From positions 12,731-76,730 of IMG/VR virus record IMGVR_UViG_3300007734_000753: 64,000 nt of DNA; one strand, 5' to 3'. Source of the stretch: a virus. Position 1 is the first letter of the stretch; the number at the start of each line of letters is the position of its first letter. The position numbers were made by a program, and so were the translations under genes. The notes under the pieces are model-generated. The model made no database searches. It saw nothing but the letters and a program-made list of their open reading frames with translations, and had not been told where the DNA came from. Below are positions 1 through 64,000 of the stretch, piece by piece.

Positions 1-2
1 TC

Positions 3-320
3 AAGCCCGGTTTCTCTTCAGCCTCAACGATTCAGTCACTTTCTAAGTTCAATGGTGTTGTTTCGTGGTTGTGCAGTGAAATTTTCGATCTTACTCCTGA
101 ATATATTTCGGCTGGCACTGCAAGAAAATTTTGCGGAATAAAAGTTCCAAAGGGAGAGAAGGCAAAAATCTTCGTCTTCAACTTTATACTTGACACGATC
201 CCCGAGTTCAACGTAGAATATACTGCTAAAGGCAATCCTGTCCCCGGTTCTTTTGACCGAGCTGACAGTTATGTTATTGCCAAGGCAGGAAATGTTTTAT
301 GTCAAATGAACAAAAAATAA
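3..320 (+). CDS. RuvC-like Holliday junction resolvase (5' partial)
   Basis: Frame is open from the window edge (KPGFSSASTIQSLSKFNGVVSW...). C-terminal DRADSYVIA resembles the RuvC DxxDA acidic motif. Lies directly before primase. Confidence 0.65.
   Translation, partial: KPGFSSASTIQSLSKFNGVVSWLCSEIFDLTPEYISAGTARKFCGIKVPKGEKAKIFVFNFILDTIPEFNVEYTAKGNPVPGSFDRADSYVIAKAGNVLCQMNKK
190..219 (+). promoter_or_regulatory. sigma70-like promoter upstream of primase
   Basis: TTGACA (190-195), N18, TAGAAT (214-219). Confidence 0.45.
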
Positions 321-1237
321 AAATAATTTCCTCAATCTTTGGTGAGTATTCCAAGTCAGGAAAAGAGTTTTTATTCTATTGCCCAGCTTGTAAACATCAC
401 AAGAAAAAACTGAGTGTCAATCTTGAGAAAGATAAGTTCAAGTGTTGGATTTGTGACTACTCTGGAAATAGTATTCGCCGTCTTGTTCGTCGCTATGGCG
501 ATGCGACTCAAAAACAAGAGTGGTACAAGATCGATAATCGGATTGAACTAGCCGATTTTGATTTAGATTTCTTTGACGAGAAGGAAGAAGAATCTCAAGA
601 AACGATTGAGTTACCAAAACAATTTATGTCACTCTGTAACAAGGAAACTCTGGCTTCCACGGTACCGCTTTCCTATCTAAAAAATCGCAGAATAAATAAG
701 CAAGACATTTTACAATGGAAAATTGGTTATTGTTTTGAGGGCGATTATGAAGGTCGTATTATAATTCCATCTTTCGACATGAAAGGTGAGCCAAACTTCT
801 TTGTGGCGAGAGCCTACTCAAAAAGTTATTATCCCAAATACAAGAATCCTCCAGCATCAAAAAACATCATCTTCAATGAATTGTATCTTGATTTTGATGA
901 AGATTTGATTATAACAGAGGGAGTATTTGATGCAATTGTGGCAGGAAATAATTCTGTTCCAATCCTTGGCTCCACAATCAACGAGAAAAGCCGGTTGTTT
1001 CAGAAGATTGTCACATACGACACGACAGTTTATTTGGCTCTTGATCCAGATGCGAAAGACAAAGAAAACAAAATAATTGAGAATCTTCTCAAATATGGTA
1101 TTGAAATTTATAAAATCAAAGTCGATCCTTTCAAGGATGTTGGCTCAATGACCAAAGAGGACTTCCAATCCAGAAAGAAGGATGCTATACTGATCGACAA
1201 CGATAACTATTTTGTTTATCAGACAATGTGTGCATAA
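299..1237 (+). CDS. DNA primase (Zn ribbon + TOPRIM)
   Basis: CPAC...CWIC zinc finger; RIIIP, KYKNP, ITEGVFDA and LALDPDA TOPRIM motifs. Confidence 0.9.
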   Translation: MSNEQKIKIISSIFGEYSKSGKEFLFYCPACKHHKKKLSVNLEKDKFKCWICDYSGNSIRRLVRRYGDATQKQEWYKIDNRIELADFDLDFFDEKEEESQETIELPKQFMSLCNKETLASTVPLSYLKNRRINKQDILQWKIGYCFEGDYEGRIIIPSFDMKGEPNFFVARAYSKSYYPKYKNPPASKNIIFNELYLDFDEDLIITEGVFDAIVAGNNSVPILGSTINEKSRLFQKIVTYDTTVYLALDPDAKDKENKIIENLLKYGIEIYKIKVDPFKDVGSMTKEDFQSRKKDAILIDNDNYFVYQTMCA

Positions 1238-1247
1238 CGGAGAATAG

Positions 1248-4200
1248 ATGAAATTTAGTCATATCAGCGATATTCATATTCATAATCTAAAGTATCACAA
1301 AGAGCAGAAACAAGTCTTTGAGAAAGTTTATGAACACCTGAAAGCCAATAAAGTTGACATAAACATCCTTACTGGCGATCTATTTCATATCAAAGGAAAT
1401 GTTACGCCAGAAGCATATCAAGCCGCTGCTGACTTTCTAAAAAACTTGGCAGACATTGCACCAACGCATATTATTCTTGGCAATCACGATCTAATCTTAT
1501 CAAACAAGAATCGACTTGACAGCGTATCGCCAGTTGTTGATGCGTTGAATCATCCGCTTTTGTTTTTACATAAGAATTCAGCAGAGATTACGATTGGCGA
1601 TGGCAAGTTTGCTCTAAACGTAATGTCTATTGTTGATGAACAAGAGGACTGGATTCCAGTATCAAATCCAAACGCTGTGAACATTGGTTTGTATCATGGT
1701 TCAGTTGCTGGAGTTCTAACTGATCAAAATTGGGTTATGACTCATGGCGAAATAGACGTTGAGAAGTTTGCTGATTTTGATTATGTTTTGCTTGGCGATA
1801 TTCACAAAGCAAATCAAATTTTAGACACAGAAGGTCGTGTTCGTTATGCAGGAAGCCTGTGTCAAAACAACTTTGGGGATCTAGACGATAAAGGCTTTTT
1901 GATCTGGGATATAAAAGATAAAAACAACTTTACCGTTGAACATATTCATATTCCAAATCCAAAACCATTTATAAATCTAGATCTTGAAAGCGATGGAACT
2001 GTTCCAGCTAAATTTGCTTGCCCAATTGGTTCGCGTATTCGTGCAATTGGTCACACTGATTTATCATCTGATAAAATTAAAAAAACTCTTGAGCTTATTA
2101 GAAAAAAATACAAACCAGAAAGTTTGTCGTTTCAGAATAAATCAAAAACAAGTGACACTCGTTTGCTTTTGTCTGACTCATTGAAAAATACAAATTTACG
2201 AGACGAAGACACACAAAAGAAACTAATCAAAGAATATCTAAAAGAACACACCGTTACTGATGATGTGTTTGATGAAATTTATACTCTCAATGCTAAATAT
2301 AATAGAGAGGCAGAAGCCAATGAAGAGGTATCGCGCAATGTTCAATGGAAGCTGAAGAAGCTAACATGGGATAACCTTTTCAATTATGGGGAGGGAAACG
2401 AAATTGACTTCACCAAAATTAAAGGCACTGTGGGTATTTTTGGTAAAAACTTCTCTGGTAAGTCTAGCATTATTGATAGCTTACTATTCGCGATTTATAA
2501 TAACACTTCTAAAAATATACGAAAAAATCTCTTTGTCATCAACCAAAACAAAAAGACTGCAAGTTGCTGTGTGGAAATCGAGGTTGATAGCAAAGTATAC
2601 AAGATTGAGCGCAACTTATCCAGATACACCAAAAAGCTCAAAGGAGAGGTCACGGAAGAGGCGAAGGCGACGGTAGACTTTTCTTATTTTGATATGCTCT
2701 CAAATGAAACTGTTAGCCTAAATGGTGTTGACGGCAACGAAACAAATAAAAATATACGCAAACTATTTGGCACCATTGAAGACTTTTTTGCTACTTCAAT
2801 GTCATCACAGACTGGCGCACTTGATTTTATCAACGAAGGTTCGACTCGGCGCAAAGAAATATTTGCCAAGTTCCTTGATTTAGAAATATTTGAGACAAAA
2901 TTCAAGCTTGCCAAAGATCAATCTTCTGTTATCAAGGCGGCATTGCGTCGTCTTGAAAATAAGAATTTTGATTCTGAAGCCTCTGAAATCAGGCAACTTG
3001 TTATTGATAACGAAGAGAAAACAAAGAATAAAGTTGACGAGATAGAAAAAAACAAAGTTATTATCTCTGACCTATCAAAAGAGATTCAATCGCTTGAAGA
3101 TAAAATCTCAAAGATTGATTCTGAAAACATTGATATTGTATCAGTAAAATCAGAGATAAAGAGTCTAGAGGAGACTAGAGATACTTTATTACAAGACAAT
3201 TTTGCTAAAAACAAGAAAATCGAAGAGTCAGAAGCCTTCATCCAGAAAGCACAAGCCTTTTTATCTGAGTTTAATATTGACGATGTAAAGAGCAAAAAAC
3301 AAAATCTAGCTTCTCTAATAAACCAACTTGACGCTCTAAACGCTTCAACTGCCGAACAAAAGAATCTTTTATCAATTTATAAAACCCACACCGATGGGCT
3401 AAACAATCTTCCTTGTGGTAAAACTTATCTTGATTCATGTTCTTTTATCAAAGAAGCAAATGAGTATTTGAGTAAAGTTGATGTTGTCGAGCTGGCTATT
3501 CAACAGGGCGAAACAAATGGTCAGCAGCTTGCTGCCCAAATTGCAGAAATAGATGAAAACAAACTCAACAACTATATTGAAAAATTCGAGAAGCTTCGGC
3601 TAAAGAAAAACGACGAAGAAAAAAATATCATCAATTTCAATCTTGTGATTGAGAAAAACAAAAATATAATCACAGGTCTATCAGAAAAATTACGTCTTTT
3701 TTCTGAAAAGTTAAAGTTTTACGAAGAGCACAAAGATGCAATAGAAAACAAGAAAAACCTACTTGTTGAACTTACAACCAAAAAAGTTGCAGTAGAAAAT
3801 ACTAAAGTTCTTGTAAAAAGTCTTGAGCTTGAGTTAGCATCTTTATATAAAGAACATGGTTCGCTTGAGCAAAAGATTGAGACAATAAAACAAAATGAAA
3901 AAGAAAAAGTATCCCTTGAAAAACAATATGCAGCTTATGAACTATTCATGCGTTGTATGCATAGCAACGGAATTGCATTTGATTTGATCAAAAAGAATTT
4001 ACCAGTTATTAATCAAGAGATCGCCAAAGTTCTATCAAACATTGTAGAATTTGAGATATTCTTCGAGAATACGGATAATAAACTTGATATCTTTATCAAA
4101 CACCCAAAATATGATGCTCGTCCTCTAGAAAACGGTTCCGGCGCAGAAAAAACATTAGCTGCAATGGCTATTCGCATTGCTTTGATCAATATTACAAATA

Positions 4201-4406
4201 TGCCAAAGCCAAATATTTTTATTCTTGACGAACCGGGAACTGCCCTTGATAATGATAATATGGAGGGTTTTATCCGTATTCTAGATTTGGTCAAGAACTA
4301 TTTTGATATCACGGTGCTAATTAGTCATATAGATCAATTGAAAGATGCAGTTGATACAAACATTGAAATTTCGCGAAACGAAGGTTTCGCATTTGTAAAA
4401 TGCTAA
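1248..4406 (+). CDS. Fused SbcD/Mre11 nuclease and SbcC/Rad50 ATPase (gp47-gp46-like)
   Basis: Phosphoesterase motifs SDIH, GDLFH, GNHD and GDIH, then Walker A GKNFSGKS, long coiled coil, signature GSGAE, Walker B ILDEP and H-loop ISH. Confidence 0.9.
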   Translation: MKFSHISDIHIHNLKYHKEQKQVFEKVYEHLKANKVDINILTGDLFHIKGNVTPEAYQAAADFLKNLADIAPTHIILGNHDLILSNKNRLDSVSPVVDALNHPLLFLHKNSAEITIGDGKFALNVMSIVDEQEDWIPVSNPNAVNIGLYHGSVAGVLTDQNWVMTHGEIDVEKFADFDYVLLGDIHKANQILDTEGRVRYAGSLCQNNFGDLDDKGFLIWDIKDKNNFTVEHIHIPNPKPFINLDLESDGTVPAKFACPIGSRIRAIGHTDLSSDKIKKTLELIRKKYKPESLSFQNKSKTSDTRLLLSDSLKNTNLRDEDTQKKLIKEYLKEHTVTDDVFDEIYTLNAKYNREAEANEEVSRNVQWKLKKLTWDNLFNYGEGNEIDFTKIKGTVGIFGKNFSGKSSIIDSLLFAIYNNTSKNIRKNLFVINQNKKTASCCVEIEVDSKVYKIERNLSRYTKKLKGEVTEEAKATVDFSYFDMLSNETVSLNGVDGNETNKNIRKLFGTIEDFFATSMSSQTGALDFINEGSTRRKEIFAKFLDLEIFETKFKLAKDQSSVIKAALRRLENKNFDSEASEIRQLVIDNEEKTKNKVDEIEKNKVIISDLSKEIQSLEDKISKIDSENIDIVSVKSEIKSLEETRDTLLQDNFAKNKKIEESEAFIQKAQAFLSEFNIDDVKSKKQNLASLINQLDALNASTAEQKNLLSIYKTHTDGLNNLPCGKTYLDSCSFIKEANEYLSKVDVVELAIQQGETNGQQLAAQIAEIDENKLNNYIEKFEKLRLKKNDEEKNIINFNLVIEKNKNIITGLSEKLRLFSEKLKFYEEHKDAIENKKNLLVELTTKKVAVENTKVLVKSLELELASLYKEHGSLEQKIETIKQNEKEKVSLEKQYAAYELFMRCMHSNGIAFDLIKKNLPVINQEIAKVLSNIVEFEIFFENTDNKLDIFIKHPKYDARPLENGSGAEKTLAAMAIRIALINITNMPKPNIFILDEPGTALDNDNMEGFIRILDLVKNYFDITVLISHIDQLKDAVDTNIEISRNEGFAFVKC

Positions 4407-4415
4407 AGGAGTAAA

Positions 4416-6290
4416 ATGAAAAAGTATTTATTATTAATGCCGCTTCTAATAATTGGTTGTGGTGACGATCTTGGCTGGAAAGAAAAGAAAACCGACCATG
4501 ATTGTGCAGATTCAATGGTAGCCGACGCTGGTTCTTCCGACGTTGCACAACCACAAGATGTAAGTGAGGTGAACGATGTTCAATCAGACACAAATCAAGT
4601 TGTTGAAGATTCTGTTGACGCCACCGAAACTGATATATCCGATAGCAGTGGGAGCGACGACACTAGCGTTTCCGTCCCTGATAGCGTTACAGGAGAAGAT
4701 GCAGGAGATTCACAAGACGCAGCGGAAGACGTAACACAAGACGTTGCACCACCACCAGAGTGCGTGACTTCAACAGATTGCGCCGCCGCCGCACTCCCTT
4801 GCATCGCTCCTGATTGTGAAGCGGGTAAATGTGTAACAGTTCCAGCGGATACACCATGCTCAGACAACGATGAGTGTACTGTTGGCGATCAATGCCAAGT
4901 TGGTCAATGTGTTGGAGGCGCTCAGGCAAACTGTGACGATCTAAATCCATGCACAGATGATTCATGTGATCCAGCTAAAGGCTGCGTTCATTTACCAAAT
5001 CAAGTAACCTGTGTAGATGGAAATGGTTGCACTACTGATGATATTTGCAAAGATGGAGCTTGCGTAGCTGGTGTTCCATTCAATTGCGACGATGGAAATG
5101 TTTGCACAGATGATAGCTGTGAATCTATTGGTAAAAGCGAAATGCATGTTTGCAAGCATTTACCAAATCAAGCAACTTGCACTGATGACAATGTTTGCTC
5201 TTTAGACGATGCCTGTGAAGGTATGTCTTGCAAATCAAAATCAGCTGCTATTTGTGATGATAGTAACATTTGCACAAACGATTCTTGTGATCCTGTAGCT
5301 GGTTGTGTATTTTTACCAAATGAAGTAACTTGCACCGATAATGATGCTTGCACCTCAGATGATAAATGTGCCGATAAAGTTTGTAAATCTGGTGCTCCGC
5401 TAAATTGTGCAGACACAAATGATTGCACAACTGACTTATGTAAGCCAGAAACGGGCTGTTATTTTGATAATAATCAAAATGTTTGCAGTGATAATAATGT
5501 TTGTAGCGTAGATGATAAGTGTGAAGCTGGTGTTTGTGTCGCTGGTCTTCCAAAAGTTTGCGATGATGCAAATATATGCACGGTTGATTCTTGCGATCCT
5601 GTAAATGGATGCAAAGCTGTAAATGCTGCTGATGGGACAAAGTGTGCTGAAGGTATTTGCCAAAATGGCGCTTGTGCTTGCGTAAGCGGATTTGGCTGTG
5701 CTTCACCTAGCTTCTCATACGCCTCAGAAACAAATGCAGGCATGTTAGGCGGCATGGGTGGGCAAGTTGGACCAAAGATGGGTTGCAACGCTACTGATGT
5801 AATTATTGGTATCGGTTTTGATTTCAGTAATGGTCAAAAGAATGCAACAAAAACAACTGTCGTTTGTGGTAAAGTTTCTGTAGCACAAGACAGCACAGTT
5901 TCAACTGTTCAGACAACAACACAAAAGAACGGTGGTTCTGGCTGCTTTGGTTGGGATCCATCAACTCCAACTCCGCTTGTTGTTTGTCCAAATGGCTGGG
6001 CTGTGGTTGGTATTGAAGGAACAAAAGCGGGTTCAACATTGTTCAATAATGTTAAGCTTGTTTGTGGTAAGTTGGGAATTAATGGTAAATCAACAGGAGA
6101 GACACAAACTCTAACTGTTAATGGAACCACTGGTCCCGGCACCCAAGCACAAGTTGTTGCTTGTGCCGCTGGAACAATCGCTCGTTATTTTGAGACGAGA
6201 GCTGGTTGTGGTCAAGATGCTTTGACTTTGTATTGTGCTACACCTTCACCAGATTGCACTGGTCAAGAATTAATTTGTAAGGATCTATAA
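4416..6290 (+). CDS. Cys-rich repeat lipoprotein with C-terminal beta-prism/lectin-like domain
   Basis: Lipobox IIG-C, Asp-rich linker, tandem CDDxNxCTxDxC repeats, and a three-fold repeated C-terminal domain. Confidence 0.75.
   Translation: MKKYLLLMPLLIIGCGDDLGWKEKKTDHDCADSMVADAGSSDVAQPQDVSEVNDVQSDTNQVVEDSVDATETDISDSSGSDDTSVSVPDSVTGEDAGDSQDAAEDVTQDVAPPPECVTSTDCAAAALPCIAPDCEAGKCVTVPADTPCSDNDECTVGDQCQVGQCVGGAQANCDDLNPCTDDSCDPAKGCVHLPNQVTCVDGNGCTTDDICKDGACVAGVPFNCDDGNVCTDDSCESIGKSEMHVCKHLPNQATCTDDNVCSLDDACEGMSCKSKSAAICDDSNICTNDSCDPVAGCVFLPNEVTCTDNDACTSDDKCADKVCKSGAPLNCADTNDCTTDLCKPETGCYFDNNQNVCSDNNVCSVDDKCEAGVCVAGLPKVCDDANICTVDSCDPVNGCKAVNAADGTKCAEGICQNGACACVSGFGCASPSFSYASETNAGMLGGMGGQVGPKMGCNATDVIIGIGFDFSNGQKNATKTTVVCGKVSVAQDSTVSTVQTTTQKNGGSGCFGWDPSTPTPLVVCPNGWAVVGIEGTKAGSTLFNNVKLVCGKLGINGKSTGETQTLTVNGTTGPGTQAQVVACAAGTIARYFETRAGCGQDALTLYCATPSPDCTGQELICKDL
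4857..5642 (+). repeat. Five ~51-aa Cys-rich tandem repeats (ten CxDxNxC[TS]xDxC subunits)
   Basis: Units start CSDNDEC, CVDGNGC, CTDDNVC, CTDNDAC and CSDNNVC; each is paired with a CDDxNxCTxDSCDP-type half. Confidence 0.85.
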
Positions 6291-6292
6291 TC

Positions 6293-7306
6293 ATGAAAAA
6301 GCTGCTGATACTTTTATTATTATTTATTCCAAAAGTTGCTGACGCTTGGGAATCAACTATAGGCGTTGGTGCTTATGCGAGAAGATTTAATGAAAAGGAT
6401 CAGCTTGGTGCTCTTTCTAAAGATGAAGGTCTAAAACCAGAGAGTTCGGCTGGGTTGGCACTGAACGGTTCATTTCTGTTCAATGTCAGCCCTTCCCTAT
6501 TATTTGGTCCAGATTTAACAATAACTTATTCTTGGTTATCTGCGCCACAACAAGACAATTTACAAACTCAAAGTCTTATCGCTGCTGGTAATTTACAATA
6601 TAATGATAACGGCTTTAGTTTGGCTCTAAAATCCGGTTTTATTCTAAACTCACTTACTACTGAATATGATATAAAGATTGATTTTGATACAGGTTTTATA
6701 ACTTCTGTGAAGGTTGGTTCAGAGGTTATGGATTCCGCAAGATTTTATTTTGAGCCACAGCTAATCATAACTCCATCAACTGAGGCGAAGAATGTTTTTG
6801 TAAATTCATTTGCTTTGGTTATTGGTATTGAAAATGTATTTAGACCAAAGAAAAAGATTGAGGTTGTGAAAGTTGTAGAGGCTATTGTTGAACCTCCTAA
6901 AGAAATAACTCCCGTAAAATTACCAGAAGTTATTACACCAGTTGCCGCTCCACCTATTATTGTTGTAGCTCCAATCGTCGTTGAGCCACCAAAAGAAATA
7001 ACGCCAGTAAAATTGCCAGAACCTCCAACGCCAGTTCAGCCTGTCGAAAAACCAAAGCCATTAGTTCTAAAATTTGATGGAAATGAACTATCACCAGAAT
7101 CTATTGGCTTTTTAGAGAATATTGTAAAAATTCATAATAGTGTTGCCTCTGTTATCAAAGTCAATCACAGCAGAGGAAATAATGCTAAAAAGAAAGCAGA
7201 AATATTATACACTTGGTTTACTAATCATGGAGCGAAGAAAAAAGAGGTATTGGTAGTTCCCGGTCTAAAAGGCAAGGAAATAAGAATCGAAGTCGTTCCA
7301 AAGTAG
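6293..7306 (+). CDS. Outer-membrane beta-barrel protein with Pro-rich linker and degenerate OmpA-like C-terminus
   Basis: Signal peptide (ADA|W), alternating hydrophobic strands, Pro/Val linker, and C-terminal LKFDGNELSPES...KKAEILYTWF...IRIEV resembling OmpA_C. Confidence 0.55.
   Translation: MKKLLILLLLFIPKVADAWESTIGVGAYARRFNEKDQLGALSKDEGLKPESSAGLALNGSFLFNVSPSLLFGPDLTITYSWLSAPQQDNLQTQSLIAAGNLQYNDNGFSLALKSGFILNSLTTEYDIKIDFDTGFITSVKVGSEVMDSARFYFEPQLIITPSTEAKNVFVNSFALVIGIENVFRPKKKIEVVKVVEAIVEPPKEITPVKLPEVITPVAAPPIIVVAPIVVEPPKEITPVKLPEPPTPVQPVEKPKPLVLKFDGNELSPESIGFLENIVKIHNSVASVIKVNHSRGNNAKKKAEILYTWFTNHGAKKKEVLVVPGLKGKEIRIEVVPK
6887..7021 (+). repeat. Duplicated 14-aa unit VEPPKEITPVKLPE
   Basis: Copies at about 6887-6928 and 6980-7021; identical protein sequence with synonymous DNA differences. 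Confidence 0.85.
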
Positions 7307-7312
7307 GGCAAA

Positions 7313-9397
7313 ATGAAAAAATTATCTTTATTATTATTGTTGGTGGCTTGTTCTAACGCCGATCCAACAACTCAATCTTCTTTATCTATTGGCGGTAGTT
7401 TTATATTTGATGCCGGAACTCAAACGGAAAAAGACGCCGAAGAAGATACCAAAGAACAAACTTTTGATACTGTATCGTCTGAAGATATACAGGATATAGT
7501 TGAGGACATACAACAAGATATAACAGAAGATTCACAGACAGATGTAGTAGAACAAATAGACACTATAAAAGATACCAAACCAATTTGCGTCGATGAAGAT
7601 GGTGATGGATATGGTGAAAATTGCTCTAAGGGCAGCGACTGCGATGATGCCAATCCAAATTTCACAACGTATTGCCCAGACTGTAAAAAAGGCAATTATC
7701 CCGGCTGTATTTGCTCTGGTAAATCCGCTCCATGCTATTCAGCAGATCCAACAACAAAAGCCGTTGGTCAATGTAAAGCAGGAACGCAAGCTTGCAAATC
7801 TGGTATTTGGCAAGTTTGTATTGGTGAGATAACACCTTCACCAGAAGTTTGTGATAACATTGATAATGACTGTGATGGTCAAATCGACGAAGGCGTAAAA
7901 TCTTCTTGCGGAACTTGTGATCTTACTTGCGTAAAACAATCAGTCGGAGTCAATGAACCTATTATTCTCAACTCCGAGAACTCTTCTGGTGTCGGTATTG
8001 ATCCAAATACAGGCTTTATAAAGATTGATTCAAGCCAAATCTCATTGAAGCTCAAGTTCTTGTGGGCTTCTAATTCAAGTGAAAATACTGTATCAAAAGT
8101 TGATTGTAAGACAATAAAAGAATCTGGTCGTTATCAAGTATGTAATAATCCCTCAAGAACATCTGTAGATCTTGATGGAAATGTATTTGCTGCCTGTCGT
8201 GGTGATGGTAAGGTAGCAAAAATTATTGCGGATAAAAAGAACTGTATTGATAAAAATGGAAATGGTGTTATTGAGACAAGCGAAGATCTAAATGGTGATG
8301 GCAATATATCTGGTAATGAAATGGCGAATAATGATGAATGTATCCAATTTATCGTTCAGCCATTAGGCAATCAATCCTCTTATCCCGGCTCAAGAGGTGC
8401 GGCAGTTGATAAGTTCAATAATGTTTATATTGGTTATTGGAATGAAGCCAAAGTTGCCTATGTTGATGGAAAAACAGGGGCAACGATAAAAATAATTGAT
8501 TGGCAATGCCCGACTTATGGTCTAGTTGTTGATCAAAAAGGAACTCTATGGGGTCAAGGTAATGGCTGCGGTTGGCTAATGTCCTACAATCCAACCAGCG
8601 GTCAATGGGCAAAAGCTTCCTCATATGGGGCAAATGGAATTAGTGCTTATGGAATCAATGTTGATGGTAAAGGTCGTATTTGGGTTGGAGGAAGTTTGGC
8701 TCGCTATAATCCAGCAGATGGAAGCTGGATGAAATGTAATATAGGTTGTGCTGGTATTGCTACGGCAAACGACGGCATGGTTTGGCTAGCAAAAGATGGA
8801 AGCGGTATTGGAAAAGTTGATGGTGAAAATTGTGCTCAACTTGGAACTGTGAATAGTGGTGGCGCTCCGCATGGTTGTGCTGTTGATTTTGATGGTTATG
8901 TTTGGGGTGTGAATCTTGGCGGAAACTCCGTTGATAAAATTGAACCCGGCAAGACAGGGCAACAAATAGGACCATTATTAGGCTCTAGAAAAATAGGAAG
9001 CGGTCCATACACATATTCAGACATGACTGGATATACACTCAATTATTTTACCGCTCCAAAGGGCTTATTTACAACAACCTTCTTCGCTGGTGGAAATGGT
9101 AATCCCATTTCGCAGATGAAGCCAAAGGCTGTATGGCAAGAACTAAATGTCGAAGCTATGTTGCCCCCTGCCACAAAAGTCCATATTCGTGTTCGTGCGG
9201 GCGATACAAAAGATCAATTAGATAATGGAAACTGGATAGACATTATGGATTTGACAGATATGGCGCAAATGCCAGTTGATTTATCACAGAAAAACATTAT
9301 TGGAATAATGCTTCAGATAGAGATAAACCTCATCACAGAAGATAAAAAGGTAAGTCCTTCTGTTGGCTCAATAACAGCTAAGGCAAAACTACAATAA
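7313..9397 (+). CDS. Lipoprotein with Cys/Asp metal-binding repeats and a beta-propeller
   Basis: Lipobox LVA-C; CVDEDGDGYG..DCDD and EVCDNIDNDCDGQIDE motifs typical of myxobacterial proteins; propeller blades such as YGLVVDQKGTLW, GINVDGKGRIW and GCAVDFDGYVW. Confidence 0.75.
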   Translation: MKKLSLLLLLVACSNADPTTQSSLSIGGSFIFDAGTQTEKDAEEDTKEQTFDTVSSEDIQDIVEDIQQDITEDSQTDVVEQIDTIKDTKPICVDEDGDGYGENCSKGSDCDDANPNFTTYCPDCKKGNYPGCICSGKSAPCYSADPTTKAVGQCKAGTQACKSGIWQVCIGEITPSPEVCDNIDNDCDGQIDEGVKSSCGTCDLTCVKQSVGVNEPIILNSENSSGVGIDPNTGFIKIDSSQISLKLKFLWASNSSENTVSKVDCKTIKESGRYQVCNNPSRTSVDLDGNVFAACRGDGKVAKIIADKKNCIDKNGNGVIETSEDLNGDGNISGNEMANNDECIQFIVQPLGNQSSYPGSRGAAVDKFNNVYIGYWNEAKVAYVDGKTGATIKIIDWQCPTYGLVVDQKGTLWGQGNGCGWLMSYNPTSGQWAKASSYGANGISAYGINVDGKGRIWVGGSLARYNPADGSWMKCNIGCAGIATANDGMVWLAKDGSGIGKVDGENCAQLGTVNSGGAPHGCAVDFDGYVWGVNLGGNSVDKIEPGKTGQQIGPLLGSRKIGSGPYTYSDMTGYTLNYFTAPKGLFTTTFFAGGNGNPISQMKPKAVWQELNVEAMLPPATKVHIRVRAGDTKDQLDNGNWIDIMDLTDMAQMPVDLSQKNIIGIMLQIEINLITEDKKVSPSVGSITAKAKLQ

Positions 9398-9401
9398 GCA
9401 A

Positions 9402-9409
9402 ACTACTTA
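9402..9409 (+). promoter_or_regulatory. Late promoter variant ACTACTTA
   Basis: One mismatch to ACTATTTA; intergenic, upstream of the endolysin GGAGG RBS. Confidence 0.55.
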
Positions 9410-9431
9410 TAGTACAAACGGAGGATAAACA

Positions 9432-10370
9432 ATGCTAATAAAAAGAGGTATGACAGGTCCATTAGTTGCTGCTCTACAGCAAAACTTGGAAGATCTAGGA
9501 TATGAACTAGGAAATGTTGATGGTGCTTTTGGTAAGAACACCGAAGCTGCTGTAAAAGATTTTCAAGGTAAAAAAGGACTTGGTGCCGATGGCGTTGTTG
9601 GTCCAAAAACATTACAAGCAATTGATGCTGCCCTAAAAGCTGCTGGCAAAGAAGGCGCTGAATTTGATGATCAACCAGAAGAAGCCCCAGCAGTTATTCA
9701 AGAAGTAAATGTAAAAATGGGTTGGGTCACTTGCCCTGCTGATAAATATCCCGGCAAAGACGGCTATGGCTCAACAATTTTGAGAACTGATGCTGCGGCA
9801 GCATATAAAGAACTAAAAGCCGAAGTAAATGCTCTCGGTGGCGTTGTAACTTCTGCTGGTGGTCGTCGTGCTCTAAGCTCTGGTGCCGGTCCAGCAAGAT
9901 CAAAAACCTCAATGCATTATACAGGTTTAGCTTTTGATATGTCATTAGCAACTGGTATGCAAAGCACAGAAAGAGATCCTTTCTTATGTGTGAGAGTTCC
10001 AGATAGCCGCAAATGGACTGTTTGGTGTAAATCAGACAAAGCCTCAGAAGTAGAATTAGATGTTGTAACTTGCTCAACTGTAAAAGGCAAGACACAACTA
10101 AAAACAACCAAAATAAAAGTAAAAGCTTTCAACTTTACCGAAGTTGCTGAAAAACATGGCTTCTACAGCATTTCAGCTCGCAAGTCCTTCTTTGAGGGTG
10201 GTGCTTATGGTGGAGCCGAGTGGTGGCACTTCCAATACAACAAGGCTCTTACAAAGGGTCAAAGCAAGTTCGGTGAAGAACTATTAAAAGTTTATTCTCT
10301 AAATGAGGCTCAAAAGTTCGTTTATTGGAACGAAGTAAAAGACAATGTTTACGGCGTAAACTGGTTCTAA
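9432..10370 (+). CDS. Endolysin: peptidoglycan-binding domain + M15-family Zn peptidase
   Basis: DGAFGKNTEAAVKDFQ and DGVVGPKT are PG_binding_1 motifs; SMHYTGLAFD and EWWHF are M15 motifs. Confidence 0.85.
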   Translation: MLIKRGMTGPLVAALQQNLEDLGYELGNVDGAFGKNTEAAVKDFQGKKGLGADGVVGPKTLQAIDAALKAAGKEGAEFDDQPEEAPAVIQEVNVKMGWVTCPADKYPGKDGYGSTILRTDAAAAYKELKAEVNALGGVVTSAGGRRALSSGAGPARSKTSMHYTGLAFDMSLATGMQSTERDPFLCVRVPDSRKWTVWCKSDKASEVELDVVTCSTVKGKTQLKTTKIKVKAFNFTEVAEKHGFYSISARKSFFEGGAYGGAEWWHFQYNKALTKGQSKFGEELLKVYSLNEAQKFVYWNEVKDNVYGVNWF

Positions 10371-10381
10371 GGAGTAAAAAT

Positions 10382-10726
10382 ATGGATAACAAGTTATTAA
10401 AAAAATTAATCATGGAAGAATTAAAAGTATTATTGAAAGAGGAAGTAGGAGGTTCTACCGCAAATCATCCTTGCGTAAAAGGCGATCCTATTCGTCCCGG
10501 CTATAGAAGTGTAAATGATGATACAAGCTCTCTTCAGCCAGCAGAAGCACAATTATCAAAAGCAAGATGCTTTAGAGCCGCAATCAATCTTACAGAACAA
10601 GCAAAAAAAACAACACCAACTGGCGGCGGGGCAGATCGTGGCGCGTATGTGCCAACCCCACAGGGAGAAAAACTTCTCAACATGGCGAAGCAAGCAATTG
10701 AAACTTATTTCCAACTGCAGAAATAA
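10382..10726 (+). CDS. Putative internal head protein
   Basis: ATG at 10382 after GGAG; N-terminal LLKKLIMEELKVLLKEE is the recurring motif. Confidence 0.55.
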   Translation: MDNKLLKKLIMEELKVLLKEEVGGSTANHPCVKGDPIRPGYRSVNDDTSSLQPAEAQLSKARCFRAAINLTEQAKKTTPTGGGADRGAYVPTPQGEKLLNMAKQAIETYFQLQK

Positions 10727-10736
10727 AGGGTAAATC

Positions 10737-11150
10737 ATGACTAACTGGCTAAAAAACAATTGGGCTACTTTGCTTGTGTTTGTTGTTGTATTATCCGCTG
10801 CTTTATGGATCAAAGGTAAATTTGATGAAAGCAATACAGAGGAAGTAAAGCAACAATATATAAAGCAAATGGAAGATCAAAGAAAGTCTTTTGATTCTCA
10901 AATAAAAGAGATAAATAAGATTAATGAAGAAGCTTTATCAAAACAAAAAGAGTTGGCTTTACAACATCAACAAACTTTAGAGAACCTACAACAGCAATTT
11001 GATGAAAAAGTATCTGAACTTGAAGAGTTGAAAAAACTAAAAGTAAAAGAACTTACAAAGCAGCTTACTGATGATCCAGAAGTTGCTGTTCATGAAATGG
11101 CTCATAAGTTTGGTTTTGATGTTGTCGTTGTTCCCGAGGAAGAACCATGA
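10737..11150 (+). CDS. i-spanin-like protein (N-terminal TM + coiled coil)
   Basis: One N-terminal TM helix and a long coiled coil, near the endolysin. Confidence 0.55.
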   Translation: MTNWLKNNWATLLVFVVVLSAALWIKGKFDESNTEEVKQQYIKQMEDQRKSFDSQIKEINKINEEALSKQKELALQHQQTLENLQQQFDEKVSELEELKKLKVKELTKQLTDDPEVAVHEMAHKFGFDVVVVPEEEP

Positions 11151-11578
11151 ATAAAATAATAGCATTTATATTATGTTTCTTGTTTCCTCTATCAGCGTTC
11201 GCAGATAACGGCAAAGTTGCTTCAATTAGAGAAAGCCAGAAAGCTCCATTTACAGGCTTTCTTTTTGATGCCGCAGCATTTGCTAAGATAGAAGTTGATA
11301 AACAAACCATTATTGAGAAATATGAACTTGAGAAAAAGTTATTAATTGAAAAATGCGAGGCAGAGAAAAAGTTTCTAAATGAAACTTGTATCAACGAAAA
11401 AGATGTTTTAGTCAAAACAAACGACGTTGTTCTCAAAGGAAAAGATGAAGAAATAACAAGGCTAAATAAAATTATTGCTGATATGGCTCCACCAAATAGA
11501 GGCTTATGGCTTGGGCTTGGTGCGGCAGCAGGAATAGCAATTAGTCTTACAACAGTCTATTTAGTAAAGAACTTATAG
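11147..11578 (+). CDS. Secreted coiled-coil protein with C-terminal TM (possible spanin partner)
   Basis: Signal peptide AFA|D, C-terminal hydrophobic helix, ATGA overlap with the previous gene. Confidence 0.5.
   Translation: MNKIIAFILCFLFPLSAFADNGKVASIRESQKAPFTGFLFDAAAFAKIEVDKQTIIEKYELEKKLLIEKCEAEKKFLNETCINEKDVLVKTNDVVLKGKDEEITRLNKIIADMAPPNRGLWLGLGAAAGIAISLTTVYLVKNL
11556..11563 (+). promoter_or_regulatory. Late promoter TCTATTTA
   Basis: CTATTTA core about 30 nt upstream of 11591. Confidence 0.5.
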
Positions 11579-11590
11579 GAGTGCTAATGT

Positions 11591-12043
11591 ATGGGAATCA
11601 AAGAAACAATTTCAGACGCAATAAAGAAAGAGGGTCAAGTGCAAGTCCCAGAAGATAAACAAAATCGTTTTAATGTAATCTTCCAAAAAATGATGAGTGT
11701 GAGATGGTATATCACATTTATCACAATGATTACTTTACTTGCTATTCTCTGCGGTATTGTGCTTTCTATTATGGTAAAAGCTGATATGGCTCAAGAGTGG
11801 AAAGAGATTTTATTGCTTATTCTTGGCGCTTTTATTGGTTCTTATAACAGAGTTATTGACTTTTGGTTTAATAATTCACAAAGAGATCAGATAATGCTAC
11901 AGAAGATTGATGAAGAAGACGATCCACCGGGAACTCCAAAATCAGATACACTTACTGTCTCCCCAGCGCAAGACGCAATTGAAGTTAAAATGCCCGAACC
12001 TACACCAGTAAAATCAAAGGAAGAAAAAAATGAAGATAAGTGA
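11591..12043 (+). CDS. Two-TM membrane protein (holin-like)
   Basis: Two TM helices followed by VIDFWF; located in the lysis cluster. Confidence 0.5.
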   Translation: MGIKETISDAIKKEGQVQVPEDKQNRFNVIFQKMMSVRWYITFITMITLLAILCGIVLSIMVKADMAQEWKEILLLILGAFIGSYNRVIDFWFNNSQRDQIMLQKIDEEDDPPGTPKSDTLTVSPAQDAIEVKMPEPTPVKSKEEKNEDK

Positions 12044-12368
12044 ACTCAAACAAATAATAAAAGAAGAACTACAAAAAGCCCTAGCGGAAGAAAAAGAACT
12101 AACAGCAAGAGAAAAGAAACTAGCAGCGATGCGTCCACCAGAGGATAAAATTACTAGAGGTGATGTTATTGCAGCCGCACAAAAAAAGAAAGCTGGTCAA
12201 CTAGATGAAGAAGAAGCACAACATCTTTCTAAAGCTGAAAAGAAAGAAAAAGAAAAAATTGTAAAAGGCATGAAAGACAAGAAGTCAGATTTTGAGAAAA
12301 GATACCCCGGTCGTGGTGAAGAAGTAATGTATGCAACTGCTACAAAAAAAGCTAAAGAAATGAAATAA
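12030..12368 (+). CDS. Putative internal head protein (highly charged)
   Basis: N-terminus MKISELKQIIKEEL; modules DKITRGDVI and KSDFEKRYPGRGEEVMYATATKKAK separated by LAE and LDE. Confidence 0.65.
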   Translation: MKISELKQIIKEELQKALAEEKELTAREKKLAAMRPPEDKITRGDVIAAAQKKKAGQLDEEEAQHLSKAEKKEKEKIVKGMKDKKSDFEKRYPGRGEEVMYATATKKAKEMK

Positions 12369-12370
12369 AA

Positions 12371-12378
12371 ACTATATA
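12371..12378 (+). promoter_or_regulatory. Late promoter variant ACTATATA
   Basis: Intergenic, upstream of small ORF 12405. Confidence 0.5.
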
Positions 12379-12404
12379 ATATACACAAAGGAGGTGATGA
12401 CAAT

Positions 12405-12506
12405 ATGGCTACTAAACCAAGCAAAATTCCAGTAAAGAATCCCGGTCCAAATGAGAAATCAGGCGGCAAGCTCAAGCCACTCGGCGGCGGCAAGAAAGGC
12501 AAATAA
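12405..12506 (+). CDS. 33-aa basic peptide (not in ORF track)
   Basis: MATKPSKIPVKNPGPNEKSGGKLKPLGGGKKGK*, with a strong SD AAGGAGGTGA and a hairpin downstream. Confidence 0.65.
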   Translation: MATKPSKIPVKNPGPNEKSGGKLKPLGGGKKGK

Positions 12507-12521
12507 TCTAGAAATAGATTG

Positions 12522-12560
12522 AATCCCCTGCAAGTTACTATTTACTTGCAGGGGATTTTT
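12522..12560 (+). terminator. Hairpin terminator with late promoter in the loop
   Basis: AATCCCCTGCAAGT / ACTTGCAGGGGATT plus a T run; ACTATTTA at 12537-12544. Confidence 0.75.
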
Positions 12561-12568
12561 GTATATAA

Positions 12569-12829
12569 ATGAAACTAGAGATTCTGATAGAAATGTGTAA
12601 AGCAATGGGCGTATCATACGCATATCCACTTCCTCTTTCTTATACAGAAGATGAGCCAAGCGATGATGAACAATGTGATACAAAACATGCTACAATTTCT
12701 GTAAAAGAAGTGCCATATGATAATGTGCCAGATGGTGCTGCATATCTAATGAACTACCAAATTTTTGAGAAAAATGAAAAACAAAGACCCAAACTTCGTA
12801 CCAAAATTAGAAAAAGCCATAGAAAATAA
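12569..12829 (+). CDS. Hypothetical protein
   Basis: ORF follows the hairpin/promoter and overlaps the next gene. Confidence 0.45.
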   Translation: MKLEILIEMCKAMGVSYAYPLPLSYTEDEPSDDEQCDTKHATISVKEVPYDNVPDGAAYLMNYQIFEKNEKQRPKLRTKIRKSHRK

Positions 12830-13136
12830 ATATGGCGAGATTGCTACGAGAAATCCTTCTTACTTCTGGGATGAAGAAAAAGAGAAGGCGTATATTGAAC
12901 AACTCAAAGAAGAGACAGAAAAACCACCAGAATATACAACTATTCAATCAGATGGTTTTTTTATCAAAAAGAAACTATTTATGAAAGCGAATCAAAGAAC
13001 ATGCTCGCAATGCGAAAAATACTCTTTTGATTCCAAGGACGACTTATACATAAACAAATTTGAGACTTGTTTCAAGTGTTATGTAATTTACATTGAAGGC
13101 AGAGAAGAAAAATGGCTGAAAAAGAAAACTCCGTAA
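12774..13136 (+). CDS. Hypothetical Zn-finger protein
   Basis: CSQC...CFKC; ATG at 12774 preferred as start. Confidence 0.65.
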   Translation: MKNKDPNFVPKLEKAIENKYGEIATRNPSYFWDEEKEKAYIEQLKEETEKPPEYTTIQSDGFFIKKKLFMKANQRTCSQCEKYSFDSKDDLYINKFETCFKCYVIYIEGREEKWLKKKTP

Positions 13137-13675
13137 CCACTTATGATATAGTAAAAGCGCTATCACAAGCTGCCTCTGTATATGATGGTGCTCATGATAA
13201 AGATGGCGAACCAGTAAAAGCTGGTCTTTCCAGAGAAGAAGGAAACCCTCTTCTTGACAAAAGATGCATTGATGGCTTCAAGGTAAAGTTTGGCGGTCAA
13301 CACATGATCCTAACCTATCATACTGAATGCCTTCTCTCTGATATACACAAGATGGGCATTGAAAAGTACGAAAATGAGATCGAAGGTCACATAAAAGACA
13401 TTATAAATTTTATCAAGAAAGATTATAAGAATCATGCCAAAGGTTCAGTCTCCCTTACTCAAGAAGGCGAGACAGACATTTTGATCGAGCCAGTATCAAG
13501 AATTCGCACCACGGTTAGAGCAGTTGCTAAATTCAAGATCGGCTCTATAAAAGATATGGATGAAATGCCCGGTAAAAGAGATGATAGAAAAGATGTAAAG
13601 TCTCACAACGAATTAGGCGGGCTTGGTGGTAAAAGACCATCAAATGATACAAGAAAGAAAACAGATGAAGATTAA
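13112..13675 (+). CDS. Hypothetical protein coupled to TerL
   Basis: TAATG overlap with TerL; ACTATTTA upstream at 12974-12981. Confidence 0.65.
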   Translation: MAEKENSVTTYDIVKALSQAASVYDGAHDKDGEPVKAGLSREEGNPLLDKRCIDGFKVKFGGQHMILTYHTECLLSDIHKMGIEKYENEIEGHIKDIINFIKKDYKNHAKGSVSLTQEGETDILIEPVSRIRTTVRAVAKFKIGSIKDMDEMPGKRDDRKDVKSHNELGGLGGKRPSNDTRKKTDED

Positions 13676-15252
13676 TGGATACAATTTTTACCAAAGAAGA
13701 TATAAAGAGAGAGATTGTTCGCTGCGGTAAAGATCCAGTTTACTTCATTAGTAATTTTGCACGTATTTCACACCCAATAAAAGGCACCATCCAATTCAAC
13801 CTGTATCCCTTTCAACAACAAGTTGTAAGAGATTTCGTATCTCATCGTTTCGTTGTTGTCAACAAAGGTCGTCAGCTTGGTCTTTCAACCACAACAGCAG
13901 CTTATGTTGCTTGGATGATGCTTTTTTATAGAGAAAAAAGTATTCTTGTTGTTGCAACAAAATTGGCAACTGCTGCCAACTTGGTTAGAAAAGTAAAATC
14001 TATTATAAAGAACTTGCCACCTTGGTTGGCTGTATCAAAGATAAAATTTGACAATAAGAATTCATTTGAGTTAGAAAATGGCTCATGGGTAAAGGCTTCT
14101 TCTACTTCTGGCGATGCTGGTCGTTCTGAAGCTCTTTCTTTGCTAATCGTTGACGAAGCTGCACACATTGAAAACATGGATGAAATGTGGGCTGCTATGT
14201 ATCCAACGCTTTCTACTGGTGGTCGTTGTATTGCCATTTCAACACCGTATGGCGTTGGTAACTGGTTCCATAAAACTTATACAGATGCAGAATCTGGAAA
14301 GAACGATTTCTATCCAGTAAAACTATTTTGGAATGTTCATCCCGACAGAGATCAAGCATGGTTTGAGAAAGAAACCAAAAACATGCCAGAACGTCAAATT
14401 GCTCAAGAACTTGAGTGTTCTTTCAACGCATCTGGTGGAACGGTTGTATCTGGCAGAGATTTGGAAAGATTAGAAAAACTTACCAAAGAACCAAAATATA
14501 AAACAGGTTTTGATAGAAACTTCTGGATTTGGGAAAACTACGATCCCAGCAAAAAATATATGTTAGTAGCAGACGTTGCCCGAGGTGACGGAACAGACTA
14601 TTCAACTTTCCATATATTTGATATAGAGTCAATGGAGCAAGTTGCTGAATACCAAGGCAAACTTCCACTAGATGAATTTTCTAGACTAATAAATGATTGT
14701 GGTAGAGAATATGGTTCTTGTTTGGCAGTTGTAGAAAACAATTCATTTGGCGTTGGCGTAGCCAATAAAATAAAGGAACTTGGTTATCCTAATATATTCT
14801 ACTCAAATAAAAATTTTGAATTTATAGACCAAATGACAGCGGAAGGATTATCAATCAATTCCCCCGGCGTCTATGTTTCAATGAAAACAAGACCGCTCAT
14901 TATTGCAAAATTTGAGGAATTTATTAGAAACAATTATCTAAAAATAAACTCAAAAAGATTGATGAACGAATTGACAACATTTATTTGGAATCACGGCAGA
15001 GCAGAAGCGCAAAGAAGCTATAATGACGACTTGGTTATGCCTTGCGCTATCGCATGTTGGATAAGAGATACTGCTATACAAACAGGCATAAAAGATTTAC
15101 AATATAGAACTGCAATGATAAACTCAATTTCAGTTGGTTCTTCTTTTATAAATACAAAAATTGCAGGTATGCAAGGATATAGACAGCCAAAAACTGATCT
15201 GATGAATAAGTACTTAGAGTACCAACAACACTCTTGGATTATAAAGGCGTAA
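13675..15252 (+). CDS. terL: Terminase large subunit (T4 gp17-like)
   Basis: LYPFQ Q-motif, KGRQLGLST Walker A, LLIVDEAA Walker B, ISTP, and nuclease motifs ADVARG..DYS and DDLVM. Confidence 0.95.
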   Translation: MDTIFTKEDIKREIVRCGKDPVYFISNFARISHPIKGTIQFNLYPFQQQVVRDFVSHRFVVVNKGRQLGLSTTTAAYVAWMMLFYREKSILVVATKLATAANLVRKVKSIIKNLPPWLAVSKIKFDNKNSFELENGSWVKASSTSGDAGRSEALSLLIVDEAAHIENMDEMWAAMYPTLSTGGRCIAISTPYGVGNWFHKTYTDAESGKNDFYPVKLFWNVHPDRDQAWFEKETKNMPERQIAQELECSFNASGGTVVSGRDLERLEKLTKEPKYKTGFDRNFWIWENYDPSKKYMLVADVARGDGTDYSTFHIFDIESMEQVAEYQGKLPLDEFSRLINDCGREYGSCLAVVENNSFGVGVANKIKELGYPNIFYSNKNFEFIDQMTAEGLSINSPGVYVSMKTRPLIIAKFEEFIRNNYLKINSKRLMNELTTFIWNHGRAEAQRSYNDDLVMPCAIACWIRDTAIQTGIKDLQYRTAMINSISVGSSFINTKIAGMQGYRQPKTDLMNKYLEYQQHSWIIKA

Positions 15253-15256
15253 AAAA

Positions 15257-17314
15257 ATGGCAAGAAATATAGCTGGTGATAATAATACTAAAAATAGTCT
15301 TTCGCCTTTATTCAAGAAGCTTACAAAGCTTTTTTCGGGTCCAATTGTAAATTATAACCAACAATACCAAAGAGCATTTAGAAGAAACCAATTAGATAAA
15401 TTTGCTTCTAAATTCAATTCAATGGCTGGATTTGAGTTGCGAAAGACAACTTATAATCCTTTTGATGCAATGAGAACAAATCTCATGGCAAATCAAAACC
15501 GTGGTGAAAGATATAGTGATTTTGATCAAATGGAATTTTACCCAATACTTGCCTCTGCACTAGATGTTTATGCAGACGAAATGACGACTCACAGTGAATT
15601 GTCGCCATTGTTGAATATAAAATGTCCAAACGATGAAATAAAAGAAATTATTAAAATCTTGTTCCATGATGTTCTGAACATTGATTCCAATCTATTCGGT
15701 TGGTGCAGAACAATGTGCAAATACGGCGATTTCTTTCTTTATTTAGATGTTGATGAAACCGTAGGCATAAAATCTGTAATTGGTTTGCCTCCTGAAGAAA
15801 TTGAAAGATTAGAAGGTGAGGACGAAACAAATCCAAATTATGTTCAATTTCAATGGAACTCTGGTGGTATGACATTTGAGAATTGGCAAATGGCTCACTT
15901 CAGAATTCTTGGTAATGATAAGTTTGCTCCTTATGGCACTTCTGTCCTTGATCCTGCTAGAAGAATTTGGCGTCAGTTGTCCATGATGGAAGACGCAATG
16001 ATGAGCTTCCGTATTATTCGTGCTCCAGACAGAAGATTGTTCAAGATTGACGTTTCTGGTATTCCTCCGGAAGATGTTGAACAATACATGCAAAAAGTTA
16101 TTACTCAACTAAAACGCCATCAAGTTGTCGATCCAGATACAGGTCGTGTTGATTTGCGTTATAACCCAATGAGCGTGGAAGAAGATTATTATATTCCAGT
16201 TCGTGCTGGTTCTTTGTCTGACATTTCAAGTGTTGCTGGTCAATCAAACGCAATGAACGTTGATGACATTAATTATCTAAAAGAAAACCTATATGCCGCA
16301 ATCAAGATTCCTAAATCTTATCTTACAAGAGGTGAAGGTGGCGATGCAAAAACGAATCTTTCTCAATTAGATGTTAGATTTGCTAGAACAGTTTTGCGCC
16401 TCCAAAGGGCAATTGTTGCTGAATTAGAAAAGATCGCAATGATTCACCTATATGTTCTTGGCTATAGAGGCGAGGACATTTTATCTTTCAAGCTTGAACT
16501 AAACAATCCATCCAAGATTGCACAAATGCAAGAGCTTGAATTCTGGAAAGTCAAATTTGAGACAAACAATGCCGCCAAAGAAGCTGGATTTAGCAGCAGA
16601 TGGTCAGCTAAACACGTTCTCAATCTTACTGAAGAAGAATTTGTCAGAAATATTTATGATAAGTTCTATGATAAGAAGATAAATGCTGCATTAGAAGGTG
16701 AATCAGGTGCAGGCGAAGGCGAAGTTCCCGGTGCAGCCTCAACTGGCGCTGGCGGCACATTAGGTGGTTTAGGTGGTCTAGGCGAACTTGGCGGTGAGGG
16801 CGAAGTACCCGCAGAAACTCCAGCGGGTCCAACACCAGAGGGAACCCCACCAGCAGGCGAAACAGAAGCCCCAGCAGCCCCAGAAGCTCCAGAGGCACCA
16901 GAAGCTCCAGCCGCTCCAGCAGGCGGCGGCGAAGAATCGCCACTTCTAATAACTCCAGCAGGCAGAAGAGGTTATAATTGGGATGCCATAATGAATTTTG
17001 ATTCAGGTGTCAAATATGAAAATAGTAAAGGTCAAACAACAACCACAGCCTCAAAAGGTAAAATATACACACCAGTAAAAAATGATCAAAGAGGTGGTTC
17101 TGGTCCAAGAAAGAAAAACATGTCAAGCGCTGGTGGCAAAATTGAAACTTCCAGCAGAGCCATGAACCCAAGCGCTTCTGAAGAGAGAAGAGTGGCAAGA
17201 GGTTTAATGGAATCTGATTCTAGAGAAACATTATATATGCTGTTAGAACAACGCATGAATAAAATAAATCAAGAAGTGAAAGAGATTTCTAAAAAAGTAG
17301 ATCCCGAAGATTAG
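15257..17314 (+). CDS. Portal protein (T4 gp20-like) with low-complexity C-terminal extension
   Basis: MEDAMMSFRIIRAPDRRLFKID, EEDYYIPVR and KIPKSYL are gp20 motifs. Confidence 0.93.
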   Translation: MARNIAGDNNTKNSLSPLFKKLTKLFSGPIVNYNQQYQRAFRRNQLDKFASKFNSMAGFELRKTTYNPFDAMRTNLMANQNRGERYSDFDQMEFYPILASALDVYADEMTTHSELSPLLNIKCPNDEIKEIIKILFHDVLNIDSNLFGWCRTMCKYGDFFLYLDVDETVGIKSVIGLPPEEIERLEGEDETNPNYVQFQWNSGGMTFENWQMAHFRILGNDKFAPYGTSVLDPARRIWRQLSMMEDAMMSFRIIRAPDRRLFKIDVSGIPPEDVEQYMQKVITQLKRHQVVDPDTGRVDLRYNPMSVEEDYYIPVRAGSLSDISSVAGQSNAMNVDDINYLKENLYAAIKIPKSYLTRGEGGDAKTNLSQLDVRFARTVLRLQRAIVAELEKIAMIHLYVLGYRGEDILSFKLELNNPSKIAQMQELEFWKVKFETNNAAKEAGFSSRWSAKHVLNLTEEEFVRNIYDKFYDKKINAALEGESGAGEGEVPGAASTGAGGTLGGLGGLGELGGEGEVPAETPAGPTPEGTPPAGETEAPAAPEAPEAPEAPAAPAGGGEESPLLITPAGRRGYNWDAIMNFDSGVKYENSKGQTTTTASKGKIYTPVKNDQRGGSGPRKKNMSSAGGKIETSSRAMNPSASEERRVARGLMESDSRETLYMLLEQRMNKINQEVKEISKKVDPED

Positions 17315-17319
17315 GATAC

Positions 17320-17327
17320 ACTATTTA
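17320..17327 (+). promoter_or_regulatory. Late promoter ACTATTTA
   Basis: Intergenic exact motif before 17347. Confidence 0.7.
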
Positions 17328-17346
17328 TAGTAGCGGAGTTTATTAG

Positions 17347-18177
17347 ATGAAATTCAAGCATAATAAAAGAAGAAATAGTGCCTTTTTGTATGAAGCTCTT
17401 GTAAGAGAGCTTGTAAAGAGCGCCATGAAAAAAGATGATAACAGAAAGCAAATCACAATTGATTTGATGAAGAAGTATTTTCATGCTGATTCTCCGCTTG
17501 GTAAAGAGCTAAAAGTTTATAAAGCACTTTATGAAACAACCAATCTTTCTCCAGAAGATGCCGAAAGATTACTTTATGAAGCTAAAAGAACATTTTTTGG
17601 TGTTGGTTTCGCTAGCCCGCAAGAAATATATGACGAACAAAGCCAGTTGATTGCTGCCGTAAACAAAAAACTATCTCCTTCAGTATTTTCTAATTTTGTT
17701 CCGAACTATAAAAGTATTGCCACAATCCAACAAATCTTCTCAAAAGAAGTTTCTATTCCAAATAGAATAATGCTTGAAAGAAAAATTCTCGATGATCTTT
17801 GCTCTAAGAAACTAATTGTTGAAAAGAAAGAAGAAAAGCTAAAGATAAACGATCTTGTTATGAAAACAGCCATAAAGTCTTTCAATAAAAAATATGATAA
17901 ACTCAATGAAAATCAAAAGAAACTAATTTCCAAGTTTCTTGTAAAGAGCGAAGAAACGGAAGCAGATTTACGCTTGTTTGTTTCAGAAGAGTTATCAAGA
18001 ATAAAGAATAAATTATCTTCGTCTCTTACAATAAAAGAATTTGCTGAAGATAATATAATGAAACAAAAAGCTCAAAAGACTTTATTATTGATTGAAGAAA
18101 CATTAAAAAGCGAAATAGATGAAGAAGAAGTTTCTTTGGTATTGAAACTTCAAGAACTAGAAAAGGAACTAGGCTAA
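17347..18177 (+). CDS. Hypothetical head-module protein
   Basis: Helical protein between portal and protease; starts KHNKRRNSAFLYEAL. Confidence 0.7.
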   Translation: MKFKHNKRRNSAFLYEALVRELVKSAMKKDDNRKQITIDLMKKYFHADSPLGKELKVYKALYETTNLSPEDAERLLYEAKRTFFGVGFASPQEIYDEQSQLIAAVNKKLSPSVFSNFVPNYKSIATIQQIFSKEVSIPNRIMLERKILDDLCSKKLIVEKKEEKLKINDLVMKTAIKSFNKKYDKLNENQKKLISKFLVKSEETEADLRLFVSEELSRIKNKLSSSLTIKEFAEDNIMKQKAQKTLLLIEETLKSEIDEEEVSLVLKLQELEKELG

Positions 18178-18797
18178 TGGCTATAGAGATTGTTGTCGGT
18201 AATAAAGAAATAGAGGCAACAAAAATGCCACCAGATTCTTTGGGGCTAAACCCTATCCAGCCGGATGCACCAGTTGCTGATGGTGGAAAAGGTATAAAAC
18301 TTATACTTAATGGGTATTTCTTTTCTATAAAACTAAACGCCAGAAAAACCTTAGATGGCAACATCATGGTCTATGATCATCCAAACATAGACATTGTTAT
18401 CATGCCAACAAAAAATAAAATAATCTCAATGCCAAAGAAAAGCTATTATCACGACACTTATCCAGTGCAAAAGCGTTTCTTTGACTTTCTTGAAAGCAGA
18501 GGTGCAACCGTTTTAGGTTCGACTAGAGGCGGCGTTGTTTATAACTCTTTAGAAACATATTATCCAACCAACGAAGAGTTGGATGTTTTACAAGTTATAT
18601 TATTATTAACAAAGAAGTTTCTCGAAGAAGAAACAGAAAATTCCATGACTGAAAGAGAATACGAAGAAGAGGTCGAACAACTTTATACAAATCCAGATGA
18701 TGATGACTCTACTGAATTAGGCGAAGTTCCTCAAGCCAAAAAGAAGGGCGCAATCGATCCAAATTACAAACCATACAACTTGTTATACAGGTTCTAA
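18177..18797 (+). CDS. Hypothetical protein
   Basis: TAATG coupling on both sides. Confidence 0.7.
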   Translation: MAIEIVVGNKEIEATKMPPDSLGLNPIQPDAPVADGGKGIKLILNGYFFSIKLNARKTLDGNIMVYDHPNIDIVIMPTKNKIISMPKKSYYHDTYPVQKRFFDFLESRGATVLGSTRGGVVYNSLETYYPTNEELDVLQVILLLTKKFLEEETENSMTEREYEEEVEQLYTNPDDDDSTELGEVPQAKKKGAIDPNYKPYNLLYRF

Positions 18798-19099
18798 TGC
18801 AATTATTATATTTTATTCTGATCTGCTATGGTCTTACGCAGATAATTTGTTATGGTAAGATTTTTGATAACATAAGACCAAAAGCAGAAAGTTATAATGG
18901 ACTAGGCTTATTGTTTCACTGTTCAATGTGCATGGGATTCCATGTCGGACTTTTTGTATATCTATTTTCAGTTTTTAGCAAACTATTTACTTTTGATTTC
19001 AGTTTTATAGACATGTTTTTTATGGCATGTATTAGTTCTGGAACTAGTTATATTTTAGACAAACTCATAGATGATAATGGATTGAGGATAAACAAATGA
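18797..19099 (+). CDS. Small membrane protein with CxxC (DUF1360-like)
   Basis: Hydrophobic protein with LFHCSMCMGFH. Confidence 0.6.
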   Translation: MQLLYFILICYGLTQIICYGKIFDNIRPKAESYNGLGLLFHCSMCMGFHVGLFVYLFSVFSKLFTFDFSFIDMFFMACISSGTSYILDKLIDDNGLRINK

Positions 19100-19179
19100 A
19101 TATAAGAAAAAAAGGTTTCAATCTTTGGGTACAAAAGTGGATGAAAAGACCACCAACTAATTGCAAGGGCGGGTGCTGA
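19096..19179 (+). CDS. 27-aa peptide (not in ORF track)
   Basis: MNIRKKGFNLWVQKWMKRPPTNCKGGC*; ATGA overlap, GAGG SD, fills the intergenic gap. Confidence 0.5.
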   Translation: MNIRKKGFNLWVQKWMKRPPTNCKGGC

Positions 19180-19181
19180 CT

Positions 19182-19439
19182 ATGAATAACAAGATAAAAA
19201 TTCCTGTTGCTCGTTTGAGACAAATAATCCAAGAAGAAGTTTCTAGATTTTATGAATTAGATGAAGAGGAACAACAAGAAAACGAAAGTCTTCTTGAGGA
19301 AGATGAATTAGAAGAACAAGTTTCTTCAACTGAATTGACCAATAGACAAGTAGGAGCAGAAATCAGCACCGCATTACAAAAACTAAATTCAATGCCAGCT
19401 GATCAAGCAAGAGCAAAATTAAAAGGTCTAGGATTATAA
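19182..19439 (+). CDS. Acidic prohead core/internal protein
   Basis: LRQIIQEEV motif, Glu-rich, several LxE sites; directly upstream of the protease. Confidence 0.6.
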   Translation: MNNKIKIPVARLRQIIQEEVSRFYELDEEEQQENESLLEEDELEEQVSSTELTNRQVGAEISTALQKLNSMPADQARAKLKGLGL

Positions 19440-19440
19440 C

Positions 19441-20031
19441 ATGTCAGAGAAATTTGTACTAACAGAGTTTCTAGAACTATCAAATGATTCTTCACTATTG
19501 ACTGAAGCTGAAAAGCAAAAAGTTAATGAAGGCGAAGAATTTATTCTTGCTGGTGTAATGCAAAGAGCTGACGCCGAAAATGGCAATGGTCGTATCTATC
19601 CTCTTGATATATTAGAAAGAGAAGTTGAAAATTACAAGAAACTTGTAAGAGACAGCCGTGCTCTTGGCGAATTAGACCACCCAGACTCGCCCGTAATTGA
19701 GCTAAAAAATGCCTCCCATATGGTTACATACATTGAGATGCGTGGTAGAGATGTTGTAGGTAAAATTAGAGTTCTTGATACTCCAGCAGGGAAAGTTGCA
19801 AAAGAACTTCTAAAAGGTGGCGTAAAGCTAGGAATTTCTTCTAGAGGTCTTGGTTCAACAAAACAACAAAATGGTAAGACAATGGTTCAAGAAGACTTTC
19901 AATTGGTCTGCTTTGATCTTGTATCTGAACCATCAACAACTGGTGCCTTCATGTTGAAAGAAGGTATGCAACCCAATCTTTTCACAAAAGCAGATAGAAT
20001 CAATAGAATACTAAACAGTATAATAAAGTAA
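19441..20031 (+). CDS. Prohead protease (T4 gp21-like)
   Basis: NGNGRIYP, GELDHP, LGISSRGLGS and FDLVSEPST motifs. Confidence 0.93.
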   Translation: MSEKFVLTEFLELSNDSSLLTEAEKQKVNEGEEFILAGVMQRADAENGNGRIYPLDILEREVENYKKLVRDSRALGELDHPDSPVIELKNASHMVTYIEMRGRDVVGKIRVLDTPAGKVAKELLKGGVKLGISSRGLGSTKQQNGKTMVQEDFQLVCFDLVSEPSTTGAFMLKEGMQPNLFTKADRINRILNSIIK

Positions 20032-20035
20032 TAAA

Positions 20036-20488
20036 ATGAAAAAAGAAGAACTCAAAAAAGTACTGAAGCCCGTTATTGAAGAGTGCCTGAAAGAGCTAAT
20101 CTTTGAGAAAGGCGTTCTTTCTTCTATTATAAGCGAAGTGCAAGGCTCTCCTGCACAAGTTGTAACAGAAAACAAACAAGTTGCAAAACAATCATATCAG
20201 GAAAATGAACAAGAATTCATTAGAAAGAAATCAGCTGAAGCTCATAATAAACTTTATGAGCACAAAAAGAAGCTAATGGATGCTGTTGGCAAACAAGCAT
20301 ACGGTGGCGTGAACATTTTTGAGGGAGTTCAGCCAATTGATGAACCACCCGCCCCATCTCAAAGAAGCACCCCAAGCGCAATTGAAGTATTAGATCCCGG
20401 CAATACTGGTGGTATAAATTTAGGAAACATTCCCGGTATGGGCAAGTGGGGAAAAATTTTACAAAAAGTAAATGAATTGAAAGATTAG
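20036..20488 (+). CDS. Hypothetical prohead-associated protein
   Basis: MKKEELKKVLKPVIEECL resembles the recurring helical motif. Confidence 0.65.
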   Translation: MKKEELKKVLKPVIEECLKELIFEKGVLSSIISEVQGSPAQVVTENKQVAKQSYQENEQEFIRKKSAEAHNKLYEHKKKLMDAVGKQAYGGVNIFEGVQPIDEPPAPSQRSTPSAIEVLDPGNTGGINLGNIPGMGKWGKILQKVNELKD

Positions 20489-20496
20489 TCTATTTA
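20489..20496 (+). promoter_or_regulatory. Late promoter TCTATTTA
   Basis: Directly upstream of the bS21 RBS. Confidence 0.65.
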
Positions 20497-20511
20497 TAAG
20501 AAGAGGTTTTT

Positions 20512-20748
20512 ATGAAGAAAGGTCATGTACAAGTTAGTTTGGCAGAGTGTCATGGCGATACAAATCGTATGATCAAGAAGTTTATGAAGAAAGTCAAAAA
20601 CGAAAAAATCATTGAAGATTATCGCAGAAAAGATTTCTTTGAGAAACCTTCAATTACAAACGCTAGAAAGCGCAAAAGAAGAAAGAAAGTCATGCAAAAA
20701 CTAAATATGCAAAGACTTGCTTTAGATAACAGAACGGAGAAAAAGTAA
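20512..20748 (+). CDS. rpsU: Ribosomal protein bS21 homolog
   Basis: 78 aa; RMIKKFMKKVKNEKIIEDYRRKDFFEKPS..RKRKRR matches the bS21 pattern. Confidence 0.85.
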   Translation: MKKGHVQVSLAECHGDTNRMIKKFMKKVKNEKIIEDYRRKDFFEKPSITNARKRKRRKKVMQKLNMQRLALDNRTEKK

Positions 20749-20749
20749 A

Positions 20750-21193
20750 ATGCCCGGAAAAGTATTTCAAAATGATACAGGCATGTTGATGCACCAACCC
20801 GGTTTATCCAGCGTTGGCTCTTACCAAATGAGTGCAATTCCGTTTGCAACTTCTAGCTTGACTGTACCAGTAAATTCAGCTGCTCCATTGAAAATTCAAT
20901 TTCCTTATGTGACAAAATTTGTGACCGTGGTAAATGAAAATACTGGAACCAACGTCAATATGAGAGTGGGGTTCAGTGTGCTTGGTATTTCAGGATCAGG
21001 CACTAATTTCTTCTTATTAGACAATGGCGAATCATATACTGGAGAATGGAGAGTTGAAGACATATTTTTAATCTCTAATTCAACATCACAAACATCAGCA
21101 TCTGTTATTGCCGGTTTGACTCCAATCCCAAGAGGTATTCCCTCTTTTGTTTCCACTGGTAATAACTGGTCTGGTTCTGCTGGAGTGGGATAA
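20750..21193 (+). CDS. Putative virion structural protein
   Basis: Beta-rich, Ser/Gly-rich protein within the head operon. Confidence 0.55.
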   Translation: MPGKVFQNDTGMLMHQPGLSSVGSYQMSAIPFATSSLTVPVNSAAPLKIQFPYVTKFVTVVNENTGTNVNMRVGFSVLGISGSGTNFFLLDNGESYTGEWRVEDIFLISNSTSQTSASVIAGLTPIPRGIPSFVSTGNNWSGSAGVG

Positions 21194-21196
21194 TGT

Positions 21197-22183
21197 ATGA
21201 GAAGTGGATTTGGTGGATTTAATAAATTATCTCCTTCTGTTGGTAAATCAATAGCAATTGATTCTTACGGTAATCTTGAAACCGCATTACAATCAATTCT
21301 TGGCAATACAAATATACAAGTATTCACAACTGCTGTTCCAAGTTCAATAACTACAATAATAAGCGGCTCGACAACCGTTGTTAGTCGTTGGGATTCAATA
21401 ACCAATCCAACGGCAAATTGTCATCTAACTCAATCTACTTTGGCAAGTATGCCAACCTTTGATTCAAGTAAGCAATTAGGAAAGTATAATGGAGTTAGAT
21501 CTGTCGTAGATGATTCTTTAGCTCAATCAGCCACAACGGTGAATTCGGCGACACACACTTATATAATTTATGGTGTACATACATCTTATGCTGTATCAGG
21601 CGAAGATTATATATCATCTTATTGGATTGAGCCAGCAGCCCCATCACAAGTTATTTATGGTACGCCAAAAATTAGCAGTTATAATGCTGCTGCTGGTAAT
21701 GCGAATATCGCACTCGCAACAAAAACTGTCGCATTAAATTTAGGCTATAGAGCATATTCAGGTTTTGCTGGCAGCGCAGCAACAACCATTTTACCTAAAA
21801 CTAATTATTATAGAGTATTTGAATCAAGAATATTACCAAACAGAACTGGATCTATGGGAATATATGATTCTAATATGAATACCATAAATATAACAAATAT
21901 GGGAATTGTTTTTCCAGCTGGCAGTGCAACTCTTTTAACTTCAAATAAATCATATGTTACTTTTTCACCTTCTTCTTATTCGGCTTCATTGGCTGTAAAT
22001 CTCTTTACTAATGCTGATTGGGATAATTCTTTTGCTGGCGACACCTTCAGAGCAACAAGGCTTGGATTTTTACAAAGCTGTGTAGATGCTTCATTATTTA
22101 CAGCTATTTTTATTCCAGCAGTTATTACAGCAAATCAATCGGCAACAATAAAAACTCTACTAGATAAAGTATATGGTGCATAA
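21197..22183 (+). CDS. Putative head fibre/decoration protein
   Basis: Ser/Thr/Ala-rich; VSRWD...LTQST..MPT resembles a LamG-like fold entry. Confidence 0.5.
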   Translation: MRSGFGGFNKLSPSVGKSIAIDSYGNLETALQSILGNTNIQVFTTAVPSSITTIISGSTTVVSRWDSITNPTANCHLTQSTLASMPTFDSSKQLGKYNGVRSVVDDSLAQSATTVNSATHTYIIYGVHTSYAVSGEDYISSYWIEPAAPSQVIYGTPKISSYNAAAGNANIALATKTVALNLGYRAYSGFAGSAATTILPKTNYYRVFESRILPNRTGSMGIYDSNMNTINITNMGIVFPAGSATLLTSNKSYVTFSPSSYSASLAVNLFTNADWDNSFAGDTFRATRLGFLQSCVDASLFTAIFIPAVITANQSATIKTLLDKVYGA

Positions 22184-22413
22184 TGGAAATAACTTATTTT
22201 ATAAGAGACAATAATAATGAATATCCAGAACTTTGTTCTAAAGCTACTATAAAATTACAAAAAAACAATCAGATATATTATGGCGGCGTACAGTGGGGAA
22301 GTATACAACCATCAAATTGTGTCATTTATATATCAACTTTATTGGATAGTTTATCTTTTGATGATTGGATTGAAACAAACGGTTACAAAAGAGTTATAGA
22401 AGAACCAATGTAA
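22183..22413 (+). CDS. Hypothetical protein (possible fibre chaperone)
   Basis: TAATG coupling to the upstream gene. Confidence 0.55.
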   Translation: MEITYFIRDNNNEYPELCSKATIKLQKNNQIYYGGVQWGSIQPSNCVIYISTLLDSLSFDDWIETNGYKRVIEEPM

Positions 22414-22429
22414 TTTACAAAAACAACAT

Positions 22430-22437
22430 ACTATTTA
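22430..22437 (+). promoter_or_regulatory. Late promoter ACTATTTA
   Basis: Upstream of the scaffold and capsid genes. Confidence 0.75.
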
Positions 22438-22467
22438 TTATGTTATTTTATACGTGGAGATTAGTAC

Positions 22468-23757
22468 ATGAGTTCATTGATCGAACAAGCTATTCTAGAT
22501 GCCAAAGAATTAAAAGAGGCTGCCATTAAAAATGCGGAGCAACTTATCATTGAGAAATATGCCAATGAAATAAAAAGCAATTTAGAGCAGCTTCTTGAGC
22601 AAGATTTAGGCGCAATGCCAGCGATGCCCGCTGCACCAGCAATGCCGGGAACTGTTGCACCATCTCCACCACCAGTTGATCCAGCCAAAGCAAAAGCAGA
22701 CAAAGATAAGATTCCAAATCAATTGGAATATGCTGCTTTTGATGGTATGACAATTGGTAAAACAAAATATGCAGATCTAAATGAAGAAGTTGAAATTGAT
22801 CTAACTTCTCTAACAGAATATGAATTGAATCCAGAAAAAGGTCCAACCAAAAGAAATCTTCAAGAATCTTTTGACATATCAGAAGAAGCACTACAAGAAA
22901 TGCTTTCTGATTTAGACGCAGGTGGTGCAGATTATATGCACGAAGAAGAAGAGCTAGAAGAAGAAATGACTGGCATGGAAGATACAACCATGCCTATGTA
23001 CGAAGAAGAGGAAGAAATCTCAACAGATGATGACATGGATTTAATGTCGGCTGACGATTCTATGGATGATTTAGGCACCGATGAAGGTGCAGAGAGTGAT
23101 AGTTTATTGGCTTCTTTGTCCTCTGAAGAACCAGAAGAAGAAGAAATGGGAGACATTTCTGCTGAAATAGCCGAAGCTCTAAAGATTGATTACAACGAGA
23201 ACTATATCGCTGGTCGTGATTATGGGCTAGGCGCAAATACAGCCGAAGATACACATACTCTTATGCTTTCTAATCTCTATGATGAAGTTCAAGAGAAAGA
23301 AAAAGAAAATAAAGAACTAAAAGAACAAAATGAATTATTGAAGAAGAAACTTGCAGAAGCCGGTAAACTTATTGCTGAAGCTCACAAACAGCACTCTTCA
23401 ATCAAAGAATCCTTTCACTCGATGAAAGGTAAATTGGCAGAAGTTCAGCTTATGAACGCTAAACTTCTATATTCTAATAAGGTATTGACAGATGCCTCCT
23501 TGAATGAGCGACAGAAAAATAAGATTGTCGAGTCATTGTCAACTGCCGATTCATTAGAAAAAGTAAAAATCGTTTATGAAACCCTTCAGAGCGCAGTGGA
23601 GGACAACACCTCTTGGGCACCTAAATCACTGAGCGAAGCTGTATCAAAACGTTCTTCTTCTCTATTGATCAAAGCCAATAGAAAAGAAGATAAGGATGCA
23701 AATCCTGTAAGTGAAACACTTTCTAGAATGAAGATTCTAGCAGGTATTAATAAATAA
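22468..23757 (+). CDS. Prohead scaffold/core protein (gp22-like)
   Basis: Acidic coiled coil with many LxE sites, NAKLLY and terminal RMKILAGI; directly before the MCP. Confidence 0.8.
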   Translation: MSSLIEQAILDAKELKEAAIKNAEQLIIEKYANEIKSNLEQLLEQDLGAMPAMPAAPAMPGTVAPSPPPVDPAKAKADKDKIPNQLEYAAFDGMTIGKTKYADLNEEVEIDLTSLTEYELNPEKGPTKRNLQESFDISEEALQEMLSDLDAGGADYMHEEEELEEEMTGMEDTTMPMYEEEEEISTDDDMDLMSADDSMDDLGTDEGAESDSLLASLSSEEPEEEEMGDISAEIAEALKIDYNENYIAGRDYGLGANTAEDTHTLMLSNLYDEVQEKEKENKELKEQNELLKKKLAEAGKLIAEAHKQHSSIKESFHSMKGKLAEVQLMNAKLLYSNKVLTDASLNERQKNKIVESLSTADSLEKVKIVYETLQSAVEDNTSWAPKSLSEAVSKRSSSLLIKANRKEDKDANPVSETLSRMKILAGINK

Positions 23758-23782
23758 CCATTATTTTAAGGAGTAAATCAAA

Positions 23783-25606
23783 ATGGCTACTATTGTTGAA
23801 AGTTTAACAAGAGATATAGTCGATCGCGATCTCCGTAAAGAAGGTGCCAATCTCATTAAGAAATGGGAAAAGACTGGTCTTCTTGAAGGTTTGAGCGACG
23901 ACAGAGTAAAAAATACAATGTCGGTTCTATTAGAGAACCAAGCAAAAGAACTACTACGTGAAGCTTCTTCAATGTCCGCTGGTGACGTTGAAGGTTTCGC
24001 CGCTGTAGCATTTCCAATTGTACGTCGTGTATTCGGCGGTCTAATTGCAAATGAATTAGTTTCTGTACAACCAATGTCATTACCATCAGGTCTAATCTTC
24101 TTCCTAGATTTTACCTTCTCGGCTGACACTGGCGCTAGAACTCAATCAGGGTTTACTGCTGTAACTGCTTCTTCAGTATACGGTGGCGGCGTTGTTGGTC
24201 AACAAATCACTGGCGGTGTAAGCCTAACTGGTGCTAATGCCGAAACGAGCTTCTATGCTCTAAATAACGGCTACTCAAGCGCCACTGGCTCTGCGGCAAC
24301 AACTGTTGCTGCTGCAACCCCAGATGACCTTTTTGGTAGTGGTGATACAACATCACTACAAAATAGAACACTTGCTGTTATTACAGCAAGCGATGTTTTA
24401 TATTCTGCCATTCTAGGTTATGATGCCGATGAAGCTGCTCTAAATTCCGGAACAATCTATTCTGTTGTAAGCATTCCATTATCAAACCTAACTGGTTCTG
24501 GTGGTAATCCTTTTGACACCAACAACTTGATCGCACTCAATGTTGCCTCTTCTTCTAATGGTTTGATTACAAACCAAGCTGCTGGCACAACTCACAGCGT
24601 TGTAAGAAGATTGACAAGACTCAGTGCAGACAAGACCAAGGTTATTCTAACTGTAAAAAGCGCTGGTACCACACCAGCCAATCCAGTAAATACTTCTGGT
24701 ACTCCTGCATGTACTTTTGCAGTCAAAGATAAGTTCACCGCTGATACAACTAGATTCTCAATTTCTGAGCTTCTAGCTGCTGAAGGCGCTGGTTCTGGCT
24801 CTGTTGGTCCCGGCTTAGGTCAATCCTCTGGTGCAAATGCAACAATCCCCGAGATCGACATTAAGGTGGATTCAATTGCTGTAACTGCTCAAACCAAGAA
24901 ACTAAAAGCAAAATGGACTCCTGAGCTAGCTCAAGATCTAAATGCTTATCACAACTTGGATGCAGAAGTAGAATTGACTGGTATTCTCTCAGAGCAAATT
25001 GCTCTAGAAATCGACCAAGAGATTCTAAACGATCTAGTTAAGGGTGCCACCGCTGGTACACTTTACTGGTCACGTCGCCCCGGTAAGTTCGTAAACCGTG
25101 AAACTGGCGCATCAATTGCTTCAGCAGTTGCTCCTCCAGACTTCACTGGTAACGTGTCCGAATGGTACGAAACACTTGTAGAAACTCTAAACGACGTTTC
25201 TGCTCGTATTCACCGTAAGACACTACGCGGTGGTGCAAACTTCATGGTTTGCTCACCAGAAGTTGCTAACATCCTAGAGTTCACCTCTGGTTTCCGCGCT
25301 TCTGTATCTGCTGAAGAACTCAAAGGTAATTCAGTGGGTGCCGTAAAGGTTGGCTCAATGAGCAAGAAGTGGGACGTATATGTTGATCCATATTTCCCAC
25401 GTAACGTAGTACTAATCGGTCGTAGAGGCAAGGCGTTCTTAGAGAGCGGCTATGTCTACGCTCCTTATGTACCACTACAAGTTACCCCCACCATCTTTGG
25501 TGTCGAGGACTTCGTACCACGTAAAGGCGTAATGACTCGTTATGCCAAGAAGATGGTGCGCCCCGATATGTACGGTTTAGTAATCTGCGAAGATCTATTA
25601 GGCTAG
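23783..25606 (+). CDS. Major capsid protein (T4 gp23-like)
   Basis: LLENQ, VQPMSLPSGLIFFL, KLKAKWTPELAQDL, YAPYVPL and KGVMTRYA motifs. Confidence 0.96.
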   Translation: MATIVESLTRDIVDRDLRKEGANLIKKWEKTGLLEGLSDDRVKNTMSVLLENQAKELLREASSMSAGDVEGFAAVAFPIVRRVFGGLIANELVSVQPMSLPSGLIFFLDFTFSADTGARTQSGFTAVTASSVYGGGVVGQQITGGVSLTGANAETSFYALNNGYSSATGSAATTVAAATPDDLFGSGDTTSLQNRTLAVITASDVLYSAILGYDADEAALNSGTIYSVVSIPLSNLTGSGGNPFDTNNLIALNVASSSNGLITNQAAGTTHSVVRRLTRLSADKTKVILTVKSAGTTPANPVNTSGTPACTFAVKDKFTADTTRFSISELLAAEGAGSGSVGPGLGQSSGANATIPEIDIKVDSIAVTAQTKKLKAKWTPELAQDLNAYHNLDAEVELTGILSEQIALEIDQEILNDLVKGATAGTLYWSRRPGKFVNRETGASIASAVAPPDFTGNVSEWYETLVETLNDVSARIHRKTLRGGANFMVCSPEVANILEFTSGFRASVSAEELKGNSVGAVKVGSMSKKWDVYVDPYFPRNVVLIGRRGKAFLESGYVYAPYVPLQVTPTIFGVEDFVPRKGVMTRYAKKMVRPDMYGLVICEDLLG

Positions 25607-25630
25607 TCTACAGGGTAAATGAGTAATGGG

Positions 25631-25670
25631 TGAGGCACCGAGGGAAACTTCGGTGCCTTATCTATTTTTA
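25631..25670 (+). terminator. Rho-independent terminator after MCP
   Basis: TGAGGCACCGAGG-GAAA-CTTCGGTGCCTTA followed by a T-rich tail. Confidence 0.8.
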
Positions 25671-25680
25671 TAATAAAGAA

Positions 25681-25688
25681 ACTATTTA
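25681..25688 (+). promoter_or_regulatory. Late promoter ACTATTTA
   Basis: Upstream of the neck gene. Confidence 0.75.
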
Positions 25689-25704
25689 CCTTGAGGGTCT
25701 ATAA

Positions 25705-26949
25705 ATGTCAGCATTTCCTTTATTAACTCCAGTAAGCAATACAAACATATCTGCTTTATCTTCCTCTGCAACTCCAGCAAATGCAGCATCTTTTACATAT
25801 CCAATGGGAGTCTATACGACTAATGCTGCTTTCTTGAGTGGTGCTGCTGCTCAAGTTGCATTTGTATATCAAAGACTCGGTGGTGACATATTAGATATAG
25901 AATTGAAGAATGAAATGGTTTATTCTTCTTATGAAGAAGCAACTCTTGAGTATTCTTATCTTGTAAACCTTCACCAAGCAAAGAATTCATTACCCAGCCT
26001 ATTGGGCAACACAACTGCCTCTTTCAATCAATTGGGCGAAGTTACAACTGCTGGTTTGACGAATACACACGTTGAACTAAAATACCCCAATTTCCAAATA
26101 CAAATGGCTCGCAAAATTGCGAGAGGCTTAGAAACAAGTATTGGCATAGGCGGAACAACAACAATTTATACAGCCTCTTTTAACATTACCAATGGTCAAC
26201 AACAATATGATTTACAAAGTGTAATGTCGGCTTCTTATCCAAGCGTTGTTGGTAATAAAAGAGCAATTGTTACAAAAGTATATTACAAGACGGCAGTCAA
26301 CATCTGGAGATTCTTTGGTTATTATGGTGCCCTCAATGTTATTGGCAACTTATCAAATTACGGCATGTTTTCAGATAACACAACATTTGAGGTTGTTCCA
26401 ACTTGGCAAAATAAACTTCAAGCCATAATGTATGAGGATTCAATCAATACCAGAATCTCCCATTATTCTTATGATATAAGAAACAATATGATTCGTTTAT
26501 ATCCAACACCAGATACATTTAGCCCCGGAAAATTCTACTTTGAGTTTTATGTTCCACCAGAAGGCTGGGATGAAGACGAAACAAGAGTTGATGGTGTATC
26601 TGGTATAAACAATATGAATACTTTGCCATTTGCAAATATACCATATGAAAGTATCAACTCGATTGGTAAGCATTGGATTCGTCGTTATTCATTGGCAATT
26701 TGTAAAGAAATGCTTGGTCAAGTTCGTGGTAAATTCCAAGGAGTTATTCCAATTCCCGGTGACAAGATCACAATGAATGCTTCAGATTTATTAGGTCAAG
26801 CCAAAGAAGAAAAGCAAGCTTTGCGTGATGAACTTATGAAGATTCTTGATGAATTGACTTACGCAAAGATTGGTGAAACAACAGCCAAGATGATTGAGGA
26901 TACAAACAAAACTCTCAATGGTGTTCCATTGGGCATATTTGTAGGATAA
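25705..26949 (+). CDS. Neck protein (gp13-like)
   Basis: LGGDILDIEL and WIRRYSLAICKEMLGQVRGKF..IPG motifs; follows the MCP. Confidence 0.8.
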   Translation: MSAFPLLTPVSNTNISALSSSATPANAASFTYPMGVYTTNAAFLSGAAAQVAFVYQRLGGDILDIELKNEMVYSSYEEATLEYSYLVNLHQAKNSLPSLLGNTTASFNQLGEVTTAGLTNTHVELKYPNFQIQMARKIARGLETSIGIGGTTTIYTASFNITNGQQQYDLQSVMSASYPSVVGNKRAIVTKVYYKTAVNIWRFFGYYGALNVIGNLSNYGMFSDNTTFEVVPTWQNKLQAIMYEDSINTRISHYSYDIRNNMIRLYPTPDTFSPGKFYFEFYVPPEGWDEDETRVDGVSGINNMNTLPFANIPYESINSIGKHWIRRYSLAICKEMLGQVRGKFQGVIPIPGDKITMNASDLLGQAKEEKQALRDELMKILDELTYAKIGETTAKMIEDTNKTLNGVPLGIFVG

Positions 26950-26954
26950 AATAG

Positions 26955-27443
26955 ATGGCAAACAACAAATGGACAAGACCAGATGTTCGACCACCGAGGC
27001 TTTTTGCGGGGCAAAAAGAGAAAGATCTTGTCAAACAAGTCAACGACGAAGTTCTTGAAAGAGTTGTTGGACAGCCAATTCTTTATTATCCGCTGGATCT
27101 AACAACTTCTAATTATCATCCTTTGTATGGTGAGGCAATTGTAAAAAACTTTTTACCACCAATTAGGGTTTATGCTCTAGTTGATTATGAAAACTATATC
27201 ACTGAAATGACAGATTTTGGTCCAGATAAAAAGGTATCAATAACTGTGCGCTTCCAATATAGAAGACTCACTGAAGATCAAGACCTATTTGTTAGAGAAG
27301 GTGATATGGTTCTATACGACGGCTATTTCTTTGAGATTGTTTCATTAGATCAAAAAACAGTTCTTTATGGTGATTCTTATCCTCCATTTGATACCATTGC
27401 TAAATGCGTTCTAGCAAGAAAGGGAACTTTCAATGCAAGCTAA
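26955..27443 (+). CDS. Head-closure/neck protein (gp14-like)
   Basis: HPLYGEA and VREGDMVLY..FFEI motifs; gene order. Confidence 0.7.
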   Translation: MANNKWTRPDVRPPRLFAGQKEKDLVKQVNDEVLERVVGQPILYYPLDLTTSNYHPLYGEAIVKNFLPPIRVYALVDYENYITEMTDFGPDKKVSITVRFQYRRLTEDQDLFVREGDMVLYDGYFFEIVSLDQKTVLYGDSYPPFDTIAKCVLARKGTFNAS

Positions 27444-28263
27444 TATACTTACACCCTCAACGCTTGAAACAGTTGATATGGCTTTTTATAACTTTATCAA
27501 CGATAAAATAAATGTATTTGCGACAACAAATGAAGGCTTCAAAAAAGTTCCAATTATTTGGATAACAGCCGAGAGAGCTTTTCATATAAAAAATGAAAAA
27601 GAGATTAGAGAGATTGATTCACAGACTTTGGTTTATCCACTTATATCCATAGAAAGAATCTCAACAACAAAAACAAAACCAAACGACAGACCTTTACCGG
27701 GAAATAAATTTCCATATCCCGATTATAAAAAAGGCGTTGTCACAATTGCCAGACAGATAAATGCTGAAAAATCAAGAAACTTTACTAATGCTTTATCAAA
27801 ACAAATAAATGGTCAGCAAAATTCTAAAAATGTCCCACCAAGAACTGTGTATCAATATATCTCAATTCCATTACCAGTTTATGCAACAATGAATTATGAG
27901 GTCAAAATTCGCTCACAATACCAGCAACAAATGAACGAAATGATGTTGCCGTTCATAAACTACTCATCTGGTTGGAATTATTTTATGATTGATTATGAGG
28001 GTTTCAAGTATGAAACGTTTTATGATTCGGAGAGTGAATTCAAGTCAAATTCTTCTAATCAAGCAAACGATGAAAAGAAATATGATGCCAAGTTCAAGTT
28101 CAAGGTTATGGGGTATACAACAACTATAGGTGAGAATCAGCAGACTCCAACAAATGTGTATAGAGAAAATGCTGTTGTTGTTAGATTCCCAAGAGAAAGA
28201 GTTGTTCTAAACGAAACAAATGAATTTGTCAGCAATCCTCAAAACAAATCTTTTCGCCCCTAG
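27433..28263 (+). CDS. Tail terminator/sheath stabiliser (gp15-like)
   Basis: KVPIIW..ER, YPLISIER and PVYATMNYEV motifs; precedes the sheath. Confidence 0.65.
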   Translation: MQANILTPSTLETVDMAFYNFINDKINVFATTNEGFKKVPIIWITAERAFHIKNEKEIREIDSQTLVYPLISIERISTTKTKPNDRPLPGNKFPYPDYKKGVVTIARQINAEKSRNFTNALSKQINGQQNSKNVPPRTVYQYISIPLPVYATMNYEVKIRSQYQQQMNEMMLPFINYSSGWNYFMIDYEGFKYETFYDSESEFKSNSSNQANDEKKYDAKFKFKVMGYTTTIGENQQTPTNVYRENAVVVRFPRERVVLNETNEFVSNPQNKSFRP

Positions 28264-28281
28264 TATTTAGCCTAATAATAA

Positions 28282-28289
28282 ACTATTTA
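28282..28289 (+). promoter_or_regulatory. Late promoter ACTATTTA
   Basis: Upstream of the tail sheath gene. Confidence 0.75.
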
Positions 28290-28329
28290 TAAAAGCAAAT
28301 AAGCTTCTATAAAAGGGAGATCTTCTAAT

Positions 28330-31278
28330 ATGGCAGTGTCAGCAAAAAATTATCGTTTCGTATCCCCCGGCATCGTGACTCAAGAAATTGATCGTTCGCG
28401 TATTCCAAACGCCCCCGCTCCAATCGGACCAGTTGTGATTGGTCGTGCAGAGAGAGGTCCAGCTTTTACACCAGTAACAGTTACTTCTTTTGATGAATTT
28501 ACAAGCACATTTGGTAATCCAGTTCCCGGTGGTGTTGGTGGCGATGTTTGGAGAGATGGAAATAAAACCTCTCCAATGTATGGTACATATGCTGCACAAG
28601 CTTGGTTGAAAAATGGTCAAGCATTGACTTATGTTAGAGTACTCGGTGATCAGTCTGATTCGGCTACAACGAACGGTAAAGCAGGTTGGAGCTTTGATGC
28701 GCCAACAACTACTAATTTCAAGGGTGCTTATGGTTTATTCGTTGCCCCTTCTGGTGCTGCCCCCGTAACTGGTGCTTTGGCAGCGGTTTGGTATTGTGGT
28801 ACTGGCAATGGCTCTACCGACAGAGTTCCTGTTTTAGTGGGGACAACCCCCGGTTTGGCAGCCAATGTAGCTGGCACTTGTGGTTTTGTATCTACAACCG
28901 ATGGAACATTTACTGCTTACTTGTCTGGTTCTAGTGGCGCTGCTTTAGGACCATATAAATTCAGTTTAGATAAAACAAAGCCAAATTATATTAGAAAAGT
29001 ATTCAACACCGATCCAACTCTTGTTGGTAAGTCTACTGCGTTTGGTGGAACTTCATACTTCTTAGGTGAAACCTTTGAGGACGTATATACTAACAATACA
29101 AATACAGCTGGTTGGTCTTCAACTACAAATTACTATGCTGTAATTTTACCATTGACTGATGGTACTACAAATTTTGCAAATCGTAAGTTTGCATATCAGC
29201 CAGCAAAATCTGGTTGGATTATTAGCCAAGATACCAGCGCCGATACCAGCTCATTTACAATAACTGGTGCAAATGGCACAGTAACAGGCTCTTTCTTCAA
29301 TAGCGGAAGAGTAAAGAAGCTATTTAGATTTGCTGCTCTAAACTCTGGCGAGTGGATACAAAACAATCTAAAAATTGCCATTACAAACATTACTGCTCCA
29401 ACCAACATCAATGTAAATCCTTATGCTACATTTGATGTAGAATTGAGACTATTATTCGATCAAGATACAAATAAGAAAGTAGTTGAATCATTTAGTGGTT
29501 GTACTCTAAACGCTAATTCTGATTCATTTATTGCCAAAGTAATAGGTGATAAGTATGTAGACTATGATGAAACAAACGGCAGATTAGTTGAATATGGAAG
29601 CAATGAAAACAAATCAAGATATGTTCGCGTTGAAATGAATGACGAATTTATCAATGGTACATCCGATTATGTTCCATTTGGTACAACTTTCCCCGTTGTT
29701 TACAAAAGCGCAACTATATCTGCGGCGAATGTCGGTGGCGCAGGCACACTAGCTGGAAATAAATACTTTGGTGACAAAACATATGCAGCAGCTTCTGCTT
29801 CCGCAACTGTTGCAATAACTGGTGCCATTTCTTCACAATGGGACTATCCAATTCCTTTATATAGAACTACAACCTCTGGTTTGAGTTCTCTAAAGTTTGC
29901 CTATTTCGGCGCTCAACCAGTTTCTGATTCTGGCGTTGTTGCAGGTTCTGTGATTGATGTTCTAAGAATGAATGCGGCGTTAGCGGGTGCGGCTTCTTAT
30001 GACCCCGATGATACTAATACTGCTTATTCTGCAATTATCACTTTAGATAATGTCAAATATAGCACAACCTTGGGGTCTAATAGCAACCCATATTCTGATT
30101 TATCTTACGCTAACAATGCAAGATCGAGTGGCGTTTCTTTGACCGCAACTGGCTCTTTACCAAGCACGTTACCACAAGCAGCAACTGTTTCTGGAACATA
30201 CAAAGCCCCGTTGGCTCTTGGTATAAATAAATTCTGTTCATATTTCTATAATGGTTCTGATGGTTTTGACATAATAGAGTCAAATCCTCTAAGAAATGGT
30301 TTGATTGCAACAAATGCAACTGCTCAAAATGATTACAGATTTTTCTCATATCAAAGAGCAATTGACACTGTAAAGAACCCTGAAATTGCACAATACAACG
30401 CAATTACTGTTCCCGGCTTAACAATTCAATCATTGCACAACCGTCTAATCAATAATACAGAAACAAGAGCAGATGCCTTGGCAATCGTTGATGTTCCTAA
30501 AGGTTACAATCCAGAAGCCGAATGGCAATGGTTTACCCAAACAAACACAACCGATGTACCAACCAAGGGCACTGCGTATATGGGCAATGTAAACGATGCT
30601 GTATCCTTATGGACAACTCGCGCTTATAATAGCAATTATGCCTGCGCCTACTATCCATGGGTACAAATTAGAGATGCTGTAAATGGCACAAATGTATGGG
30701 TTCCACCTTCAGTTGTTGCTTTCGGCGCAATGGCTTATACAGACGCAGTTCAAGCTCCTTGGTTTGCTCCTGCTGGTTTCAACCGTGGTGGTTTATCAAG
30801 TGGTATTGCTGGCTTACCAGTAATCAATACTGCTCTCAAGCTATTCCAAACTGATAGAGATACTCTTTATAACATCAACATCAATCCAATTGCTTCGTTC
30901 CCCAATGAAGGCGTTGTGATCTTTGGTCAAAAGACTCTACAGGTTGAGAGAAGTGCTCTCGATAGAATCAATGTCCGCAGACTATTGATTTACGTCAAGA
31001 GCGGTATTTCTCAAATTGCTTCAAGAATTCTATTTGAGCAAAACATCCAAGACACTTGGAATAGATTTATTGGTCAAGCAGAACCCTTCTTGGCTGATGT
31101 GAAATCAAGATTCGGCTTGGTTGATTACAAGTTCCTATTAGATCAAACAACAACCACACCAGATTTGATTGACCAAAATACTCTATATGCTAAAGTATAC
31201 TTGAAGCCAGCCAGAGCAATTGAATTTATTGCACTTGACTTCATCATCACAAATACTGGCGCTTCTTTTGAGGACTAA
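28330..31278 (+). CDS. Contractile tail sheath protein (gp18-like)
   Basis: SPGIVTQEID, PWFAPAGFNRG, INPIASF, GQKTLQ..SALDRINVRRL and KPARAIEFI motifs. Confidence 0.95.
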   Translation: MAVSAKNYRFVSPGIVTQEIDRSRIPNAPAPIGPVVIGRAERGPAFTPVTVTSFDEFTSTFGNPVPGGVGGDVWRDGNKTSPMYGTYAAQAWLKNGQALTYVRVLGDQSDSATTNGKAGWSFDAPTTTNFKGAYGLFVAPSGAAPVTGALAAVWYCGTGNGSTDRVPVLVGTTPGLAANVAGTCGFVSTTDGTFTAYLSGSSGAALGPYKFSLDKTKPNYIRKVFNTDPTLVGKSTAFGGTSYFLGETFEDVYTNNTNTAGWSSTTNYYAVILPLTDGTTNFANRKFAYQPAKSGWIISQDTSADTSSFTITGANGTVTGSFFNSGRVKKLFRFAALNSGEWIQNNLKIAITNITAPTNINVNPYATFDVELRLLFDQDTNKKVVESFSGCTLNANSDSFIAKVIGDKYVDYDETNGRLVEYGSNENKSRYVRVEMNDEFINGTSDYVPFGTTFPVVYKSATISAANVGGAGTLAGNKYFGDKTYAAASASATVAITGAISSQWDYPIPLYRTTTSGLSSLKFAYFGAQPVSDSGVVAGSVIDVLRMNAALAGAASYDPDDTNTAYSAIITLDNVKYSTTLGSNSNPYSDLSYANNARSSGVSLTATGSLPSTLPQAATVSGTYKAPLALGINKFCSYFYNGSDGFDIIESNPLRNGLIATNATAQNDYRFFSYQRAIDTVKNPEIAQYNAITVPGLTIQSLHNRLINNTETRADALAIVDVPKGYNPEAEWQWFTQTNTTDVPTKGTAYMGNVNDAVSLWTTRAYNSNYACAYYPWVQIRDAVNGTNVWVPPSVVAFGAMAYTDAVQAPWFAPAGFNRGGLSSGIAGLPVINTALKLFQTDRDTLYNININPIASFPNEGVVIFGQKTLQVERSALDRINVRRLLIYVKSGISQIASRILFEQNIQDTWNRFIGQAEPFLADVKSRFGLVDYKFLLDQTTTTPDLIDQNTLYAKVYLKPARAIEFIALDFIITNTGASFED

Positions 31279-31294
31279 ATAAATTTGTCAGGGA

Positions 31295-31302
31295 ACTATA
31301 TA
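31295..31302 (+). promoter_or_regulatory. Late promoter variant ACTATATA
   Basis: Intergenic, before the tail tube gene. Confidence 0.5.
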
Positions 31303-31330
31303 TTTTATAAAGTAAGGAGAAAGTAAAAAC

Positions 31331-31918
31331 ATGGCAAGCCCCCTAACACCTTGGACTCCCGGCTTTGAGCCAAAAAGAGAACATAAGTTTATATTGGAAC
31401 TACAAAACATCAGCGCATATTTTATTACTGATGTTACTATTCCAAAAGCAACTATCACAGATACAGCGAAGCATAATTTTCTTTCTCATACTTTCAAGTT
31501 CCCCGGCAAATTATCTTGGGGTGATTCAACATTTACTCTTGTAGATCCAATCGATCTCAATGCAGTGGATTTATTTATGAGACACCTAAAAGCTTCTGGC
31601 TACGTATTTCCAAGCAGCTTTGAGATAAACGACCCAACAAATTCAACTTATTACCTAAAAACAATAAAGAAGAGTTTTGTTAGCGCAAATAATCAGATTC
31701 AAGGTATGACAATAAAATCCATAGACTCTGATGGCAATCCAATCGAAGCTTGGACTCTAAAAAATGCTTTCATAAAAGATTTAGATTTTGGTAATTACAA
31801 GTATGACACAGAAGGTCTAAAGAACGTGAAAACAATTGTTTCATGTGATTGGGTTGATTACGAGAGCTTCCGTTCTATTGATGGTGTCCTCATAAATACC
31901 AAAACTATAGGTGGGTAA
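31331..31918 (+). CDS. Tail tube protein (gp19-like)
   Basis: EPKREHKF, KFPGKLSW, TLVDP and IEAWTLKNAF motifs; follows the sheath. Confidence 0.85.
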   Translation: MASPLTPWTPGFEPKREHKFILELQNISAYFITDVTIPKATITDTAKHNFLSHTFKFPGKLSWGDSTFTLVDPIDLNAVDLFMRHLKASGYVFPSSFEINDPTNSTYYLKTIKKSFVSANNQIQGMTIKSIDSDGNPIEAWTLKNAFIKDLDFGNYKYDTEGLKNVKTIVSCDWVDYESFRSIDGVLINTKTIGG

Positions 31919-31921
31919 TAG

Positions 31922-32548
31922 ATGGCTGAAATAAAGCCCGAAAAAGTTGTTTCCAGCTTATTTGGTGCTTATCTTGATGCTCCATTAGTTCCAGAATATG
32001 CTTTCAAGAGCGCTCAACAATCTCACAGATTTATACTTGAAGTTCAAGGTCTAAATGTTGCATTTGTTAAAGAGGTAAAGCGCCCATCTTTTTCAATAGA
32101 GTATCAAGAATTTGATCATTTAGGATATATAACCAAATTTCCTAAAAAAATAAAATGGGATAACATTTCGTTTACAGTTATTGAAACCTATGATTATAGA
32201 GCCTTGGGTACTGTTTTGGGCAATATGATACATAAAGCACAAACAACGGCATATAGATACCCAACAAACATCATATCATCTCAATTTTTTAACTTATCAA
32301 AGAAAAATCTGATAAACGATTTTGGTAATATAAATATAAAAACTATTGATCCAGATGGCAATGTTGTCGATACGTGGCGCATATACAATCCAATGGTATC
32401 AAAAATTACACCATCACAGTTGAGTTATGCTTCTGATGACTTAACAAATACACAAGTTGAGCTAACATATGATTGGGCAGAATACTATCTATCTAGCGAC
32501 ATTAGACCCGGTAAATTAGCTCAAGTAGGCATAGATAGAATTTTTTAA
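31922..32548 (+). CDS. Second tail-tube paralog
   Basis: Same motif order: HRFIL, KRPSF, KFPKKIKW, DPDGNVVDTW, LTYDWA. Confidence 0.75.
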   Translation: MAEIKPEKVVSSLFGAYLDAPLVPEYAFKSAQQSHRFILEVQGLNVAFVKEVKRPSFSIEYQEFDHLGYITKFPKKIKWDNISFTVIETYDYRALGTVLGNMIHKAQTTAYRYPTNIISSQFFNLSKKNLINDFGNINIKTIDPDGNVVDTWRIYNPMVSKITPSQLSYASDDLTNTQVELTYDWAEYYLSSDIRPGKLAQVGIDRIF

Positions 32549-32560
32549 TAAGAGGTTATA

Positions 32561-33418
32561 ATGAGTAGCAGAAATAACGGGAGCAGATTTTCTGCTCCTT
32601 TGATGCCAGAAGATTTGAGAAGTCAAATGATGGCAGCCAGTGTTCATCAACAAAATCAAGCATCATATCAAACACCAACGGAAGTTGTTGAATTACCATC
32701 AAAAGGATTGTTTTATCCAGAAGGGCATCCTTTGCATAATGCAGAAACAGTTGAAATAAAGTTCATGACAACCAAAGAGGAAGACATTTTGACTTCACCA
32801 ACATTGGTGGAAAAAGGTATTGTCTTTGATAAACTTATTGAGAGTATTTTGGTTGATAAAAGAATTGATGTTTCCAGCCTAATAACTGGTGACAGAAATG
32901 CGATTTTATCAAGAGCAAGAATTTCAGCATATGGTCCCGAGTATTCATTTGCAGCATCGTGCCCTTCCTGCTCTACAATACAAAAAGTTGATCATTTATT
33001 TACAGAGCTAAAGAATAAAGAAATTTCCTACGATGAACTTGAAATAGAAAATGGTCTTTTCAAGCTTACTCTTCCAAAAAGCGGTGCAGTTGTGCATATG
33101 AAACTTTTGACAGGTAGAGATGAAAAAGAGATTGCCGAAGAACAAAAAAGAAGAATAAAAGCAAACCTTCCAGAAGAGCAGCTTGTTTTGACTTATAGAA
33201 AAATGATTGTGAAAGTAAATGGTAATGATGATATATTTGCAATTGCTAATTTCGTCACTTCAATGCCAATTTTGGACTCAAGATATATACGTAAGACTTA
33301 TGCAGAAATAAAACCAGATCTAGATTTGACATATCGCTTTCAGTGCCAAAAATGTGGTCATGTCGATGATGGAGGTGTTGTCTCTATTACTGGAGACTTT
33401 TTTTGGCCTCAACTCTGA
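32561..33418 (+). CDS. Baseplate hub / tail assembly chaperone (gp26-like)
   Basis: ELPSKG.FYP, MTTKEEDIL and GDRNAIL..ARI..YG motifs, two CxxC pairs, ends FFWP. Confidence 0.75.
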   Translation: MSSRNNGSRFSAPLMPEDLRSQMMAASVHQQNQASYQTPTEVVELPSKGLFYPEGHPLHNAETVEIKFMTTKEEDILTSPTLVEKGIVFDKLIESILVDKRIDVSSLITGDRNAILSRARISAYGPEYSFAASCPSCSTIQKVDHLFTELKNKEISYDELEIENGLFKLTLPKSGAVVHMKLLTGRDEKEIAEEQKRRIKANLPEEQLVLTYRKMIVKVNGNDDIFAIANFVTSMPILDSRYIRKTYAEIKPDLDLTYRFQCQKCGHVDDGGVVSITGDFFWPQL

Positions 33419-33572
33419 TTATATTCATAGTGTTTATGACAAGATTTTTTATATGATTCAATTGGGTAATTGGCGCTTTTTTGAGGTTCACGCTATTCCT
33501 GTTACCTTGAGAAACTGGTTTTTTGATAAATTGCTTGAATATATGCAGAAGCAAAATACAACAAATAATTAG
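33398..33572 (+). CDS. gp51-like extension, probably reached by frameshift at T7
   Basis: The overlapping frame reads FFGLNSDYIHSVYDKIFYMIQLGNWRFFEVHAIPVTLRNWFF and has no good start of its own. Confidence 0.6.
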
Positions 33573-33579
33573 TTTCTCT

Positions 33580-33587
33580 ACTATTTA
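33580..33587 (+). promoter_or_regulatory. Late promoter ACTATTTA
   Basis: Upstream of the tape measure gene. Confidence 0.7.
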
Positions 33588-33606
33588 GGTATTGAAGGGA
33601 TAAAAA

Positions 33607-35178
33607 ATGGCTGAAATTAGTGCGGAAGAAAAAGTACTTTCATCAAGTAAAGCTCTTTTTGATTTAGCCAAAGGCACCAAAGACGCTTTTTCTGATATTG
33701 TAACCAAAATTGATGATTCAACAACTGCAGCAAATGGTCTAAGAATACAATTTCAGCAAGCGTTTGGCATATTTGATGCCCAACAGGGCAGAGATTTGGT
33801 AAAAAGATTTGCCGATATAAGCAGTGAACTAATGTCACAAGGTATATCCGCAGAAAAATTAGGAGAAGCTTATAAAGTAGTAGGCACTGGAATCAATAAT
33901 TTTATTATTAATAGAAGCAGTGAAGCTGTTGAGTCTTTTTCTAAATTAGCTGCCATAAACAGTAAATTTGGCGTGGATATGCAAAGCACAGTTGGTGTAA
34001 TTAATTATTTATCAACTGGGTTTAACAAAAGCACCGAAGATATAACTAAATTCTCAAATAAACTGATGCAGTTTTCTAGAGAAACTGGTCAAGAATTTCG
34101 AAAAGTTTTTCAAGACTTTAATGAATCTATTAGAAGTTTCTATACAATTTTAGATCCAGACAAAGCAGCGACTCAATTTATGTCTTTTCAACAAATGGCA
34201 AAAGGCTTTGGAAGCACTATTGATAAGTTGATGGATACCGCTGCAAAATTCGACAACATTGAAGAAGGTGTGGAATTTGGCGCAAAACTAAACAATGTTT
34301 TATCAGCCGTTGGCGGTTCATTTGATGCAATGTATGCATCAACAGCAAACTATGATGATAGAATAAAACTTATTATTCAAAGTATCGCCAATTCTAGAGA
34401 TCAAATAACTGCAATGTCCGAAGTTTCTCAAAGAGCGTATGTCAGGCAGCTAGAGCAGACAACTGGTCTTGGTGGGCAAACAATTCAAGCGATCCTGAGA
34501 AACGATAAATTGGTTGAAAGTATGGATCAACTTACCAGCAAACAGTTTGACCAAATAAAAGAAGCACCGGTTGATCAAATGGCTGATAATTTTACAACGT
34601 TTCAAGATCGTGCAAACTTATTTATGAATCAGTATTTGAAAGTTGGTGCGCGCCTAGAAGGCTTCTTTGACCAATCAAGTAAAAATGTTAGAGATACACA
34701 AAAGAAAATACTAGATACAACAACAGCAATGGTTACCTCCGCAAGAACCGCACAAGAATTACTATTAAATTTAAAATCCGCTTTCTCTAAAGATAAATTA
34801 GAAGATCTTTATAATAAAGCAGTATCAGAAGTTGAAAAAAATGCAGAAAGTTTAAGAAAATCTATTAAAAGCTCTCTAGGCGAAGGTTCTTCGGGGGGCG
34901 TAGAATATAAAGTAAAACAACCCGGCAAACCAGAATCGCCCGCTGGGGGCGGAAAGATTCCAGTATATAATCCAAATACAATGAGAGAAGATGTAAAGCA
35001 AGGAGCCACTGATGGTATTGCTGCGGGCACAAAACAAGCACTAATAGATATATCAAAAGCAGCTATTGCCAAACATGAAATTGTTGTTCATGTCAAGCCA
35101 ACAGATGTAATGATAGCACTAATACAAGGCGGAACAGCCTCTAGAGCATTAGGTGCCGCCATAGGTCAAACGCCATAG
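33607..35178 (+). CDS. Tape measure protein
   Basis: Helical Ala/Gln-rich protein between the chaperone and baseplate genes. Confidence 0.7.
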   Translation: MAEISAEEKVLSSSKALFDLAKGTKDAFSDIVTKIDDSTTAANGLRIQFQQAFGIFDAQQGRDLVKRFADISSELMSQGISAEKLGEAYKVVGTGINNFIINRSSEAVESFSKLAAINSKFGVDMQSTVGVINYLSTGFNKSTEDITKFSNKLMQFSRETGQEFRKVFQDFNESIRSFYTILDPDKAATQFMSFQQMAKGFGSTIDKLMDTAAKFDNIEEGVEFGAKLNNVLSAVGGSFDAMYASTANYDDRIKLIIQSIANSRDQITAMSEVSQRAYVRQLEQTTGLGGQTIQAILRNDKLVESMDQLTSKQFDQIKEAPVDQMADNFTTFQDRANLFMNQYLKVGARLEGFFDQSSKNVRDTQKKILDTTTAMVTSARTAQELLLNLKSAFSKDKLEDLYNKAVSEVEKNAESLRKSIKSSLGEGSSGGVEYKVKQPGKPESPAGGGKIPVYNPNTMREDVKQGATDGIAAGTKQALIDISKAAIAKHEIVVHVKPTDVMIALIQGGTASRALGAAIGQTP

Positions 35179-35202
35179 GTAAATAACGAAGGAAATAAAT
35201 AA

Positions 35203-35967
35203 ATGTCTGTTCTTTCAGATCCAAAACTTCAATATGCTCTGCCAATGGAAAACGAGATTCGTCTCACTTATCCATTTGCAAATCTATATTTTACATTTCC
35301 AACAAAGCCATATGATGGCAATGAAATTTACTTTGCATCTTATCTAAAAAAAATAACCGATACAGTATCTCCCGAATACACTCCAACGCATGTATTTGGT
35401 CGTTCAGATCCTGTTGCAACTTATAAAAAGACAAGCAGAAAAATTTCTGTAGAGTTTGACATTCCAGCATATACAGAATTCGATGCTAACGAAATAATGA
35501 AAAAGCTAAACATTCTGATCAAAAATTTGTATCCCGGTTATTTAGAAAACCGAGGGCAATCAATAATAAATTCCCCTCCTTTGGTTAGACTAAAATATGC
35601 AAATATAATAAACAATCCTTTCAATGGCGATTCTGGGCTTCTTGGCTATCCAGATAATGTTGCTATTTCTCATGCGTTCGATACTGCTGGTGTATTTGTA
35701 TTTGCAAATGAAAATACAAAAGACGGTTTCTTGTTTGCAAAATCATATTCTCTTACTTTTGGTTTTACAGTGCTGCATGAAGAAGTTGTTGGGTGGGATG
35801 ATAAAAATCAGAAATTCAAGACTGATAATTATCCTTATAAAACAGTTCAGCAAGAACTAATACCAGCATCTGCTAAAATTGGTACAGCAATCTCTAATTT
35901 GAGAGGCTCTTTAGTACAAAGTCCAGCGGCTGCAAAAGGTCTTACATTGGTTTTCGGGGCGGGCTAA
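35203..35967 (+). CDS. Baseplate tube-initiator protein (gp48/54-like)
   Basis: VFGRSDPV.TY..T.RKIS..F, LYP and SPPLVRL motifs. Confidence 0.65.
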   Translation: MSVLSDPKLQYALPMENEIRLTYPFANLYFTFPTKPYDGNEIYFASYLKKITDTVSPEYTPTHVFGRSDPVATYKKTSRKISVEFDIPAYTEFDANEIMKKLNILIKNLYPGYLENRGQSIINSPPLVRLKYANIINNPFNGDSGLLGYPDNVAISHAFDTAGVFVFANENTKDGFLFAKSYSLTFGFTVLHEEVVGWDDKNQKFKTDNYPYKTVQQELIPASAKIGTAISNLRGSLVQSPAAAKGLTLVFGAG

Positions 35968-35970
35968 CAC

Positions 35971-36318
35971 ATGGCTGATTCAAGATATAGAAAAGTATTT
36001 CCTGTTTATAACGTTGATGAAGGCTATCAAAAGCTTTATACATATTCTAGGTTTAGCCCAAAAGGTATCAAACAGTTACCAACGTTGAACCTAAAATACC
36101 CATCACAAAAACAAATTTTATCTTACACAATTCAATCAGAAATTTGGTCTGTTGGTCAAAGACTATACAAGCTAGCTGATAAGTATTATGGTGATCCGCA
36201 ATACTGGTGGGTTATTTCATTTTTCAACAAGAAGCCAACAGAACAACATTTTGCTCTTGGCGATGCTGTGCAAATACCTCTTCCTTTGAGTCAAGTTTTG
36301 AGTGATTTAGGATTATAA
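35971..36318 (+). CDS. LysM-like baseplate protein (gp53-like)
   Basis: RLYKLADKYYGDPQYWWVI..FN...GDAVQIP. Confidence 0.8.
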   Translation: MADSRYRKVFPVYNVDEGYQKLYTYSRFSPKGIKQLPTLNLKYPSQKQILSYTIQSEIWSVGQRLYKLADKYYGDPQYWWVISFFNKKPTEQHFALGDAVQIPLPLSQVLSDLGL

Positions 36319-36319
36319 A

Positions 36320-39016
36320 ATGTCAACTTTCAAGTTAGATCCTTTCTTTCCAGACAAAAATCTAAATCCACAAGGTTGGGTTACTGATTTTATTACAAGT
36401 CGCCTCCAAAGAGTTGGTCAGCAAAGAAGTGACTTGGCAAGCTTGTTATATGACGAAGTATTGTCGGAAGATGCTAAAAAGCTTGTAAAAAATGATGCAC
36501 TTGTAAAAGATATAGAAACTGCAAGAAAAAAGAATCCGAAAGATAAAACAATATATCTGAATCCTTTGTATTATGATGCTGTTGAGAGAAACACAGCAAT
36601 TTCATCACAGGTTGTAGAAGATGAAAGAGCTTTGAGAGATTATTTCAATTACATGATCAATATAAAGCCAAATGAACTTTCTTCTTTTGTTCCATACGTA
36701 AAGATGAAATTTGGTTACAAAGAACCGAATGAAAAGAAATATGAGGAAGTAGAAATCCCTTTTGTGCAAAATCTAAAAACAGAAGTTAGTTCAATACTGG
36801 CTGATAAATTCTCCAGAGGTCAAGGTGCAGGTATAACTGGAATAACAGCAGACAGGTCTTTTCCCGGTCTTGGTTTGACACTAAATGTTAGTGTAAATGT
36901 GAAATACTTCTTTAGCAGTATCTCTATCATCACTAAAAAAATCTCAAGTGCATTTATTCCGGACGATCTAAACTTTACTTATACTAAATTATTTTCTTTT
37001 TTACCATCCAGAAAACAAAAATTGTTTCTAGAATATGGTTATCATGCGAATCCGCAAGATGAAAATTTGCGATTTGCGGGCAATAAAACAACATCAATTT
37101 CTACAATAAATGATATATTGAAAGCAGAAACCAAAAGAGTGCCACTCGCTTATAAAAGTCATAAGCTAAATATACAAGAGGACGGTACAATTACAGTTGA
37201 TGTAACTTATCTAGCAGAATCTGAAGCTAAATACTTCCAAAAAAACGATGTTACATCTCCGAGTTTGGATTATATAAGTAAAATAAAAAATGAATCTTTG
37301 AGATCTGTTTTCAAGAATTATGCGGAATTGAATCAAAAGTATTATAAGATTCAAGATCAGCTAAAAGATTATACAGAGCAAGAAGTTGAGCTTCAGCAAA
37401 TTGGAAGTAACAAGAAAAAACTTGATTCAATCCGTAAAAAGAAAGAGGCAAAACAGAAAGAAAGTGTGCAAATCTCTAAAAATTTAACGATTGTAAAAGA
37501 AAAAATTGCGCCATTTGTCAAAGATTTATTTATAGACGCTCTAATAAAAAGAAATCAAGTATTTTCTGTTTCTTTTACTTCTGAAAGAAAACAAGATGAA
37601 TTCAACATCACAAGTTATTTGAGCTTGATAAAATTCAATAAAGACACTAACAAGCAAGAATTTGTTGATGTTGCTCCACCCTTTGTGACAAAAAAGAATC
37701 TAAGCGATTATAAAAAGTTTGATATAGGTGTTCTTGAAAATAATACAGTGGGTCTAACAAAAGAAAATTTATTTCAACAAATCTTAGTCAATCTCTTTGA
37801 TGGAGTAGAAAGAGCAAAAGGCTCCAACAGATTTGGTTATATTACATTCTTTCCACTAAAAGCATTATTATCAATAATGTATGAATTTTTACCAGATGAA
37901 AAAGATCCATCAATAAAGCAATCAATTCCATATATTTGTATTGGAAATGCAGTTGCTAGAAGCCTTGGAAAAGAATACTCAATAAACATTGGCGACATAC
38001 TTGTTGAGATGGAAACCTTTAGAACTTGGCTTCATAAAAATTATGTGCAGAAGAATAGAACTGAATACTCTTTCTCCTCATTTATGATTGATGTTGTTGA
38101 AGATTTAGTACCGGAAATTTTATATAGAAGGAATACTGGCTTTTACAGACAAAATGCTTTAGGTACAATAAGACACCTAAATTATTTCAAGAAGCCAAAC
38201 ATTAGCCAAGAAACATTTGATAAGGTTTATAAAAATAATGTTGATTTTACAACACTAAAGAGTATCTTCTCATCAGAAAAAGAAAAAGATGCAGAAGCGA
38301 TGATTTATTATACACAAATGCTAAATCCTCTAAATGACTATACTTCTCCTTATCATAAAAAATATATTGCCAAAAGAGTTCTTCAACAAGATTCATATGA
38401 TTTAGCCCAAGATAGCGCATTAGGCATTCCTCACGTAAGTATTGGTGCTTCTAGAGGTCTAATAAAGAAAATAAATTTCAGTGCAATTGAGCAACCATTT
38501 TTAGCTACTTCTCTTATCACTCAAGCCATGGTTGATGGGAATACTAGACTTCCAAGATATGCCTATAACATAAGTGTTGATATGTTTGGAAATAACCTTT
38601 TCAACCAAGCTGGATTCCTAGCCGTGCCTCCTTTTGGCGTGGAAGGGGATACAGATGTTATACTAGGATTGACTGGTTATTATGTCGTTACAAAAGTTTC
38701 CGATTCGTTGTCTATTGATGGTGGATATAGCACAAGCATAAATGCAATATGGCATGAAGATCCTTTGAGAAACAAACTAAAGGGTGAAGTGGCAACAACC
38801 AAAGATGCCAAACAATTTCCAGATCTGTTAGAATATATACAGTTTTCTGTTGATAATTATATAAAAGATTTGCTGGAACTAGATCCAAATACTCTAAAAG
38901 CTCTAGGTATAACAGCCAATCCAGTCAAACAAGATAAGAAAACTGATGCAGAGAAGAAGCAAGATTCCAAAAAGCAGCCAAAGAGAGATAGAAAAGAAAA
39001 CGTGGGAGCTAAATAA
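36320..39016 (+). CDS. Large baseplate hub-like protein
   Basis: FLEYGY, VDMFGN and GLTGYYVVTKVSD..GYSTSI resemble hub features; gene order. Confidence 0.55.
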   Translation: MSTFKLDPFFPDKNLNPQGWVTDFITSRLQRVGQQRSDLASLLYDEVLSEDAKKLVKNDALVKDIETARKKNPKDKTIYLNPLYYDAVERNTAISSQVVEDERALRDYFNYMINIKPNELSSFVPYVKMKFGYKEPNEKKYEEVEIPFVQNLKTEVSSILADKFSRGQGAGITGITADRSFPGLGLTLNVSVNVKYFFSSISIITKKISSAFIPDDLNFTYTKLFSFLPSRKQKLFLEYGYHANPQDENLRFAGNKTTSISTINDILKAETKRVPLAYKSHKLNIQEDGTITVDVTYLAESEAKYFQKNDVTSPSLDYISKIKNESLRSVFKNYAELNQKYYKIQDQLKDYTEQEVELQQIGSNKKKLDSIRKKKEAKQKESVQISKNLTIVKEKIAPFVKDLFIDALIKRNQVFSVSFTSERKQDEFNITSYLSLIKFNKDTNKQEFVDVAPPFVTKKNLSDYKKFDIGVLENNTVGLTKENLFQQILVNLFDGVERAKGSNRFGYITFFPLKALLSIMYEFLPDEKDPSIKQSIPYICIGNAVARSLGKEYSINIGDILVEMETFRTWLHKNYVQKNRTEYSFSSFMIDVVEDLVPEILYRRNTGFYRQNALGTIRHLNYFKKPNISQETFDKVYKNNVDFTTLKSIFSSEKEKDAEAMIYYTQMLNPLNDYTSPYHKKYIAKRVLQQDSYDLAQDSALGIPHVSIGASRGLIKKINFSAIEQPFLATSLITQAMVDGNTRLPRYAYNISVDMFGNNLFNQAGFLAVPPFGVEGDTDVILGLTGYYVVTKVSDSLSIDGGYSTSINAIWHEDPLRNKLKGEVATTKDAKQFPDLLEYIQFSVDNYIKDLLELDPNTLKALGITANPVKQDKKTDAEKKQDSKKQPKRDRKENVGAK

Positions 39017-40281
39017 TGGCAGTATCTAATGCGACAAATCTATCAAATGCAAAAGATATGTATGAGGGTAGATCTGCCTATAAAGAAGAGTTTCCTAAAA
39101 CCGATATACAATTCGATTCAGGTTACACAAATAGACTTTTTGGTAGAGTGGATACGCTTGGAAACGTAATACAGGTCAATGAGTCTTTTCTTTCCTTCTT
39201 TGCAACAGCAATAGACAAAAGCAATGCTTCTTGCATACATTTTGTGGCTGATGCCTTTTTAGATTGTAGAAAACAATATAATATACAAGCTGCAAAAGGC
39301 AATATAAACACAGCATCTCCTTTCTTTCAGGATACCTTTCCTGTTTATCAAGGCTGGAAAAAACAGGAGTCCTTATTCGGCACAAACAACAACAACGTTT
39401 ATACGTCTTTTACAAATTATATTTTTAATAATTCCTATAAAGTTTCTAAATTTGAGAATTACACGGAGTTATTGTTGAAATTTCTGAAAGAAGCGGATTT
39501 GCCATTGACAAGAGTTGGGTTTTATGAAAGCCCTTTCAATCCACCATATACAAGCGGAATTGTTTTGGACGTTTTTGAGGGAGATGCAGGCGACGATTCG
39601 ACAAGAGAGCAGTTTATTTCAGATCCAAATTATCCTTTAGTTTCTGAATTGCTTGCTGATAGAGGTTTGAGATTTGATGCTCAAGTTCCTTGGAGAATTA
39701 TTGCAAACATACAATCTGGCAATCTACAGCCTTATATCCAAAAGAGGCTAAATAAATCTAATTTTGTTCTTCAAGACATATTTGATAGATTTTATTTCAA
39801 GTCTTTTGAGGGAGTTGAGTTTACATCATTTCAAGAGTTCAAGAACACAATAAAAGCCTTTTATAATGCTTATAAAGTTGTCTTTCCAAAATTCAATCAG
39901 TTTGTTTATCACCCTTCTCCAATACAGCAAACATTTGCAAAAGGAGCTTACGCCAACACTAACTCTTGCAGCGGCGTAAAGAACGTATTTGTTTACGCTG
40001 AAGATATAAAACTTGTCCCTGATTCTAAAGAAGATGATTTATTCTTCCTTGACTTGTATTATCAAACAAGATTATTGGAAACCAAAACAATTCTGAAAGA
40101 TTCTGTTCAAGAATTTCATAGAGGTAATTATCGTGGATTTTATCTCAACGATAAAAATAGACAAAATGGTATAAAAAAGGCTGTGAGCTATATCAACTAT
40201 AATTTGGGTACCCTAGCTTTCAGAAGTCCAAGCGTGGACGAAATAAACTTGACGAGAACTGGCAACGCTGTTACCATGTAG
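39016..40281 (+). CDS. Hypothetical (probably virion) protein
   Basis: TAATG-coupled to the hub gene; last gene of the tail operon. Confidence 0.6.
   Translation: MAVSNATNLSNAKDMYEGRSAYKEEFPKTDIQFDSGYTNRLFGRVDTLGNVIQVNESFLSFFATAIDKSNASCIHFVADAFLDCRKQYNIQAAKGNINTASPFFQDTFPVYQGWKKQESLFGTNNNNVYTSFTNYIFNNSYKVSKFENYTELLLKFLKEADLPLTRVGFYESPFNPPYTSGIVLDVFEGDAGDDSTREQFISDPNYPLVSELLADRGLRFDAQVPWRIIANIQSGNLQPYIQKRLNKSNFVLQDIFDRFYFKSFEGVEFTSFQEFKNTIKAFYNAYKVVFPKFNQFVYHPSPIQQTFAKGAYANTNSCSGVKNVFVYAEDIKLVPDSKEDDLFFLDLYYQTRLLETKTILKDSVQEFHRGNYRGFYLNDKNRQNGIKKAVSYINYNLGTLAFRSPSVDEINLTRTGNAVTM
40249..40277 (+). promoter_or_regulatory. sigma70-like promoter for the PolA-like gene
   Basis: TTGACG, N17, TACCAT with extended TG. 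Confidence 0.6.
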
Positions 40282-40286
40282 CTGCC

Positions 40287-41459
40287 ATGTACTTCCAAAC
40301 TATTGAACGTAACAAAAACTGCTTTGGTTTTTATGCGGATGGATCAATCAAAATCGATCTGCTGCCATCGCATCCATCAAAAACTTGGGATTACACACAC
40401 CTATGCGATGACAGCACAGAACTTGCCAAGATCTATTGTGGTGGCAAGACACTTCTTGAGGTGTGTCCCGAGGAACTAAAGGACGAAGCCGTACAAAGTT
40501 TTGATAAACTGAAGGCTTTTATGCGTAGTATGGTTCACGCCAAGATAGATTTTGATGTGAATTGTTTTTATGATCTGCTTCCAGAAAAGTTCTTGTTAGA
40601 ACACTTTGAGATACGTAATAAAATCACTAAATATGTGCTTGAAAATTACGAAAAGCCAAAGAACTATGAAACTCTACGTGACGCCTCAGAGCTAATTTAT
40701 AACATCGAACAACACAAGCTAAACATCGACCTAGAATCGGTCAAGAAAAAGCTGCCAAATCCAAAAGCGCAAAGATTTATAAAAAACAAGTATCCAAATC
40801 GTATCAAATATAATGTATTTGGTGCAGTTACGGGTCGTCTGACGCTAGGCAAAGACAGTTTTCCAATTCTGAATCTCGATAAAGAGCTTCGTGATTGTAT
40901 CAAACCGAACAATCATCGTTTTGTTGAGCTAGATTATAATTCAGCAGAGCTTCGTGTTTTGCTTGCCATATGCAATAAAGAGCAGCCAACCATTGATTTG
41001 CATGAGTGGAACTCAATAAACATCTTTGGTGGTAAGTTAGACCGCTCAAAAGCCAAACAGAAGATCTTTTCATGGCTTTATGACAAGAAAACTAACGATT
41101 TGGCTGAAAAAGTTTATGATAAACAGATAATTATAGATAAATTCTATGATGGAAATAAAGTGAAAACTGTTTATAATCGAGAGATTGAGTGCGACCAAGA
41201 ACATGCTGTAAATTATGTCATTCAGAGCACAGCAACTGATTTGGTCGTGGAACAAGCACACAAGATTCAGAAGATTTTGCAAGGCAAGAAGTCTTTTATC
41301 GCATTTTATCTATATGATTCTGTTGTATTGGACTTCCACAAGGAAGATATGCATCTGCTGAAACAAATTGCAAATACATTTTCTAATACTCGGTTTGGAA
41401 ACTTTTTGACCAATGTTTCTGTTGGCAAGAACTTTGGCGAAATGGAGAAGAACAAATGA
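40287..41459 (+). CDS. Minimal family A DNA polymerase-like protein
   Basis: TGRL, motif A ELDYNSAELRVL, motif B RSKAKQKIFSWLY, NYVIQSTATD, motif C LYDSVV; no exonuclease domain recognised. Confidence 0.75.
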   Translation: MYFQTIERNKNCFGFYADGSIKIDLLPSHPSKTWDYTHLCDDSTELAKIYCGGKTLLEVCPEELKDEAVQSFDKLKAFMRSMVHAKIDFDVNCFYDLLPEKFLLEHFEIRNKITKYVLENYEKPKNYETLRDASELIYNIEQHKLNIDLESVKKKLPNPKAQRFIKNKYPNRIKYNVFGAVTGRLTLGKDSFPILNLDKELRDCIKPNNHRFVELDYNSAELRVLLAICNKEQPTIDLHEWNSINIFGGKLDRSKAKQKIFSWLYDKKTNDLAEKVYDKQIIIDKFYDGNKVKTVYNREIECDQEHAVNYVIQSTATDLVVEQAHKIQKILQGKKSFIAFYLYDSVVLDFHKEDMHLLKQIANTFSNTRFGNFLTNVSVGKNFGEMEKNK

Positions 41460-42292
41460 TTTTTATGGGGCTTGGCGGTGGTGGTTGCTCGTTGGCAAAA
41501 AGATTTTATGAAGTTGCCGAGGAAGGCAATCAACTATTTCTTTTCGACACAAATGAAAAATATAAGCTTCCCAAAACCAAGTCAATGGAGGAAGCGGAAC
41601 AAAAAACGCCAGACTTCAAGCTCAACATAAAAGATGAAGACATATTGTTTATTCTTTGTGGGGGTGGAAATACATCTGGTCATGCTTTGAGAATTCTTGA
41701 GCAGATAAAAGATAATAACATTGACATTATTTATGTGCGCCCAGATCTTTCTTTGGCAAATTCAGAAGAGAAGCTTCGTGAAAAAGTTGTTTTCAATATA
41801 TTTCAGGAAATGACTCGTTCTGGATTGTTCAACAAGATGATTCTGGTTTCCAATGAGCATATTGCAAAGTCAAACGAAGATATAGCTCTTGACAATTATT
41901 ACGATAAAATCAATGAAACGGTTGAATATGTTTATGGTCACATCAACTTCTTTCTTTCTAAGAAAGCAATTAGAAGCAACTTGACAAGCCCGAAAGAAGC
42001 ATGTAGGCTTGTCACTATCGGCATGGTAGATTACGAATCTGGTGAAGAGCAGATGTTATTCCCGATGGAAAATATAAGAGAAAAACAGTTTCTTTTCGGC
42101 TTGTCGCCTGAATCTGTAAAAAATCGTAAATCGTTACAAAAAATTCAAGACCACTTGACAAAAATTGAAAAGCAGGGTATCATCTGTTCCCATAAGATTC
42201 TTTCACTAGAAATAAGTGACAATCTCGTTTTTACTATTAATTACACTAATTTTATACAAAACCAACTTATACTAAACAACGGAGAAAACTAA
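41456..42292 (+). CDS. Divergent FtsZ/tubulin-like protein
   Basis: N-terminal GLGGGGCSLA T1 loop, degenerate signature CGGGNTSG, YVRP and LVSNE. Confidence 0.6.
   Translation: MIFMGLGGGGCSLAKRFYEVAEEGNQLFLFDTNEKYKLPKTKSMEEAEQKTPDFKLNIKDEDILFILCGGGNTSGHALRILEQIKDNNIDIIYVRPDLSLANSEEKLREKVVFNIFQEMTRSGLFNKMILVSNEHIAKSNEDIALDNYYDKINETVEYVYGHINFFLSKKAIRSNLTSPKEACRLVTIGMVDYESGEEQMLFPMENIREKQFLFGLSPESVKNRKSLQKIQDHLTKIEKQGIICSHKILSLEISDNLVFTINYTNFIQNQLILNNGEN
42155..42183 (+). promoter_or_regulatory. sigma70-like promoter for SSB, inside the upstream gene
   Basis: TTGACA, N17, TATCAT; a second candidate TTGACA, N17, TAGGCT lies at 41981-42009. Confidence 0.55.
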
Positions 42293-42293
42293 A

Positions 42294-43031
42294 ATGGCTA
42301 TTGATCTAAAAGCAATGCGTGCAAAACTATCACAACTAAACTCAAAAGGTGCAAATTCGGCTGGTCCGAAGTTCTGGAAGATTCCCGATGGCGAGAGCGT
42401 GATTCGCGTCCTGCCTGCTAAGGATGGAGATCCTTTTAAGGAATTCCATTTCCACTATAATGTCGGTAAAGAGAACGGCTTTCTCTGTCCCAAGAAGAAC
42501 TTTGGTGAGAAATGCGCCGTTTGTGATTTCGTATCGAAACTCTACAAAGAGGGTGACGATGAAAGCCGGGCAATGGCGAAAAACTTCTCAAGCCGTCAAC
42601 GCTTTGTAACACCAATCATTGTGCGTGGCGAGGAAAAGGAAGGAACTAAGCTTTGGTCTTACAGCAAAAAGGTTTATGAGAGTCTGTTACAGCTTGTTCT
42701 GAACCCAGACTATGGCGATATTGCTGACGAAAAAGAGGGTATTGATCTTGTCATAGCTTATGGTAAAGCACCCGGCATGTTATTCCCTGCTACCAGCGTC
42801 ACGCCTCGTCGTAAAAGCTCACCACTAACAACCGATCGAGAACTTCTCGATGAGCTTCTTGAGGCTAACGTAGATTTTGCTACATTGTTTGAGCGTAAAA
42901 CCTCAGAGCAAGTTGAACAAATTCTTGACCGTCACCTACTTGGTGATGATAAAGAAGAGGTTGTGAAAGGTGGAAAGGCTGATGACAGCGAAGATGATAT
43001 CGACCGTAAATTCAGCGAGATGCTTTCATAA
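42294..43031 (+). CDS. Single-stranded DNA-binding protein (gp32-like)
   Basis: FWK...IRVLP, HY..CP..CAVC zinc site, DYGDI.D..G.D and an acidic tail. Confidence 0.85.
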   Translation: MAIDLKAMRAKLSQLNSKGANSAGPKFWKIPDGESVIRVLPAKDGDPFKEFHFHYNVGKENGFLCPKKNFGEKCAVCDFVSKLYKEGDDESRAMAKNFSSRQRFVTPIIVRGEEKEGTKLWSYSKKVYESLLQLVLNPDYGDIADEKEGIDLVIAYGKAPGMLFPATSVTPRRKSSPLTTDRELLDELLEANVDFATLFERKTSEQVEQILDRHLLGDDKEEVVKGGKADDSEDDIDRKFSEMLS

Positions 43032-43056
43032 AGCCTTCTAAAAATTAAGATAATTG

Positions 43057-43098
43057 GAAAGCCCATCCGAGGAAACTTTGGTGGGCTTTCTGTTTTTT
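43057..43098 (+). terminator. Rho-independent terminator
   Basis: GAAAGCCCA..GGAAAC..TGGGCTTTC followed by TGTTTTTT. Confidence 0.8.
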
Positions 43099-43101
43099 GC
43101 G

Positions 43102-43109
43102 ACTATTTA
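43102..43109 (+). promoter_or_regulatory. Late promoter ACTATTTA
   Basis: Between the terminator and the GAGGAG RBS. Confidence 0.7.
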
Positions 43110-43133
43110 TTGTTGTTGAGGAGTTTTTATAAT

Positions 43134-44150
43134 ATGAATATTCGCAAGTTAATTGAAGAAGAGTTGAATAAAGTTTTGAAAGAAGCAGAAGTCCCTCCCT
43201 CGGTCACTCCAACAGAAAAAGGTTTTTCTGCTCAAAATCCTTTTGATTCCGTTCAAGAACTTCAAGCTTATTATGCAAAACCTGAAAACAAAAAAGAACA
43301 ACAAGAAATAGCCTTTTATAAAACCGATAAAGGTGGGATAGTCAAAGCGTATGTTGTTGATGGTAACATTATAGAAACATCCTCGGCACAACTAAAATAC
43401 CCAAGCCCATTAGATTATGCCGATCAACAAACGCTAGCTAAACAAAGTCTTACAAGAAGATTCGGAGCAAAATGTGAATTTGCTTCTTTTGTTCAGAATC
43501 TAATAAGAGAAAAAATTAAATTTGACGATCCAATTCTCGTTAAAAAATTATCTGATGGCAAAATGGGTTTTGTAACAGCGACAGCTATAAATTATATGAT
43601 AAATTATGCGACCAAAGCCGGTATACAAACAAATATAAAGCCGATCGCTTATAATAAACAGGCATATATGAACGCCTGCAAAACAGATAAAGCTACTATG
43701 CAAGAATTTCAGAAGTTATTTTATGCTGTACCAGCAGAAGAAATAAAAAAAGTGATACAACAAGCTGCGGCGCAACCAGCGGCGCAACAAGCTGATACCA
43801 ATGATGTAACCCTTGAATTGTCTATGATTAGACAAATTATAGCAAAAAGATTAAGTTTATTACTAAAAAATCCTTCTGACATTAAAAGAGTTTCTGATAC
43901 AATATATACACAGTATTTACCAAATGAGATATATAAGAGCCGTATGAAACCTGAAGGCATTACAACAGATGAAATGTATCGAATTGTAGGTGTTGTACTT
44001 GATCGATTTGACGCTGATTTTCCCGGCGCACTAGAAGATAAACCCAGCGCAACAGGCGCAGGAGCACCAGTGGGTAGTTTCGGGGGTGTGCAAGAATCCA
44101 AATCCCTCCGAAGTATGATCCTCAAAGAGATCCTTGCTGCTCTAAAATAA
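43134..44150 (+). CDS. Putative internal head protein
   Basis: N-terminal IRKLIEEELNKVLKE|A and C-terminal LRSMILKEIL; has its own late promoter. Confidence 0.6.
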   Translation: MNIRKLIEEELNKVLKEAEVPPSVTPTEKGFSAQNPFDSVQELQAYYAKPENKKEQQEIAFYKTDKGGIVKAYVVDGNIIETSSAQLKYPSPLDYADQQTLAKQSLTRRFGAKCEFASFVQNLIREKIKFDDPILVKKLSDGKMGFVTATAINYMINYATKAGIQTNIKPIAYNKQAYMNACKTDKATMQEFQKLFYAVPAEEIKKVIQQAAAQPAAQQADTNDVTLELSMIRQIIAKRLSLLLKNPSDIKRVSDTIYTQYLPNEIYKSRMKPEGITTDEMYRIVGVVLDRFDADFPGALEDKPSATGAGAPVGSFGGVQESKSLRSMILKEILAALK

Positions 44151-44155
44151 GTTTC

Positions 44156-44209
44156 TTGACATTATAGACAATAAGCCCTATACTTGTGCAAAACTTGTAT
44201 AGGGTTTTT
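44156..44209 (+). promoter_or_regulatory. sigma70 promoter overlapping a terminator hairpin
   Basis: TTGACA, N17, TATACT; the -10 lies in arm AAGCCCTATAC, which pairs with GTATAGGGTTT. Confidence 0.7.
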
Positions 44210-44224
44210 GTTTATAGGAGAAAT

Positions 44225-45379
44225 ATGGCTAGAGCTACAAAACAAAAAGAAGAAAAAGGTCGCATTGGTATATCTCAATTGCGCGAGATGATAAATAAAA
44301 AAGCAGGCGCAAATGTTGCGTTTGATTTGACACAAGACAATCCATCAGATGTTACAGAGTGGATTAGTACTGGTTCTCATGTTCTAGATTCTATTATTTG
44401 TCGTGGTAAAAAAGCAGGTATTCCTGCTGGTCGTATTACAGAATTAGCTGGTCTAGAAGCCTCTGGCAAGTCTTATCTTGCAGCACAAATTGCAGCAAAT
44501 GCACAGAAACAAGGTTTTGACGTTGTTTATTTTGATTCAGAATCTTCACTTGATTCAGACTTCCTTGCGAAAGCAGGCTGTGATGTAAGCAACATTATTT
44601 ATGCTCAAGCAACTTCAATCGAGTTTGTTCTTGAAACCATTGAAGAGCTTTTGGGTAGCAATCAGAATAAGATGTTGTTTATTCTAGATTCATTTGCTTT
44701 TACACCTTGCCTTGCAGATCTAAATGGTGATTTCAATCCACAGTCTAGTATGGCGATGAAGCCTCGTATCATGTCAAAAGGTTTGACGAAGCTTATTCAG
44801 CCAATTGCTAACTCTGGTTCTGCATTTTTGGTATTGAATCAGCTAAAACAAAACATCGTGACAGGTCCAACTGCTCACGTTGAAATGATGATTAATCCAT
44901 ATATCGTTCCCGGTGGTAAAGCTCTTGCTTATGCTTATTCATTGCGTATCTGGTTGACTGGTCGCAAGAGTAAATCAAGCTATGTTATTTCAGAAAATGG
45001 CTTTCGTATTGGCAGCGAAACAAAATGTACACTAAAGAAGAGCCGTTTTGGTACAGAAGGTCGTGAGTGTTCTGTAAAACTTCTATGGGGTGGTGAACAA
45101 ATTCACGTTCAAGATGAAGATGCTTGGATGGAAATTCTAAAGAATTCTGAGCATGTAACTGTCGGACCTTGGTGGACATTAAAGTACGCCGATGGTTCTA
45201 CTGTTAAATTCCGTTCAGCCGATTTTATGCAAGAGCTATCCAATGCCAAATTCCGTAATCGTGTTGTCGAGATCGTAGAGGAAGAGCTTATTACAAAATT
45301 TGATCAACAAAAAGGAAATGCAGCTAATTATTATAATGTTGATGGCTCTTTAGACGGCATCACAGAAGAAGAGGAATGA
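44225..45379 (+). CDS. recA: RecA/UvsX recombinase
   Basis: ISTG..LD, GRITELAGLEASGKS, FDSE, ILDS, LNQL and PGGKAL motifs. Confidence 0.92.
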   Translation: MARATKQKEEKGRIGISQLREMINKKAGANVAFDLTQDNPSDVTEWISTGSHVLDSIICRGKKAGIPAGRITELAGLEASGKSYLAAQIAANAQKQGFDVVYFDSESSLDSDFLAKAGCDVSNIIYAQATSIEFVLETIEELLGSNQNKMLFILDSFAFTPCLADLNGDFNPQSSMAMKPRIMSKGLTKLIQPIANSGSAFLVLNQLKQNIVTGPTAHVEMMINPYIVPGGKALAYAYSLRIWLTGRKSKSSYVISENGFRIGSETKCTLKKSRFGTEGRECSVKLLWGGEQIHVQDEDAWMEILKNSEHVTVGPWWTLKYADGSTVKFRSADFMQELSNAKFRNRVVEIVEEELITKFDQQKGNAANYYNVDGSLDGITEEEE

Positions 45380-45380
45380 T

Positions 45381-45539
45381 ATGGCAAAGACAGAAGCTTC
45401 ACTTTCTAAGAATAGCAAACGTGGACGCACAAAACCCAAAAAGACTCGTCAAGGGCGTAGCTGCAATACCAAGTATGCATTACATAAGAACTCAAAGCTT
45501 TATAAGAAAAAGTATCGCGGTCAAGGTAGAAAAAGATAA
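45381..45539 (+). CDS. 52-aa basic peptide ending KKYRGQGR (not in ORF track)
   Basis: MAKTEASLSKNSKRGRTKPKKTRQGRSCNTKYALHKNSKLYKKKYRGQGRKR*, with GAGG SD. Confidence 0.75.
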   Translation: MAKTEASLSKNSKRGRTKPKKTRQGRSCNTKYALHKNSKLYKKKYRGQGRKR

Positions 45540-45541
45540 AG

Positions 45542-45615
45542 ACTATTTATAGTACTTGACTCGATGAAGAAGATCCCCTATAATGAACTCAACATTTGTT
45601 ATAGGGGATTTTTTT
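45542..45615 (+). promoter_or_regulatory. Late promoter, sigma70 promoter and overlapping hairpin
   Basis: ACTATTTA at 45542-45549; TTGACT, N17, TATAAT at 45556-45584; ATCCCCTATAA / TTATAGGGGAT plus a T run. Confidence 0.7.
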
Positions 45616-45619
45616 ATGA

Positions 45620-46120
45620 GTGAAGAACAGAAAGAGAAGCAGTGTCTGCAAAATATGCAAAACCCTGACTTTTTATGGGAGATTCCTAAAAATGGTTCAG
45701 AGCAACATCTTGTACAGCAAGTGCAAGAAGTCGGAAGATCCGGAGAGGATACAACAAGTAATAAGGATCTTGAGAAGTGAATTGAATATAAGTGAAAGCG
45801 GTGTTGGTCTTTCGGCAAATCAAATTGGTATCAACGAAAGTATTTGTATCGTAAATGCCATTAGAGAAATAGTGTTTGTAAATCCAGAGATTGTTGAGGC
45901 ATCTGAAGAAATGTTTACATTTCATGAAGGATGCCTTTCTTTTCCAAATACTTTTGTAAAGACTATAAGACATAAAAGAATTGTGGTAAAATCAGACAAC
46001 AATGAACTTATGGAATTTGTTTATCATGATTTTGATGATAAAAACAACTTGGAGCTTGTCTGTGTTCAACACGAAATAGATCACCTAAACGGTATAACAA
46101 TGTTTGATAGGAAACAATGA
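45620..46120 (+). CDS. def: Peptide deformylase (start may be 45692)
   Basis: GVGLSANQIG, EGCLS and QHEIDHLNG motifs. Confidence 0.92.
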   Translation: MKNRKRSSVCKICKTLTFYGRFLKMVQSNILYSKCKKSEDPERIQQVIRILRSELNISESGVGLSANQIGINESICIVNAIREIVFVNPEIVEASEEMFTFHEGCLSFPNTFVKTIRHKRIVVKSDNNELMEFVYHDFDDKNNLELVCVQHEIDHLNGITMFDRKQ

Positions 46121-47055
46121 GATACATGATCGTAGACAGCCTCAATCAATTTTTGAGGTCACTTGTCGTCAATCCAACTTTATCGCCAAACGGTCAGCGA
46201 ATTGGTGGCATCGTTGGATATATGAAAACATTGCAGAAACTCTGCCGCGAAATCAAACCAGACCGTGTTATCATCTGTTGGGATGGTCAAGGCGGCTCTC
46301 AACGACGACGTTCGGAAAACAAAAACTATAAAGAAGGGCGCAAACCTTTGCGTCTAAATTGGAATAACGATCTAAACGAGGAAGATACCCTCAAGAATAA
46401 ACTTTGGCAAACAAGCCGCTTGATGGAGTATATGAACAACCTTCCAGTTTGCCAGCTTATGTATGCTGCTACAGAAGCAGACGACATTGTTTCTATGGTT
46501 TGTAAAGAATTGCCAGAAGATCAAAAGATTATTATTTCATCAGATAAAGACTTTTATCAATTATTGGACGACAAAACAATAATCTTTCGTCCCGTGCAAA
46601 ATGAGTTTGTAAATCGCAAAAAAGTCTTGGAAGAGTTTGGCATTCATCCAAACAATTTCGCAATTTCTAGAGCCATTTGCGGTGATAATTCAGACAATCT
46701 TTCTGGCATCAAAGGAGCCGGTCTGGCAACTGTTGCAAAGCGCCTGCCTTTCTTGAAAGAAGACAAATCAGCCACTTTCCAAGACATTTATGATTATTGT
46801 GAAGGTCAAGATAAGATCAAACTATATGACAATATATTAGAATCAAAACAAGTTATTGAAAACAATTATAAACTGATGCAGCTTTATGCGCCTTCGGCTG
46901 CACCATACATAAAACAAGGAATTCGGGACTCTTTAGAGAATTATCCAAAGAGCCTAAATAAGACAGAAGTGCGTAAAATGTTCATGATTGATGGGATAGG
47001 GGAGCTAGATTGGAGCGATCTTTTTTCAGTAATGACAAAGATTTCTTTCTCCTAA
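46117..47055 (+). CDS. 5'-3' exonuclease / flap endonuclease (T4 RNase H-like)
   Basis: IVDS.N, WDG, YKEGR, EADD, SSDKDFYQL and GDNSDNL.GIKG.G motifs. Confidence 0.92.
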   Translation: MRYMIVDSLNQFLRSLVVNPTLSPNGQRIGGIVGYMKTLQKLCREIKPDRVIICWDGQGGSQRRRSENKNYKEGRKPLRLNWNNDLNEEDTLKNKLWQTSRLMEYMNNLPVCQLMYAATEADDIVSMVCKELPEDQKIIISSDKDFYQLLDDKTIIFRPVQNEFVNRKKVLEEFGIHPNNFAISRAICGDNSDNLSGIKGAGLATVAKRLPFLKEDKSATFQDIYDYCEGQDKIKLYDNILESKQVIENNYKLMQLYAPSAAPYIKQGIRDSLENYPKSLNKTEVRKMFMIDGIGELDWSDLFSVMTKISFS

Positions 47056-47070
47056 AAGCTAATTATATAC

Positions 47071-47115
47071 AAATCCACCATTTGATAGTTCTCTATTGAG
47101 TGGTGGATTTTTTTT
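47071..47115 (+). terminator. Rho-independent terminator
   Basis: AAATCCACCA...TGGTGGATTT followed by a T run. Confidence 0.75.
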
Positions 47116-47118
47116 ACC

Positions 47119-47147
47119 TTGATCAATCTAGGACAGTGTGTTACGAT
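47119..47147 (+). promoter_or_regulatory. sigma70-like promoter for helicase
   Basis: TTGATC, N17, TACGAT with extended TG. Confidence 0.55.
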
Positions 47148-47172
47148 GCCAACATCATTTGCAGGAGAATTT

Positions 47173-48573
47173 ATGACAGCCCAAAATGAAAAAGTGGACT
47201 TTTCCAAATTCGGTAAAAATTTTCAAGAAAAACTAGTACATATCATGTTTCGTGACCGATTATTCTGCGACCAAATGCGCGAAGTAATCGATCTAAATTT
47301 CCTAGAAAACGCTTATACTCGCGTCTTTGTTGAGAAGATGTTCGATTATAAGGATAAGTTTCAATCGCATCCAGCTGAAGCTACAGTCGCAACTATTTTG
47401 CGTTCAGACTTGGATAATGAAAATGAGGCAACACAAAAGCAAGTACGTGAGTATTTTGCTCGTATTGTTGCGGATAAAGAAGTTGAAGATGCAGACTTCG
47501 TAAAGACAACTGCCCTAGACTTCTGCAAAAAGCAGAAGCTCAAGGAAGCTATTATCAAGTCAGCAAAACTGCTGCAAAAATCTGCATCTTATGATGAAAT
47601 CAAAAATGTTGTCGATTCCGCTCTTCGTTTGGGCAGCGACAATAACTTTGGTTATGATTATGAAAAAGACTTTGACAAACGCTTTGAGCATCACTCTCGC
47701 AAAGCCATTTCAACTGGCTGGTCTGAGATTGATGAAATCACCCAAGGCGGTCTTGGTCGTGGCGAAATGGGCGTTGTAATTGCAGGAACTGGCGGTGGTA
47801 AATCGTTTAGTCTTGTTCATATCGGCGCTAATGCAATTTTATCAGGTAAAACTGTTGTTCACTATACGCTTGAGCTTTCTGATGTAAGTGTCGGTAAACG
47901 CTATGATAGTTGCATTACTGGTATCGAGCTAAATGAACTTACTAAAAACAAGCTAAAAGTTTTTGATACACTAAAAGAGGTTGTGAAAGGCAAGCTTATC
48001 ATCAAAGAATACCCAACTCGTACAGCTAGCGTTCTTACGTTGCGTAATCACTTGATGAAGCTAAAAAATTCTGGTAATGATCCCGATGTTATTATCGTGG
48101 ATTATGGCGATCTTTTGGTAACAAAAAATGGTTCTGGTCAGAAATGGATTGACATGGAGACTATTTACGAAGAGTTGCGTGGTCTAGCACAGGAGTTTCA
48201 GTGCCCCATCTGGACAGCCTCTCAAGTAAACCGTAGTGCCTCGGAATCAGAGGTCATTACAATGGACGGTATCGCTTCGGCGTTCAGTAAGTGCTTCGTG
48301 GCAGACTTTATTTGTTCAATGGCTCGTAATTCTAGTGCCCGCAATGGCAATTCTGCTCGTATGTATATTGCTAAAAATCGTAACGGTCCAGATGGCGGCA
48401 TCTTCCCGATGTATATCGACTTATCCCGCGCCAAGCTAGAGGTATTACCAAAAGCTACGGAGACAGTTGATTCTGTTCGTGAAGAGTCTGCCAAACGTCA
48501 AGCTGATTCACTGAAAGAAAAGTATAAGAAATTCAAGAAGTCCATGGATATGGACGATGACGACGAGGAATAA
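47173..48573 (+). CDS. DnaB-like replicative helicase (gp41-like)
   Basis: AGTGGGKS, YTLEL, IKEYPT, IIVDYGDL, TASQVNR and KNRNGPDG motifs; start at 47173 after GGAG. Confidence 0.93.
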   Translation: MTAQNEKVDFSKFGKNFQEKLVHIMFRDRLFCDQMREVIDLNFLENAYTRVFVEKMFDYKDKFQSHPAEATVATILRSDLDNENEATQKQVREYFARIVADKEVEDADFVKTTALDFCKKQKLKEAIIKSAKLLQKSASYDEIKNVVDSALRLGSDNNFGYDYEKDFDKRFEHHSRKAISTGWSEIDEITQGGLGRGEMGVVIAGTGGGKSFSLVHIGANAILSGKTVVHYTLELSDVSVGKRYDSCITGIELNELTKNKLKVFDTLKEVVKGKLIIKEYPTRTASVLTLRNHLMKLKNSGNDPDVIIVDYGDLLVTKNGSGQKWIDMETIYEELRGLAQEFQCPIWTASQVNRSASESEVITMDGIASAFSKCFVADFICSMARNSSARNGNSARMYIAKNRNGPDGGIFPMYIDLSRAKLEVLPKATETVDSVREESAKRQADSLKEKYKKFKKSMDMDDDDEE

Positions 48574-48574
48574 A

Positions 48575-50434
48575 ATGGATATATCACAAAAAATACTTAG
48601 CGACATTACTCATCACATGAAGTATGCTCGCTATATCAAGCAAGAACTACGCAGAGAAAGTTATGAAGATACTGTAACTCGTAATATGTTAATGCATATT
48701 GCTAAGTTCCCACAGTTAGAACAAGAAATCCGGGATGCTTATAAATTTGTACTTGATCGCAAGGTTTTACCTTCAATGCGTTCAATGCAATTTGGCGGGC
48801 GTCCCATTGAAGTAAATCCAGTTCGTATATTTAATTGTGCGTTCTTGGCTCTTGATGATGTTCGTGCTTTTAATGAGATCATGTTCCTTCTTCTTGGCGG
48901 AACTGGTGTCGGTTATTCAGTACAAAAACATCATGTAGAAAAGCTACCAGAGATTCGTAAGCCAAATCCAAAACGTACTCGTCGTTTTCTAGTTGGCGAT
49001 AGCATTGAAGGTTGGGCTGATTCTGTAAAAGCCCTGATGCGTTCTTATTTTGATGGTGGATCAAAAGTTATATTTGATTTTAGAGACATTCGTCCAAAAG
49101 GTGCTCGTCTTGTAACTGCTGGTGGCAAAGCCCCCGGTCCACAACCATTAAAAGAGTGCCTAATCAAACTAGAAGGCATTTTGGAGGGTAAAGAAGATGG
49201 TGACAAGCTTGAACCAATTGAAGTACATGACATTGTATGCCATATCGCAGATGCCGTATTGGCTGGTGGAATTAGACGTTCTGCTCTTATTTGTCTCTTT
49301 AGCGCAGACGATGATGAAATGATCGCCTGCAAATCAGGTGCTTGGTGGGAAACCAACCCTCAACGTGGTCGTGCCAATAACTCCGCTGTTATTTTGCGTC
49401 ACAGAATAACAAAAGAGTATTTTATGGATTTGTGGGCACGCATCAAAGCCTCTGGTGCTGGTGAACCCGGTATTTTCTTTACAAACGATAAAGAATGGGG
49501 CACAAACCCATGTGCAGAGATTGCTCTTCGCAGTAATCAGTTCTGCAATTTATGTGAAGTAAACGTAAGCGACCTAGAATCACAGGAGGATTATGAAGCA
49601 AGAGTCAAAGCGGCAGCGTTTATTGGTACGCTTCAAGCATCGTATACTGATTTTCACTACCTACGCGATGTATGGCGTAGAACAACTGAAAAAGAGGCTC
49701 TTCTTGGGATTGGAATGACAGGTATTGCTTCTAACAAAGTGCAAAAGCTTGATATGAAAAAGGCTGCGAAAGTTGCAGTTGAAGAAAATAAAAGAGTTGC
49801 TGCTTTGTTAGGTATCAATCCTGCTGCCCGCGTCACCACTGTAAAGCCTTCAGGCACAACTAGTTTGATTCTTGGTACTTCTAGCGGCGTTCATGCTTGG
49901 CATAATGATTATTATGTTCGCCGCATTCGTGTTGGTAAGAACGAAGCCATTTACAAGTATCTACTAGATAATCATCCAGAGTTAGTTGAAGACGAATACT
50001 TCCGCCCACATGATACGGCTGTTATTTCGGTTCCACAAAAGGCTCCAGAAGGTGCTACTATGAGAACGGAAAGTGCCCTAGAAATGCTTGAGCGAGTAAA
50101 GGACATTCATAGCCGCTGGGTAAAGCCGGGACATATTAGAGGACAAAACACTCATAATGTTTCAGCTACAGTCTCAATCAAAGAAGATGAGTGGGAACAA
50201 GTTGGTGAATGGATGTGGGAAAACCGCGATTCATACACTGGCTTGAGTGTATTGCCTTTTGATACAGGAACATATAAACAGACCCCTTTCCAAGACTGTA
50301 CAAAAGAAGAATTTGAAAGACTTTTTAATGAACTAAAAAATGTGGAACTAACTCATGTTCTTGAAGTAGAAGATAATACCGATCTTCAGAATGAATTAGC
50401 GTGTACGGGACCAAATGGATGTGAGATAAAATAA
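48575..50434 (+). CDS. nrdJ: Class II (B12-dependent) ribonucleotide reductase
   Basis: PSMRSMQF, FNC, GTGVG, GGIRRSA, TNPCAEI, FCNL, VKPSGT and a C-terminal Cys pair; no beta subunit nearby. Confidence 0.9.
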   Translation: MDISQKILSDITHHMKYARYIKQELRRESYEDTVTRNMLMHIAKFPQLEQEIRDAYKFVLDRKVLPSMRSMQFGGRPIEVNPVRIFNCAFLALDDVRAFNEIMFLLLGGTGVGYSVQKHHVEKLPEIRKPNPKRTRRFLVGDSIEGWADSVKALMRSYFDGGSKVIFDFRDIRPKGARLVTAGGKAPGPQPLKECLIKLEGILEGKEDGDKLEPIEVHDIVCHIADAVLAGGIRRSALICLFSADDDEMIACKSGAWWETNPQRGRANNSAVILRHRITKEYFMDLWARIKASGAGEPGIFFTNDKEWGTNPCAEIALRSNQFCNLCEVNVSDLESQEDYEARVKAAAFIGTLQASYTDFHYLRDVWRRTTEKEALLGIGMTGIASNKVQKLDMKKAAKVAVEENKRVAALLGINPAARVTTVKPSGTTSLILGTSSGVHAWHNDYYVRRIRVGKNEAIYKYLLDNHPELVEDEYFRPHDTAVISVPQKAPEGATMRTESALEMLERVKDIHSRWVKPGHIRGQNTHNVSATVSIKEDEWEQVGEWMWENRDSYTGLSVLPFDTGTYKQTPFQDCTKEEFERLFNELKNVELTHVLEVEDNTDLQNELACTGPNGCEIK

Positions 50435-50456
50435 TCCTCTAATAATGGTGTTTATT

Positions 50457-50506
50457 TTTACCACCTCTTTTTGTAGATATAACTATTTATATTAAGAGGT
50501 GGTAAA
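50457..50506 (+). promoter_or_regulatory. RBS-sequestering hairpin with late promoter in the loop
   Basis: Perfect 13-bp inverted repeat TTTACCACCTCTT / AAGAGGTGGTAAA; ACTATTTA at 50482-50489; ATG at 50508. Confidence 0.8.
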
Positions 50507-50507
50507 G

Positions 50508-51089
50508 ATGAAAAGCAAGTTTGATAATACCTATGAAATAGGACATTTATTTGGTGAATGGAAACTATTAAATAATATTCCATTACGAATTCCAAAAAAG
50601 TCATCTACAACTAAAGATAAACATACGTTGAAATTTTTATGTTTATGTACAAGCTGCAATACAGAACATTTAGTTGATTGTTATAATCTAGAAAAAAGCA
50701 TAAGTAAAAGGTGCTATAAATGCTCTATGAAAAATACTAAAGGGTGTAATAATCCATTTTGGAAAGGATATGGAAAAATTGGTGCAAAGTTTTTAAGTCG
50801 TGCTAAACACGGTGCTTCTTTAAGAAAAATAAATTTTAATCTAACTTTGGAAGAGCTGGACAGAAAATGGCATGAACAAAAAGAAATTTGTGCTTTATCT
50901 GGTAAGCTCTTAACTTTAGAAGAAGCATCTATAGATAGAATTGATAGCGACGGAATATACGAATATAATAATATTCAATGGGTCCACAAAGACATTAATC
51001 TTATGAAAAACCACTTAAATCAAGAATATTTTATTGAGATGTGTAGACTAGTTTCTGGCTATGCGGGCGGCGCTTGTGAAATCAAATAA
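50508..51089 (+). mobile_element. Free-standing HNH-like homing endonuclease gene
   Basis: CLC.SC...C.KC, NPFWKG, CALSG and ASIDRIDS..Y..NNIQWVH..IN.MK motifs; ends with RNR-like AGGACEIK. Confidence 0.8.
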
Positions 51090-51096
51090 CTATTTA
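51089..51096 (+). promoter_or_regulatory. Late promoter ACTATTTA, 4 nt before ATG
   Basis: Exact motif; no SD before 51101. Confidence 0.65.
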
Positions 51097-51100
51097 CGGT

Positions 51101-52600
51101 ATGCCTCTTCCGTTTAGAATACCAAAAACAGACAATACAATAACTAGCCCTCTAACTTCTTTCAACGAGGTCAGCGTTGCTGAATTATATCCGGCAGCTC
51201 AAGGAGACTTTATTTATGGTATAAATAATGTTGTATTTATATCCAGCTCGTATTCTGGCGGTTCAATTTCAGGCAGCAACGGTTTCGGAATTGTAAAAAG
51301 CGGTACCAGCGTCACTGGCTCTGCGCTTATTAGTCTTCGACGCAATCTAAAATATAGACCCGGTTTTGGTTCTCTTATCAGAGCAACGTGTCTTTTTGAT
51401 ACACCTGTTTCTGGTAATGCTCAATTGATTGGCGTAGGAAACATAGAGTGTGGTTATTATTTTGGGTATTACGGAACCCAATTTGGTATTTTACACCAAG
51501 AAACTTCGCAAATTGAGATAAGAAAGCTTACAGTAACAACACCAGCAGGTACAGAAACAATAACGATTACGCTAAATGGTGTTTCAGTCGGCGTTCCAGT
51601 TGTTGGTGGTGGTGATGCAAATCAGACCTCTTATCAAATAGCAAAATACGATTTTAGAAATGTTGGTGTTGGTTGGCAGGCTGATGCAGTAGATGGAACA
51701 GTATATTTTACCGCTGGAGTATCTGGTCCTTTTACTGGATCTTATTCTGCCGTTGGTAGCAGTACTTTTGTTGGAACATTTGCTGGAATCCTAACTGGAA
51801 GCACTGGTACTTCTTCTTTTATTCCGCAATCTTCTTGGAACATTGACCAACTTTGTTCTAACTGTGGAAGCGAATTTGTCTTGAATCCGCAAAAAGGTAA
51901 TGTCTATCAAATAGGTTTTCAGTATCTAGGTTTTGGTAATGCTTTCTTTGGTATAGAAAATCCTGAAACTGGAAGAATTACGCCAGTTCATATGATAAAA
52001 AATACCAACGCAAGAACAACTGCTGTATTGAAAAACCCGCAGATGACAACTACACTAATAAGTAAAAACTTTGGTTCTTCAACCAGTGTTCAGCCAAAAT
52101 CTTTAAGTATGGCTGCCTTCACAGAGGGCTTTGCTAGAAAGCTAGACCCAAGATTTGCTGCGTCTCATACCTTTTCTGGTTATAACTCCACAACAAAAGC
52201 GCCTCTTTTGGCTCTAAAAATCAATGCAGTTTATAACAATCAAACTTGTTTTGCTGAATTTGACATTTTAAGAATAGCAGCATCAAACGAATCGACAAAT
52301 AAAACTCTCACTATTTCAGTTTATAAAAATTTAGACATCAATGGTGCTGTAAACTTTCAATATGTTGATCAAGCCAATAGTGCAGTGTCTTACGCGAATC
52401 TGACTCCCGGAACAAATACTGTGACTACCACTGGAAAAGTTCCATTTTTAACTTTCTCTGTTGGCGCAAATAATGCCGCAACAATAGATATAGCACCCGA
52501 AGAATTAGTTTTCGGTGCTGGAGAAATTGTTGTTATTTGTATTTCTACTTCTGGAGCGGTAACTGGAGAAGTTGGCGTCAACTGGTTTGAGCAACAATAA
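51101..52600 (+). CDS. Putative virion structural protein (beta-rich)
   Basis: Gly/Ser/Thr-rich with YRPG, IPQSSWNID and FQYLGFG; under a late promoter. Confidence 0.6.
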   Translation: MPLPFRIPKTDNTITSPLTSFNEVSVAELYPAAQGDFIYGINNVVFISSSYSGGSISGSNGFGIVKSGTSVTGSALISLRRNLKYRPGFGSLIRATCLFDTPVSGNAQLIGVGNIECGYYFGYYGTQFGILHQETSQIEIRKLTVTTPAGTETITITLNGVSVGVPVVGGGDANQTSYQIAKYDFRNVGVGWQADAVDGTVYFTAGVSGPFTGSYSAVGSSTFVGTFAGILTGSTGTSSFIPQSSWNIDQLCSNCGSEFVLNPQKGNVYQIGFQYLGFGNAFFGIENPETGRITPVHMIKNTNARTTAVLKNPQMTTTLISKNFGSSTSVQPKSLSMAAFTEGFARKLDPRFAASHTFSGYNSTTKAPLLALKINAVYNNQTCFAEFDILRIAASNESTNKTLTISVYKNLDINGAVNFQYVDQANSAVSYANLTPGTNTVTTTGKVPFLTFSVGANNAATIDIAPEELVFGAGEIVVICISTSGAVTGEVGVNWFEQQ

Positions 52601-52601
52601 T

Positions 52602-52609
52602 ACTATTTA
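52602..52609 (+). promoter_or_regulatory. Late promoter ACTATTTA
   Basis: Intergenic. Confidence 0.7.
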
Positions 52610-52635
52610 CAAACATCTTATTTTGGAGACAAGAA

Positions 52636-52941
52636 ATGGGAACAAATAATAGTGAACAGGAAGTCGAAAAAGCCATACAAAATGCTGTACAATTTGCAGA
52701 AATTATGGGAAAATTGGTAAGAATTGAAGACGGTATTTCTGATCTAAAAAATAGAAATACTGAAATGGCTGAAGATATAACAAAAATAAAAGAAGCCATT
52801 TATAAACCTGACGATGGAATTTATGCACGTCTAAAAACTCTAGAAGCTTGGAAAGAATCCACAAGTAAAATACTTTGGATTTTGATAACAGCAGTGATTG
52901 GCGGCAGCGTCGGTTTTATCTTCAATATGCTAAAACACTAA
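52636..52941 (+). CDS. Coiled-coil protein with C-terminal TM (holin/XhlA-like)
   Basis: Coiled coil followed by ILWILITAVIGGSVGFIF. Confidence 0.55.
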   Translation: MGTNNSEQEVEKAIQNAVQFAEIMGKLVRIEDGISDLKNRNTEMAEDITKIKEAIYKPDDGIYARLKTLEAWKESTSKILWILITAVIGGSVGFIFNMLKH

Positions 52942-52953
52942 TAAGAGGTTTCC

Positions 52954-53217
52954 GTGTCCGACAAAACAAAACAAGAACATATGTCAAGCTTTATAAAATC
53001 TATCGCAGCTATTGATGATTGTATCAAGCCTTACCTAGAACAAAAAAAAGAATTACGAAAAGAGTACGTCGATAACAAGTGGTTGACAAAGGAAGATATA
53101 AAGTATACAATGAAAGCCTATCGACTGTTGAAGGACAACACAGATATGGTTGAATTGGATAAAATCTATTCCGAACTTCAAGAACTTGTAGGAGACAATG
53201 ATGGCACAGACGAATAG
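52954..53217 (+). CDS. Small dsDNA-binding protein (T4 DsbA/GapR-like)
   Basis: 87 aa helical protein; FIKSI..IDD......KKELRKE pattern. Confidence 0.45.
   Translation: MSDKTKQEHMSSFIKSIAAIDDCIKPYLEQKKELRKEYVDNKWLTKEDIKYTMKAYRLLKDNTDMVELDKIYSELQELVGDNDGTDE
53083..53111 (+). promoter_or_regulatory. sigma70-like internal promoter
   Basis: TTGACA, N17, TACAAT. Confidence 0.5.
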
Positions 53218-53458
53218 TTATTCTGGTACTTTTCGTAAAAAAGATGGCAGTTCACGCCAAATGCGTTTTGTAAGAATGGCGGAACTTACCGAGCAACAAA
53301 AAAGTAATATTGGTCTTATCCCCGGCGCTTCCGCAAATCGTCAAATTTATTTGCAGCCGGGATTTGAGATTGTATATGATCTAGATGCAAAAGAATTTCG
53401 CACTTTCAATTGGAACGCAACCGTTGGAGAAGTGCAGAAACAACAAATAGAATTCTAA
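53198..53458 (+). CDS. WYL-like SH3-fold protein
   Basis: FRKKDGSSRQM...VYDLDAKEFRTF. Confidence 0.65.
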   Translation: MMAQTNSYSGTFRKKDGSSRQMRFVRMAELTEQQKSNIGLIPGASANRQIYLQPGFEIVYDLDAKEFRTFNWNATVGEVQKQQIEF

Positions 53459-53467
53459 AGAGGAAAA

Positions 53468-53752
53468 ATGAATCTAAAACCTTTCAATCGTCGGCTTATC
53501 GTTGAGCGAATAGAAACGAAAGAAGACAAAAATACAAGTGCATTTTATATTCCCCCAGAAATGGAAGAAGAGTTTGCGAAGCGAAAAGAATTTGAGCTTG
53601 TCTCAATTGTAAACAAAGCCAATGATGTAAGTCTCCCCGTATCTATAAATGATAAAGTTGTGATTTTATCACACATGATTGAAAAAATAGAAATAAATGG
53701 CGAAACTTTATTGGCTGTAGCTGAAAATAATGTTATTGGCAAAATCATCTAG
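53468..53752 (+). CDS. GroES-like co-chaperonin
   Basis: LKPFNRRLIVE, FYIP, NDKVV and IEINGE..L.V.ENNVIG. Confidence 0.75.
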   Translation: MNLKPFNRRLIVERIETKEDKNTSAFYIPPEMEEEFAKRKEFELVSIVNKANDVSLPVSINDKVVILSHMIEKIEINGETLLAVAENNVIGKII

Positions 53753-53760
53753 GAGGATAA

Positions 53761-54273
53761 GTGAACATTTTTGCTATTGAAGGTAACGAGACAACTGGTG
53801 AAGTAAATTGGTATCTATCGGGTCGTTCTCAAGACAATTATCGTACAGTAAAAATGATTCTTGAGAGTACTCAACTACTTTCATCTGCCATGCATCTAAA
53901 TGGTATGGTGGGTCCATATAAATTGAATCATCCTAAACATCCATCTACATTATGGACTGCCGAAAGCTCTCATAATTGGGGCGCTTTGATGATTCATGCT
54001 TTTGCTTTATGCGAGGAATATCAGGAGCGTTTTGGTAAAAAACATAAATGTTATGATATTCTTGTTGAAATGGCTAAAAAAGTGGATGCAAAAAAGTTTC
54101 CAAGTGACAAACCAACACCGCTTCGTATGGCTATGCCAGAACAATTCAAGAGCGAAAACGTTGTAAAATCTTATCGAGATTATTACGCATCAAAGCCCAA
54201 CATGCGCTATCCAAAAGGTAAGGCTCCAGAGTGGTTCTTGAAACGAAGAACCGTTCCTTTTGTAGAGTGCTAA
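53761..54273 (+). CDS. Pyrimidine-dimer DNA glycosylase / endonuclease V-like protein
   Basis: MNIF, VKMILESTQLLS, HPKHPSTLW, EY..RFGKKH, AMP and SYRDYY. Confidence 0.75.
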   Translation: MNIFAIEGNETTGEVNWYLSGRSQDNYRTVKMILESTQLLSSAMHLNGMVGPYKLNHPKHPSTLWTAESSHNWGALMIHAFALCEEYQERFGKKHKCYDILVEMAKKVDAKKFPSDKPTPLRMAMPEQFKSENVVKSYRDYYASKPNMRYPKGKAPEWFLKRRTVPFVEC

Positions 54274-54300
54274 AATAATCTAAAATTTAATATATACTAT

Positions 54301-54338
54301 GAGGCACCGATGGGAAACTATCGGTGCTTTTTTGTTTT
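54301..54338 (+). terminator. Rho-independent terminator
   Basis: GGCACCGATGG-GAAA-CTATCGGTGCT followed by a T run. Confidence 0.8.
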
Positions 54339-54345
54339 ATTGGCA

Positions 54346-54353
54346 ACTATTTA
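54346..54353 (+). promoter_or_regulatory. Late promoter ACTATTTA
   Basis: Upstream of the GGAGG RBS of the ferritin-like gene. Confidence 0.75.
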
Positions 54354-54371
54354 TCTTGTCGGAGGATTATT

Positions 54372-54734
54372 ATGGAAGAATTAGTTACAAGTTTGCTACA
54401 AATCCAACAGCAAACAAGAATTTTACATTGGCAAACAAAATCATATGCTCGTCATAAAGCCTATGGAAAAATATACGATGATTTAGGCGATCTAATAGAT
54501 GAGTTCATGGAAGTTCACATGGGCAAATATGGTCGTTTTGAGTTAGAAGATAAAAGAATTGCTGTAGAAAATCTAGATGCTATGACTGTTTCTGATTTTC
54601 TTGATCAATCAATTGAATTTCTAATTGGTTTGACCGATCAACTTGATGCAAGAAGAGATACAGACCTTCTCAATATTAGAGATGAAATGTTAGCTAAAAT
54701 GAATAGATTGAAATATCTACTAACTCTGAAATAG
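54372..54734 (+). CDS. Ferritin/Dps-like four-helix protein (DUF5856-like)
   Basis: LHWQTKSYARHKA..Y..L..LID.F.E and LLNIRDEML...NRLKYLLTL. Confidence 0.75.
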   Translation: MEELVTSLLQIQQQTRILHWQTKSYARHKAYGKIYDDLGDLIDEFMEVHMGKYGRFELEDKRIAVENLDAMTVSDFLDQSIEFLIGLTDQLDARRDTDLLNIRDEMLAKMNRLKYLLTLK

Positions 54735-54744
54735 GCTTTTTACC

Positions 54745-57069
54745 ATGAAAATTCAGATTCGCAAAACACTTTCAGAAGATATGAAAGCTCCTTATTATAA
54801 GAGAGTAAAAGGTATCCACGAAAAGAATAAAAAAATTCTGATTGGTTTTGGTGTCGGAGCCGATGAAAACAGAGGACCGTTCAAGACCGACCGTTCGATG
54901 GGCAAGAAGGGTAAATCTGCACCTCCCGGCGCTGCTGGTGGTGGTTCTTTAGAAGAAGTGCTGGTAGAAGGCGGTGTTGCTGGGCATATGAATCACTTAT
55001 ATGATAATCCAGACATTACATTTAGCCAAATAAAAGATATATTCAATAAAGCTTCTGCTGGCGAACTGGAAGGTACAGAAAAAACCGATGGGCAAAATTT
55101 GCAAATCTCTTTTTCAGTACCAGAACAAAGAGCTAAAGCCGCTAGAAATAAAGGCAACATCAAGGCTGGTGGTCTAACTTCCGACGAACTAAAAACCAAA
55201 TTTGCTGGTCGTGGTCCACTGGAAGAAACATTTGCTGATGCTCTTCAATCTTTTGAGGAACTTGTAAAAACTTTACCCCAAGAACAACAAGTAAGTATTT
55301 TTGGTCCTAATACTGAAATATATTATAATGCCGAAGTTCAAGATCCTAGAACAGCTAATGTAATTTATTATGATTCGCCAAACTTGGTTATTCACCAAGC
55401 TGGACATGCTAAATACAATAGAGAAACGGGAGACAAAGAAGAAGTTGACGTTTCACAAAATGCAGCAATGCTCAACGATCTGTTGCAAAAACAACAGAGT
55501 TCACAACAAAGTAAATTCAAGGTTCAATCTAACGCTATAAGAAAATTACAAGCTATATCAGATAAAAGTATCGTAAAGAACTACATCACAAGACTAGACC
55601 AAGAAATAAGCAAGTATGGCATCTCGGATAATCAAAAACTAAAAGATTATGAAAAAGCCAGACTTCGACAAATCATAAAGCAAGAATTCAACATTGAGCT
55701 AAATGATGAACAATTTGAGATGATTTCAACCAAGATGTTTGGCGAAACATCAGAAAACATAAATCAAGTTGTAAAGAGATTTCCACCTGAAATTGCTGCA
55801 ACAGTAAAAACTATTATTGCCTCCAAAGATTTATTAGGTAAAGCCGTAAGACCAATTGAGGTAATTATTCATGATTTTGCTGTGGAAATTCTAAAGGGTC
55901 TTGAGAGCGCATTTGTTCTAGATAATAAGAAAGAAGTAAAGAGACTAAAAGACGAAGTTGCAGATGCTATAAATCAAATACAACAATCTGGGCAAGAAGA
56001 AGCTATAACTATTCTAAACAAACAATTGGAAAAACTCAAGACGGCTGACAATGTTTATACAGCAGCTGAAGGATTTGTCTTCCAGTATGATGATGTTGTG
56101 TATAAATTTACTGGTAATTTTGCTCCAATAAATCAAATCTTGGGATTGTTCAAGTATGGCAGAGGCTCTGTGCCAGCTATCAAAAAACAAATCAGTGAAT
56201 CAACTGAAGCACAAAATGTAATTGTTGTATTCCCCGGTTCCTTCAAGCCTCCGCACAAAGGACATATAGGACTTGTTGACGAAGTATCACACATGTCTGG
56301 TATCAGTAAAGTTGTTGTCCTTATATCTGATCCTGTGCAAGAAACCAGTATAAGAACAAAAGACTTTGGCGCTAAAGAAGTCAAACTAATTTTCGATCTT
56401 TACAGCGAAGTGTATGACTTTGGCTGTAGTGTTGATTTTGATGTTGCTAATGCGCCTTCCCCATTGACTGCAGCTTATAAGTATTTGGAAACAGAAAACT
56501 TTCAGCCGGGAACCAAAGTTTTATTTGCAACATCAAAAGCAGATGCTGGAAGGTATCCGCAAATCAAATTAGATAAATCTGCTTCCAAAAATCCTTCTGG
56601 ACCAACCGCTGGCTCTATAGAATTACCAGAGATGATCGATCCAGATACAGGAAAGAAATTTAGTGCAACAAACATGCGTGAAATTCTTGCAGATCCAAAT
56701 GCAGATAAACAACTGCTGAAGAGATATATGCCAAATGAACTTCCCGATGAAGATAAGGAAATGGTGATTGATATGCTTACAAAAGGCTCTAAAAAGCAAG
56801 AGATGGAAACTATGATAACAGAAATCTTAGCAGAAATGTTAGGACTTTCTGAGAAGAAAGATATGATTTGTGATGGTACCATGTGTAATGAAGTTCACGA
56901 TGGTATGAGTCATGAAGAATATGAATCATATTCAATGCAAGAAGAAGAAGGCAAAGATGATCGCTGCACTCGCATTGCAAAAAGAAAATATGATGCTTGG
57001 CCAAGCGCTTATGCTTCTGGCGCAGTTGTAAGATGCCGCAGAGGCGAAATTTGGAAAGGCGAAAAGTAA
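54745..57069 (+). CDS. Multidomain protein: ligase-like nucleotidyltransferase, HxGH cytidylyltransferase-like domain, basic modules
   Basis: TEKTDG, NAEV, AEGFVF and YKFTG; FPGSFKPPHKGH and SATNMR; C-terminal WPSAYASGAVVRCR. Confidence 0.7.
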   Translation: MKIQIRKTLSEDMKAPYYKRVKGIHEKNKKILIGFGVGADENRGPFKTDRSMGKKGKSAPPGAAGGGSLEEVLVEGGVAGHMNHLYDNPDITFSQIKDIFNKASAGELEGTEKTDGQNLQISFSVPEQRAKAARNKGNIKAGGLTSDELKTKFAGRGPLEETFADALQSFEELVKTLPQEQQVSIFGPNTEIYYNAEVQDPRTANVIYYDSPNLVIHQAGHAKYNRETGDKEEVDVSQNAAMLNDLLQKQQSSQQSKFKVQSNAIRKLQAISDKSIVKNYITRLDQEISKYGISDNQKLKDYEKARLRQIIKQEFNIELNDEQFEMISTKMFGETSENINQVVKRFPPEIAATVKTIIASKDLLGKAVRPIEVIIHDFAVEILKGLESAFVLDNKKEVKRLKDEVADAINQIQQSGQEEAITILNKQLEKLKTADNVYTAAEGFVFQYDDVVYKFTGNFAPINQILGLFKYGRGSVPAIKKQISESTEAQNVIVVFPGSFKPPHKGHIGLVDEVSHMSGISKVVVLISDPVQETSIRTKDFGAKEVKLIFDLYSEVYDFGCSVDFDVANAPSPLTAAYKYLETENFQPGTKVLFATSKADAGRYPQIKLDKSASKNPSGPTAGSIELPEMIDPDTGKKFSATNMREILADPNADKQLLKRYMPNELPDEDKEMVIDMLTKGSKKQEMETMITEILAEMLGLSEKKDMICDGTMCNEVHDGMSHEEYESYSMQEEEGKDDRCTRIAKRKYDAWPSAYASGAVVRCRRGEIWKGEK

Positions 57070-57070
57070 A

Positions 57071-57919
57071 ATGAAAATTCCTCTGAACCAACTTCAGCAG
57101 ATTATCAAAGAAGAGCTTACAAAAGCCATTGAAGAAGAGTGGTCTGAAAAATATAAAAGATCAATTGACTGCAAAAATCCAAAAGGCTTTTCTCAAAGAG
57201 CACATTGCCAAGGCAGAAAGAAAAATGAAGCTAGTGATCCAAAAGTAGGAACAGGTAAAAAACCAGAGGGTTCTGGTCGCCGCTTATACACAGATGAAAA
57301 TCCAAAAGATACTGTGAGTGTTAAATTTTCAACTGTTCAAGATATAAAAGACACTCTCTCAAAAGAATCTTTCAAGTCAAAACCACATGCTCGTCAATCA
57401 CAGATAATCAATCTAATTCACCAGAGAGTTCGCGCTGCCTATGAAAACGCAAAAGATCCAGAAGTGAAAGCTAGACTAAAGAAAGCATATGAATATGCAG
57501 AGCAAAGAAAAGAAGCCTCAAAAGAAAAAACTGCCAGTTTGCAAAAGGAAGAACAAGACGTTCAACTAAATGAAAAATGCTGGGAAGGTTATACACAGAA
57601 AGGCATGAAAACAATGTTTGGCAAGAAATACCCAAACTGCGTAAAAAAGACAAATGAAGAAGTTGAATTAGATGAGCGCAAACTTGGCAAGCCTTCTAGT
57701 GAAACTTCTTTGAGAGATTGGTTCAAGCGCAAAGGTGCCCCCGGTAAAGGCGGCGGTTGGGTTGATTGTAATACTTGTCGTGATGGTAAATGCAAGCCAT
57801 GTGGCAGACAAGAAGGCGAAAAGAGAAGCAAGTATCCAAGATGCCGTCCAACTCCTGCCCAATGTAAGGGCTACAAGAGAAGAGGCGATAATCTACAAAA
57901 GGAAGCGGAAGAACAATGA
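57071..57919 (+). CDS. Modular basic/Cys-containing internal head polyprotein
   Basis: LQQIIKEEL, then modules IDCKNPKGFSQRAHC, GSGRRLYTDENP, CWEGY..KKYPNCV and LRDWF..WVDC..KPCGR..YPRCRP. Confidence 0.65.
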   Translation: MKIPLNQLQQIIKEELTKAIEEEWSEKYKRSIDCKNPKGFSQRAHCQGRKKNEASDPKVGTGKKPEGSGRRLYTDENPKDTVSVKFSTVQDIKDTLSKESFKSKPHARQSQIINLIHQRVRAAYENAKDPEVKARLKKAYEYAEQRKEASKEKTASLQKEEQDVQLNEKCWEGYTQKGMKTMFGKKYPNCVKKTNEEVELDERKLGKPSSETSLRDWFKRKGAPGKGGGWVDCNTCRDGKCKPCGRQEGEKRSKYPRCRPTPAQCKGYKRRGDNLQKEAEEQ

Positions 57920-58452
57920 AAATAAGACTGCTTCTGGAGTCAAAGAAGAAATACGTTCAAGTTCCTCTGCCTGTAAAAAAGACGGAACTTGAACCTGTTA
58001 TGTCTGCTGACACAATTGATTATCATTATGGCTCTCTTTATAAAGGCTACGTTGATAAAGCCAATAAAGGTATTGGTGGTGAATTCCAAAAAGCAGGAGC
58101 TTTTCTTCATAACATTTGGTTCTCACAATTTACAAAGCCTTCCTCAAAAAAACCAGACGGTTTATTCCTTGAGCTTGTAAATCGCAAATACGGTTCTTAT
58201 GCCTCTTTCCAAAAAGAAATGAAAGAAGTTGCCATGAAGATTCAAGGCTCTGGTTGGGTCTATATGGATAAAAACGGCAACATAAAAACTATTGTAAATC
58301 ACGAAATCAAACCAGACATTATCCTATTGATTGATTGGTGGGAACACGCTTGGGCTTTGGATTATCAAGCAGATAAAGAAGAATACCTAGACAACATTTA
58401 CAAAGTTATTGACTGGAATGTTATAAACGCTCGTTTATCGACGGAGCAATAA
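57916..58452 (+). CDS. sod: Fe/Mn superoxide dismutase
   Basis: LEPVMS..TIDYHY, FLHNIWF, QGSGW and DWWEHAW motifs. Confidence 0.88.
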   Translation: MKIRLLLESKKKYVQVPLPVKKTELEPVMSADTIDYHYGSLYKGYVDKANKGIGGEFQKAGAFLHNIWFSQFTKPSSKKPDGLFLELVNRKYGSYASFQKEMKEVAMKIQGSGWVYMDKNGNIKTIVNHEIKPDIILLIDWWEHAWALDYQADKEEYLDNIYKVIDWNVINARLSTEQ

Positions 58453-59084
58453 TGGCTTATCTCAATCACAATATACCAACAATAACTTGCTACATTAGAA
58501 ATGAGTATTTATTCAATCACGAAAAAGGACATGGCGAGTATTCGCTATGTGATGTTCACTCTGTTGCTTCAATGGAAAAGAGAGTTCCTTTATTTGAGGC
58601 GTTCCTTGAAAATGGTGTGAACTGGACAAGACGACCTATCCACGCTTTCTGCTGGAAGAAAGAAGCTCCTATTAGAAAACTAGAAGAACATATTTATTGG
58701 GACTGTTTCAGCCCATATGTCGATGTTCAAGTTAGAAACAGATTGGCTGGATTGAAAGCACAGCTTATTGATTATAAAGGTAATAAACACCTTGGTCAAT
58801 ATATGTTTACTCTTGATTGGTCTTGGGAAAACAAATCTGGCAATATGGACACAAATTTTAGTGAAACTCCGGAACATAAATGCGGGCACCTATTCAAGAT
58901 GGATGAAGGTAACTTCTTTATTTATCCTAACAACAGAATCATTTGGTACGATGATGCTTGGACAAAGGATAGAATCAAAGGTAATCCCGGTTATAGAATT
59001 GATATGACAGTTTATTCTGTTGAAAATAAAAGATTATATGAAACAGATGACCAATACTTTACGGAGTTTTCTAAAGCAAAGTAA
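58452..59084 (+). CDS. Hypothetical protein
   Basis: TAATG-coupled to SOD; WDCFS, EHKCGH and YPNNR. Confidence 0.7.
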   Translation: MAYLNHNIPTITCYIRNEYLFNHEKGHGEYSLCDVHSVASMEKRVPLFEAFLENGVNWTRRPIHAFCWKKEAPIRKLEEHIYWDCFSPYVDVQVRNRLAGLKAQLIDYKGNKHLGQYMFTLDWSWENKSGNMDTNFSETPEHKCGHLFKMDEGNFFIYPNNRIIWYDDAWTKDRIKGNPGYRIDMTVYSVENKRLYETDDQYFTEFSKAK

Positions 59085-59091
59085 CTATTTA
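59084..59091 (+). promoter_or_regulatory. Late promoter ACTATTTA
   Basis: Overlaps the previous stop codon; upstream of 59108. Confidence 0.7.
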
Positions 59092-59107
59092 TAGGCTGGA
59101 GCACATA

Positions 59108-60670
59108 ATGAATTTTAGACTCATAAGACAGCTTGCTAGAAAGATTCTTCTAGAAGAACGCCCAGCCATATCTCTTGGACCTTGGAGTGAAGAAGATAGC
59201 GGATTTTGTAGATATAATGCAAAAATTAATGAATATGCCGCAGACTCTCCAGAAAATCTTGCCGAAGTTCTAATCTTCTGTGTTGCCTCTCAACTTGTTG
59301 ATTGGCCAAACATTTATACAAGATTTCCATATCTCATAAATTGGATATATGCCCATGATGGTATGTATCCAAAAGATGCTAAAATGGTTGGTAAAAAAAT
59401 GGAAGGTGGATTTCCAAAAACTTTCGAGGCAATCGCTCTTGGCGAAAAAGCTAAATCCATAAATTTTCTTTGGAAAGATAGAGATAACGTATTCAGAACA
59501 CTCTCTCCGATTATAAGAAGATATAAGAACATGAAAGAGGGAGAAGCAAAAGAGCAAGCAGCTTTTGAGCTTTATCTGAAAATACTTGATGTTAGACACT
59601 TGAAACTTGCAAAAGCTGGTTTTGCTGTACAATTGTTGATAGGTAGATATGGTTGCATAGACTCAATAAATACTAAGTTATTAAAAGTGCCAATGCCAGC
59701 AACTCTTGTTACAACTGACAAAGAAGGCAAACCTTCCTTCAGAGATTATACGAAAAAATATGTAAATGATACTGCATTTGGAGTTTCCGCAGAGGAATCC
59801 AAAGAAAGACTAGCCAGATTATATGCTGATTATTTATTGGAAATTGGTGATTTAGCAAAAGATAACGAATCAAAAGTTTTATGGGACAAATGGTGTGACA
59901 TTGTTGCTGCTAAAATAAACTTTGCTGGTAAAGAATTTGATGTTACTGATCCACAAGGTATATATAAAGATGCGACTGTCAAAAGTGATTATGCTGTAAA
60001 CATCAAACCAACTACGCCACCAGCAAGTTATCAATATGGTCCCGGTAAAAAAGAAATTGCTGGTCCAGAAGTGAGCAGACAACATGCCGGTCTATATAGA
60101 GGTATGAGAGACATAACGGAGAACAACATGAACAATAAACTAAAATCTATAATTCTTGAACAATTACTAGAAATGCTAAACGAAAAGACATTTGCCGGAA
60201 AGAAAGAGTTAGATAACGATGGCGATGGTGTTCCAAAATGGGCTGACAAGGACGATGCTAATCCAAAAGTTGGATCAAAGTCAAGTAAGAAAAAAGAACT
60301 CGATGAAATGTCCTCAATGAGCGCTGGTTCTGTTGAAGGTTATGCAGCCCCACTAGATGAAGAAGATGATACAATTGTTGAGTATTTGACCGAAGAAGAA
60401 GCCAAGAAAAAACAGCCAAGACTCGGAAAGGTGACTCGTAATCCGGCAGGATCAAATAAGAAATTTCACGTTTATGTGAAGTGCAACGGAAGAGTAAAGA
60501 AAATTTCTTTCGGTGATCCCGGTTTATCAATCAAGAGAGACTCCGCTGCTCGTAGAAAGAATTTCAGAGCAAGACACAAATGCGATAAACCAGAGGGTAA
60601 AAATCGCTGCACAGCCCGCTATTGGTCTTGTTATCAATGGAGAGCAGGCAAGAAAGTAGAAGGCGAGTAA
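59108..60670 (+). CDS. Internal polyprotein: HhH-glycosylase-like domain and basic C-terminal module
   Basis: LKLAKAGFAVQL..G..GCIDS.N; LKSIILEQLLEMLNE; KKFHVYV..VKKISFGDP..RRKNFRARHKC..ARYWSC. Confidence 0.55.
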   Translation: MNFRLIRQLARKILLEERPAISLGPWSEEDSGFCRYNAKINEYAADSPENLAEVLIFCVASQLVDWPNIYTRFPYLINWIYAHDGMYPKDAKMVGKKMEGGFPKTFEAIALGEKAKSINFLWKDRDNVFRTLSPIIRRYKNMKEGEAKEQAAFELYLKILDVRHLKLAKAGFAVQLLIGRYGCIDSINTKLLKVPMPATLVTTDKEGKPSFRDYTKKYVNDTAFGVSAEESKERLARLYADYLLEIGDLAKDNESKVLWDKWCDIVAAKINFAGKEFDVTDPQGIYKDATVKSDYAVNIKPTTPPASYQYGPGKKEIAGPEVSRQHAGLYRGMRDITENNMNNKLKSIILEQLLEMLNEKTFAGKKELDNDGDGVPKWADKDDANPKVGSKSSKKKELDEMSSMSAGSVEGYAAPLDEEDDTIVEYLTEEEAKKKQPRLGKVTRNPAGSNKKFHVYVKCNGRVKKISFGDPGLSIKRDSAARRKNFRARHKCDKPEGKNRCTARYWSCYQWRAGKKVEGE

Positions 60671-60675
60671 AACAC

Positions 60676-60704
60676 TTGACTGGCATCTAAAGAGCTGTTA
60701 GACT
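60676..60704 (+). promoter_or_regulatory. sigma70 promoter giving a probable leaderless mRNA
   Basis: TTGACT, N17, TAGACT with extended TG; ATG 6 nt after the -10; no SD. Confidence 0.65.
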
Positions 60705-60710
60705 GGTGCC

Positions 60711-61475
60711 ATGAAAACTCTTCTACGCTATCCCGGTGGTAAAGCCAAGGCTGTAAAAGCCCTATTACCATATATCCCTAAAGATACTAAAAAAGTTATA
60801 TCACCTTTCTTTGGCGGTGGTTCGCTTGAATTTGCTTTATCAGAGCAAGGCATTGAGGTTGAAGGCTTTGATATATTCAAGCCTGTTGTCAATTTCTGGA
60901 AGGTTGTTCGATATAATCCAAATGAATTGGCTGACAAGATTCAGGAGTATTTGCCAGTTACCAAGGAAAAGTTCCTTTATTTGCAACAGAATCTGCGTGA
61001 AAAAAACGATAAATTATTCAAGGTTGACATTGAGGCTGCAGCAATTTTCTTTATTCTAAACCGCTGTTCCTTCTCTGGAACAACACTATCTGGCGGATTT
61101 AGCAAAGAGGCATCCACTGGTAGGTTGACTCAAACATCAATTGATAAGATTCGTAGCTTTGATAGTAAAATTGATGTATTTGCCATACCATTTGAGGAAA
61201 CTATTCCGAAGGCAGATGGTCTATTATTTTGTGATCCTCCCTACTATCTTGGAAATAAATCAAATCTTTATGGTGATAATGGAGATACACATAAAAACTT
61301 CAATCATGAGCTTTTGGCAGAACTATTGAAAAAGAAAGATAACTGGATTCTGTGTTATAATAACGATCCATATATTCGTAACTTATATAAGGACTACGAG
61401 TGGCGTTATCCAAATTGGAAATATGGCATGTCATCTGAAAAAAATTCTAAAGAGATTCTTATTGTGTGCCCATGA
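60711..61475 (+). CDS. N6-adenine DNA methyltransferase (D12/Dam family)
   Basis: LRYPGGK, SPFFGGGS, LNRCSFSG and CDPPY motifs. Confidence 0.9.
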   Translation: MKTLLRYPGGKAKAVKALLPYIPKDTKKVISPFFGGGSLEFALSEQGIEVEGFDIFKPVVNFWKVVRYNPNELADKIQEYLPVTKEKFLYLQQNLREKNDKLFKVDIEAAAIFFILNRCSFSGTTLSGGFSKEASTGRLTQTSIDKIRSFDSKIDVFAIPFEETIPKADGLLFCDPPYYLGNKSNLYGDNGDTHKNFNHELLAELLKKKDNWILCYNNDPYIRNLYKDYEWRYPNWKYGMSSEKNSKEILIVCP

Positions 61476-61483
61476 ACTATTTA
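61476..61483 (+). promoter_or_regulatory. Late promoter ACTATTTA
   Basis: Intergenic, before 61503. Confidence 0.7.
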
Positions 61484-61502
61484 TTCGACATAGGAGTGTC
61501 AC

Positions 61503-62222
61503 ATGAAAGAGATTTTTAGAAGCTGGAATAAATACTTGTTAACTGAGTCATCTTTATCAAGAGTGCTTGAGCATATTGAGGCTCATGATTGCGCTGTAAT
61601 AACTGCTTTTAGAAGCGATCCGGATGATACTTCTAAGTGTGCCGATGGCACTGATTCAGATTCTGAAAACGTTTCTGATGTTGGCTCCGAAGAAGAAGTA
61701 GAAGCCGTAGAGATGGAAAAGCCAAAAGTTGGTAAGAAAGAAACTTTAAGCAAAAACAAAGTTAGAAACCGCGACCTCAAAGCCACTCTTTTAGATAGAG
61801 GATATGGTGTCACCGCAGTTGTCGGATCTTATGTAGAGAATTTCATGGAAGAAAACTCTGTGGAAGTGAAAGAGGACAGTCTATTTGTTGTAAATCTAAA
61901 GGAAGATGGAGACTTCATTAATACCATCGAGTCTTTAGGTCGCAAGTACTGCCAAGATTCAGTGCTTATAATTCCTCAAGGCGGTAAAGACGCTTATCTG
62001 CTTGGTACAAACAACGCAGATTTCCCCGGCTTAGGCAACAAAGAAGTTGTTGGTAGTTTTCAGGCTGGGCGCGAAGATCAATTCATGACTCGCGTTGGTG
62101 ATCGCCCATTCACCATGAAAGAAAGAAAAGAATTCAAGCTTGAGACTCTAGCTAATCACACAAGAAACTCTCGCTGGGCAATCAAGACAATTGCAAAAAG
62201 AGTAAATAAAACTTTACGATAA
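61503..62222 (+). CDS. Hypothetical protein with putative capsid-targeting leader
   Basis: MKEIFRSWNKYLLTE|SSLSR; ITAFR, GSYVE, EDSLFV and KYCQDSVL. Confidence 0.65.
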   Translation: MKEIFRSWNKYLLTESSLSRVLEHIEAHDCAVITAFRSDPDDTSKCADGTDSDSENVSDVGSEEEVEAVEMEKPKVGKKETLSKNKVRNRDLKATLLDRGYGVTAVVGSYVENFMEENSVEVKEDSLFVVNLKEDGDFINTIESLGRKYCQDSVLIIPQGGKDAYLLGTNNADFPGLGNKEVVGSFQAGREDQFMTRVGDRPFTMKERKEFKLETLANHTRNSRWAIKTIAKRVNKTLR

Positions 62223-62226
62223 CAAT

Positions 62227-62406
62227 ATGGTAACAATAGAATTTATCGTCGATCAATACGGCGAAGTCTGGACTCTAAATGGCAATCGGCACAGAGAGGA
62301 TGGACCTGCTATGATTGATATAGATGGGTCGAAATACTGGTATCTTGAAGGTGTTCGTGTAGATGAAGAATATGCTAAAGACAACCCTATAAACTATTTA
62401 TTATAA
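62227..62406 (+). CDS. 59-aa HREDGPA-repeat protein (not in ORF track)
   Basis: W.LNG.RHREDGPA....G.K.WYL.G, a common phage repeat unit. Confidence 0.65.
   Translation: MVTIEFIVDQYGEVWTLNGNRHREDGPAMIDIDGSKYWYLEGVRVDEEYAKDNPINYLL
62393..62400 (+). promoter_or_regulatory. Late promoter ACTATTTA
   Basis: Upstream of the GGAGG RBS of 62429. Confidence 0.65.
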
Positions 62407-62428
62407 TCACTTATGGAGGGTCCAATGT

Positions 62429-62935
62429 ATGTTCAATTTATTAGCAGCAGTTGATTTATCGCACGCAGTTTCTAACACCGTTGCAAATGGTGATATTGAT
62501 ATTAATCAAATCGCACAGTTAAGCAATGGTAATCCAGTTGTAATGTTGGCTTTAGGAGCCGTTGGTATTTTGGGCGGCAAGAAAGTTTGGGATTGGTTAA
62601 AACAAAAACAAGAACAAAAGCATGAAGAAAAGATGGCTGAGATTAAACTAAGCTCAACCACAGGTCATGAACAATGTGTGGCAAAACAAGAAGAACTACA
62701 ATCACACGTTGTTGCCTTAAAAGCAAAAATAAACGAACTCGTTCACAAATCTGCTGAAGCTGAAAAGCAAATGCAATCTACTGTAAATAATGCAAATGAA
62801 AACTTTGTCGCAATCAATGAAGAAGTAAAGAAGCTCAAAAAGAAACTCAAAAAAGTTCAAGAAGAGATTGAAGAGCAAGAAGAAAAAGCAAAGAAAAGCA
62901 AGAAGAAGAAAGTAAAGGATGAAGACGATGAGTAA
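62429..62935 (+). CDS. Membrane-anchored coiled-coil protein
   Basis: Hydrophobic helix VVMLALGAVGILGG followed by a coiled coil. Confidence 0.65.
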   Translation: MFNLLAAVDLSHAVSNTVANGDIDINQIAQLSNGNPVVMLALGAVGILGGKKVWDWLKQKQEQKHEEKMAEIKLSSTTGHEQCVAKQEELQSHVVALKAKINELVHKSAEAEKQMQSTVNNANENFVAINEEVKKLKKKLKKVQEEIEEQEEKAKKSKKKKVKDEDDE

Positions 62936-63575
62936 GCCTCCGTTTTCATTTGAGTATGGTGAAGAAGAAAAGGAAGAAAAAAGACCCGAACCTTCTGTAA
63001 AGAAAAGGTCTATAAAGAAAGCTTTGCCAAAAAAAGAAACCGTAAAAGAAACTGTGCAAGAGGTTCCTGCACCAGTTGAGGAAACACCAGTTTCTGTTCC
63101 AGAAGTTGTATCTGTGACAGAGCAGCCTGTTGTTTCTATTCCAGAAAGTTCAACAGTTGTTGCTGTTGAGCCAAAACAAGTTGATGTGCCAGTTGTTGCA
63201 GACTCAAATGTAGCAGTTATTGCAACCGTTGCTGTCGTTGCAACTGCCGCTGTGGCAACTGGCGCGTCTGTATTAGTAAAAGGTGGTCACTTGAAGAAAC
63301 TAAAATCAAAATCTAATTCTAATAACTCCAAACAAGATCAACAAAGAAATAAGCAAGAAGAAAAGAAGAAAGAAGAGCAGACCAAATGTGATGCAAAATC
63401 AAAAGAAGTGCAAAGCTTGATCAACGAAACAAATGATATATTGCTTGATATGGAAAAAAACTTCTATAGCTTCCTTGGAATTGATCAAGATAAGGAACTC
63501 AACAAGAAGTTTGAGGAAACAAGAAAAGAACTCAAGAAGCTGAAAAAGACAATAAAAGATCTTGACAAAGATTAA
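62928..63575 (+). CDS. Membrane-anchored coiled-coil protein with Pro/Val-rich linker
   Basis: Central hydrophobic helix and C-terminal coiled coil. Confidence 0.6.
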   Translation: MSKPPFSFEYGEEEKEEKRPEPSVKKRSIKKALPKKETVKETVQEVPAPVEETPVSVPEVVSVTEQPVVSIPESSTVVAVEPKQVDVPVVADSNVAVIATVAVVATAAVATGASVLVKGGHLKKLKSKSNSNNSKQDQQRNKQEEKKKEEQTKCDAKSKEVQSLINETNDILLDMEKNFYSFLGIDQDKELNKKFEETRKELKKLKKTIKDLDKD

Positions 63576-63590
63576 AACCTCGCGTATACT
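63562..63590 (+). promoter_or_regulatory. sigma70 promoter of tmRNA
   Basis: TTGACA, N17, TATACT. Confidence 0.75.
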
Positions 63591-63604
63591 TACTCCTACC
63601 AAAC

Positions 63605-63960
63605 GTGCCCGAACTGGTTTCGATTGGGTAATTTTACTATAGCTGCGGAGTGGTGAGGATAACACCGTAAAAAAATTCAAAACAACAACTGCCAACGACA
63701 ACGTTGAGTTTGATTACGCACTAGCTGCTTAGTCAATGGAGTCGCTGAACGCTCTATGAAATAAGTTCAGATAGGCTTGGACACTGCCGAAAATAATGTC
63801 CATTAGGTTTTTTTAATGGCTTTTACCTGAAAATAAAACCATATGAAGTTACCCCAATGTATTGGGTGGTTATGTCAAGCGGTCTGGTTGCTTGACTATC
63901 TTCGTGAATGAGGCTATACTAGGGTTATTCAAGACCGAGGTTCGACTCCTCGCGGGTACA
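63605..63960 (+). ncRNA. ssrA: tmRNA (transfer-messenger RNA)
   Basis: Acceptor stem GTGCCCG/CGGGTAC with G3-U70 and discriminator A; T-arm CGAGG-TTCGACT-CCTCG; helix 2 TTGGGTAATTTTA/TAGGGTTATTCAA; tag ANDNVEFDYALAA* at 63691-63732. Confidence 0.93.
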
Positions 63961-64000
63961 CTAAAATGATTACAGACGCAATAAATACAGTAAAAGAAAA

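Follow-up and report, generated by a model that had tools for sequence, protein, structure and literature searches.

A predicted outer-membrane protein pair and a host-family lipoprotein beside the lysis genes of an uncultured T4-like aquatic phage

The DNA analyzed here (the window) comprises 64,000 nucleotides, positions 12,731 to 76,730 of IMG/VR record IMGVR_UViG_3300007734_000753, which is estimated to be 42% complete. Its source is an uncultured T4-like aquatic myovirus of about 180 kb with 37% GC. Genes for a primase, SbcCD, an endolysin and a T4-type terminase, portal, capsid and sheath were identified, and Shine-Dalgarno sites are used by the phage. The phage is probably lytic, so the genes described here are not a case of prophage expression. 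The stretch was found at at least 99% identity in viral-fraction metagenomes, and a sequencing-run search returned no RNA run containing it. Three genes, P0001, P0002 and P0003 (the trio), lie between a gene for an SbcD-SbcC fusion and the lysis genes:

1248-4406: SbcD-SbcC fusion gene, directly before P0001
4416-6290, + strand: P0001, predicted outer-membrane lipoprotein of 624 aa; signal and lipobox to Cys15 (Cys15 at 4458-4460), acidic tether 4461-4760, Cys-rich stalk of ten Dicty_CTDC-type units 4761-5687, conserved head 5688-6287
6293-7306, + strand: P0002, OmpA-architecture protein; signal peptide 6293-6346, 8-strand barrel 6347-6844, Pro-rich hinge 6845-7060, degenerate OmpA-C-like domain 7061-7303
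7313-9397, + strand: P0003, lipoprotein of a host family, 694 aa; Cys13 at 7349-7351, acidic tether 7352-7576, Cys/Asp-rich module 7577-7942, 7-blade YVTN propeller 8045-9037, C-terminal beta-sandwich 9050-9394
9432-10370, + strand: endolysin with N-terminal PG_binding_1, 34 bases downstream of P0003
10737-11150, + strand: i-spanin-like protein of 137 aa with N-terminal membrane helix and coiled coil, weak PHROG 89 match
11147-11578, + strand: protein of 143 aa with N-terminal signal and C-terminal membrane helix; its start overlaps the preceding gene (ATGA)
11591-12043, + strand: two-helix membrane protein of 150 aa, holin-like by position
12521-12558, + strand: strong hairpin terminator of 15 pairs, which closes the block

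All three open reading frames of the trio are on the same strand. The gaps from the SbcD-SbcC gene through P0001, P0002 and P0003 to the endolysin gene measure 9, 2, 6 and 34 bases, and these exact coordinates bear out the tight spacing between sbcCD and endolysin described in an earlier, sequence-only reading of this DNA. In comparison with a close strain dN/dS was 0.07-0.12 for each of the three genes, and each has many full-length homologs. Both findings indicate that the reading frames are expressed and under constraint and did not arise by chance. A late-type motif, ACTATTTA, occurs in 18 copies, all on the + strand and all at position 12537 or further, the first of them inside the loop of the terminator at 12521-12558; as had been observed before, none stands directly ahead of the trio.

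P0001 had been described as a lipoprotein with an acidic spacer and a stalk of ten Cys units, and each of these parts was recovered. The lipobox leads to Cys15, residues 16-115 contain 29 D/E compared with 3 K/R, and ten units of 25-26 aa, defined by pattern, occupy residues 148-407 of a protein with 62 Cys. The stalk, which differs in length among homologs, matches Pfam Dicty_CTDC (PF00526) in five stretches with 72.7 bits at a cut-off of 27. A GCGDDLGW motif is invariant across the family. The head of about 200 aa (residues 425-624, C-terminus ...ELICKDL) is better conserved than any other part of P0001, with 60-100% identity, and has no Pfam or PDB sequence match. The lectin-like fold suggested earlier for this tip stays tentative: only weak Atlas leads (0.85-0.86) were obtained, to VOMI or Jacalin (beta-prism lectins; VMO-I), and three proposed internal repeats gave z values of 0.7, -0.6 and 2.5 segment to segment, which is not significant.

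The structure of P0002 was analyzed as an AF2 model (pLDDT 77). Its barrel of 8 strands and about 165 aa resembles OmpW (Z 17.1), the transmembrane domain of OmpA (Z 16.3) and the N-domain of OprF (Z 15.8), and is followed by a disordered, Pro-rich linker with 18 Pro among the 69 residues 188-256, in agreement with the earlier description of a beta-barrel with Pro linker. The OmpA-like tail proposed along with them stands as a fold but not as a sequence family: residues 258-337 superpose on OmpA-C-like domains with Z 7.8-9.4 (best 3td3, Z 9.4, rmsd 2.4 A over 80 residues), whereas PF00691 found no match even at E<=5. This C-domain has about 80 aa, compared with about 110-130 for OmpA-C, and the alignment of the 22-sequence family contains no conserved Asp or Arg column, that is, the wall-binding residues are not kept. 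Among 1.84 billion representatives, no more than 22 clusters belong to P0002. With 8-strand barrel, Pro-rich hinge and C-terminal OmpA-like fold it has the layout of OmpA and OprF.

P0003 was confirmed as a lipoprotein with a CDxxDNDCDG motif and a beta-propeller: its lipobox Cys13 is invariant in 64 homologs, CDNIDNDCDG is located at residues 180-189, and the 7-blade YVTN propeller superposes on PDB 1l0q with Z 35.6 (rmsd 2.1 A, 279 residues, 21% identity), five Z units above the next match. In the Methanosarcina mazei S-layer protein of that entry a YVTN propeller is likewise followed by a beta-sandwich, and P0003 is, like it, a putative cell-surface protein; P0003 differs in being bacterial or phage-encoded, in its lipid anchor and in an extra Cys/Asp-rich module. 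Its fold also resembles that of other propeller lipoproteins of the cell surface, for example BtuG (Z about 25), but in a generic way. More than 400 homologs were found, with 2-4 full-length paralogs per Myxococcota-labelled MAG, and homologs in such MAGs are 60-65% identical and retain all conserved motifs. Phage and bacterial copies are intermixed in the tree, and grouping all phage copies in one clade was rejected (p-AU 2.6e-5). The gene has moved at least four times between Myxococcota-labelled bacteria and phages.

The trio consists of two independent evolutionary units, P0001 with P0002 on the one hand and P0003 on the other. Wherever a locus is long enough to tell, P0002 comes after P0001, and all occurrences of this pair found here are on viral or short metagenome contigs; a search of five candidate-host MAGs turned up neither the P0001 head nor P0002. 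P0003 stays joined to the pair in two phage clades, but stands without it in most phage contigs that carry P0003, at at least four other positions and once beside a Na/Pi-cotransporter-like gene. The expected co-occurrence of the homologs in related phages was found. The solitary copies, the conserved motifs shared with host paralogs and the likeness to BtuG would suit an auxiliary gene that upholds a host function during infection, such as nutrient or cofactor capture at the surface, and that is functionally unrelated to the pair, its adjacency being an accident of a cargo island. This is rather improbable, as the propeller match is generic, no gene is a constant neighbour of the host family across 79 bacterial loci and the joined state recurs in the two clades mentioned.

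From sequence and model, P0001, P0002 and P0003 are predicted to be three Sec-exported outer-membrane proteins and not virion parts. Sec signals are conserved in all three families and lipoboxes in two, and P0002 is modelled as an integral outer-membrane barrel, which upholds the earlier preference for exported envelope proteins over virion fibres. No PHROG structural matches were obtained for the trio, its presence is variable among relatives, and in the window its genes lie outside the late region. A role as virion fibres or decoration proteins could draw on the resemblance of Cys-repeat stalks with globular heads to fibres, and on the related contig G011, in which the trio is found in the same order between capsid and neck genes, behind a terminator and with its own late-type motif and its own Shine-Dalgarno site. 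Against the conserved export signals this role is disfavoured and highly improbable. Being non-structural, exported, variably present, movable and equipped with their own regulatory signals, the genes have the properties of phage morons or accessory envelope genes.

A new observation is that the trio is genetically coupled to the lysis cassette in this phage. It abuts the cassette, with no terminator until 12521. In G010, a 101-kb contig that is otherwise unrelated, the order is endolysin, small ORF, P0001, P0002 and holin-like gene, and these cassette genes are almost all that G010 and the window share. Between near-identical strains dS is 0.05-0.18 in the flanks and 0.33-1.08 from P0001 through the holin-like gene; this jump indicates that the block 4416-12043 was exchanged as one unit. 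In G011 and L087 a gene for an exported SLT transglycosylase directly follows the trio, and L084 carries P0003 but neither the pair nor the SLT gene.

All of these arrangements would fit a pair that acts as an accessory, outer-membrane-anchored part of lysis or egress, working with the endolysin, the holin and the coiled-coil inner-membrane protein. The pair might then be a barrel-anchored stand-in for a missing o-spanin lipoprotein. Alternatively, it might mimic OmpA but, lacking the wall-binding residues, weaken the attachment of the outer membrane to the cell wall. A search of 9300-12600 for a small lipoprotein ORF as o-spanin candidate found none, and the C-domain at the end of the Pro-rich periplasmic arm of P0002 is basic (pI 9.8), as opposed to the acidic C-terminal tail of the coiled-coil protein (10737-11150). 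As in lambda Rz/Rz1, an outer-membrane-anchored Pro-rich periplasmic arm is encoded in one block with endolysin, holin-like and inner-membrane coiled-coil genes. In contrast to Rz/Rz1, however, size and architecture of P0001 and P0002 are far from those of spanins, the coiled-coil gene does not lie next to the pair, and relatives can do without the pair. P0001 (624 aa) and P0003 (694 aa) were rejected as o-spanins because of their size and because neither gene neighbours the coiled-coil gene; no known spanin resembles a 624-aa stalked lipoprotein. The related phage G007 (88% complete) lacks the pair, which is therefore not a core lysis function, and in G011 no homolog of the spanin-like or holin-like genes of the window occurs near the pair in the 75 kb examined. 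Moreover, unrelated cargo is classically found in lysis cassettes, for example lambda bor and stx genes. On balance a lysis role is unlikely.

The sequence-only reading had likened the trio to the myxobacterial adhesion and kin-recognition proteins TraA and TraB. TraAB as now modelled consist of a Cys-rich stalk with head and a barrel/OmpA-like partner, whose genes are neighbours and whose products act 1:1 (PMC3325183; PMC12045341), and TraB is laid out as a large barrel, TSP3 repeats and an OmpA domain (PMC12045341). The rigid Cys-rich stalk with globular head, the adjacent gene for a barrel/OmpA-like partner and the myxobacterial setting are shared. Membership in TraA/TraB was nevertheless rejected: all TraA features tested fail, and the likeness is architectural and limited to P0001 and P0002, with no part in it for P0003. 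PA14 is absent from P0001, where a Pfam scan at E<=0.1 gave Dicty_CTDC alone and an NCBIfam scan at E<=0.1 no family. The best match to the TraA Cys repeats (TIGR04201) in the whole record reached 11.1 bits at a cut-off of 25, and MYXO-CTERM (TIGR03901) had no match in the record at E<=1. The domain order of P0001 is reversed, with the globular head C-terminal and the anchor an N-terminal lipobox; this difference and the lack of MYXO-CTERM had been stated correctly. TraB has a barrel of about 400 aa with TSP3 repeats leading to the OmpA domain, compared with the 8 strands, about 165 aa and Pro-rich linker without TSP3 motifs of P0002. On its model P0002 looks more like plain OmpA/OprF than like TraB.

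These differences bear on the idea of a TraA/TraB-like device for adhesion, kin recognition or outer-membrane fusion, in which P0001 would bind neighbours, with P0002 as its anchor, and infected cells would thereby stick or fuse. The strict pairing of adjacent genes with TraAB-like architecture, a stalk of variable length as in surface adhesins and the probable Myxococcota-type hosts are consistent with it. No sign of kin recognition was found: conservation in P0001 is highest in the head, whereas the recognition domain of TraA is polymorphic. The five candidate-host MAGs yielded neither head nor P0002 and thus no host partner for homotypic binding. With the missing PA14, MYXO-CTERM, PF00691 and TSP3 features and the small barrel also against it, the idea is improbable. 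Unlikely to about the same degree as a plain lysis role is a reading in which P0001 and P0002 are a new two-part outer-membrane device exchanged with endolysin and holin. It might serve as an o-spanin substitute or as a TraAB-like fusogen or adhesin at lysis, for example breaking the outer membrane or tying the bursting cell to its neighbours.

The hosts are likely to be uncultured aquatic Myxococcota-type bacteria, an assignment that is derived from gene sharing and the tmRNA tag, not from CRISPR spacers. The phage tag, ANDNVEFDYALAA, resembles the tags ANDNVEYALAA or ANDNVELALAA of Myxococcota-labelled MAGs and therefore supports such hosts; the start ANDNVE is presumably specific to Myxococcota. 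Together with the identity of 60-65% between P0003 and its homologs in these MAGs and the frequency of stalk-like Cys repeats there, this substantiates the Myxococcota link proposed before. Against this assignment, the GC content of the phage (37%) is separated from that of the candidate hosts (58-70%) by an unusually large gap. If the assignment is right, a group of low-GC T4-like aquatic phages would be tied to uncultured high-GC Myxococcota-type bacteria, for which, to our knowledge, very few phages are known.

By analogy with Lom and Llp, the trio is tentatively explained as an accessory envelope module that changes the surface of the infected cell, most likely in order to mask or alter receptors (probability about 0.45). 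During infection Sec, Lol and BAM would sort the proteins to the outer membrane of the host, where the barrel P0002 and the stalked lipoprotein P0001 may act together and phage P0003 may join or replace the host's own lipoprotein. The infected cell, and likewise the membrane debris freed at lysis, would then present an altered surface. With receptors masked or altered, rival phages could be excluded and progeny would not be lost on debris. However, a long rigid stalk is not needed for masking a receptor in cis, and coupling to lysis genes fits a role in lysis or egress equally well. Phage genes for host outer-membrane proteins are common, and almost none has a known role. Here, the strict pair, the repeated capture of a host lipoprotein and the coupling to lysis are notable, the roles to be weighed against each other being receptor masking, outer-membrane rupture and cell-cell adhesion, and the P0003 family is pointed to as a surface protein that may matter in phage-host conflict.

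Such a surface change has precedents. Lambda Lom is an 8-strand barrel of the Ail/OmpX type, and Bor is a lipoprotein encoded beside lysis genes. Lipoproteins of the T5 Llp and Cor types block the phage's own receptor (T5 Llp-FhuA). Like the trio, these are phage-encoded, Sec-exported barrel or lipoprotein genes that are non-virion, variably present and located beside lysis or structural genes, and the insulation of morons by terminator and promoter is found here in one relative, G011. In contrast, there is no sequence relation to Lom, Bor, Llp or Cor, and the trio consists of three much larger multi-domain proteins, with a full OmpA architecture, a disulfide stalk of 300 aa and one copy of a host family, in a T4-like phage. 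According to a huge-phage survey (preprint 10.64898/2026.10.24.761521), Lom binds LamB and blocks superinfection, and phage-encoded 8-strand proteins of the OmpA/OmpX type are common. P0002 shares their fold class and the barrel-plus-OmpA-like layout, and BFVD matches to this fold class include an OmpA-domain protein of Cellulophaga phage phi17:2. It differs from them as a sequence orphan with a C-domain cut to 80 aa that is always paired with a stalked lipoprotein.

The trio P0001-P0003 is coupled to the lysis genes of the phage, which is the main new point of this analysis. The three ORFs lie exactly at the place given in the sequence-only reading; they start 9 bases past sbcCD, are separated by gaps of 2 and 6 bases and end 34 bases ahead of the endolysin gene. 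The trio and its 3' surroundings are composed as follows:

4416-6290 (+): P0001, lipoprotein with a Cys-rich stalk
6293-7306 (+): P0002, predicted barrel protein with an OmpA-like tail
7313-9397 (+): P0003, lipoprotein with a beta-propeller
9432-10370 (+): endolysin, first of four genes directly 3' of the trio
10737-12043 (+): span of three small genes, beginning with the second gene after the trio, which encodes an N-anchored 137-aa coiled-coil protein
within this span (+): 143-aa protein, signal at the N-terminus and membrane helix at the C-terminus; ATGA overlap with the coiled-coil gene
11591-12043 (+): two-helix membrane protein, holin-like, last gene of the lysis cassette
12521-12558 (+): strong hairpin terminator of 15 pairs, the loop of which contains the first copy of ACTATTTA

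The window was compared with the near-identical strains L114/L115, in which the primase and terminase proteins are 100% identical to its own. For primase, sbcCD and terminase, synonymous divergence (dS) was 0.05-0.10, and the gene preceding the terminase gave 0.18; all genes from P0001 through the holin-like one had values of 0.33-1.08. Thus, this block was swapped in as a single piece, and 4416-12043 stands out as a sharply bordered recombination mosaic. The dN/dS values of 0.04-0.13 indicate purifying selection on all genes of the block; for the three genes of the trio, values of 0.07-0.12 rule out gene-wide diversifying selection. The linkage is also found in G010, a phage contig of 101 kb and 49% GC that has only five BLAST-detectable genes in common with the window. 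Three of these five lie within a single cluster of endolysin, small ORF, P0001, P0002 (detected by profile) and holin-like gene. A further tie of the trio to the lysis cassette is that no small lipoprotein gene, the candidate for an o-spanin, was found in the cassette. This linkage speaks for the explanation ranked second, a role of the pair P0001-P0002 in lysis or egress, which we regard as unlikely. Between the endolysin and coiled-coil genes, the segment 10375-10731 harbors a doubtful 133-aa ORF and is absent in some strains, and contigs of relatives join position 10374 to 10732.

The motif ACTATTTA occurs at 18 sites in the window (12537 to 62400, all on the + strand) versus 3.6 expected, usually 10-25 bases upstream of a start codon, in front of structural genes and others. 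The motif is a candidate for a late promoter and looks like a reversed cousin of TATAAATA of T4. The earlier statement that no late motif directly precedes the trio was borne out, as ACTATTTA is absent from 1-12500. Its lack of any occurrence before 12537 thus argues that the trio of the window is read together with the primase-sbcCD-lysis unit. The terminator at 12521-12558 separates this early/lysis block from the packaging genes. G011 is a collinear relative in which terminase-proximal genes lie directly 3' of sbcCD, and therefore the whole 8-kb block is absent from that site. The trio of G011 is flanked by capsid and neck genes and lies right past a hairpin terminator behind the capsid gene; it has its own ACTATTTA copy and Shine-Dalgarno site, and a gene for an exported SLT transglycosylase follows immediately 3'. 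This layout is that of an insulated cargo cassette. At that site, phage contig L084 carries P0003 only, with both the pair P0001-P0002 and the SLT gene absent. The SLT-domain protein of the relative G011 (L087 12078-12593, +), encoded directly past the trio behind its own ACTATTTA motif, has 171 aa and a lipobox-like N-terminus and is possibly the exported endolysin of that lineage. The position between capsid and neck genes in G011 speaks for the explanation that the three proteins are virion parts, and the early/lysis surroundings in the window speak against it; this explanation is ranked last and is hardly credible.

The products of the trio are exported envelope proteins. P0001 has 62 cysteines, a lipobox with Cys15 and a tether of 100 residues (29 acidic versus 3 basic), and its ten Cys-rich units of 25-26 residues are located at residues 148-407, in agreement with the lipoprotein, acidic spacer and 10-unit stalk that had been proposed. 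The units match Pfam Dicty_CTDC with 72.7 bits against a cut-off of 27. The proposed lectin-like tip found no such backing: it gave no match to Pfam, the P0001-family profile gave none to PDB sequences at E<=1, the suggested internal three-fold repeat of the head was not significant, and leads from a protein atlas (VOMI and Jacalin clusters) were weak. The residues GCGDDLGW at positions 14-21 (4455-4478), directly past the lipid-modified Cys, are nearly invariant across the P0001 family. They exceed the requirement of a lipobox and may direct sorting or export to the surface.

The signal of P0002 is cleavable, and the protein matches no Pfam family, PF00691 being absent even at E<=5. An AlphaFold2 model based on 22 family members (pLDDT 77) predicts the barrel, Pro linker and OmpA-like tail of the sequence-only reading. 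The modeled 8-strand barrel resembles OmpW (Z 17.1), the OmpA transmembrane domain (Z 16.3) and the OprF N-domain (Z 15.8), and is followed by a Pro-rich hinge that is disordered in the model. The C-domain of 80 residues, modeled as beta-alpha-beta-alpha-beta-beta, superposes on Acinetobacter baumannii OmpA-C (Z 9.4, 2.4 A over 80 residues) and also on Pal, TagL, OprF-C, RmpM and MotB. The wall-binding Asp and Arg that are usual in OmpA-C show no conservation across the P0002 family. For P0003, the lipoprotein with Cys/Asp motif and beta-propeller was likewise recovered. Its lipobox Cys is invariant in 64 homologs, and an acidic tether, a Cys/Asp-rich module (CDNIDNDCDG), a 7-blade YVTN propeller and a C-terminal beta-sandwich follow in this order. 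The propeller superposes on the Methanosarcina S-layer protein 1L0Q (Z 35.6; 2.1 A for 279 residues). Searches of PHROGs, NCBIfam and PADLOC gave no match for any of the three proteins.

The trio consists of two units, the pair P0001-P0002 and P0003. Co-occurrence in related phages, proposed as a check with the sequence-only reading, applies to the pair at every informative locus: P0002 lies directly 3' of P0001 wherever the locus is long enough, in the window, the G011 group, the unrelated contig G010 and five metagenome contigs. A contig of 170 kb also carries a P0001 relative together with a very distant P0002 relative. P0003 differs: it also occurs solo in phages, at four or more distinct genome positions, and is present without the pair in the 88%-complete record G007; in G010 the pair is present and P0003 is absent within 101 kb. 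The module as a whole is mobile. The separate occurrence of P0003 speaks for the explanation ranked fourth, that P0003 is purely auxiliary, to which we give long odds. Two of the phage contigs bearing P0003 contain runs of paralogous genes (L089 12063-16892 and L097 8685-12973), all starting MK(K/Q)LLENWK-FL-E.

The head of P0001 has 25 homologs, all of identical architecture and with head identities of 60-100%; unlike the head, the stalk repeats were gained and lost among them. A word-indexed search identified 44 P0002 homologs, every one on a contig of <=26 kb, and only 22 clusters emerged when 1.84 billion representatives were searched exhaustively with a profile. The P0001 head and the P0002 profile were not found in five candidate-host MAGs, which are incomplete, nor did P0002 match any of 79 bacterial loci by tblastn. 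The same method gave no match for P0001 and P0003 in the INPHARED phage collection. For P0003, more than 400 homologs were obtained, and many of them reside on contigs of 100-300 kb; the closest ones are located on bacterial contigs of 166-237 kb and probable phage contigs of 140-181 kb. Among species-representative genomes 579 matches were obtained, and the myxobacterial affiliation expected for P0003 held, as almost all lie in MAGs labelled Myxococcales, Myxococcota or Deltaproteobacteria (58-70% GC), each with 2-4 full-length paralogs.

P0003 originates from the hosts. A maximum-likelihood tree was built from 11 phage and 42 bacterial proteins of the family; in it, the phage copies are scattered among the bacterial ones in at least four places, and the window copy groups with those of two MAGs (100% support, 60-65% identity). 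A single phage clade was rejected (p-AU 2.6e-5), as was a clade of the window copy with that of the other trio-bearing lineage (p-AU 1.7e-5, for a group chosen after the tree). The exchanges are not recent, because the genes fully fit the codon usage of the phage; GC3 of the trio (0.24-0.26) does not exceed that of core phage genes, and this rules out recent capture from a high-GC host. P0003 has no conserved gene neighbors in bacteria, where Cys-repeat lipoproteins lie within 10 kb of it at only 9 of about 62 loci.

The phage, a T4-like myovirus, has a genome of roughly 180 kb. The source record (IMG/VR, 76.7 kb, 37% GC), of which the window covers 64 kb, is estimated to be 42% complete. The window genes lie on a single strand and encode primase, a fused SbcD-SbcC nuclease, endolysin, portal, prohead protease, major capsid protein, neck, sheath and a T4-type large terminase with 46% identity to that of Flavobacterium phage 'immuto'. 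In the nuclease, an SbcD-like part (residues 1-339) and an SbcC-like part (214-1047) are joined in a single 1052-aa ORF at 1248-4406 (+). Between the segments of the major capsid protein (607 aa, 23783-25606, +) that match PHROG capsid profiles lies an insert rich in Ala, Gly, Ser and Thr (about 230 residues, roughly 105-335), and GC is locally raised. Viral-fraction metagenomes carry the stretch at >=99% identity, and relatives are present in metagenomes of freshwater, estuaries and other aquatic habitats from about 10 studies. The stretch was not found in any RNA run; two putative RNA runs, which are probably DNA, contained distant relatives only.

The phage tmRNA gene (63605-63961, +) encodes the tag ANDNVEFDYALAA, and the tags in four MAGs examined are ANDNVEYALAA or ANDNVELALAA. 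The ANDNVE start is presumably typical of Myxococcota. Phage and MAGs share about 18 identical bases in the tag-coding DNA, whereas the remaining RNA is only 45-50% identical. The likeness of the tags supports Myxococcota-type bacteria as the likely hosts. Some MAGs with Myxococcota-type P0003 paralogs (L003, L005, L008, L011, L016 and L017) are labelled Enterobacteriaceae/Klebsiella. These labels were treated as errors because of the GC content of 58-68% and because G002, one such suspect MAG, shares its tag with those labelled Myxococcales. The Flavobacterium-phage terminase, the 37% GC and the CGDD after the lipid Cys suggested a Bacteroidota host as an alternative. It was rejected on the basis of the tmRNA tag, at least four gene exchanges with Myxococcota-type MAGs and the Shine-Dalgarno sites (AAGGAG at P0001), which are frequent in the phage and disfavor such a host. 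The GC gap between the phage (37%) and the Myxococcota-type host (about 60-70%) is unusually large and is a caveat on the assignment. In a recent preprint, CRISPR spacers tie phages of 46-51% GC to Myxococcota (10.64898/2026.09.14.751636).

We propose that the products of the trio would be sorted to the outer membrane, that P0001 and P0002 would form a complex and that the module would change the surface of the infected cell. Receptor masking or exclusion is ranked first as its function, with a probability for the whole statement of about 0.45. An adhesion or fusion role resembling TraAB is ranked third and is improbable. The defining features of TraA are a variable domain of PA14-like type, TIGR04201 repeats and the MYXO-CTERM tag; those of TraB are a large barrel, TSP3 repeats and an OmpA domain (PF00691) (PMC3325183; PMC12045341). 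The likeness to TraA/TraB noted from the sequence persists in architecture, a rigid Cys stalk with a head next to a partner with a barrel and an OmpA-like domain, but P0001 lacks all three features of TraA and P0002 follows the plain layout of OmpA/OprF rather than that of TraB. Phage-encoded 8-strand proteins of the OmpA/OmpX type are now known to be common: 1,603 barrel proteins were counted in 1,303 huge phages, and Lom of lambda is reported to block LamB (preprint 10.64898/2026.10.24.761521). BFVD likewise contains OmpA-domain proteins from a Cellulophaga phage and several uncultured phages. Because such barrel proteins are common in phages and the likeness to TraAB is architectural only, the trio is filed with the phage accessory outer-membrane genes.

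Follow-up and report, generated by a model that had tools for sequence, protein, structure and literature searches.

An uncultured T4-like phage probably loads about ten otherwise unrelated proteins into its capsid in the manner of the internal proteins of T4, among them a superoxide dismutase (SOD) and a SAM lyase-like protein. Such loading appears probable since the leaders of these proteins end in the cutting motif of the phage's own head protease, and we thus favour, with moderate confidence, a reading in which this distant T4-like lineage employs the tags as leaders for capsid targeting and processing, as T4 does. The window, by which we refer to the entire stretch of 64,000 nucleotides that was analysed, is part of a 76.7-kb contig that is about 42% complete, and all features described below are located on its + strand. 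Otherwise unrelated proteins share a short N-terminal leader in five strict copies and one variant of the same peptide (type A), and other leader classes were recognised by family comparison. Type A leaders (L[KRQ]x[IL]IxEE[LV]) are found on a gp67-like core protein and on four basic proteins, a type B leader (xxW[NK]KYLLTE/S, with the slash denoting the junction here and below) on the SAM lyase-like protein, and short hydrophobic leaders (MKIRLLLE/S and ..VLVE/GG) on the SOD and on a ligase/NMNAT-like enzyme.

Head module and prohead protease

The portal, the major capsid protein (MCP) and TerL are T4-like, and a protease of the gp21 family is encoded within this T4-like head module. The prohead protease (19441..20031, 196 aa) matches PHROG 207, head maturation protease (E 1.5e-52), and Pfam Peptidase_S77 (PF03420, E 9.4e-24), and its N-terminus itself carries VLTE and LLTE/A sites. 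Its likely specificity is reflected in the gp23-like MCP (23783..25606, 607 aa; PHROG 138, E 1.2e-70), whose predicted propeptide comprises residues 1-60 and ends, as the earlier note had already proposed, in LLRE/A. In a BLASTP alignment with T4 gp23, KELLRE/ASS is aligned on GSFLTE/AEIGG, which places LLRE/A on FLTE/A of T4; the two sites thus appear homologous, which would indicate a protease specificity for L/I-x-E. Between the protease and MCP genes, in synteny with T4 gene 22, resides a scaffold-like protein (22468..23757, 429 aa), for which no family match was found in Pfam or PHROG and whose N-terminus, MSSLIEQAILDAKELKE/A, contains an L-K-E/A site.

The gene directly 5' of the protease encodes a gp67-like prohead core protein (19182..19439, 85 aa), in which the type A leader MNNKIKIPVARLRQIIQEEV is followed by an acidic tail. 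This arrangement resembles T4, where gene 67 is located upstream of gene 21 and where gp67 likewise combines a helix (..IDLIKEEK..) with an acidic tail. The tag of the core protein is kept in the relatives L002-L004, with variants in L009/G001 and L014, and in G001, a relative of 176 kb, the type A motif is found on the gp67-like core protein only, which suggests that the tags of cargo proteins copy the N-terminus of the core protein. Directly 3' of the protease, a conserved protein of 150 aa (20036..20488) starts with MKKEELKKVLKPVIEECLKE, a looser variant of type A, and orthologues with the motif KPI[IV]KEC occupy the position 3' of the protease gene in 12 of 14 related loci and are also found in L114 and L115.

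Occurrence of the type A peptide

A search of six frames of the entire 76.7-kb contig with the strict pattern [LI][KRQ].[LIVM]I.EE[LVI] has identified five matches, at nucleotides 10397, 12045, 19215, 43140 and 57092 of the window, compared to an expectation of 0.01 (mean of residue shuffles) or 0.008 (analytic), values which flatter the motif since the pattern was shaped after the matches were known. In all five cases an ATG that opens an ORF on the + strand precedes the match by 2-11 residues, and SD-like sequences are located upstream of most of the ATGs inspected. With the first 25 residues of proteins accounting for 8.4% of all residues, the N-terminal placement of five out of five matches corresponds to a P of about 4e-6. 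The codons used for L, I and E vary between copies, thus illustrating that conservation acts on the protein level. LKPVIEECL (20036) constitutes a sixth, looser N-terminal copy that is kept in orthologues, and in 80 other loci type A matches are 12 times as dense at N-termini as in the interior of proteins. Further copies are internal to proteins and one is found at a C-terminus (43134), and the peptide is thus not exclusively an N-terminal signal. All peptides that had been listed previously as a recurring element of unrelated ORFs are indeed present in the respective ORFs, and the observation holds for the five strict copies and the looser sixth, whereas LRSMILKEI, METMITEIL, LKSIILEQL and IRQLARKILLEE match nothing stricter than a loose pattern with 30 matches across the proteome and are thus individually not above chance. 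Overall, the earlier observation is partly confirmed.

With pI values of 9.0-9.7, the type A proteins are basic in their mature parts. Two of the carriers are small, one of 114 aa (10382..10726) starting with MDNKLLKKLIMEELKVLLKEEV, whose part downstream of the tag has a pI of 9.3 and which finds no match in Pfam or PHROG, the other of 112 aa (12030..12368) starting with MKISELKQIIKEEL, whose C-terminal part matches phrog_12788. A third protein of 338 aa (43134..44150) begins with MNIRKLIEEELNKVLKE/A, which a variable linker connects to a conserved domain, and contains a conserved C-terminal helix, ESKSLRSMILKEILAALK; in an alignment of four homologues the leader and both termini are conserved, and a Pro/Ala-rich insertion of 0-46 aa follows the leader. 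In the fourth, a 'beads-on-a-string' protein of 282 aa (57071..57919), the leader precedes four small basic modules with pI values of 9.6-10.1, three of which contain Cys pairs. This protein has more than 6000 metagenome homologues, and its modules are found with other leaders and in different order. Homologues in cyanophages are located between terS and terL, the basic modules are also present in the podophages HTVC033P and CRP-901/902, and each of the five long module-bearing contigs that were tested encodes an S77 protease.

Enzyme-like proteins and their junctions

The earlier note had assigned the shared tag also to enzymes, but the SOD and the ligase/NMNAT-like, Ogg-like and SAM lyase-like proteins lack LKxIIxEE, whose carriers are small basic non-enzymes and the core protein, and instead contain other short leaders. 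The Fe/Mn SOD (57916..58452, 178 aa; Pfam Sod_Fe_C, PF02777, E 4.5e-21 and Sod_Fe_N, PF00081, E 6.7e-8) starts with MKIRLLLE/SKKK, an instance of a family-wide N-terminal extension with the consensus h-h-E/[SA]-K-K, and its residues H37, H65, D140 and H144, which we take to be the metal ligands, are invariant in the family alignment. In its AF2 model (pLDDT 91.5), the values are below 50 for residues 1-9 and above 90 for the remainder, and the leader is predicted to be unstructured and outside of the fold. The SAM lyase-like protein (61503..62222, 239 aa), with the leader MKEIFRSWNKYLLTE/SSLSR, is assigned by its family match (Pfam S-AdoMet_lyase, PF23780, E 1.1e-12, 48.5 bits at a cut-off of 28) and by its predicted fold, whose best Foldseek match is the SAM lyase of T3 (8bb1_E, E 2.5e-4, TM 0.68 on target). 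Among 125 representatives of this family, P1 is E in 114 (91%) and P3 is L/I/V/F/M in 116 (93%); the leaders 5' of the junction are hypervariable, and both positions are kept even with leaders of 3-6 aa. In the AF2 model, the leader forms a separate helix (residues 2-11) and a loop spans the site.

Two larger proteins have a composite organisation. In the ligase/NMNAT-like protein (54745..57069, 774 aa), the first 75 or so residues form an N-terminal extension, which is followed by a ligase-like part, an HxGH cytidylyltransferase-like domain (Pfam CTP_transf_like at 495-532) and a basic WPSAYASG tail module. The junction supported by its family is VLVE/GGVAG at residue 75/76: 14 of 20 distinct relatives contain a leader of 5-15 aa ending in [LF]-x-E/GG, and the remaining six have no leader, their M-G.. 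start coinciding with the beginning of the conserved motif. MKIQIRKTLSE, which had been taken as the leader of the 54745 product, is not the junction that the family supports. The second protein (59108..60670, 520 aa; leader MNFRLIRQLARKILLEE) combines a possible Ogg/HhH glycosylase-like N-terminal part, for which an Atlas Ogg-HhH value of 0.90 serves as a lead only, with an internal junction helix, the site YLTE/E and a basic DUF5754-like tail module that matches phrog_7595. Of 56 distinct junctions upstream of this module, 54 have I/L/V at P3, 54 have E at P1 and 55 have A/S at P1'.

Within the window, [LIVMF]xE[SAG] is found in the first 25 residues of 12 of 78 proteins compared to 7.4% of interior windows (P = 0.012), a modest, approximately 2-fold enrichment, and the 12 proteins include the product of the gene directly 3' of the portal (17347), the protease, the scaffold-like protein, the MCP, the 43134 product, the SOD and the SAM lyase-like protein. 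The conserved domain is directly preceded by [LIV]-x-E in each of five unrelated cargo families, those of the SOD, of the SAM lyase-like and ligase/NMNAT-like proteins and of two basic mini-modules, and the leaders N-terminal to this junction are hypervariable and interchangeable on one domain. In two families, the M2 module and that of 54745, orthologues without leader begin at P1' or one residue earlier, and junctions of the M2 module read INE/S, LLE/K or LSE/A or are replaced by a leaderless MS-DPK start.

A promoter-like element

The sequence ACTATTTA is present in 18 copies on the + strand and in none on the - strand, with 3.6 expected over both strands, a distribution that marks it as a genuine strand-specific promoter-like motif. 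Its copies are mostly located about 10-50 nt 5' of a start, and four are within ORFs, 138-397 nt before the next listed start. One copy (54346..54353) heads a gene run consisting of 54372 (DUF5856), 54745, 57071, 57916 (SOD) and 58452; others precede structural genes (17320, 22430, 25681, 28282, 33580 and 51089), with the copy at 22430 being upstream of the scaffold-like gene. Only three of the ten tagged genes directly follow a copy (43134, 59108 and 61503, with copies at 43102, 59084 and 61476), and none was found near 10382, 12030, 19182 and 20036. The claim that most tagged ORFs are downstream of the element is thus sustained by these three and by 54745, 57071 and 57916, which are 3' of the copy at 54346, but not by the four genes without a nearby copy.

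Comparison with known capsid-loading systems

None of the leaders in the window resembles the capsid-targeting sequence (CTS) of T4, MKTYQEFIAE, and homologous domains in other phages carry T4-CTS-like leaders of the types MKTYKDFLNE (e.g. MKTYKDFLNE/SSLSR) and MKTFKQF. The CTS, which was demonstrated experimentally as the first 10 residues of IPIII (PMC9026906), is present on IPI, IPII and IPIII and is, as is the propeptide of Alt, removed by the prohead protease gp21 (PMC9026906, PMC3012670), which cleaves after L/I-x-E; the internal proteins and their relatives are termed basic proteins (PMC9026906). Both phages share the gp21-family protease, short N-terminal leaders with L/I-x-E ends on unrelated and mostly basic proteins, a core protein gene beside the protease (gp67/gp68 in T4) and the homologous MCP propeptide site, and in light of IPI* of T4, an anti-restriction type of cargo appears plausible for the SAM lyase-like protein. 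In contrast to T4, several leader classes are found side by side, and the predicted cargo extends to an SOD, a ligase/NMNAT-like enzyme, a possible glycosylase and polyproteins of several modules. By this comparison, the earlier interpretation of a portable tag that loads enzymes into the head for delivery is partly supported.

Ejection proteins processed by a prohead protease are also described for the giant phages SPN3US, phiKZ and 201phi2-1 (PMC5694885, PMC7411985, PMC10052503). As proposed here, these phages contain many propeptide-bearing proteins inside the head, which are cut after a short motif of the x-x-E type and delivered into the cell. They reportedly belong to another lineage with a different cleavage logo, and we know of no short shared portable leader of this kind in any of the three. 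In phage P1, DarA, Hdf, DarB and other proteins of the Dar system are packed into the head against restriction (PMC9024508, PMC12810830). Its capsid-loaded anti-defence proteins resemble the system proposed here, and Dar loading depends on head morphogenesis but follows a different hierarchy. To our knowledge, Dar does not employ leaders with the L-x-E logic of gp21.

Homologues of the cargo classes are found in virions of cultured phages. The SOD homologue of PA5oct, which starts with MNDSIKKYISIAE/AASS and whose GenBank entry carries an ESI-MS/MS note, was detected by MS in purified virions, in a list that also holds non-structural enzymes and thus leaves contamination possible (PMC7318152). 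The module polyprotein S-SCSM1_29 of cyanophage S-SCSM1, encoded between terS and terL, was classified as 'virion protein' by MS, and NMNAT-like proteins are recurrent in cyanophage virions (PMC9602691), the latter being homologous to the 54745 product at superfamily level only. Neither study describes leaders or processing (PMC7318152, PMC9602691). The nearest cultured relative, Flavobacterium phage immuto, lacks an N-terminal type A tag in the 41 kb examined. This absence weighs against the favoured reading, as do the modest enrichment of short L-x-E leaders within the window and the presence of the basic modules in podophages.

Alternative readings and proposed mechanism

Among the alternatives, a structural role of the peptide deserves most attention, even if we consider it unlikely. 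Type A would then be a retained N-terminal helix of prohead-core and other small proteins that mediates self-association or docking to scaffold or core instead of tagging cargo to be delivered, and [LIV]-x-E adjoining a conserved domain could belong to its fold instead of being a cut site. Such a role would be in line with the conserved home of the motif in the core protein beside the protease, with its internal copies and that at the C-terminus of the 43134 product, and with the conservation of P3 and P1 despite leaders of merely 3-6 aa, but it is difficult to reconcile with leaderless orthologues that start at P1' or one residue before in two families, with the disorder of the SOD leader in AF2 and with the exchange of leaders of different sequence and length on the same domain. 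Several Cys-rich modules might suggest that the leaders are instead recognised by a modifying enzyme, such as a radical-SAM maturase in a RiPP-like system, which we consider very improbable since the approximately 42% complete contig contains no match to Radical_SAM (PF04055) and since the leaders, found on either side of the protease gene, end in a protease motif. Least probable, and already disfavoured, is an origin in chance and composition or in a translation-initiation feature of the nucleotide sequence, which the GC content of 33-40% over 4-kb windows, the many ORFs beginning with MK(I/K) and the 30 loose matches might suggest, but which is at odds with the number, N-terminal position and synonymous codon variation of the strict copies, their conservation in orthologues and their N-terminal density in other loci.

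Targeting, cleavage, retention and ejection are steps that we infer for this phage under the favoured reading of T4-like capsid leaders. During prohead assembly, short amphipathic N-terminal leaders would draw proteins into the scaffolding core, where a cut by the gp21-type protease after [LIV]-x-E would remove the leader and also split 'beads-on-a-string' proteins into their modules. Mostly basic in their mature form, the proteins would then remain alongside the DNA inside the head, and upon infection they may pass into the cell.

A distant T4-like phage and its head module

The investigated contig (76.7 kb, viral and about 42% complete according to CheckV), 64 kb of which are covered by the window, belongs to a distant T4-like myophage, whose nearest cultured relative is the Flavobacterium phage immuto (46% identity of TerL). 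The window genes are on the + strand without exception. In its head module, TerL (13675) and the portal (15257) are followed by three unknown genes, an 85-aa protein (19182), a gp21-type protease (19441; PHROG 207; Pfam Peptidase_S77, E 9.4e-24), a conserved 150-aa protein encoded 3' of the protease gene (20036), a scaffold-like gene (22468) and the major capsid protein (MCP, 23783). The 85-aa protein resembles T4 gp67 in its helix preceding an acidic tail (in T4 ..IDLIKEEK.. plus acidic tail) and in the location of its gene directly upstream of the protease gene, the side on which T4 genes 67 and 68 are found too. The proposed end of the MCP propeptide at LLRE|A (the bar marking a predicted cut) is supported by BLASTP, where KELLRE|ASS is aligned to GSFLTE|AEIGG of T4 gp23 and the site thus falls on its LTE|A. 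The head module also contains a ribosomal protein S21-like gene (phrog_21469, 20512-20748), two genes past the protease gene, whose place is kept in the related loci L002-L013; an S21 gene is located near the SOD of phage PA5oct too.

Leaders and junctions in protein families

The main evidence for our reading comes from comparisons within the families of the SOD, 61503, 54745, 57071 and the tail module of 59108. We regard it as reasonably probable that their leaders belong to a system of capsid loading and processing of the T4 type, in which the leader sequences are specific to the lineage. The best 120 homologues of the Fe/Mn SOD (57916) are short SODs of mostly about 176-203 aa. The 114 of them that were anchored on the conserved DYH motif carry an N-terminal extension before the canonical SOD start, with the consensus hydrophobic-hydrophobic-E|[SA]-K-K. 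In the AF2 model of the window protein, the pLDDT is 91.5 overall and below 50 at residues 1-9 (MKIRLLLES). The nearest cultured homologue, the SOD of PA5oct, starts with MNDSIKKYISIAE|AASS and its GenBank entry carries the note ESI-MS/MS, which refers to proteins found by mass spectrometry of virion particles (PMC7318152), in a list that includes non-structural enzymes.

The product of 61503 is, as judged from its Pfam assignment (S-AdoMet_lyase) and its top Foldseek match (T3 SAM lyase), a SAM lyase-like protein. Among 125 representatives of its family at 50% identity, the conserved start SSLSR..HDCAxITAFR is preceded by leaders of 3-73 aa, with E as the last residue in 114 and L/I/V/F/M at P3 of the predicted cut in 116. 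When classified by regular expressions, 16 of the 125 leaders are of the type found in the window (type B, ENWKxFLxE), 8 are of type A (L[KRQ]x[IL]IxEE[LV]), 7 resemble the T4 capsid targeting sequence (CTS; MKTYKDFLNE|SSLSR, MKRYKDFIKE|SGLSK), 2 are of an IRLTE type, 19 are very short and 73 fall outside every class. In the AF2 model of 61503, the leader forms a helix at residues 2-11, LLTE|S is crossed by a loop, and the domain begins at residue 17. That such leaders would instead be structural helices that are not cleaved, with the L-x-E residues being intrinsic to the folds, is in our view unlikely. A role as recognition tag for a maturase is very improbable, and a radical-SAM gene was not found in the contig, which covers about 42% of the genome. 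As a separate observation, a Dam-like DNA methyltransferase gene (PHROG 56) is located directly upstream of the leader-tagged gene (both within 60711-62222), which places a SAM-destroying beside a SAM-using enzyme.

In the family of the ligase/NMNAT-like protein 54745, homology begins at residues 69-81 in 40 of 42 viral loci, the other two, at contig ends, matching only from residue 325 or 360. Leaders of 5-15 aa ending in [LF]-x-E|GG precede the conserved GG[VA]AGHxxHLYD start in 14 of 20 distinct N-termini, and the remaining six are leaderless, with M-G.. at the first residue of this motif. MKIQIRKTLSE, one of the short leaders listed in the earlier note, is not supported as leader of 54745 by the relatives of this protein; the junction that they support is ..SLEEVLVE|GGVAG.

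The protein 57071 (57071-57919) consists of a leader and four basic modules (pI 9.6-10.1), three with Cys pairs, and has more than 6000 homologues, where the modules appear in different order and with different leaders. An E is found nearly always 1-2 residues before each module (INE|S, LLE|KS, ILE|K, KNE|A), the alternative being a leaderless protein with the start MS-DPK. Between 57071 and the protein P0019, the basic modules share 83-89% identity but are arranged differently, M1 being first in 57071 and following M2/M3 in P0019, which indicates that mini-domains were shuffled from gene to gene. In T4-like cyanophages such modules reside in a protein of 517-618 aa encoded between terS and terL, which in phage S-SCSM1 (S-SCSM1_29) is annotated as 'virion protein', in a record whose paper identified virion proteins by mass spectrometry (PMC9602691). 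In phage Bellamy, gp122 reads MKSFKQFQE|SWSNKYKKSIDC, with a T4-like leader. As a caveat, the modules are also present in podophages. An S77 protease is encoded in all five long module-bearing contigs tested.

For the tail module of 59108, 56 distinct junctions show I/L/V at P3 in 54, E at P1 in 54 and A/S at P1' in 55 cases, and small carriers of this module begin with MK[TS][FL]K[QE][FVY]. The N-terminal domain of 59108 is a possible Ogg-like glycosylase only on the basis of an Atlas lead (Ogg-HhH at 0.90); Pfam did not support it, and the loci returned for this domain from IMG/VR included none that is closely related. Starts of the form MK[TS]F[KQ][QE]F, which are close to the T4 CTS, occur in cyanophage S-SRM01 (MW015081.1) at six ORF-start-like sites (47292, 82315, 83142, 126582, 138614 and 157606), with none found on the reverse strand and none in the control; Bellamy and S-SCSM1 contain one each, adjoining the terS-terL module polyprotein.

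The type A tag

The peptides listed in the earlier note were all found in the sequence, and the recurrence it described holds for five strict copies and a looser sixth one at the N-terminus of the 20036 protein, which is conserved in its orthologues, whereas LRSMILKEI, METMITEIL, LKSIILEQL and IRQLARKILLEE match only a loose pattern with 30 hits in the proteome. When the entire contig is read in all six frames, the strict pattern [LI][KRQ]x[LIVM]IxEE[LVI] is matched 5 times compared to about 0.01 expected from residue shuffles, a comparison that is flattered by a pattern fitted after the matches were known. All five are located 2-11 residues past an ATG (P ~4e-6, with the first 25 aa accounting for only 8.4% of residues), and the codons for L, I and E vary between copies, which argues for selection on the peptide rather than the RNA. 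On the basis of shuffles, placement and codon variation we reject chance or composition as source of type A, and chance or an RNA-level effect is the least credible account of the leaders.

A more general N-terminal [LIVMF]xE[SAG] is found in 12 of 78 proteins compared to 7.4% of interior windows (about 2-fold enrichment, P = 0.012). Among these 12 are 17347, whose gene directly follows that of the portal, as well as the protease, the scaffold-like protein, the MCP, 43134, the SOD and 61503. In a set of 80 loci that carry the modules, matches to type A are 12 times as dense at N-termini as inside proteins, and one locus of 20 kb contains six tagged genes. A sharper subtype of the tag, MNLQE-x-I[RK][RK][IV]L[RK]EE, starts six neighbouring small genes in L038:7863-16600 and three in L033:13161-14600, the latter from a 268-kb phage contig.

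The tag of the gp67-like protein is kept in close relatives and varies farther away (LRRLIKEE in L009 and the 176-kb relative G001, IRRLVREE in L014). G001 has type A on its gp67-like protein only, and homologues of the 57071 modules were not found there; the spread of the tag is therefore lineage-specific. In 41 kb around the head genes of immuto, an N-terminal type A tag was not found. Several large proteins of G001 (ORFs 27942, 36517, 38495 and 44226 within L022-L030, the first three partly paralogous) share a start M-x-IK-[LI]-I-[IL]-E-S-K resembling the window SOD leader MKIRLLLESKK.

The protein 43134 (43134-44150) has only four homologues, all with the same leader, and thus provides no evidence of leader swapping. 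Its family has kept both the N-terminal tag, followed by a variable stretch of 0-46 Pro/Ala-rich residues, and a tag-like C-terminal helix (ESKSLRxMILKEILAALK), which recalls T4 Alt, a protein processed at both ends (PMC9026906).

A promoter-like element

The element ACTATTTA is found in 18 copies on the + strand between 12537 and 62400 (for example at 17320, 22430, 28282, 43102, 54346, 59084 and 61476) and in none on the - strand, with 3.6 expected. It is located mostly about 10-50 nt upstream of starts, whereas four copies fall within ORFs and have the following listed start 138-397 nt away. Six structural genes are preceded by it. It is probably a late promoter element of this phage lineage, unlike the late promoter TATAAATA of T4. 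The claim that most tagged genes lie downstream of it applies to 43134, 59108, 61503 and the 54372-58452 run but not to 10382, 12030, 19182 and 20036. GC-rich inverted repeats precede several copies. A cluster with oxidative-damage flavour (54372-60670) lies behind a single copy and holds an untagged Dps-like DUF5856 protein (54372), the ligase/NMNAT-like enzyme, the basic module protein, the Fe/Mn SOD, a 'ferredoxin' (PHROG 3704, 58452) and the possible glycosylase; a peptide deformylase (PHROG 2890, 45620-46120) is found downstream of another copy, among replication genes.

Implications for a proposed cargo loading

In the mechanism that we propose, type A would be copied from the N-terminal end of the gp67-like core protein and would mark the latter together with four basic ones (10382, 12030, 43134 and 57071), enzymes would carry short leaders of other kinds, and multi-module proteins would be divided at [LIV]-x-E joints too. 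The idea of a portable tag on enzyme cargo is retained with respect to short leaders, but not for type A, whose strict copies in this phage are restricted to the core and the basic proteins. Targeting, cutting, retention and ejection in this phage are what we infer from these features.

The capsid-loading principle is already known from T4, where a few internal proteins are loaded via a 10-residue tag; T4 vectors for protein delivery build on this tag, as does the injected anti-restriction protein IPI*. It has been suggested that T4-like phages use the CTS generally (PMC9026906), while in the literature that we searched, leaders resembling it were not described for cyanophages or for further T4-like phages of aquatic origin. 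Compared to T4, it is new that the leader sequences are unrelated, that several classes coexist in a single phage, that the proposed cargo includes enzymes (SOD, SAM lyase-like, ligase/NMNAT-like) and that polyproteins are used as a format.

More tentatively, and with somewhat more doubt than confidence, we suggest that aquatic T4-like phages share a modular 'capsid cargo code', in which interchangeable leader classes, each tuned to the scaffolding core of its lineage, together with [LIV]-x-E joints would allow a varying set of proteins to be loaded and then excised, whether encoded by single genes or in shuffled polyproteins. This set would comprise SOD, SAM lyase, ligase/NMNAT enzymes, an Ogg-like glycosylase and small basic Cys mini-proteins by the thousands. 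If so, the injected proteins of uncultured phages would be predictable from sequence alone, and the present phage would package a kit against oxidative damage (SOD, Ogg-like), by which its genome would be protected or repaired inside the virion or upon entry. If distant T4-like phages tag enzymes and mini-domain polyproteins with the same logic, sequence would suffice to predict which proteins uncultured phages deliver with their virions, a working hypothesis as head-internal proteins would be gained for more than 6,000 metagenomic proteins that consist of small basic modules and lack annotation, and packaged SOD and SAM lyase would become testable first-minute factors of counter-defence or damage control.
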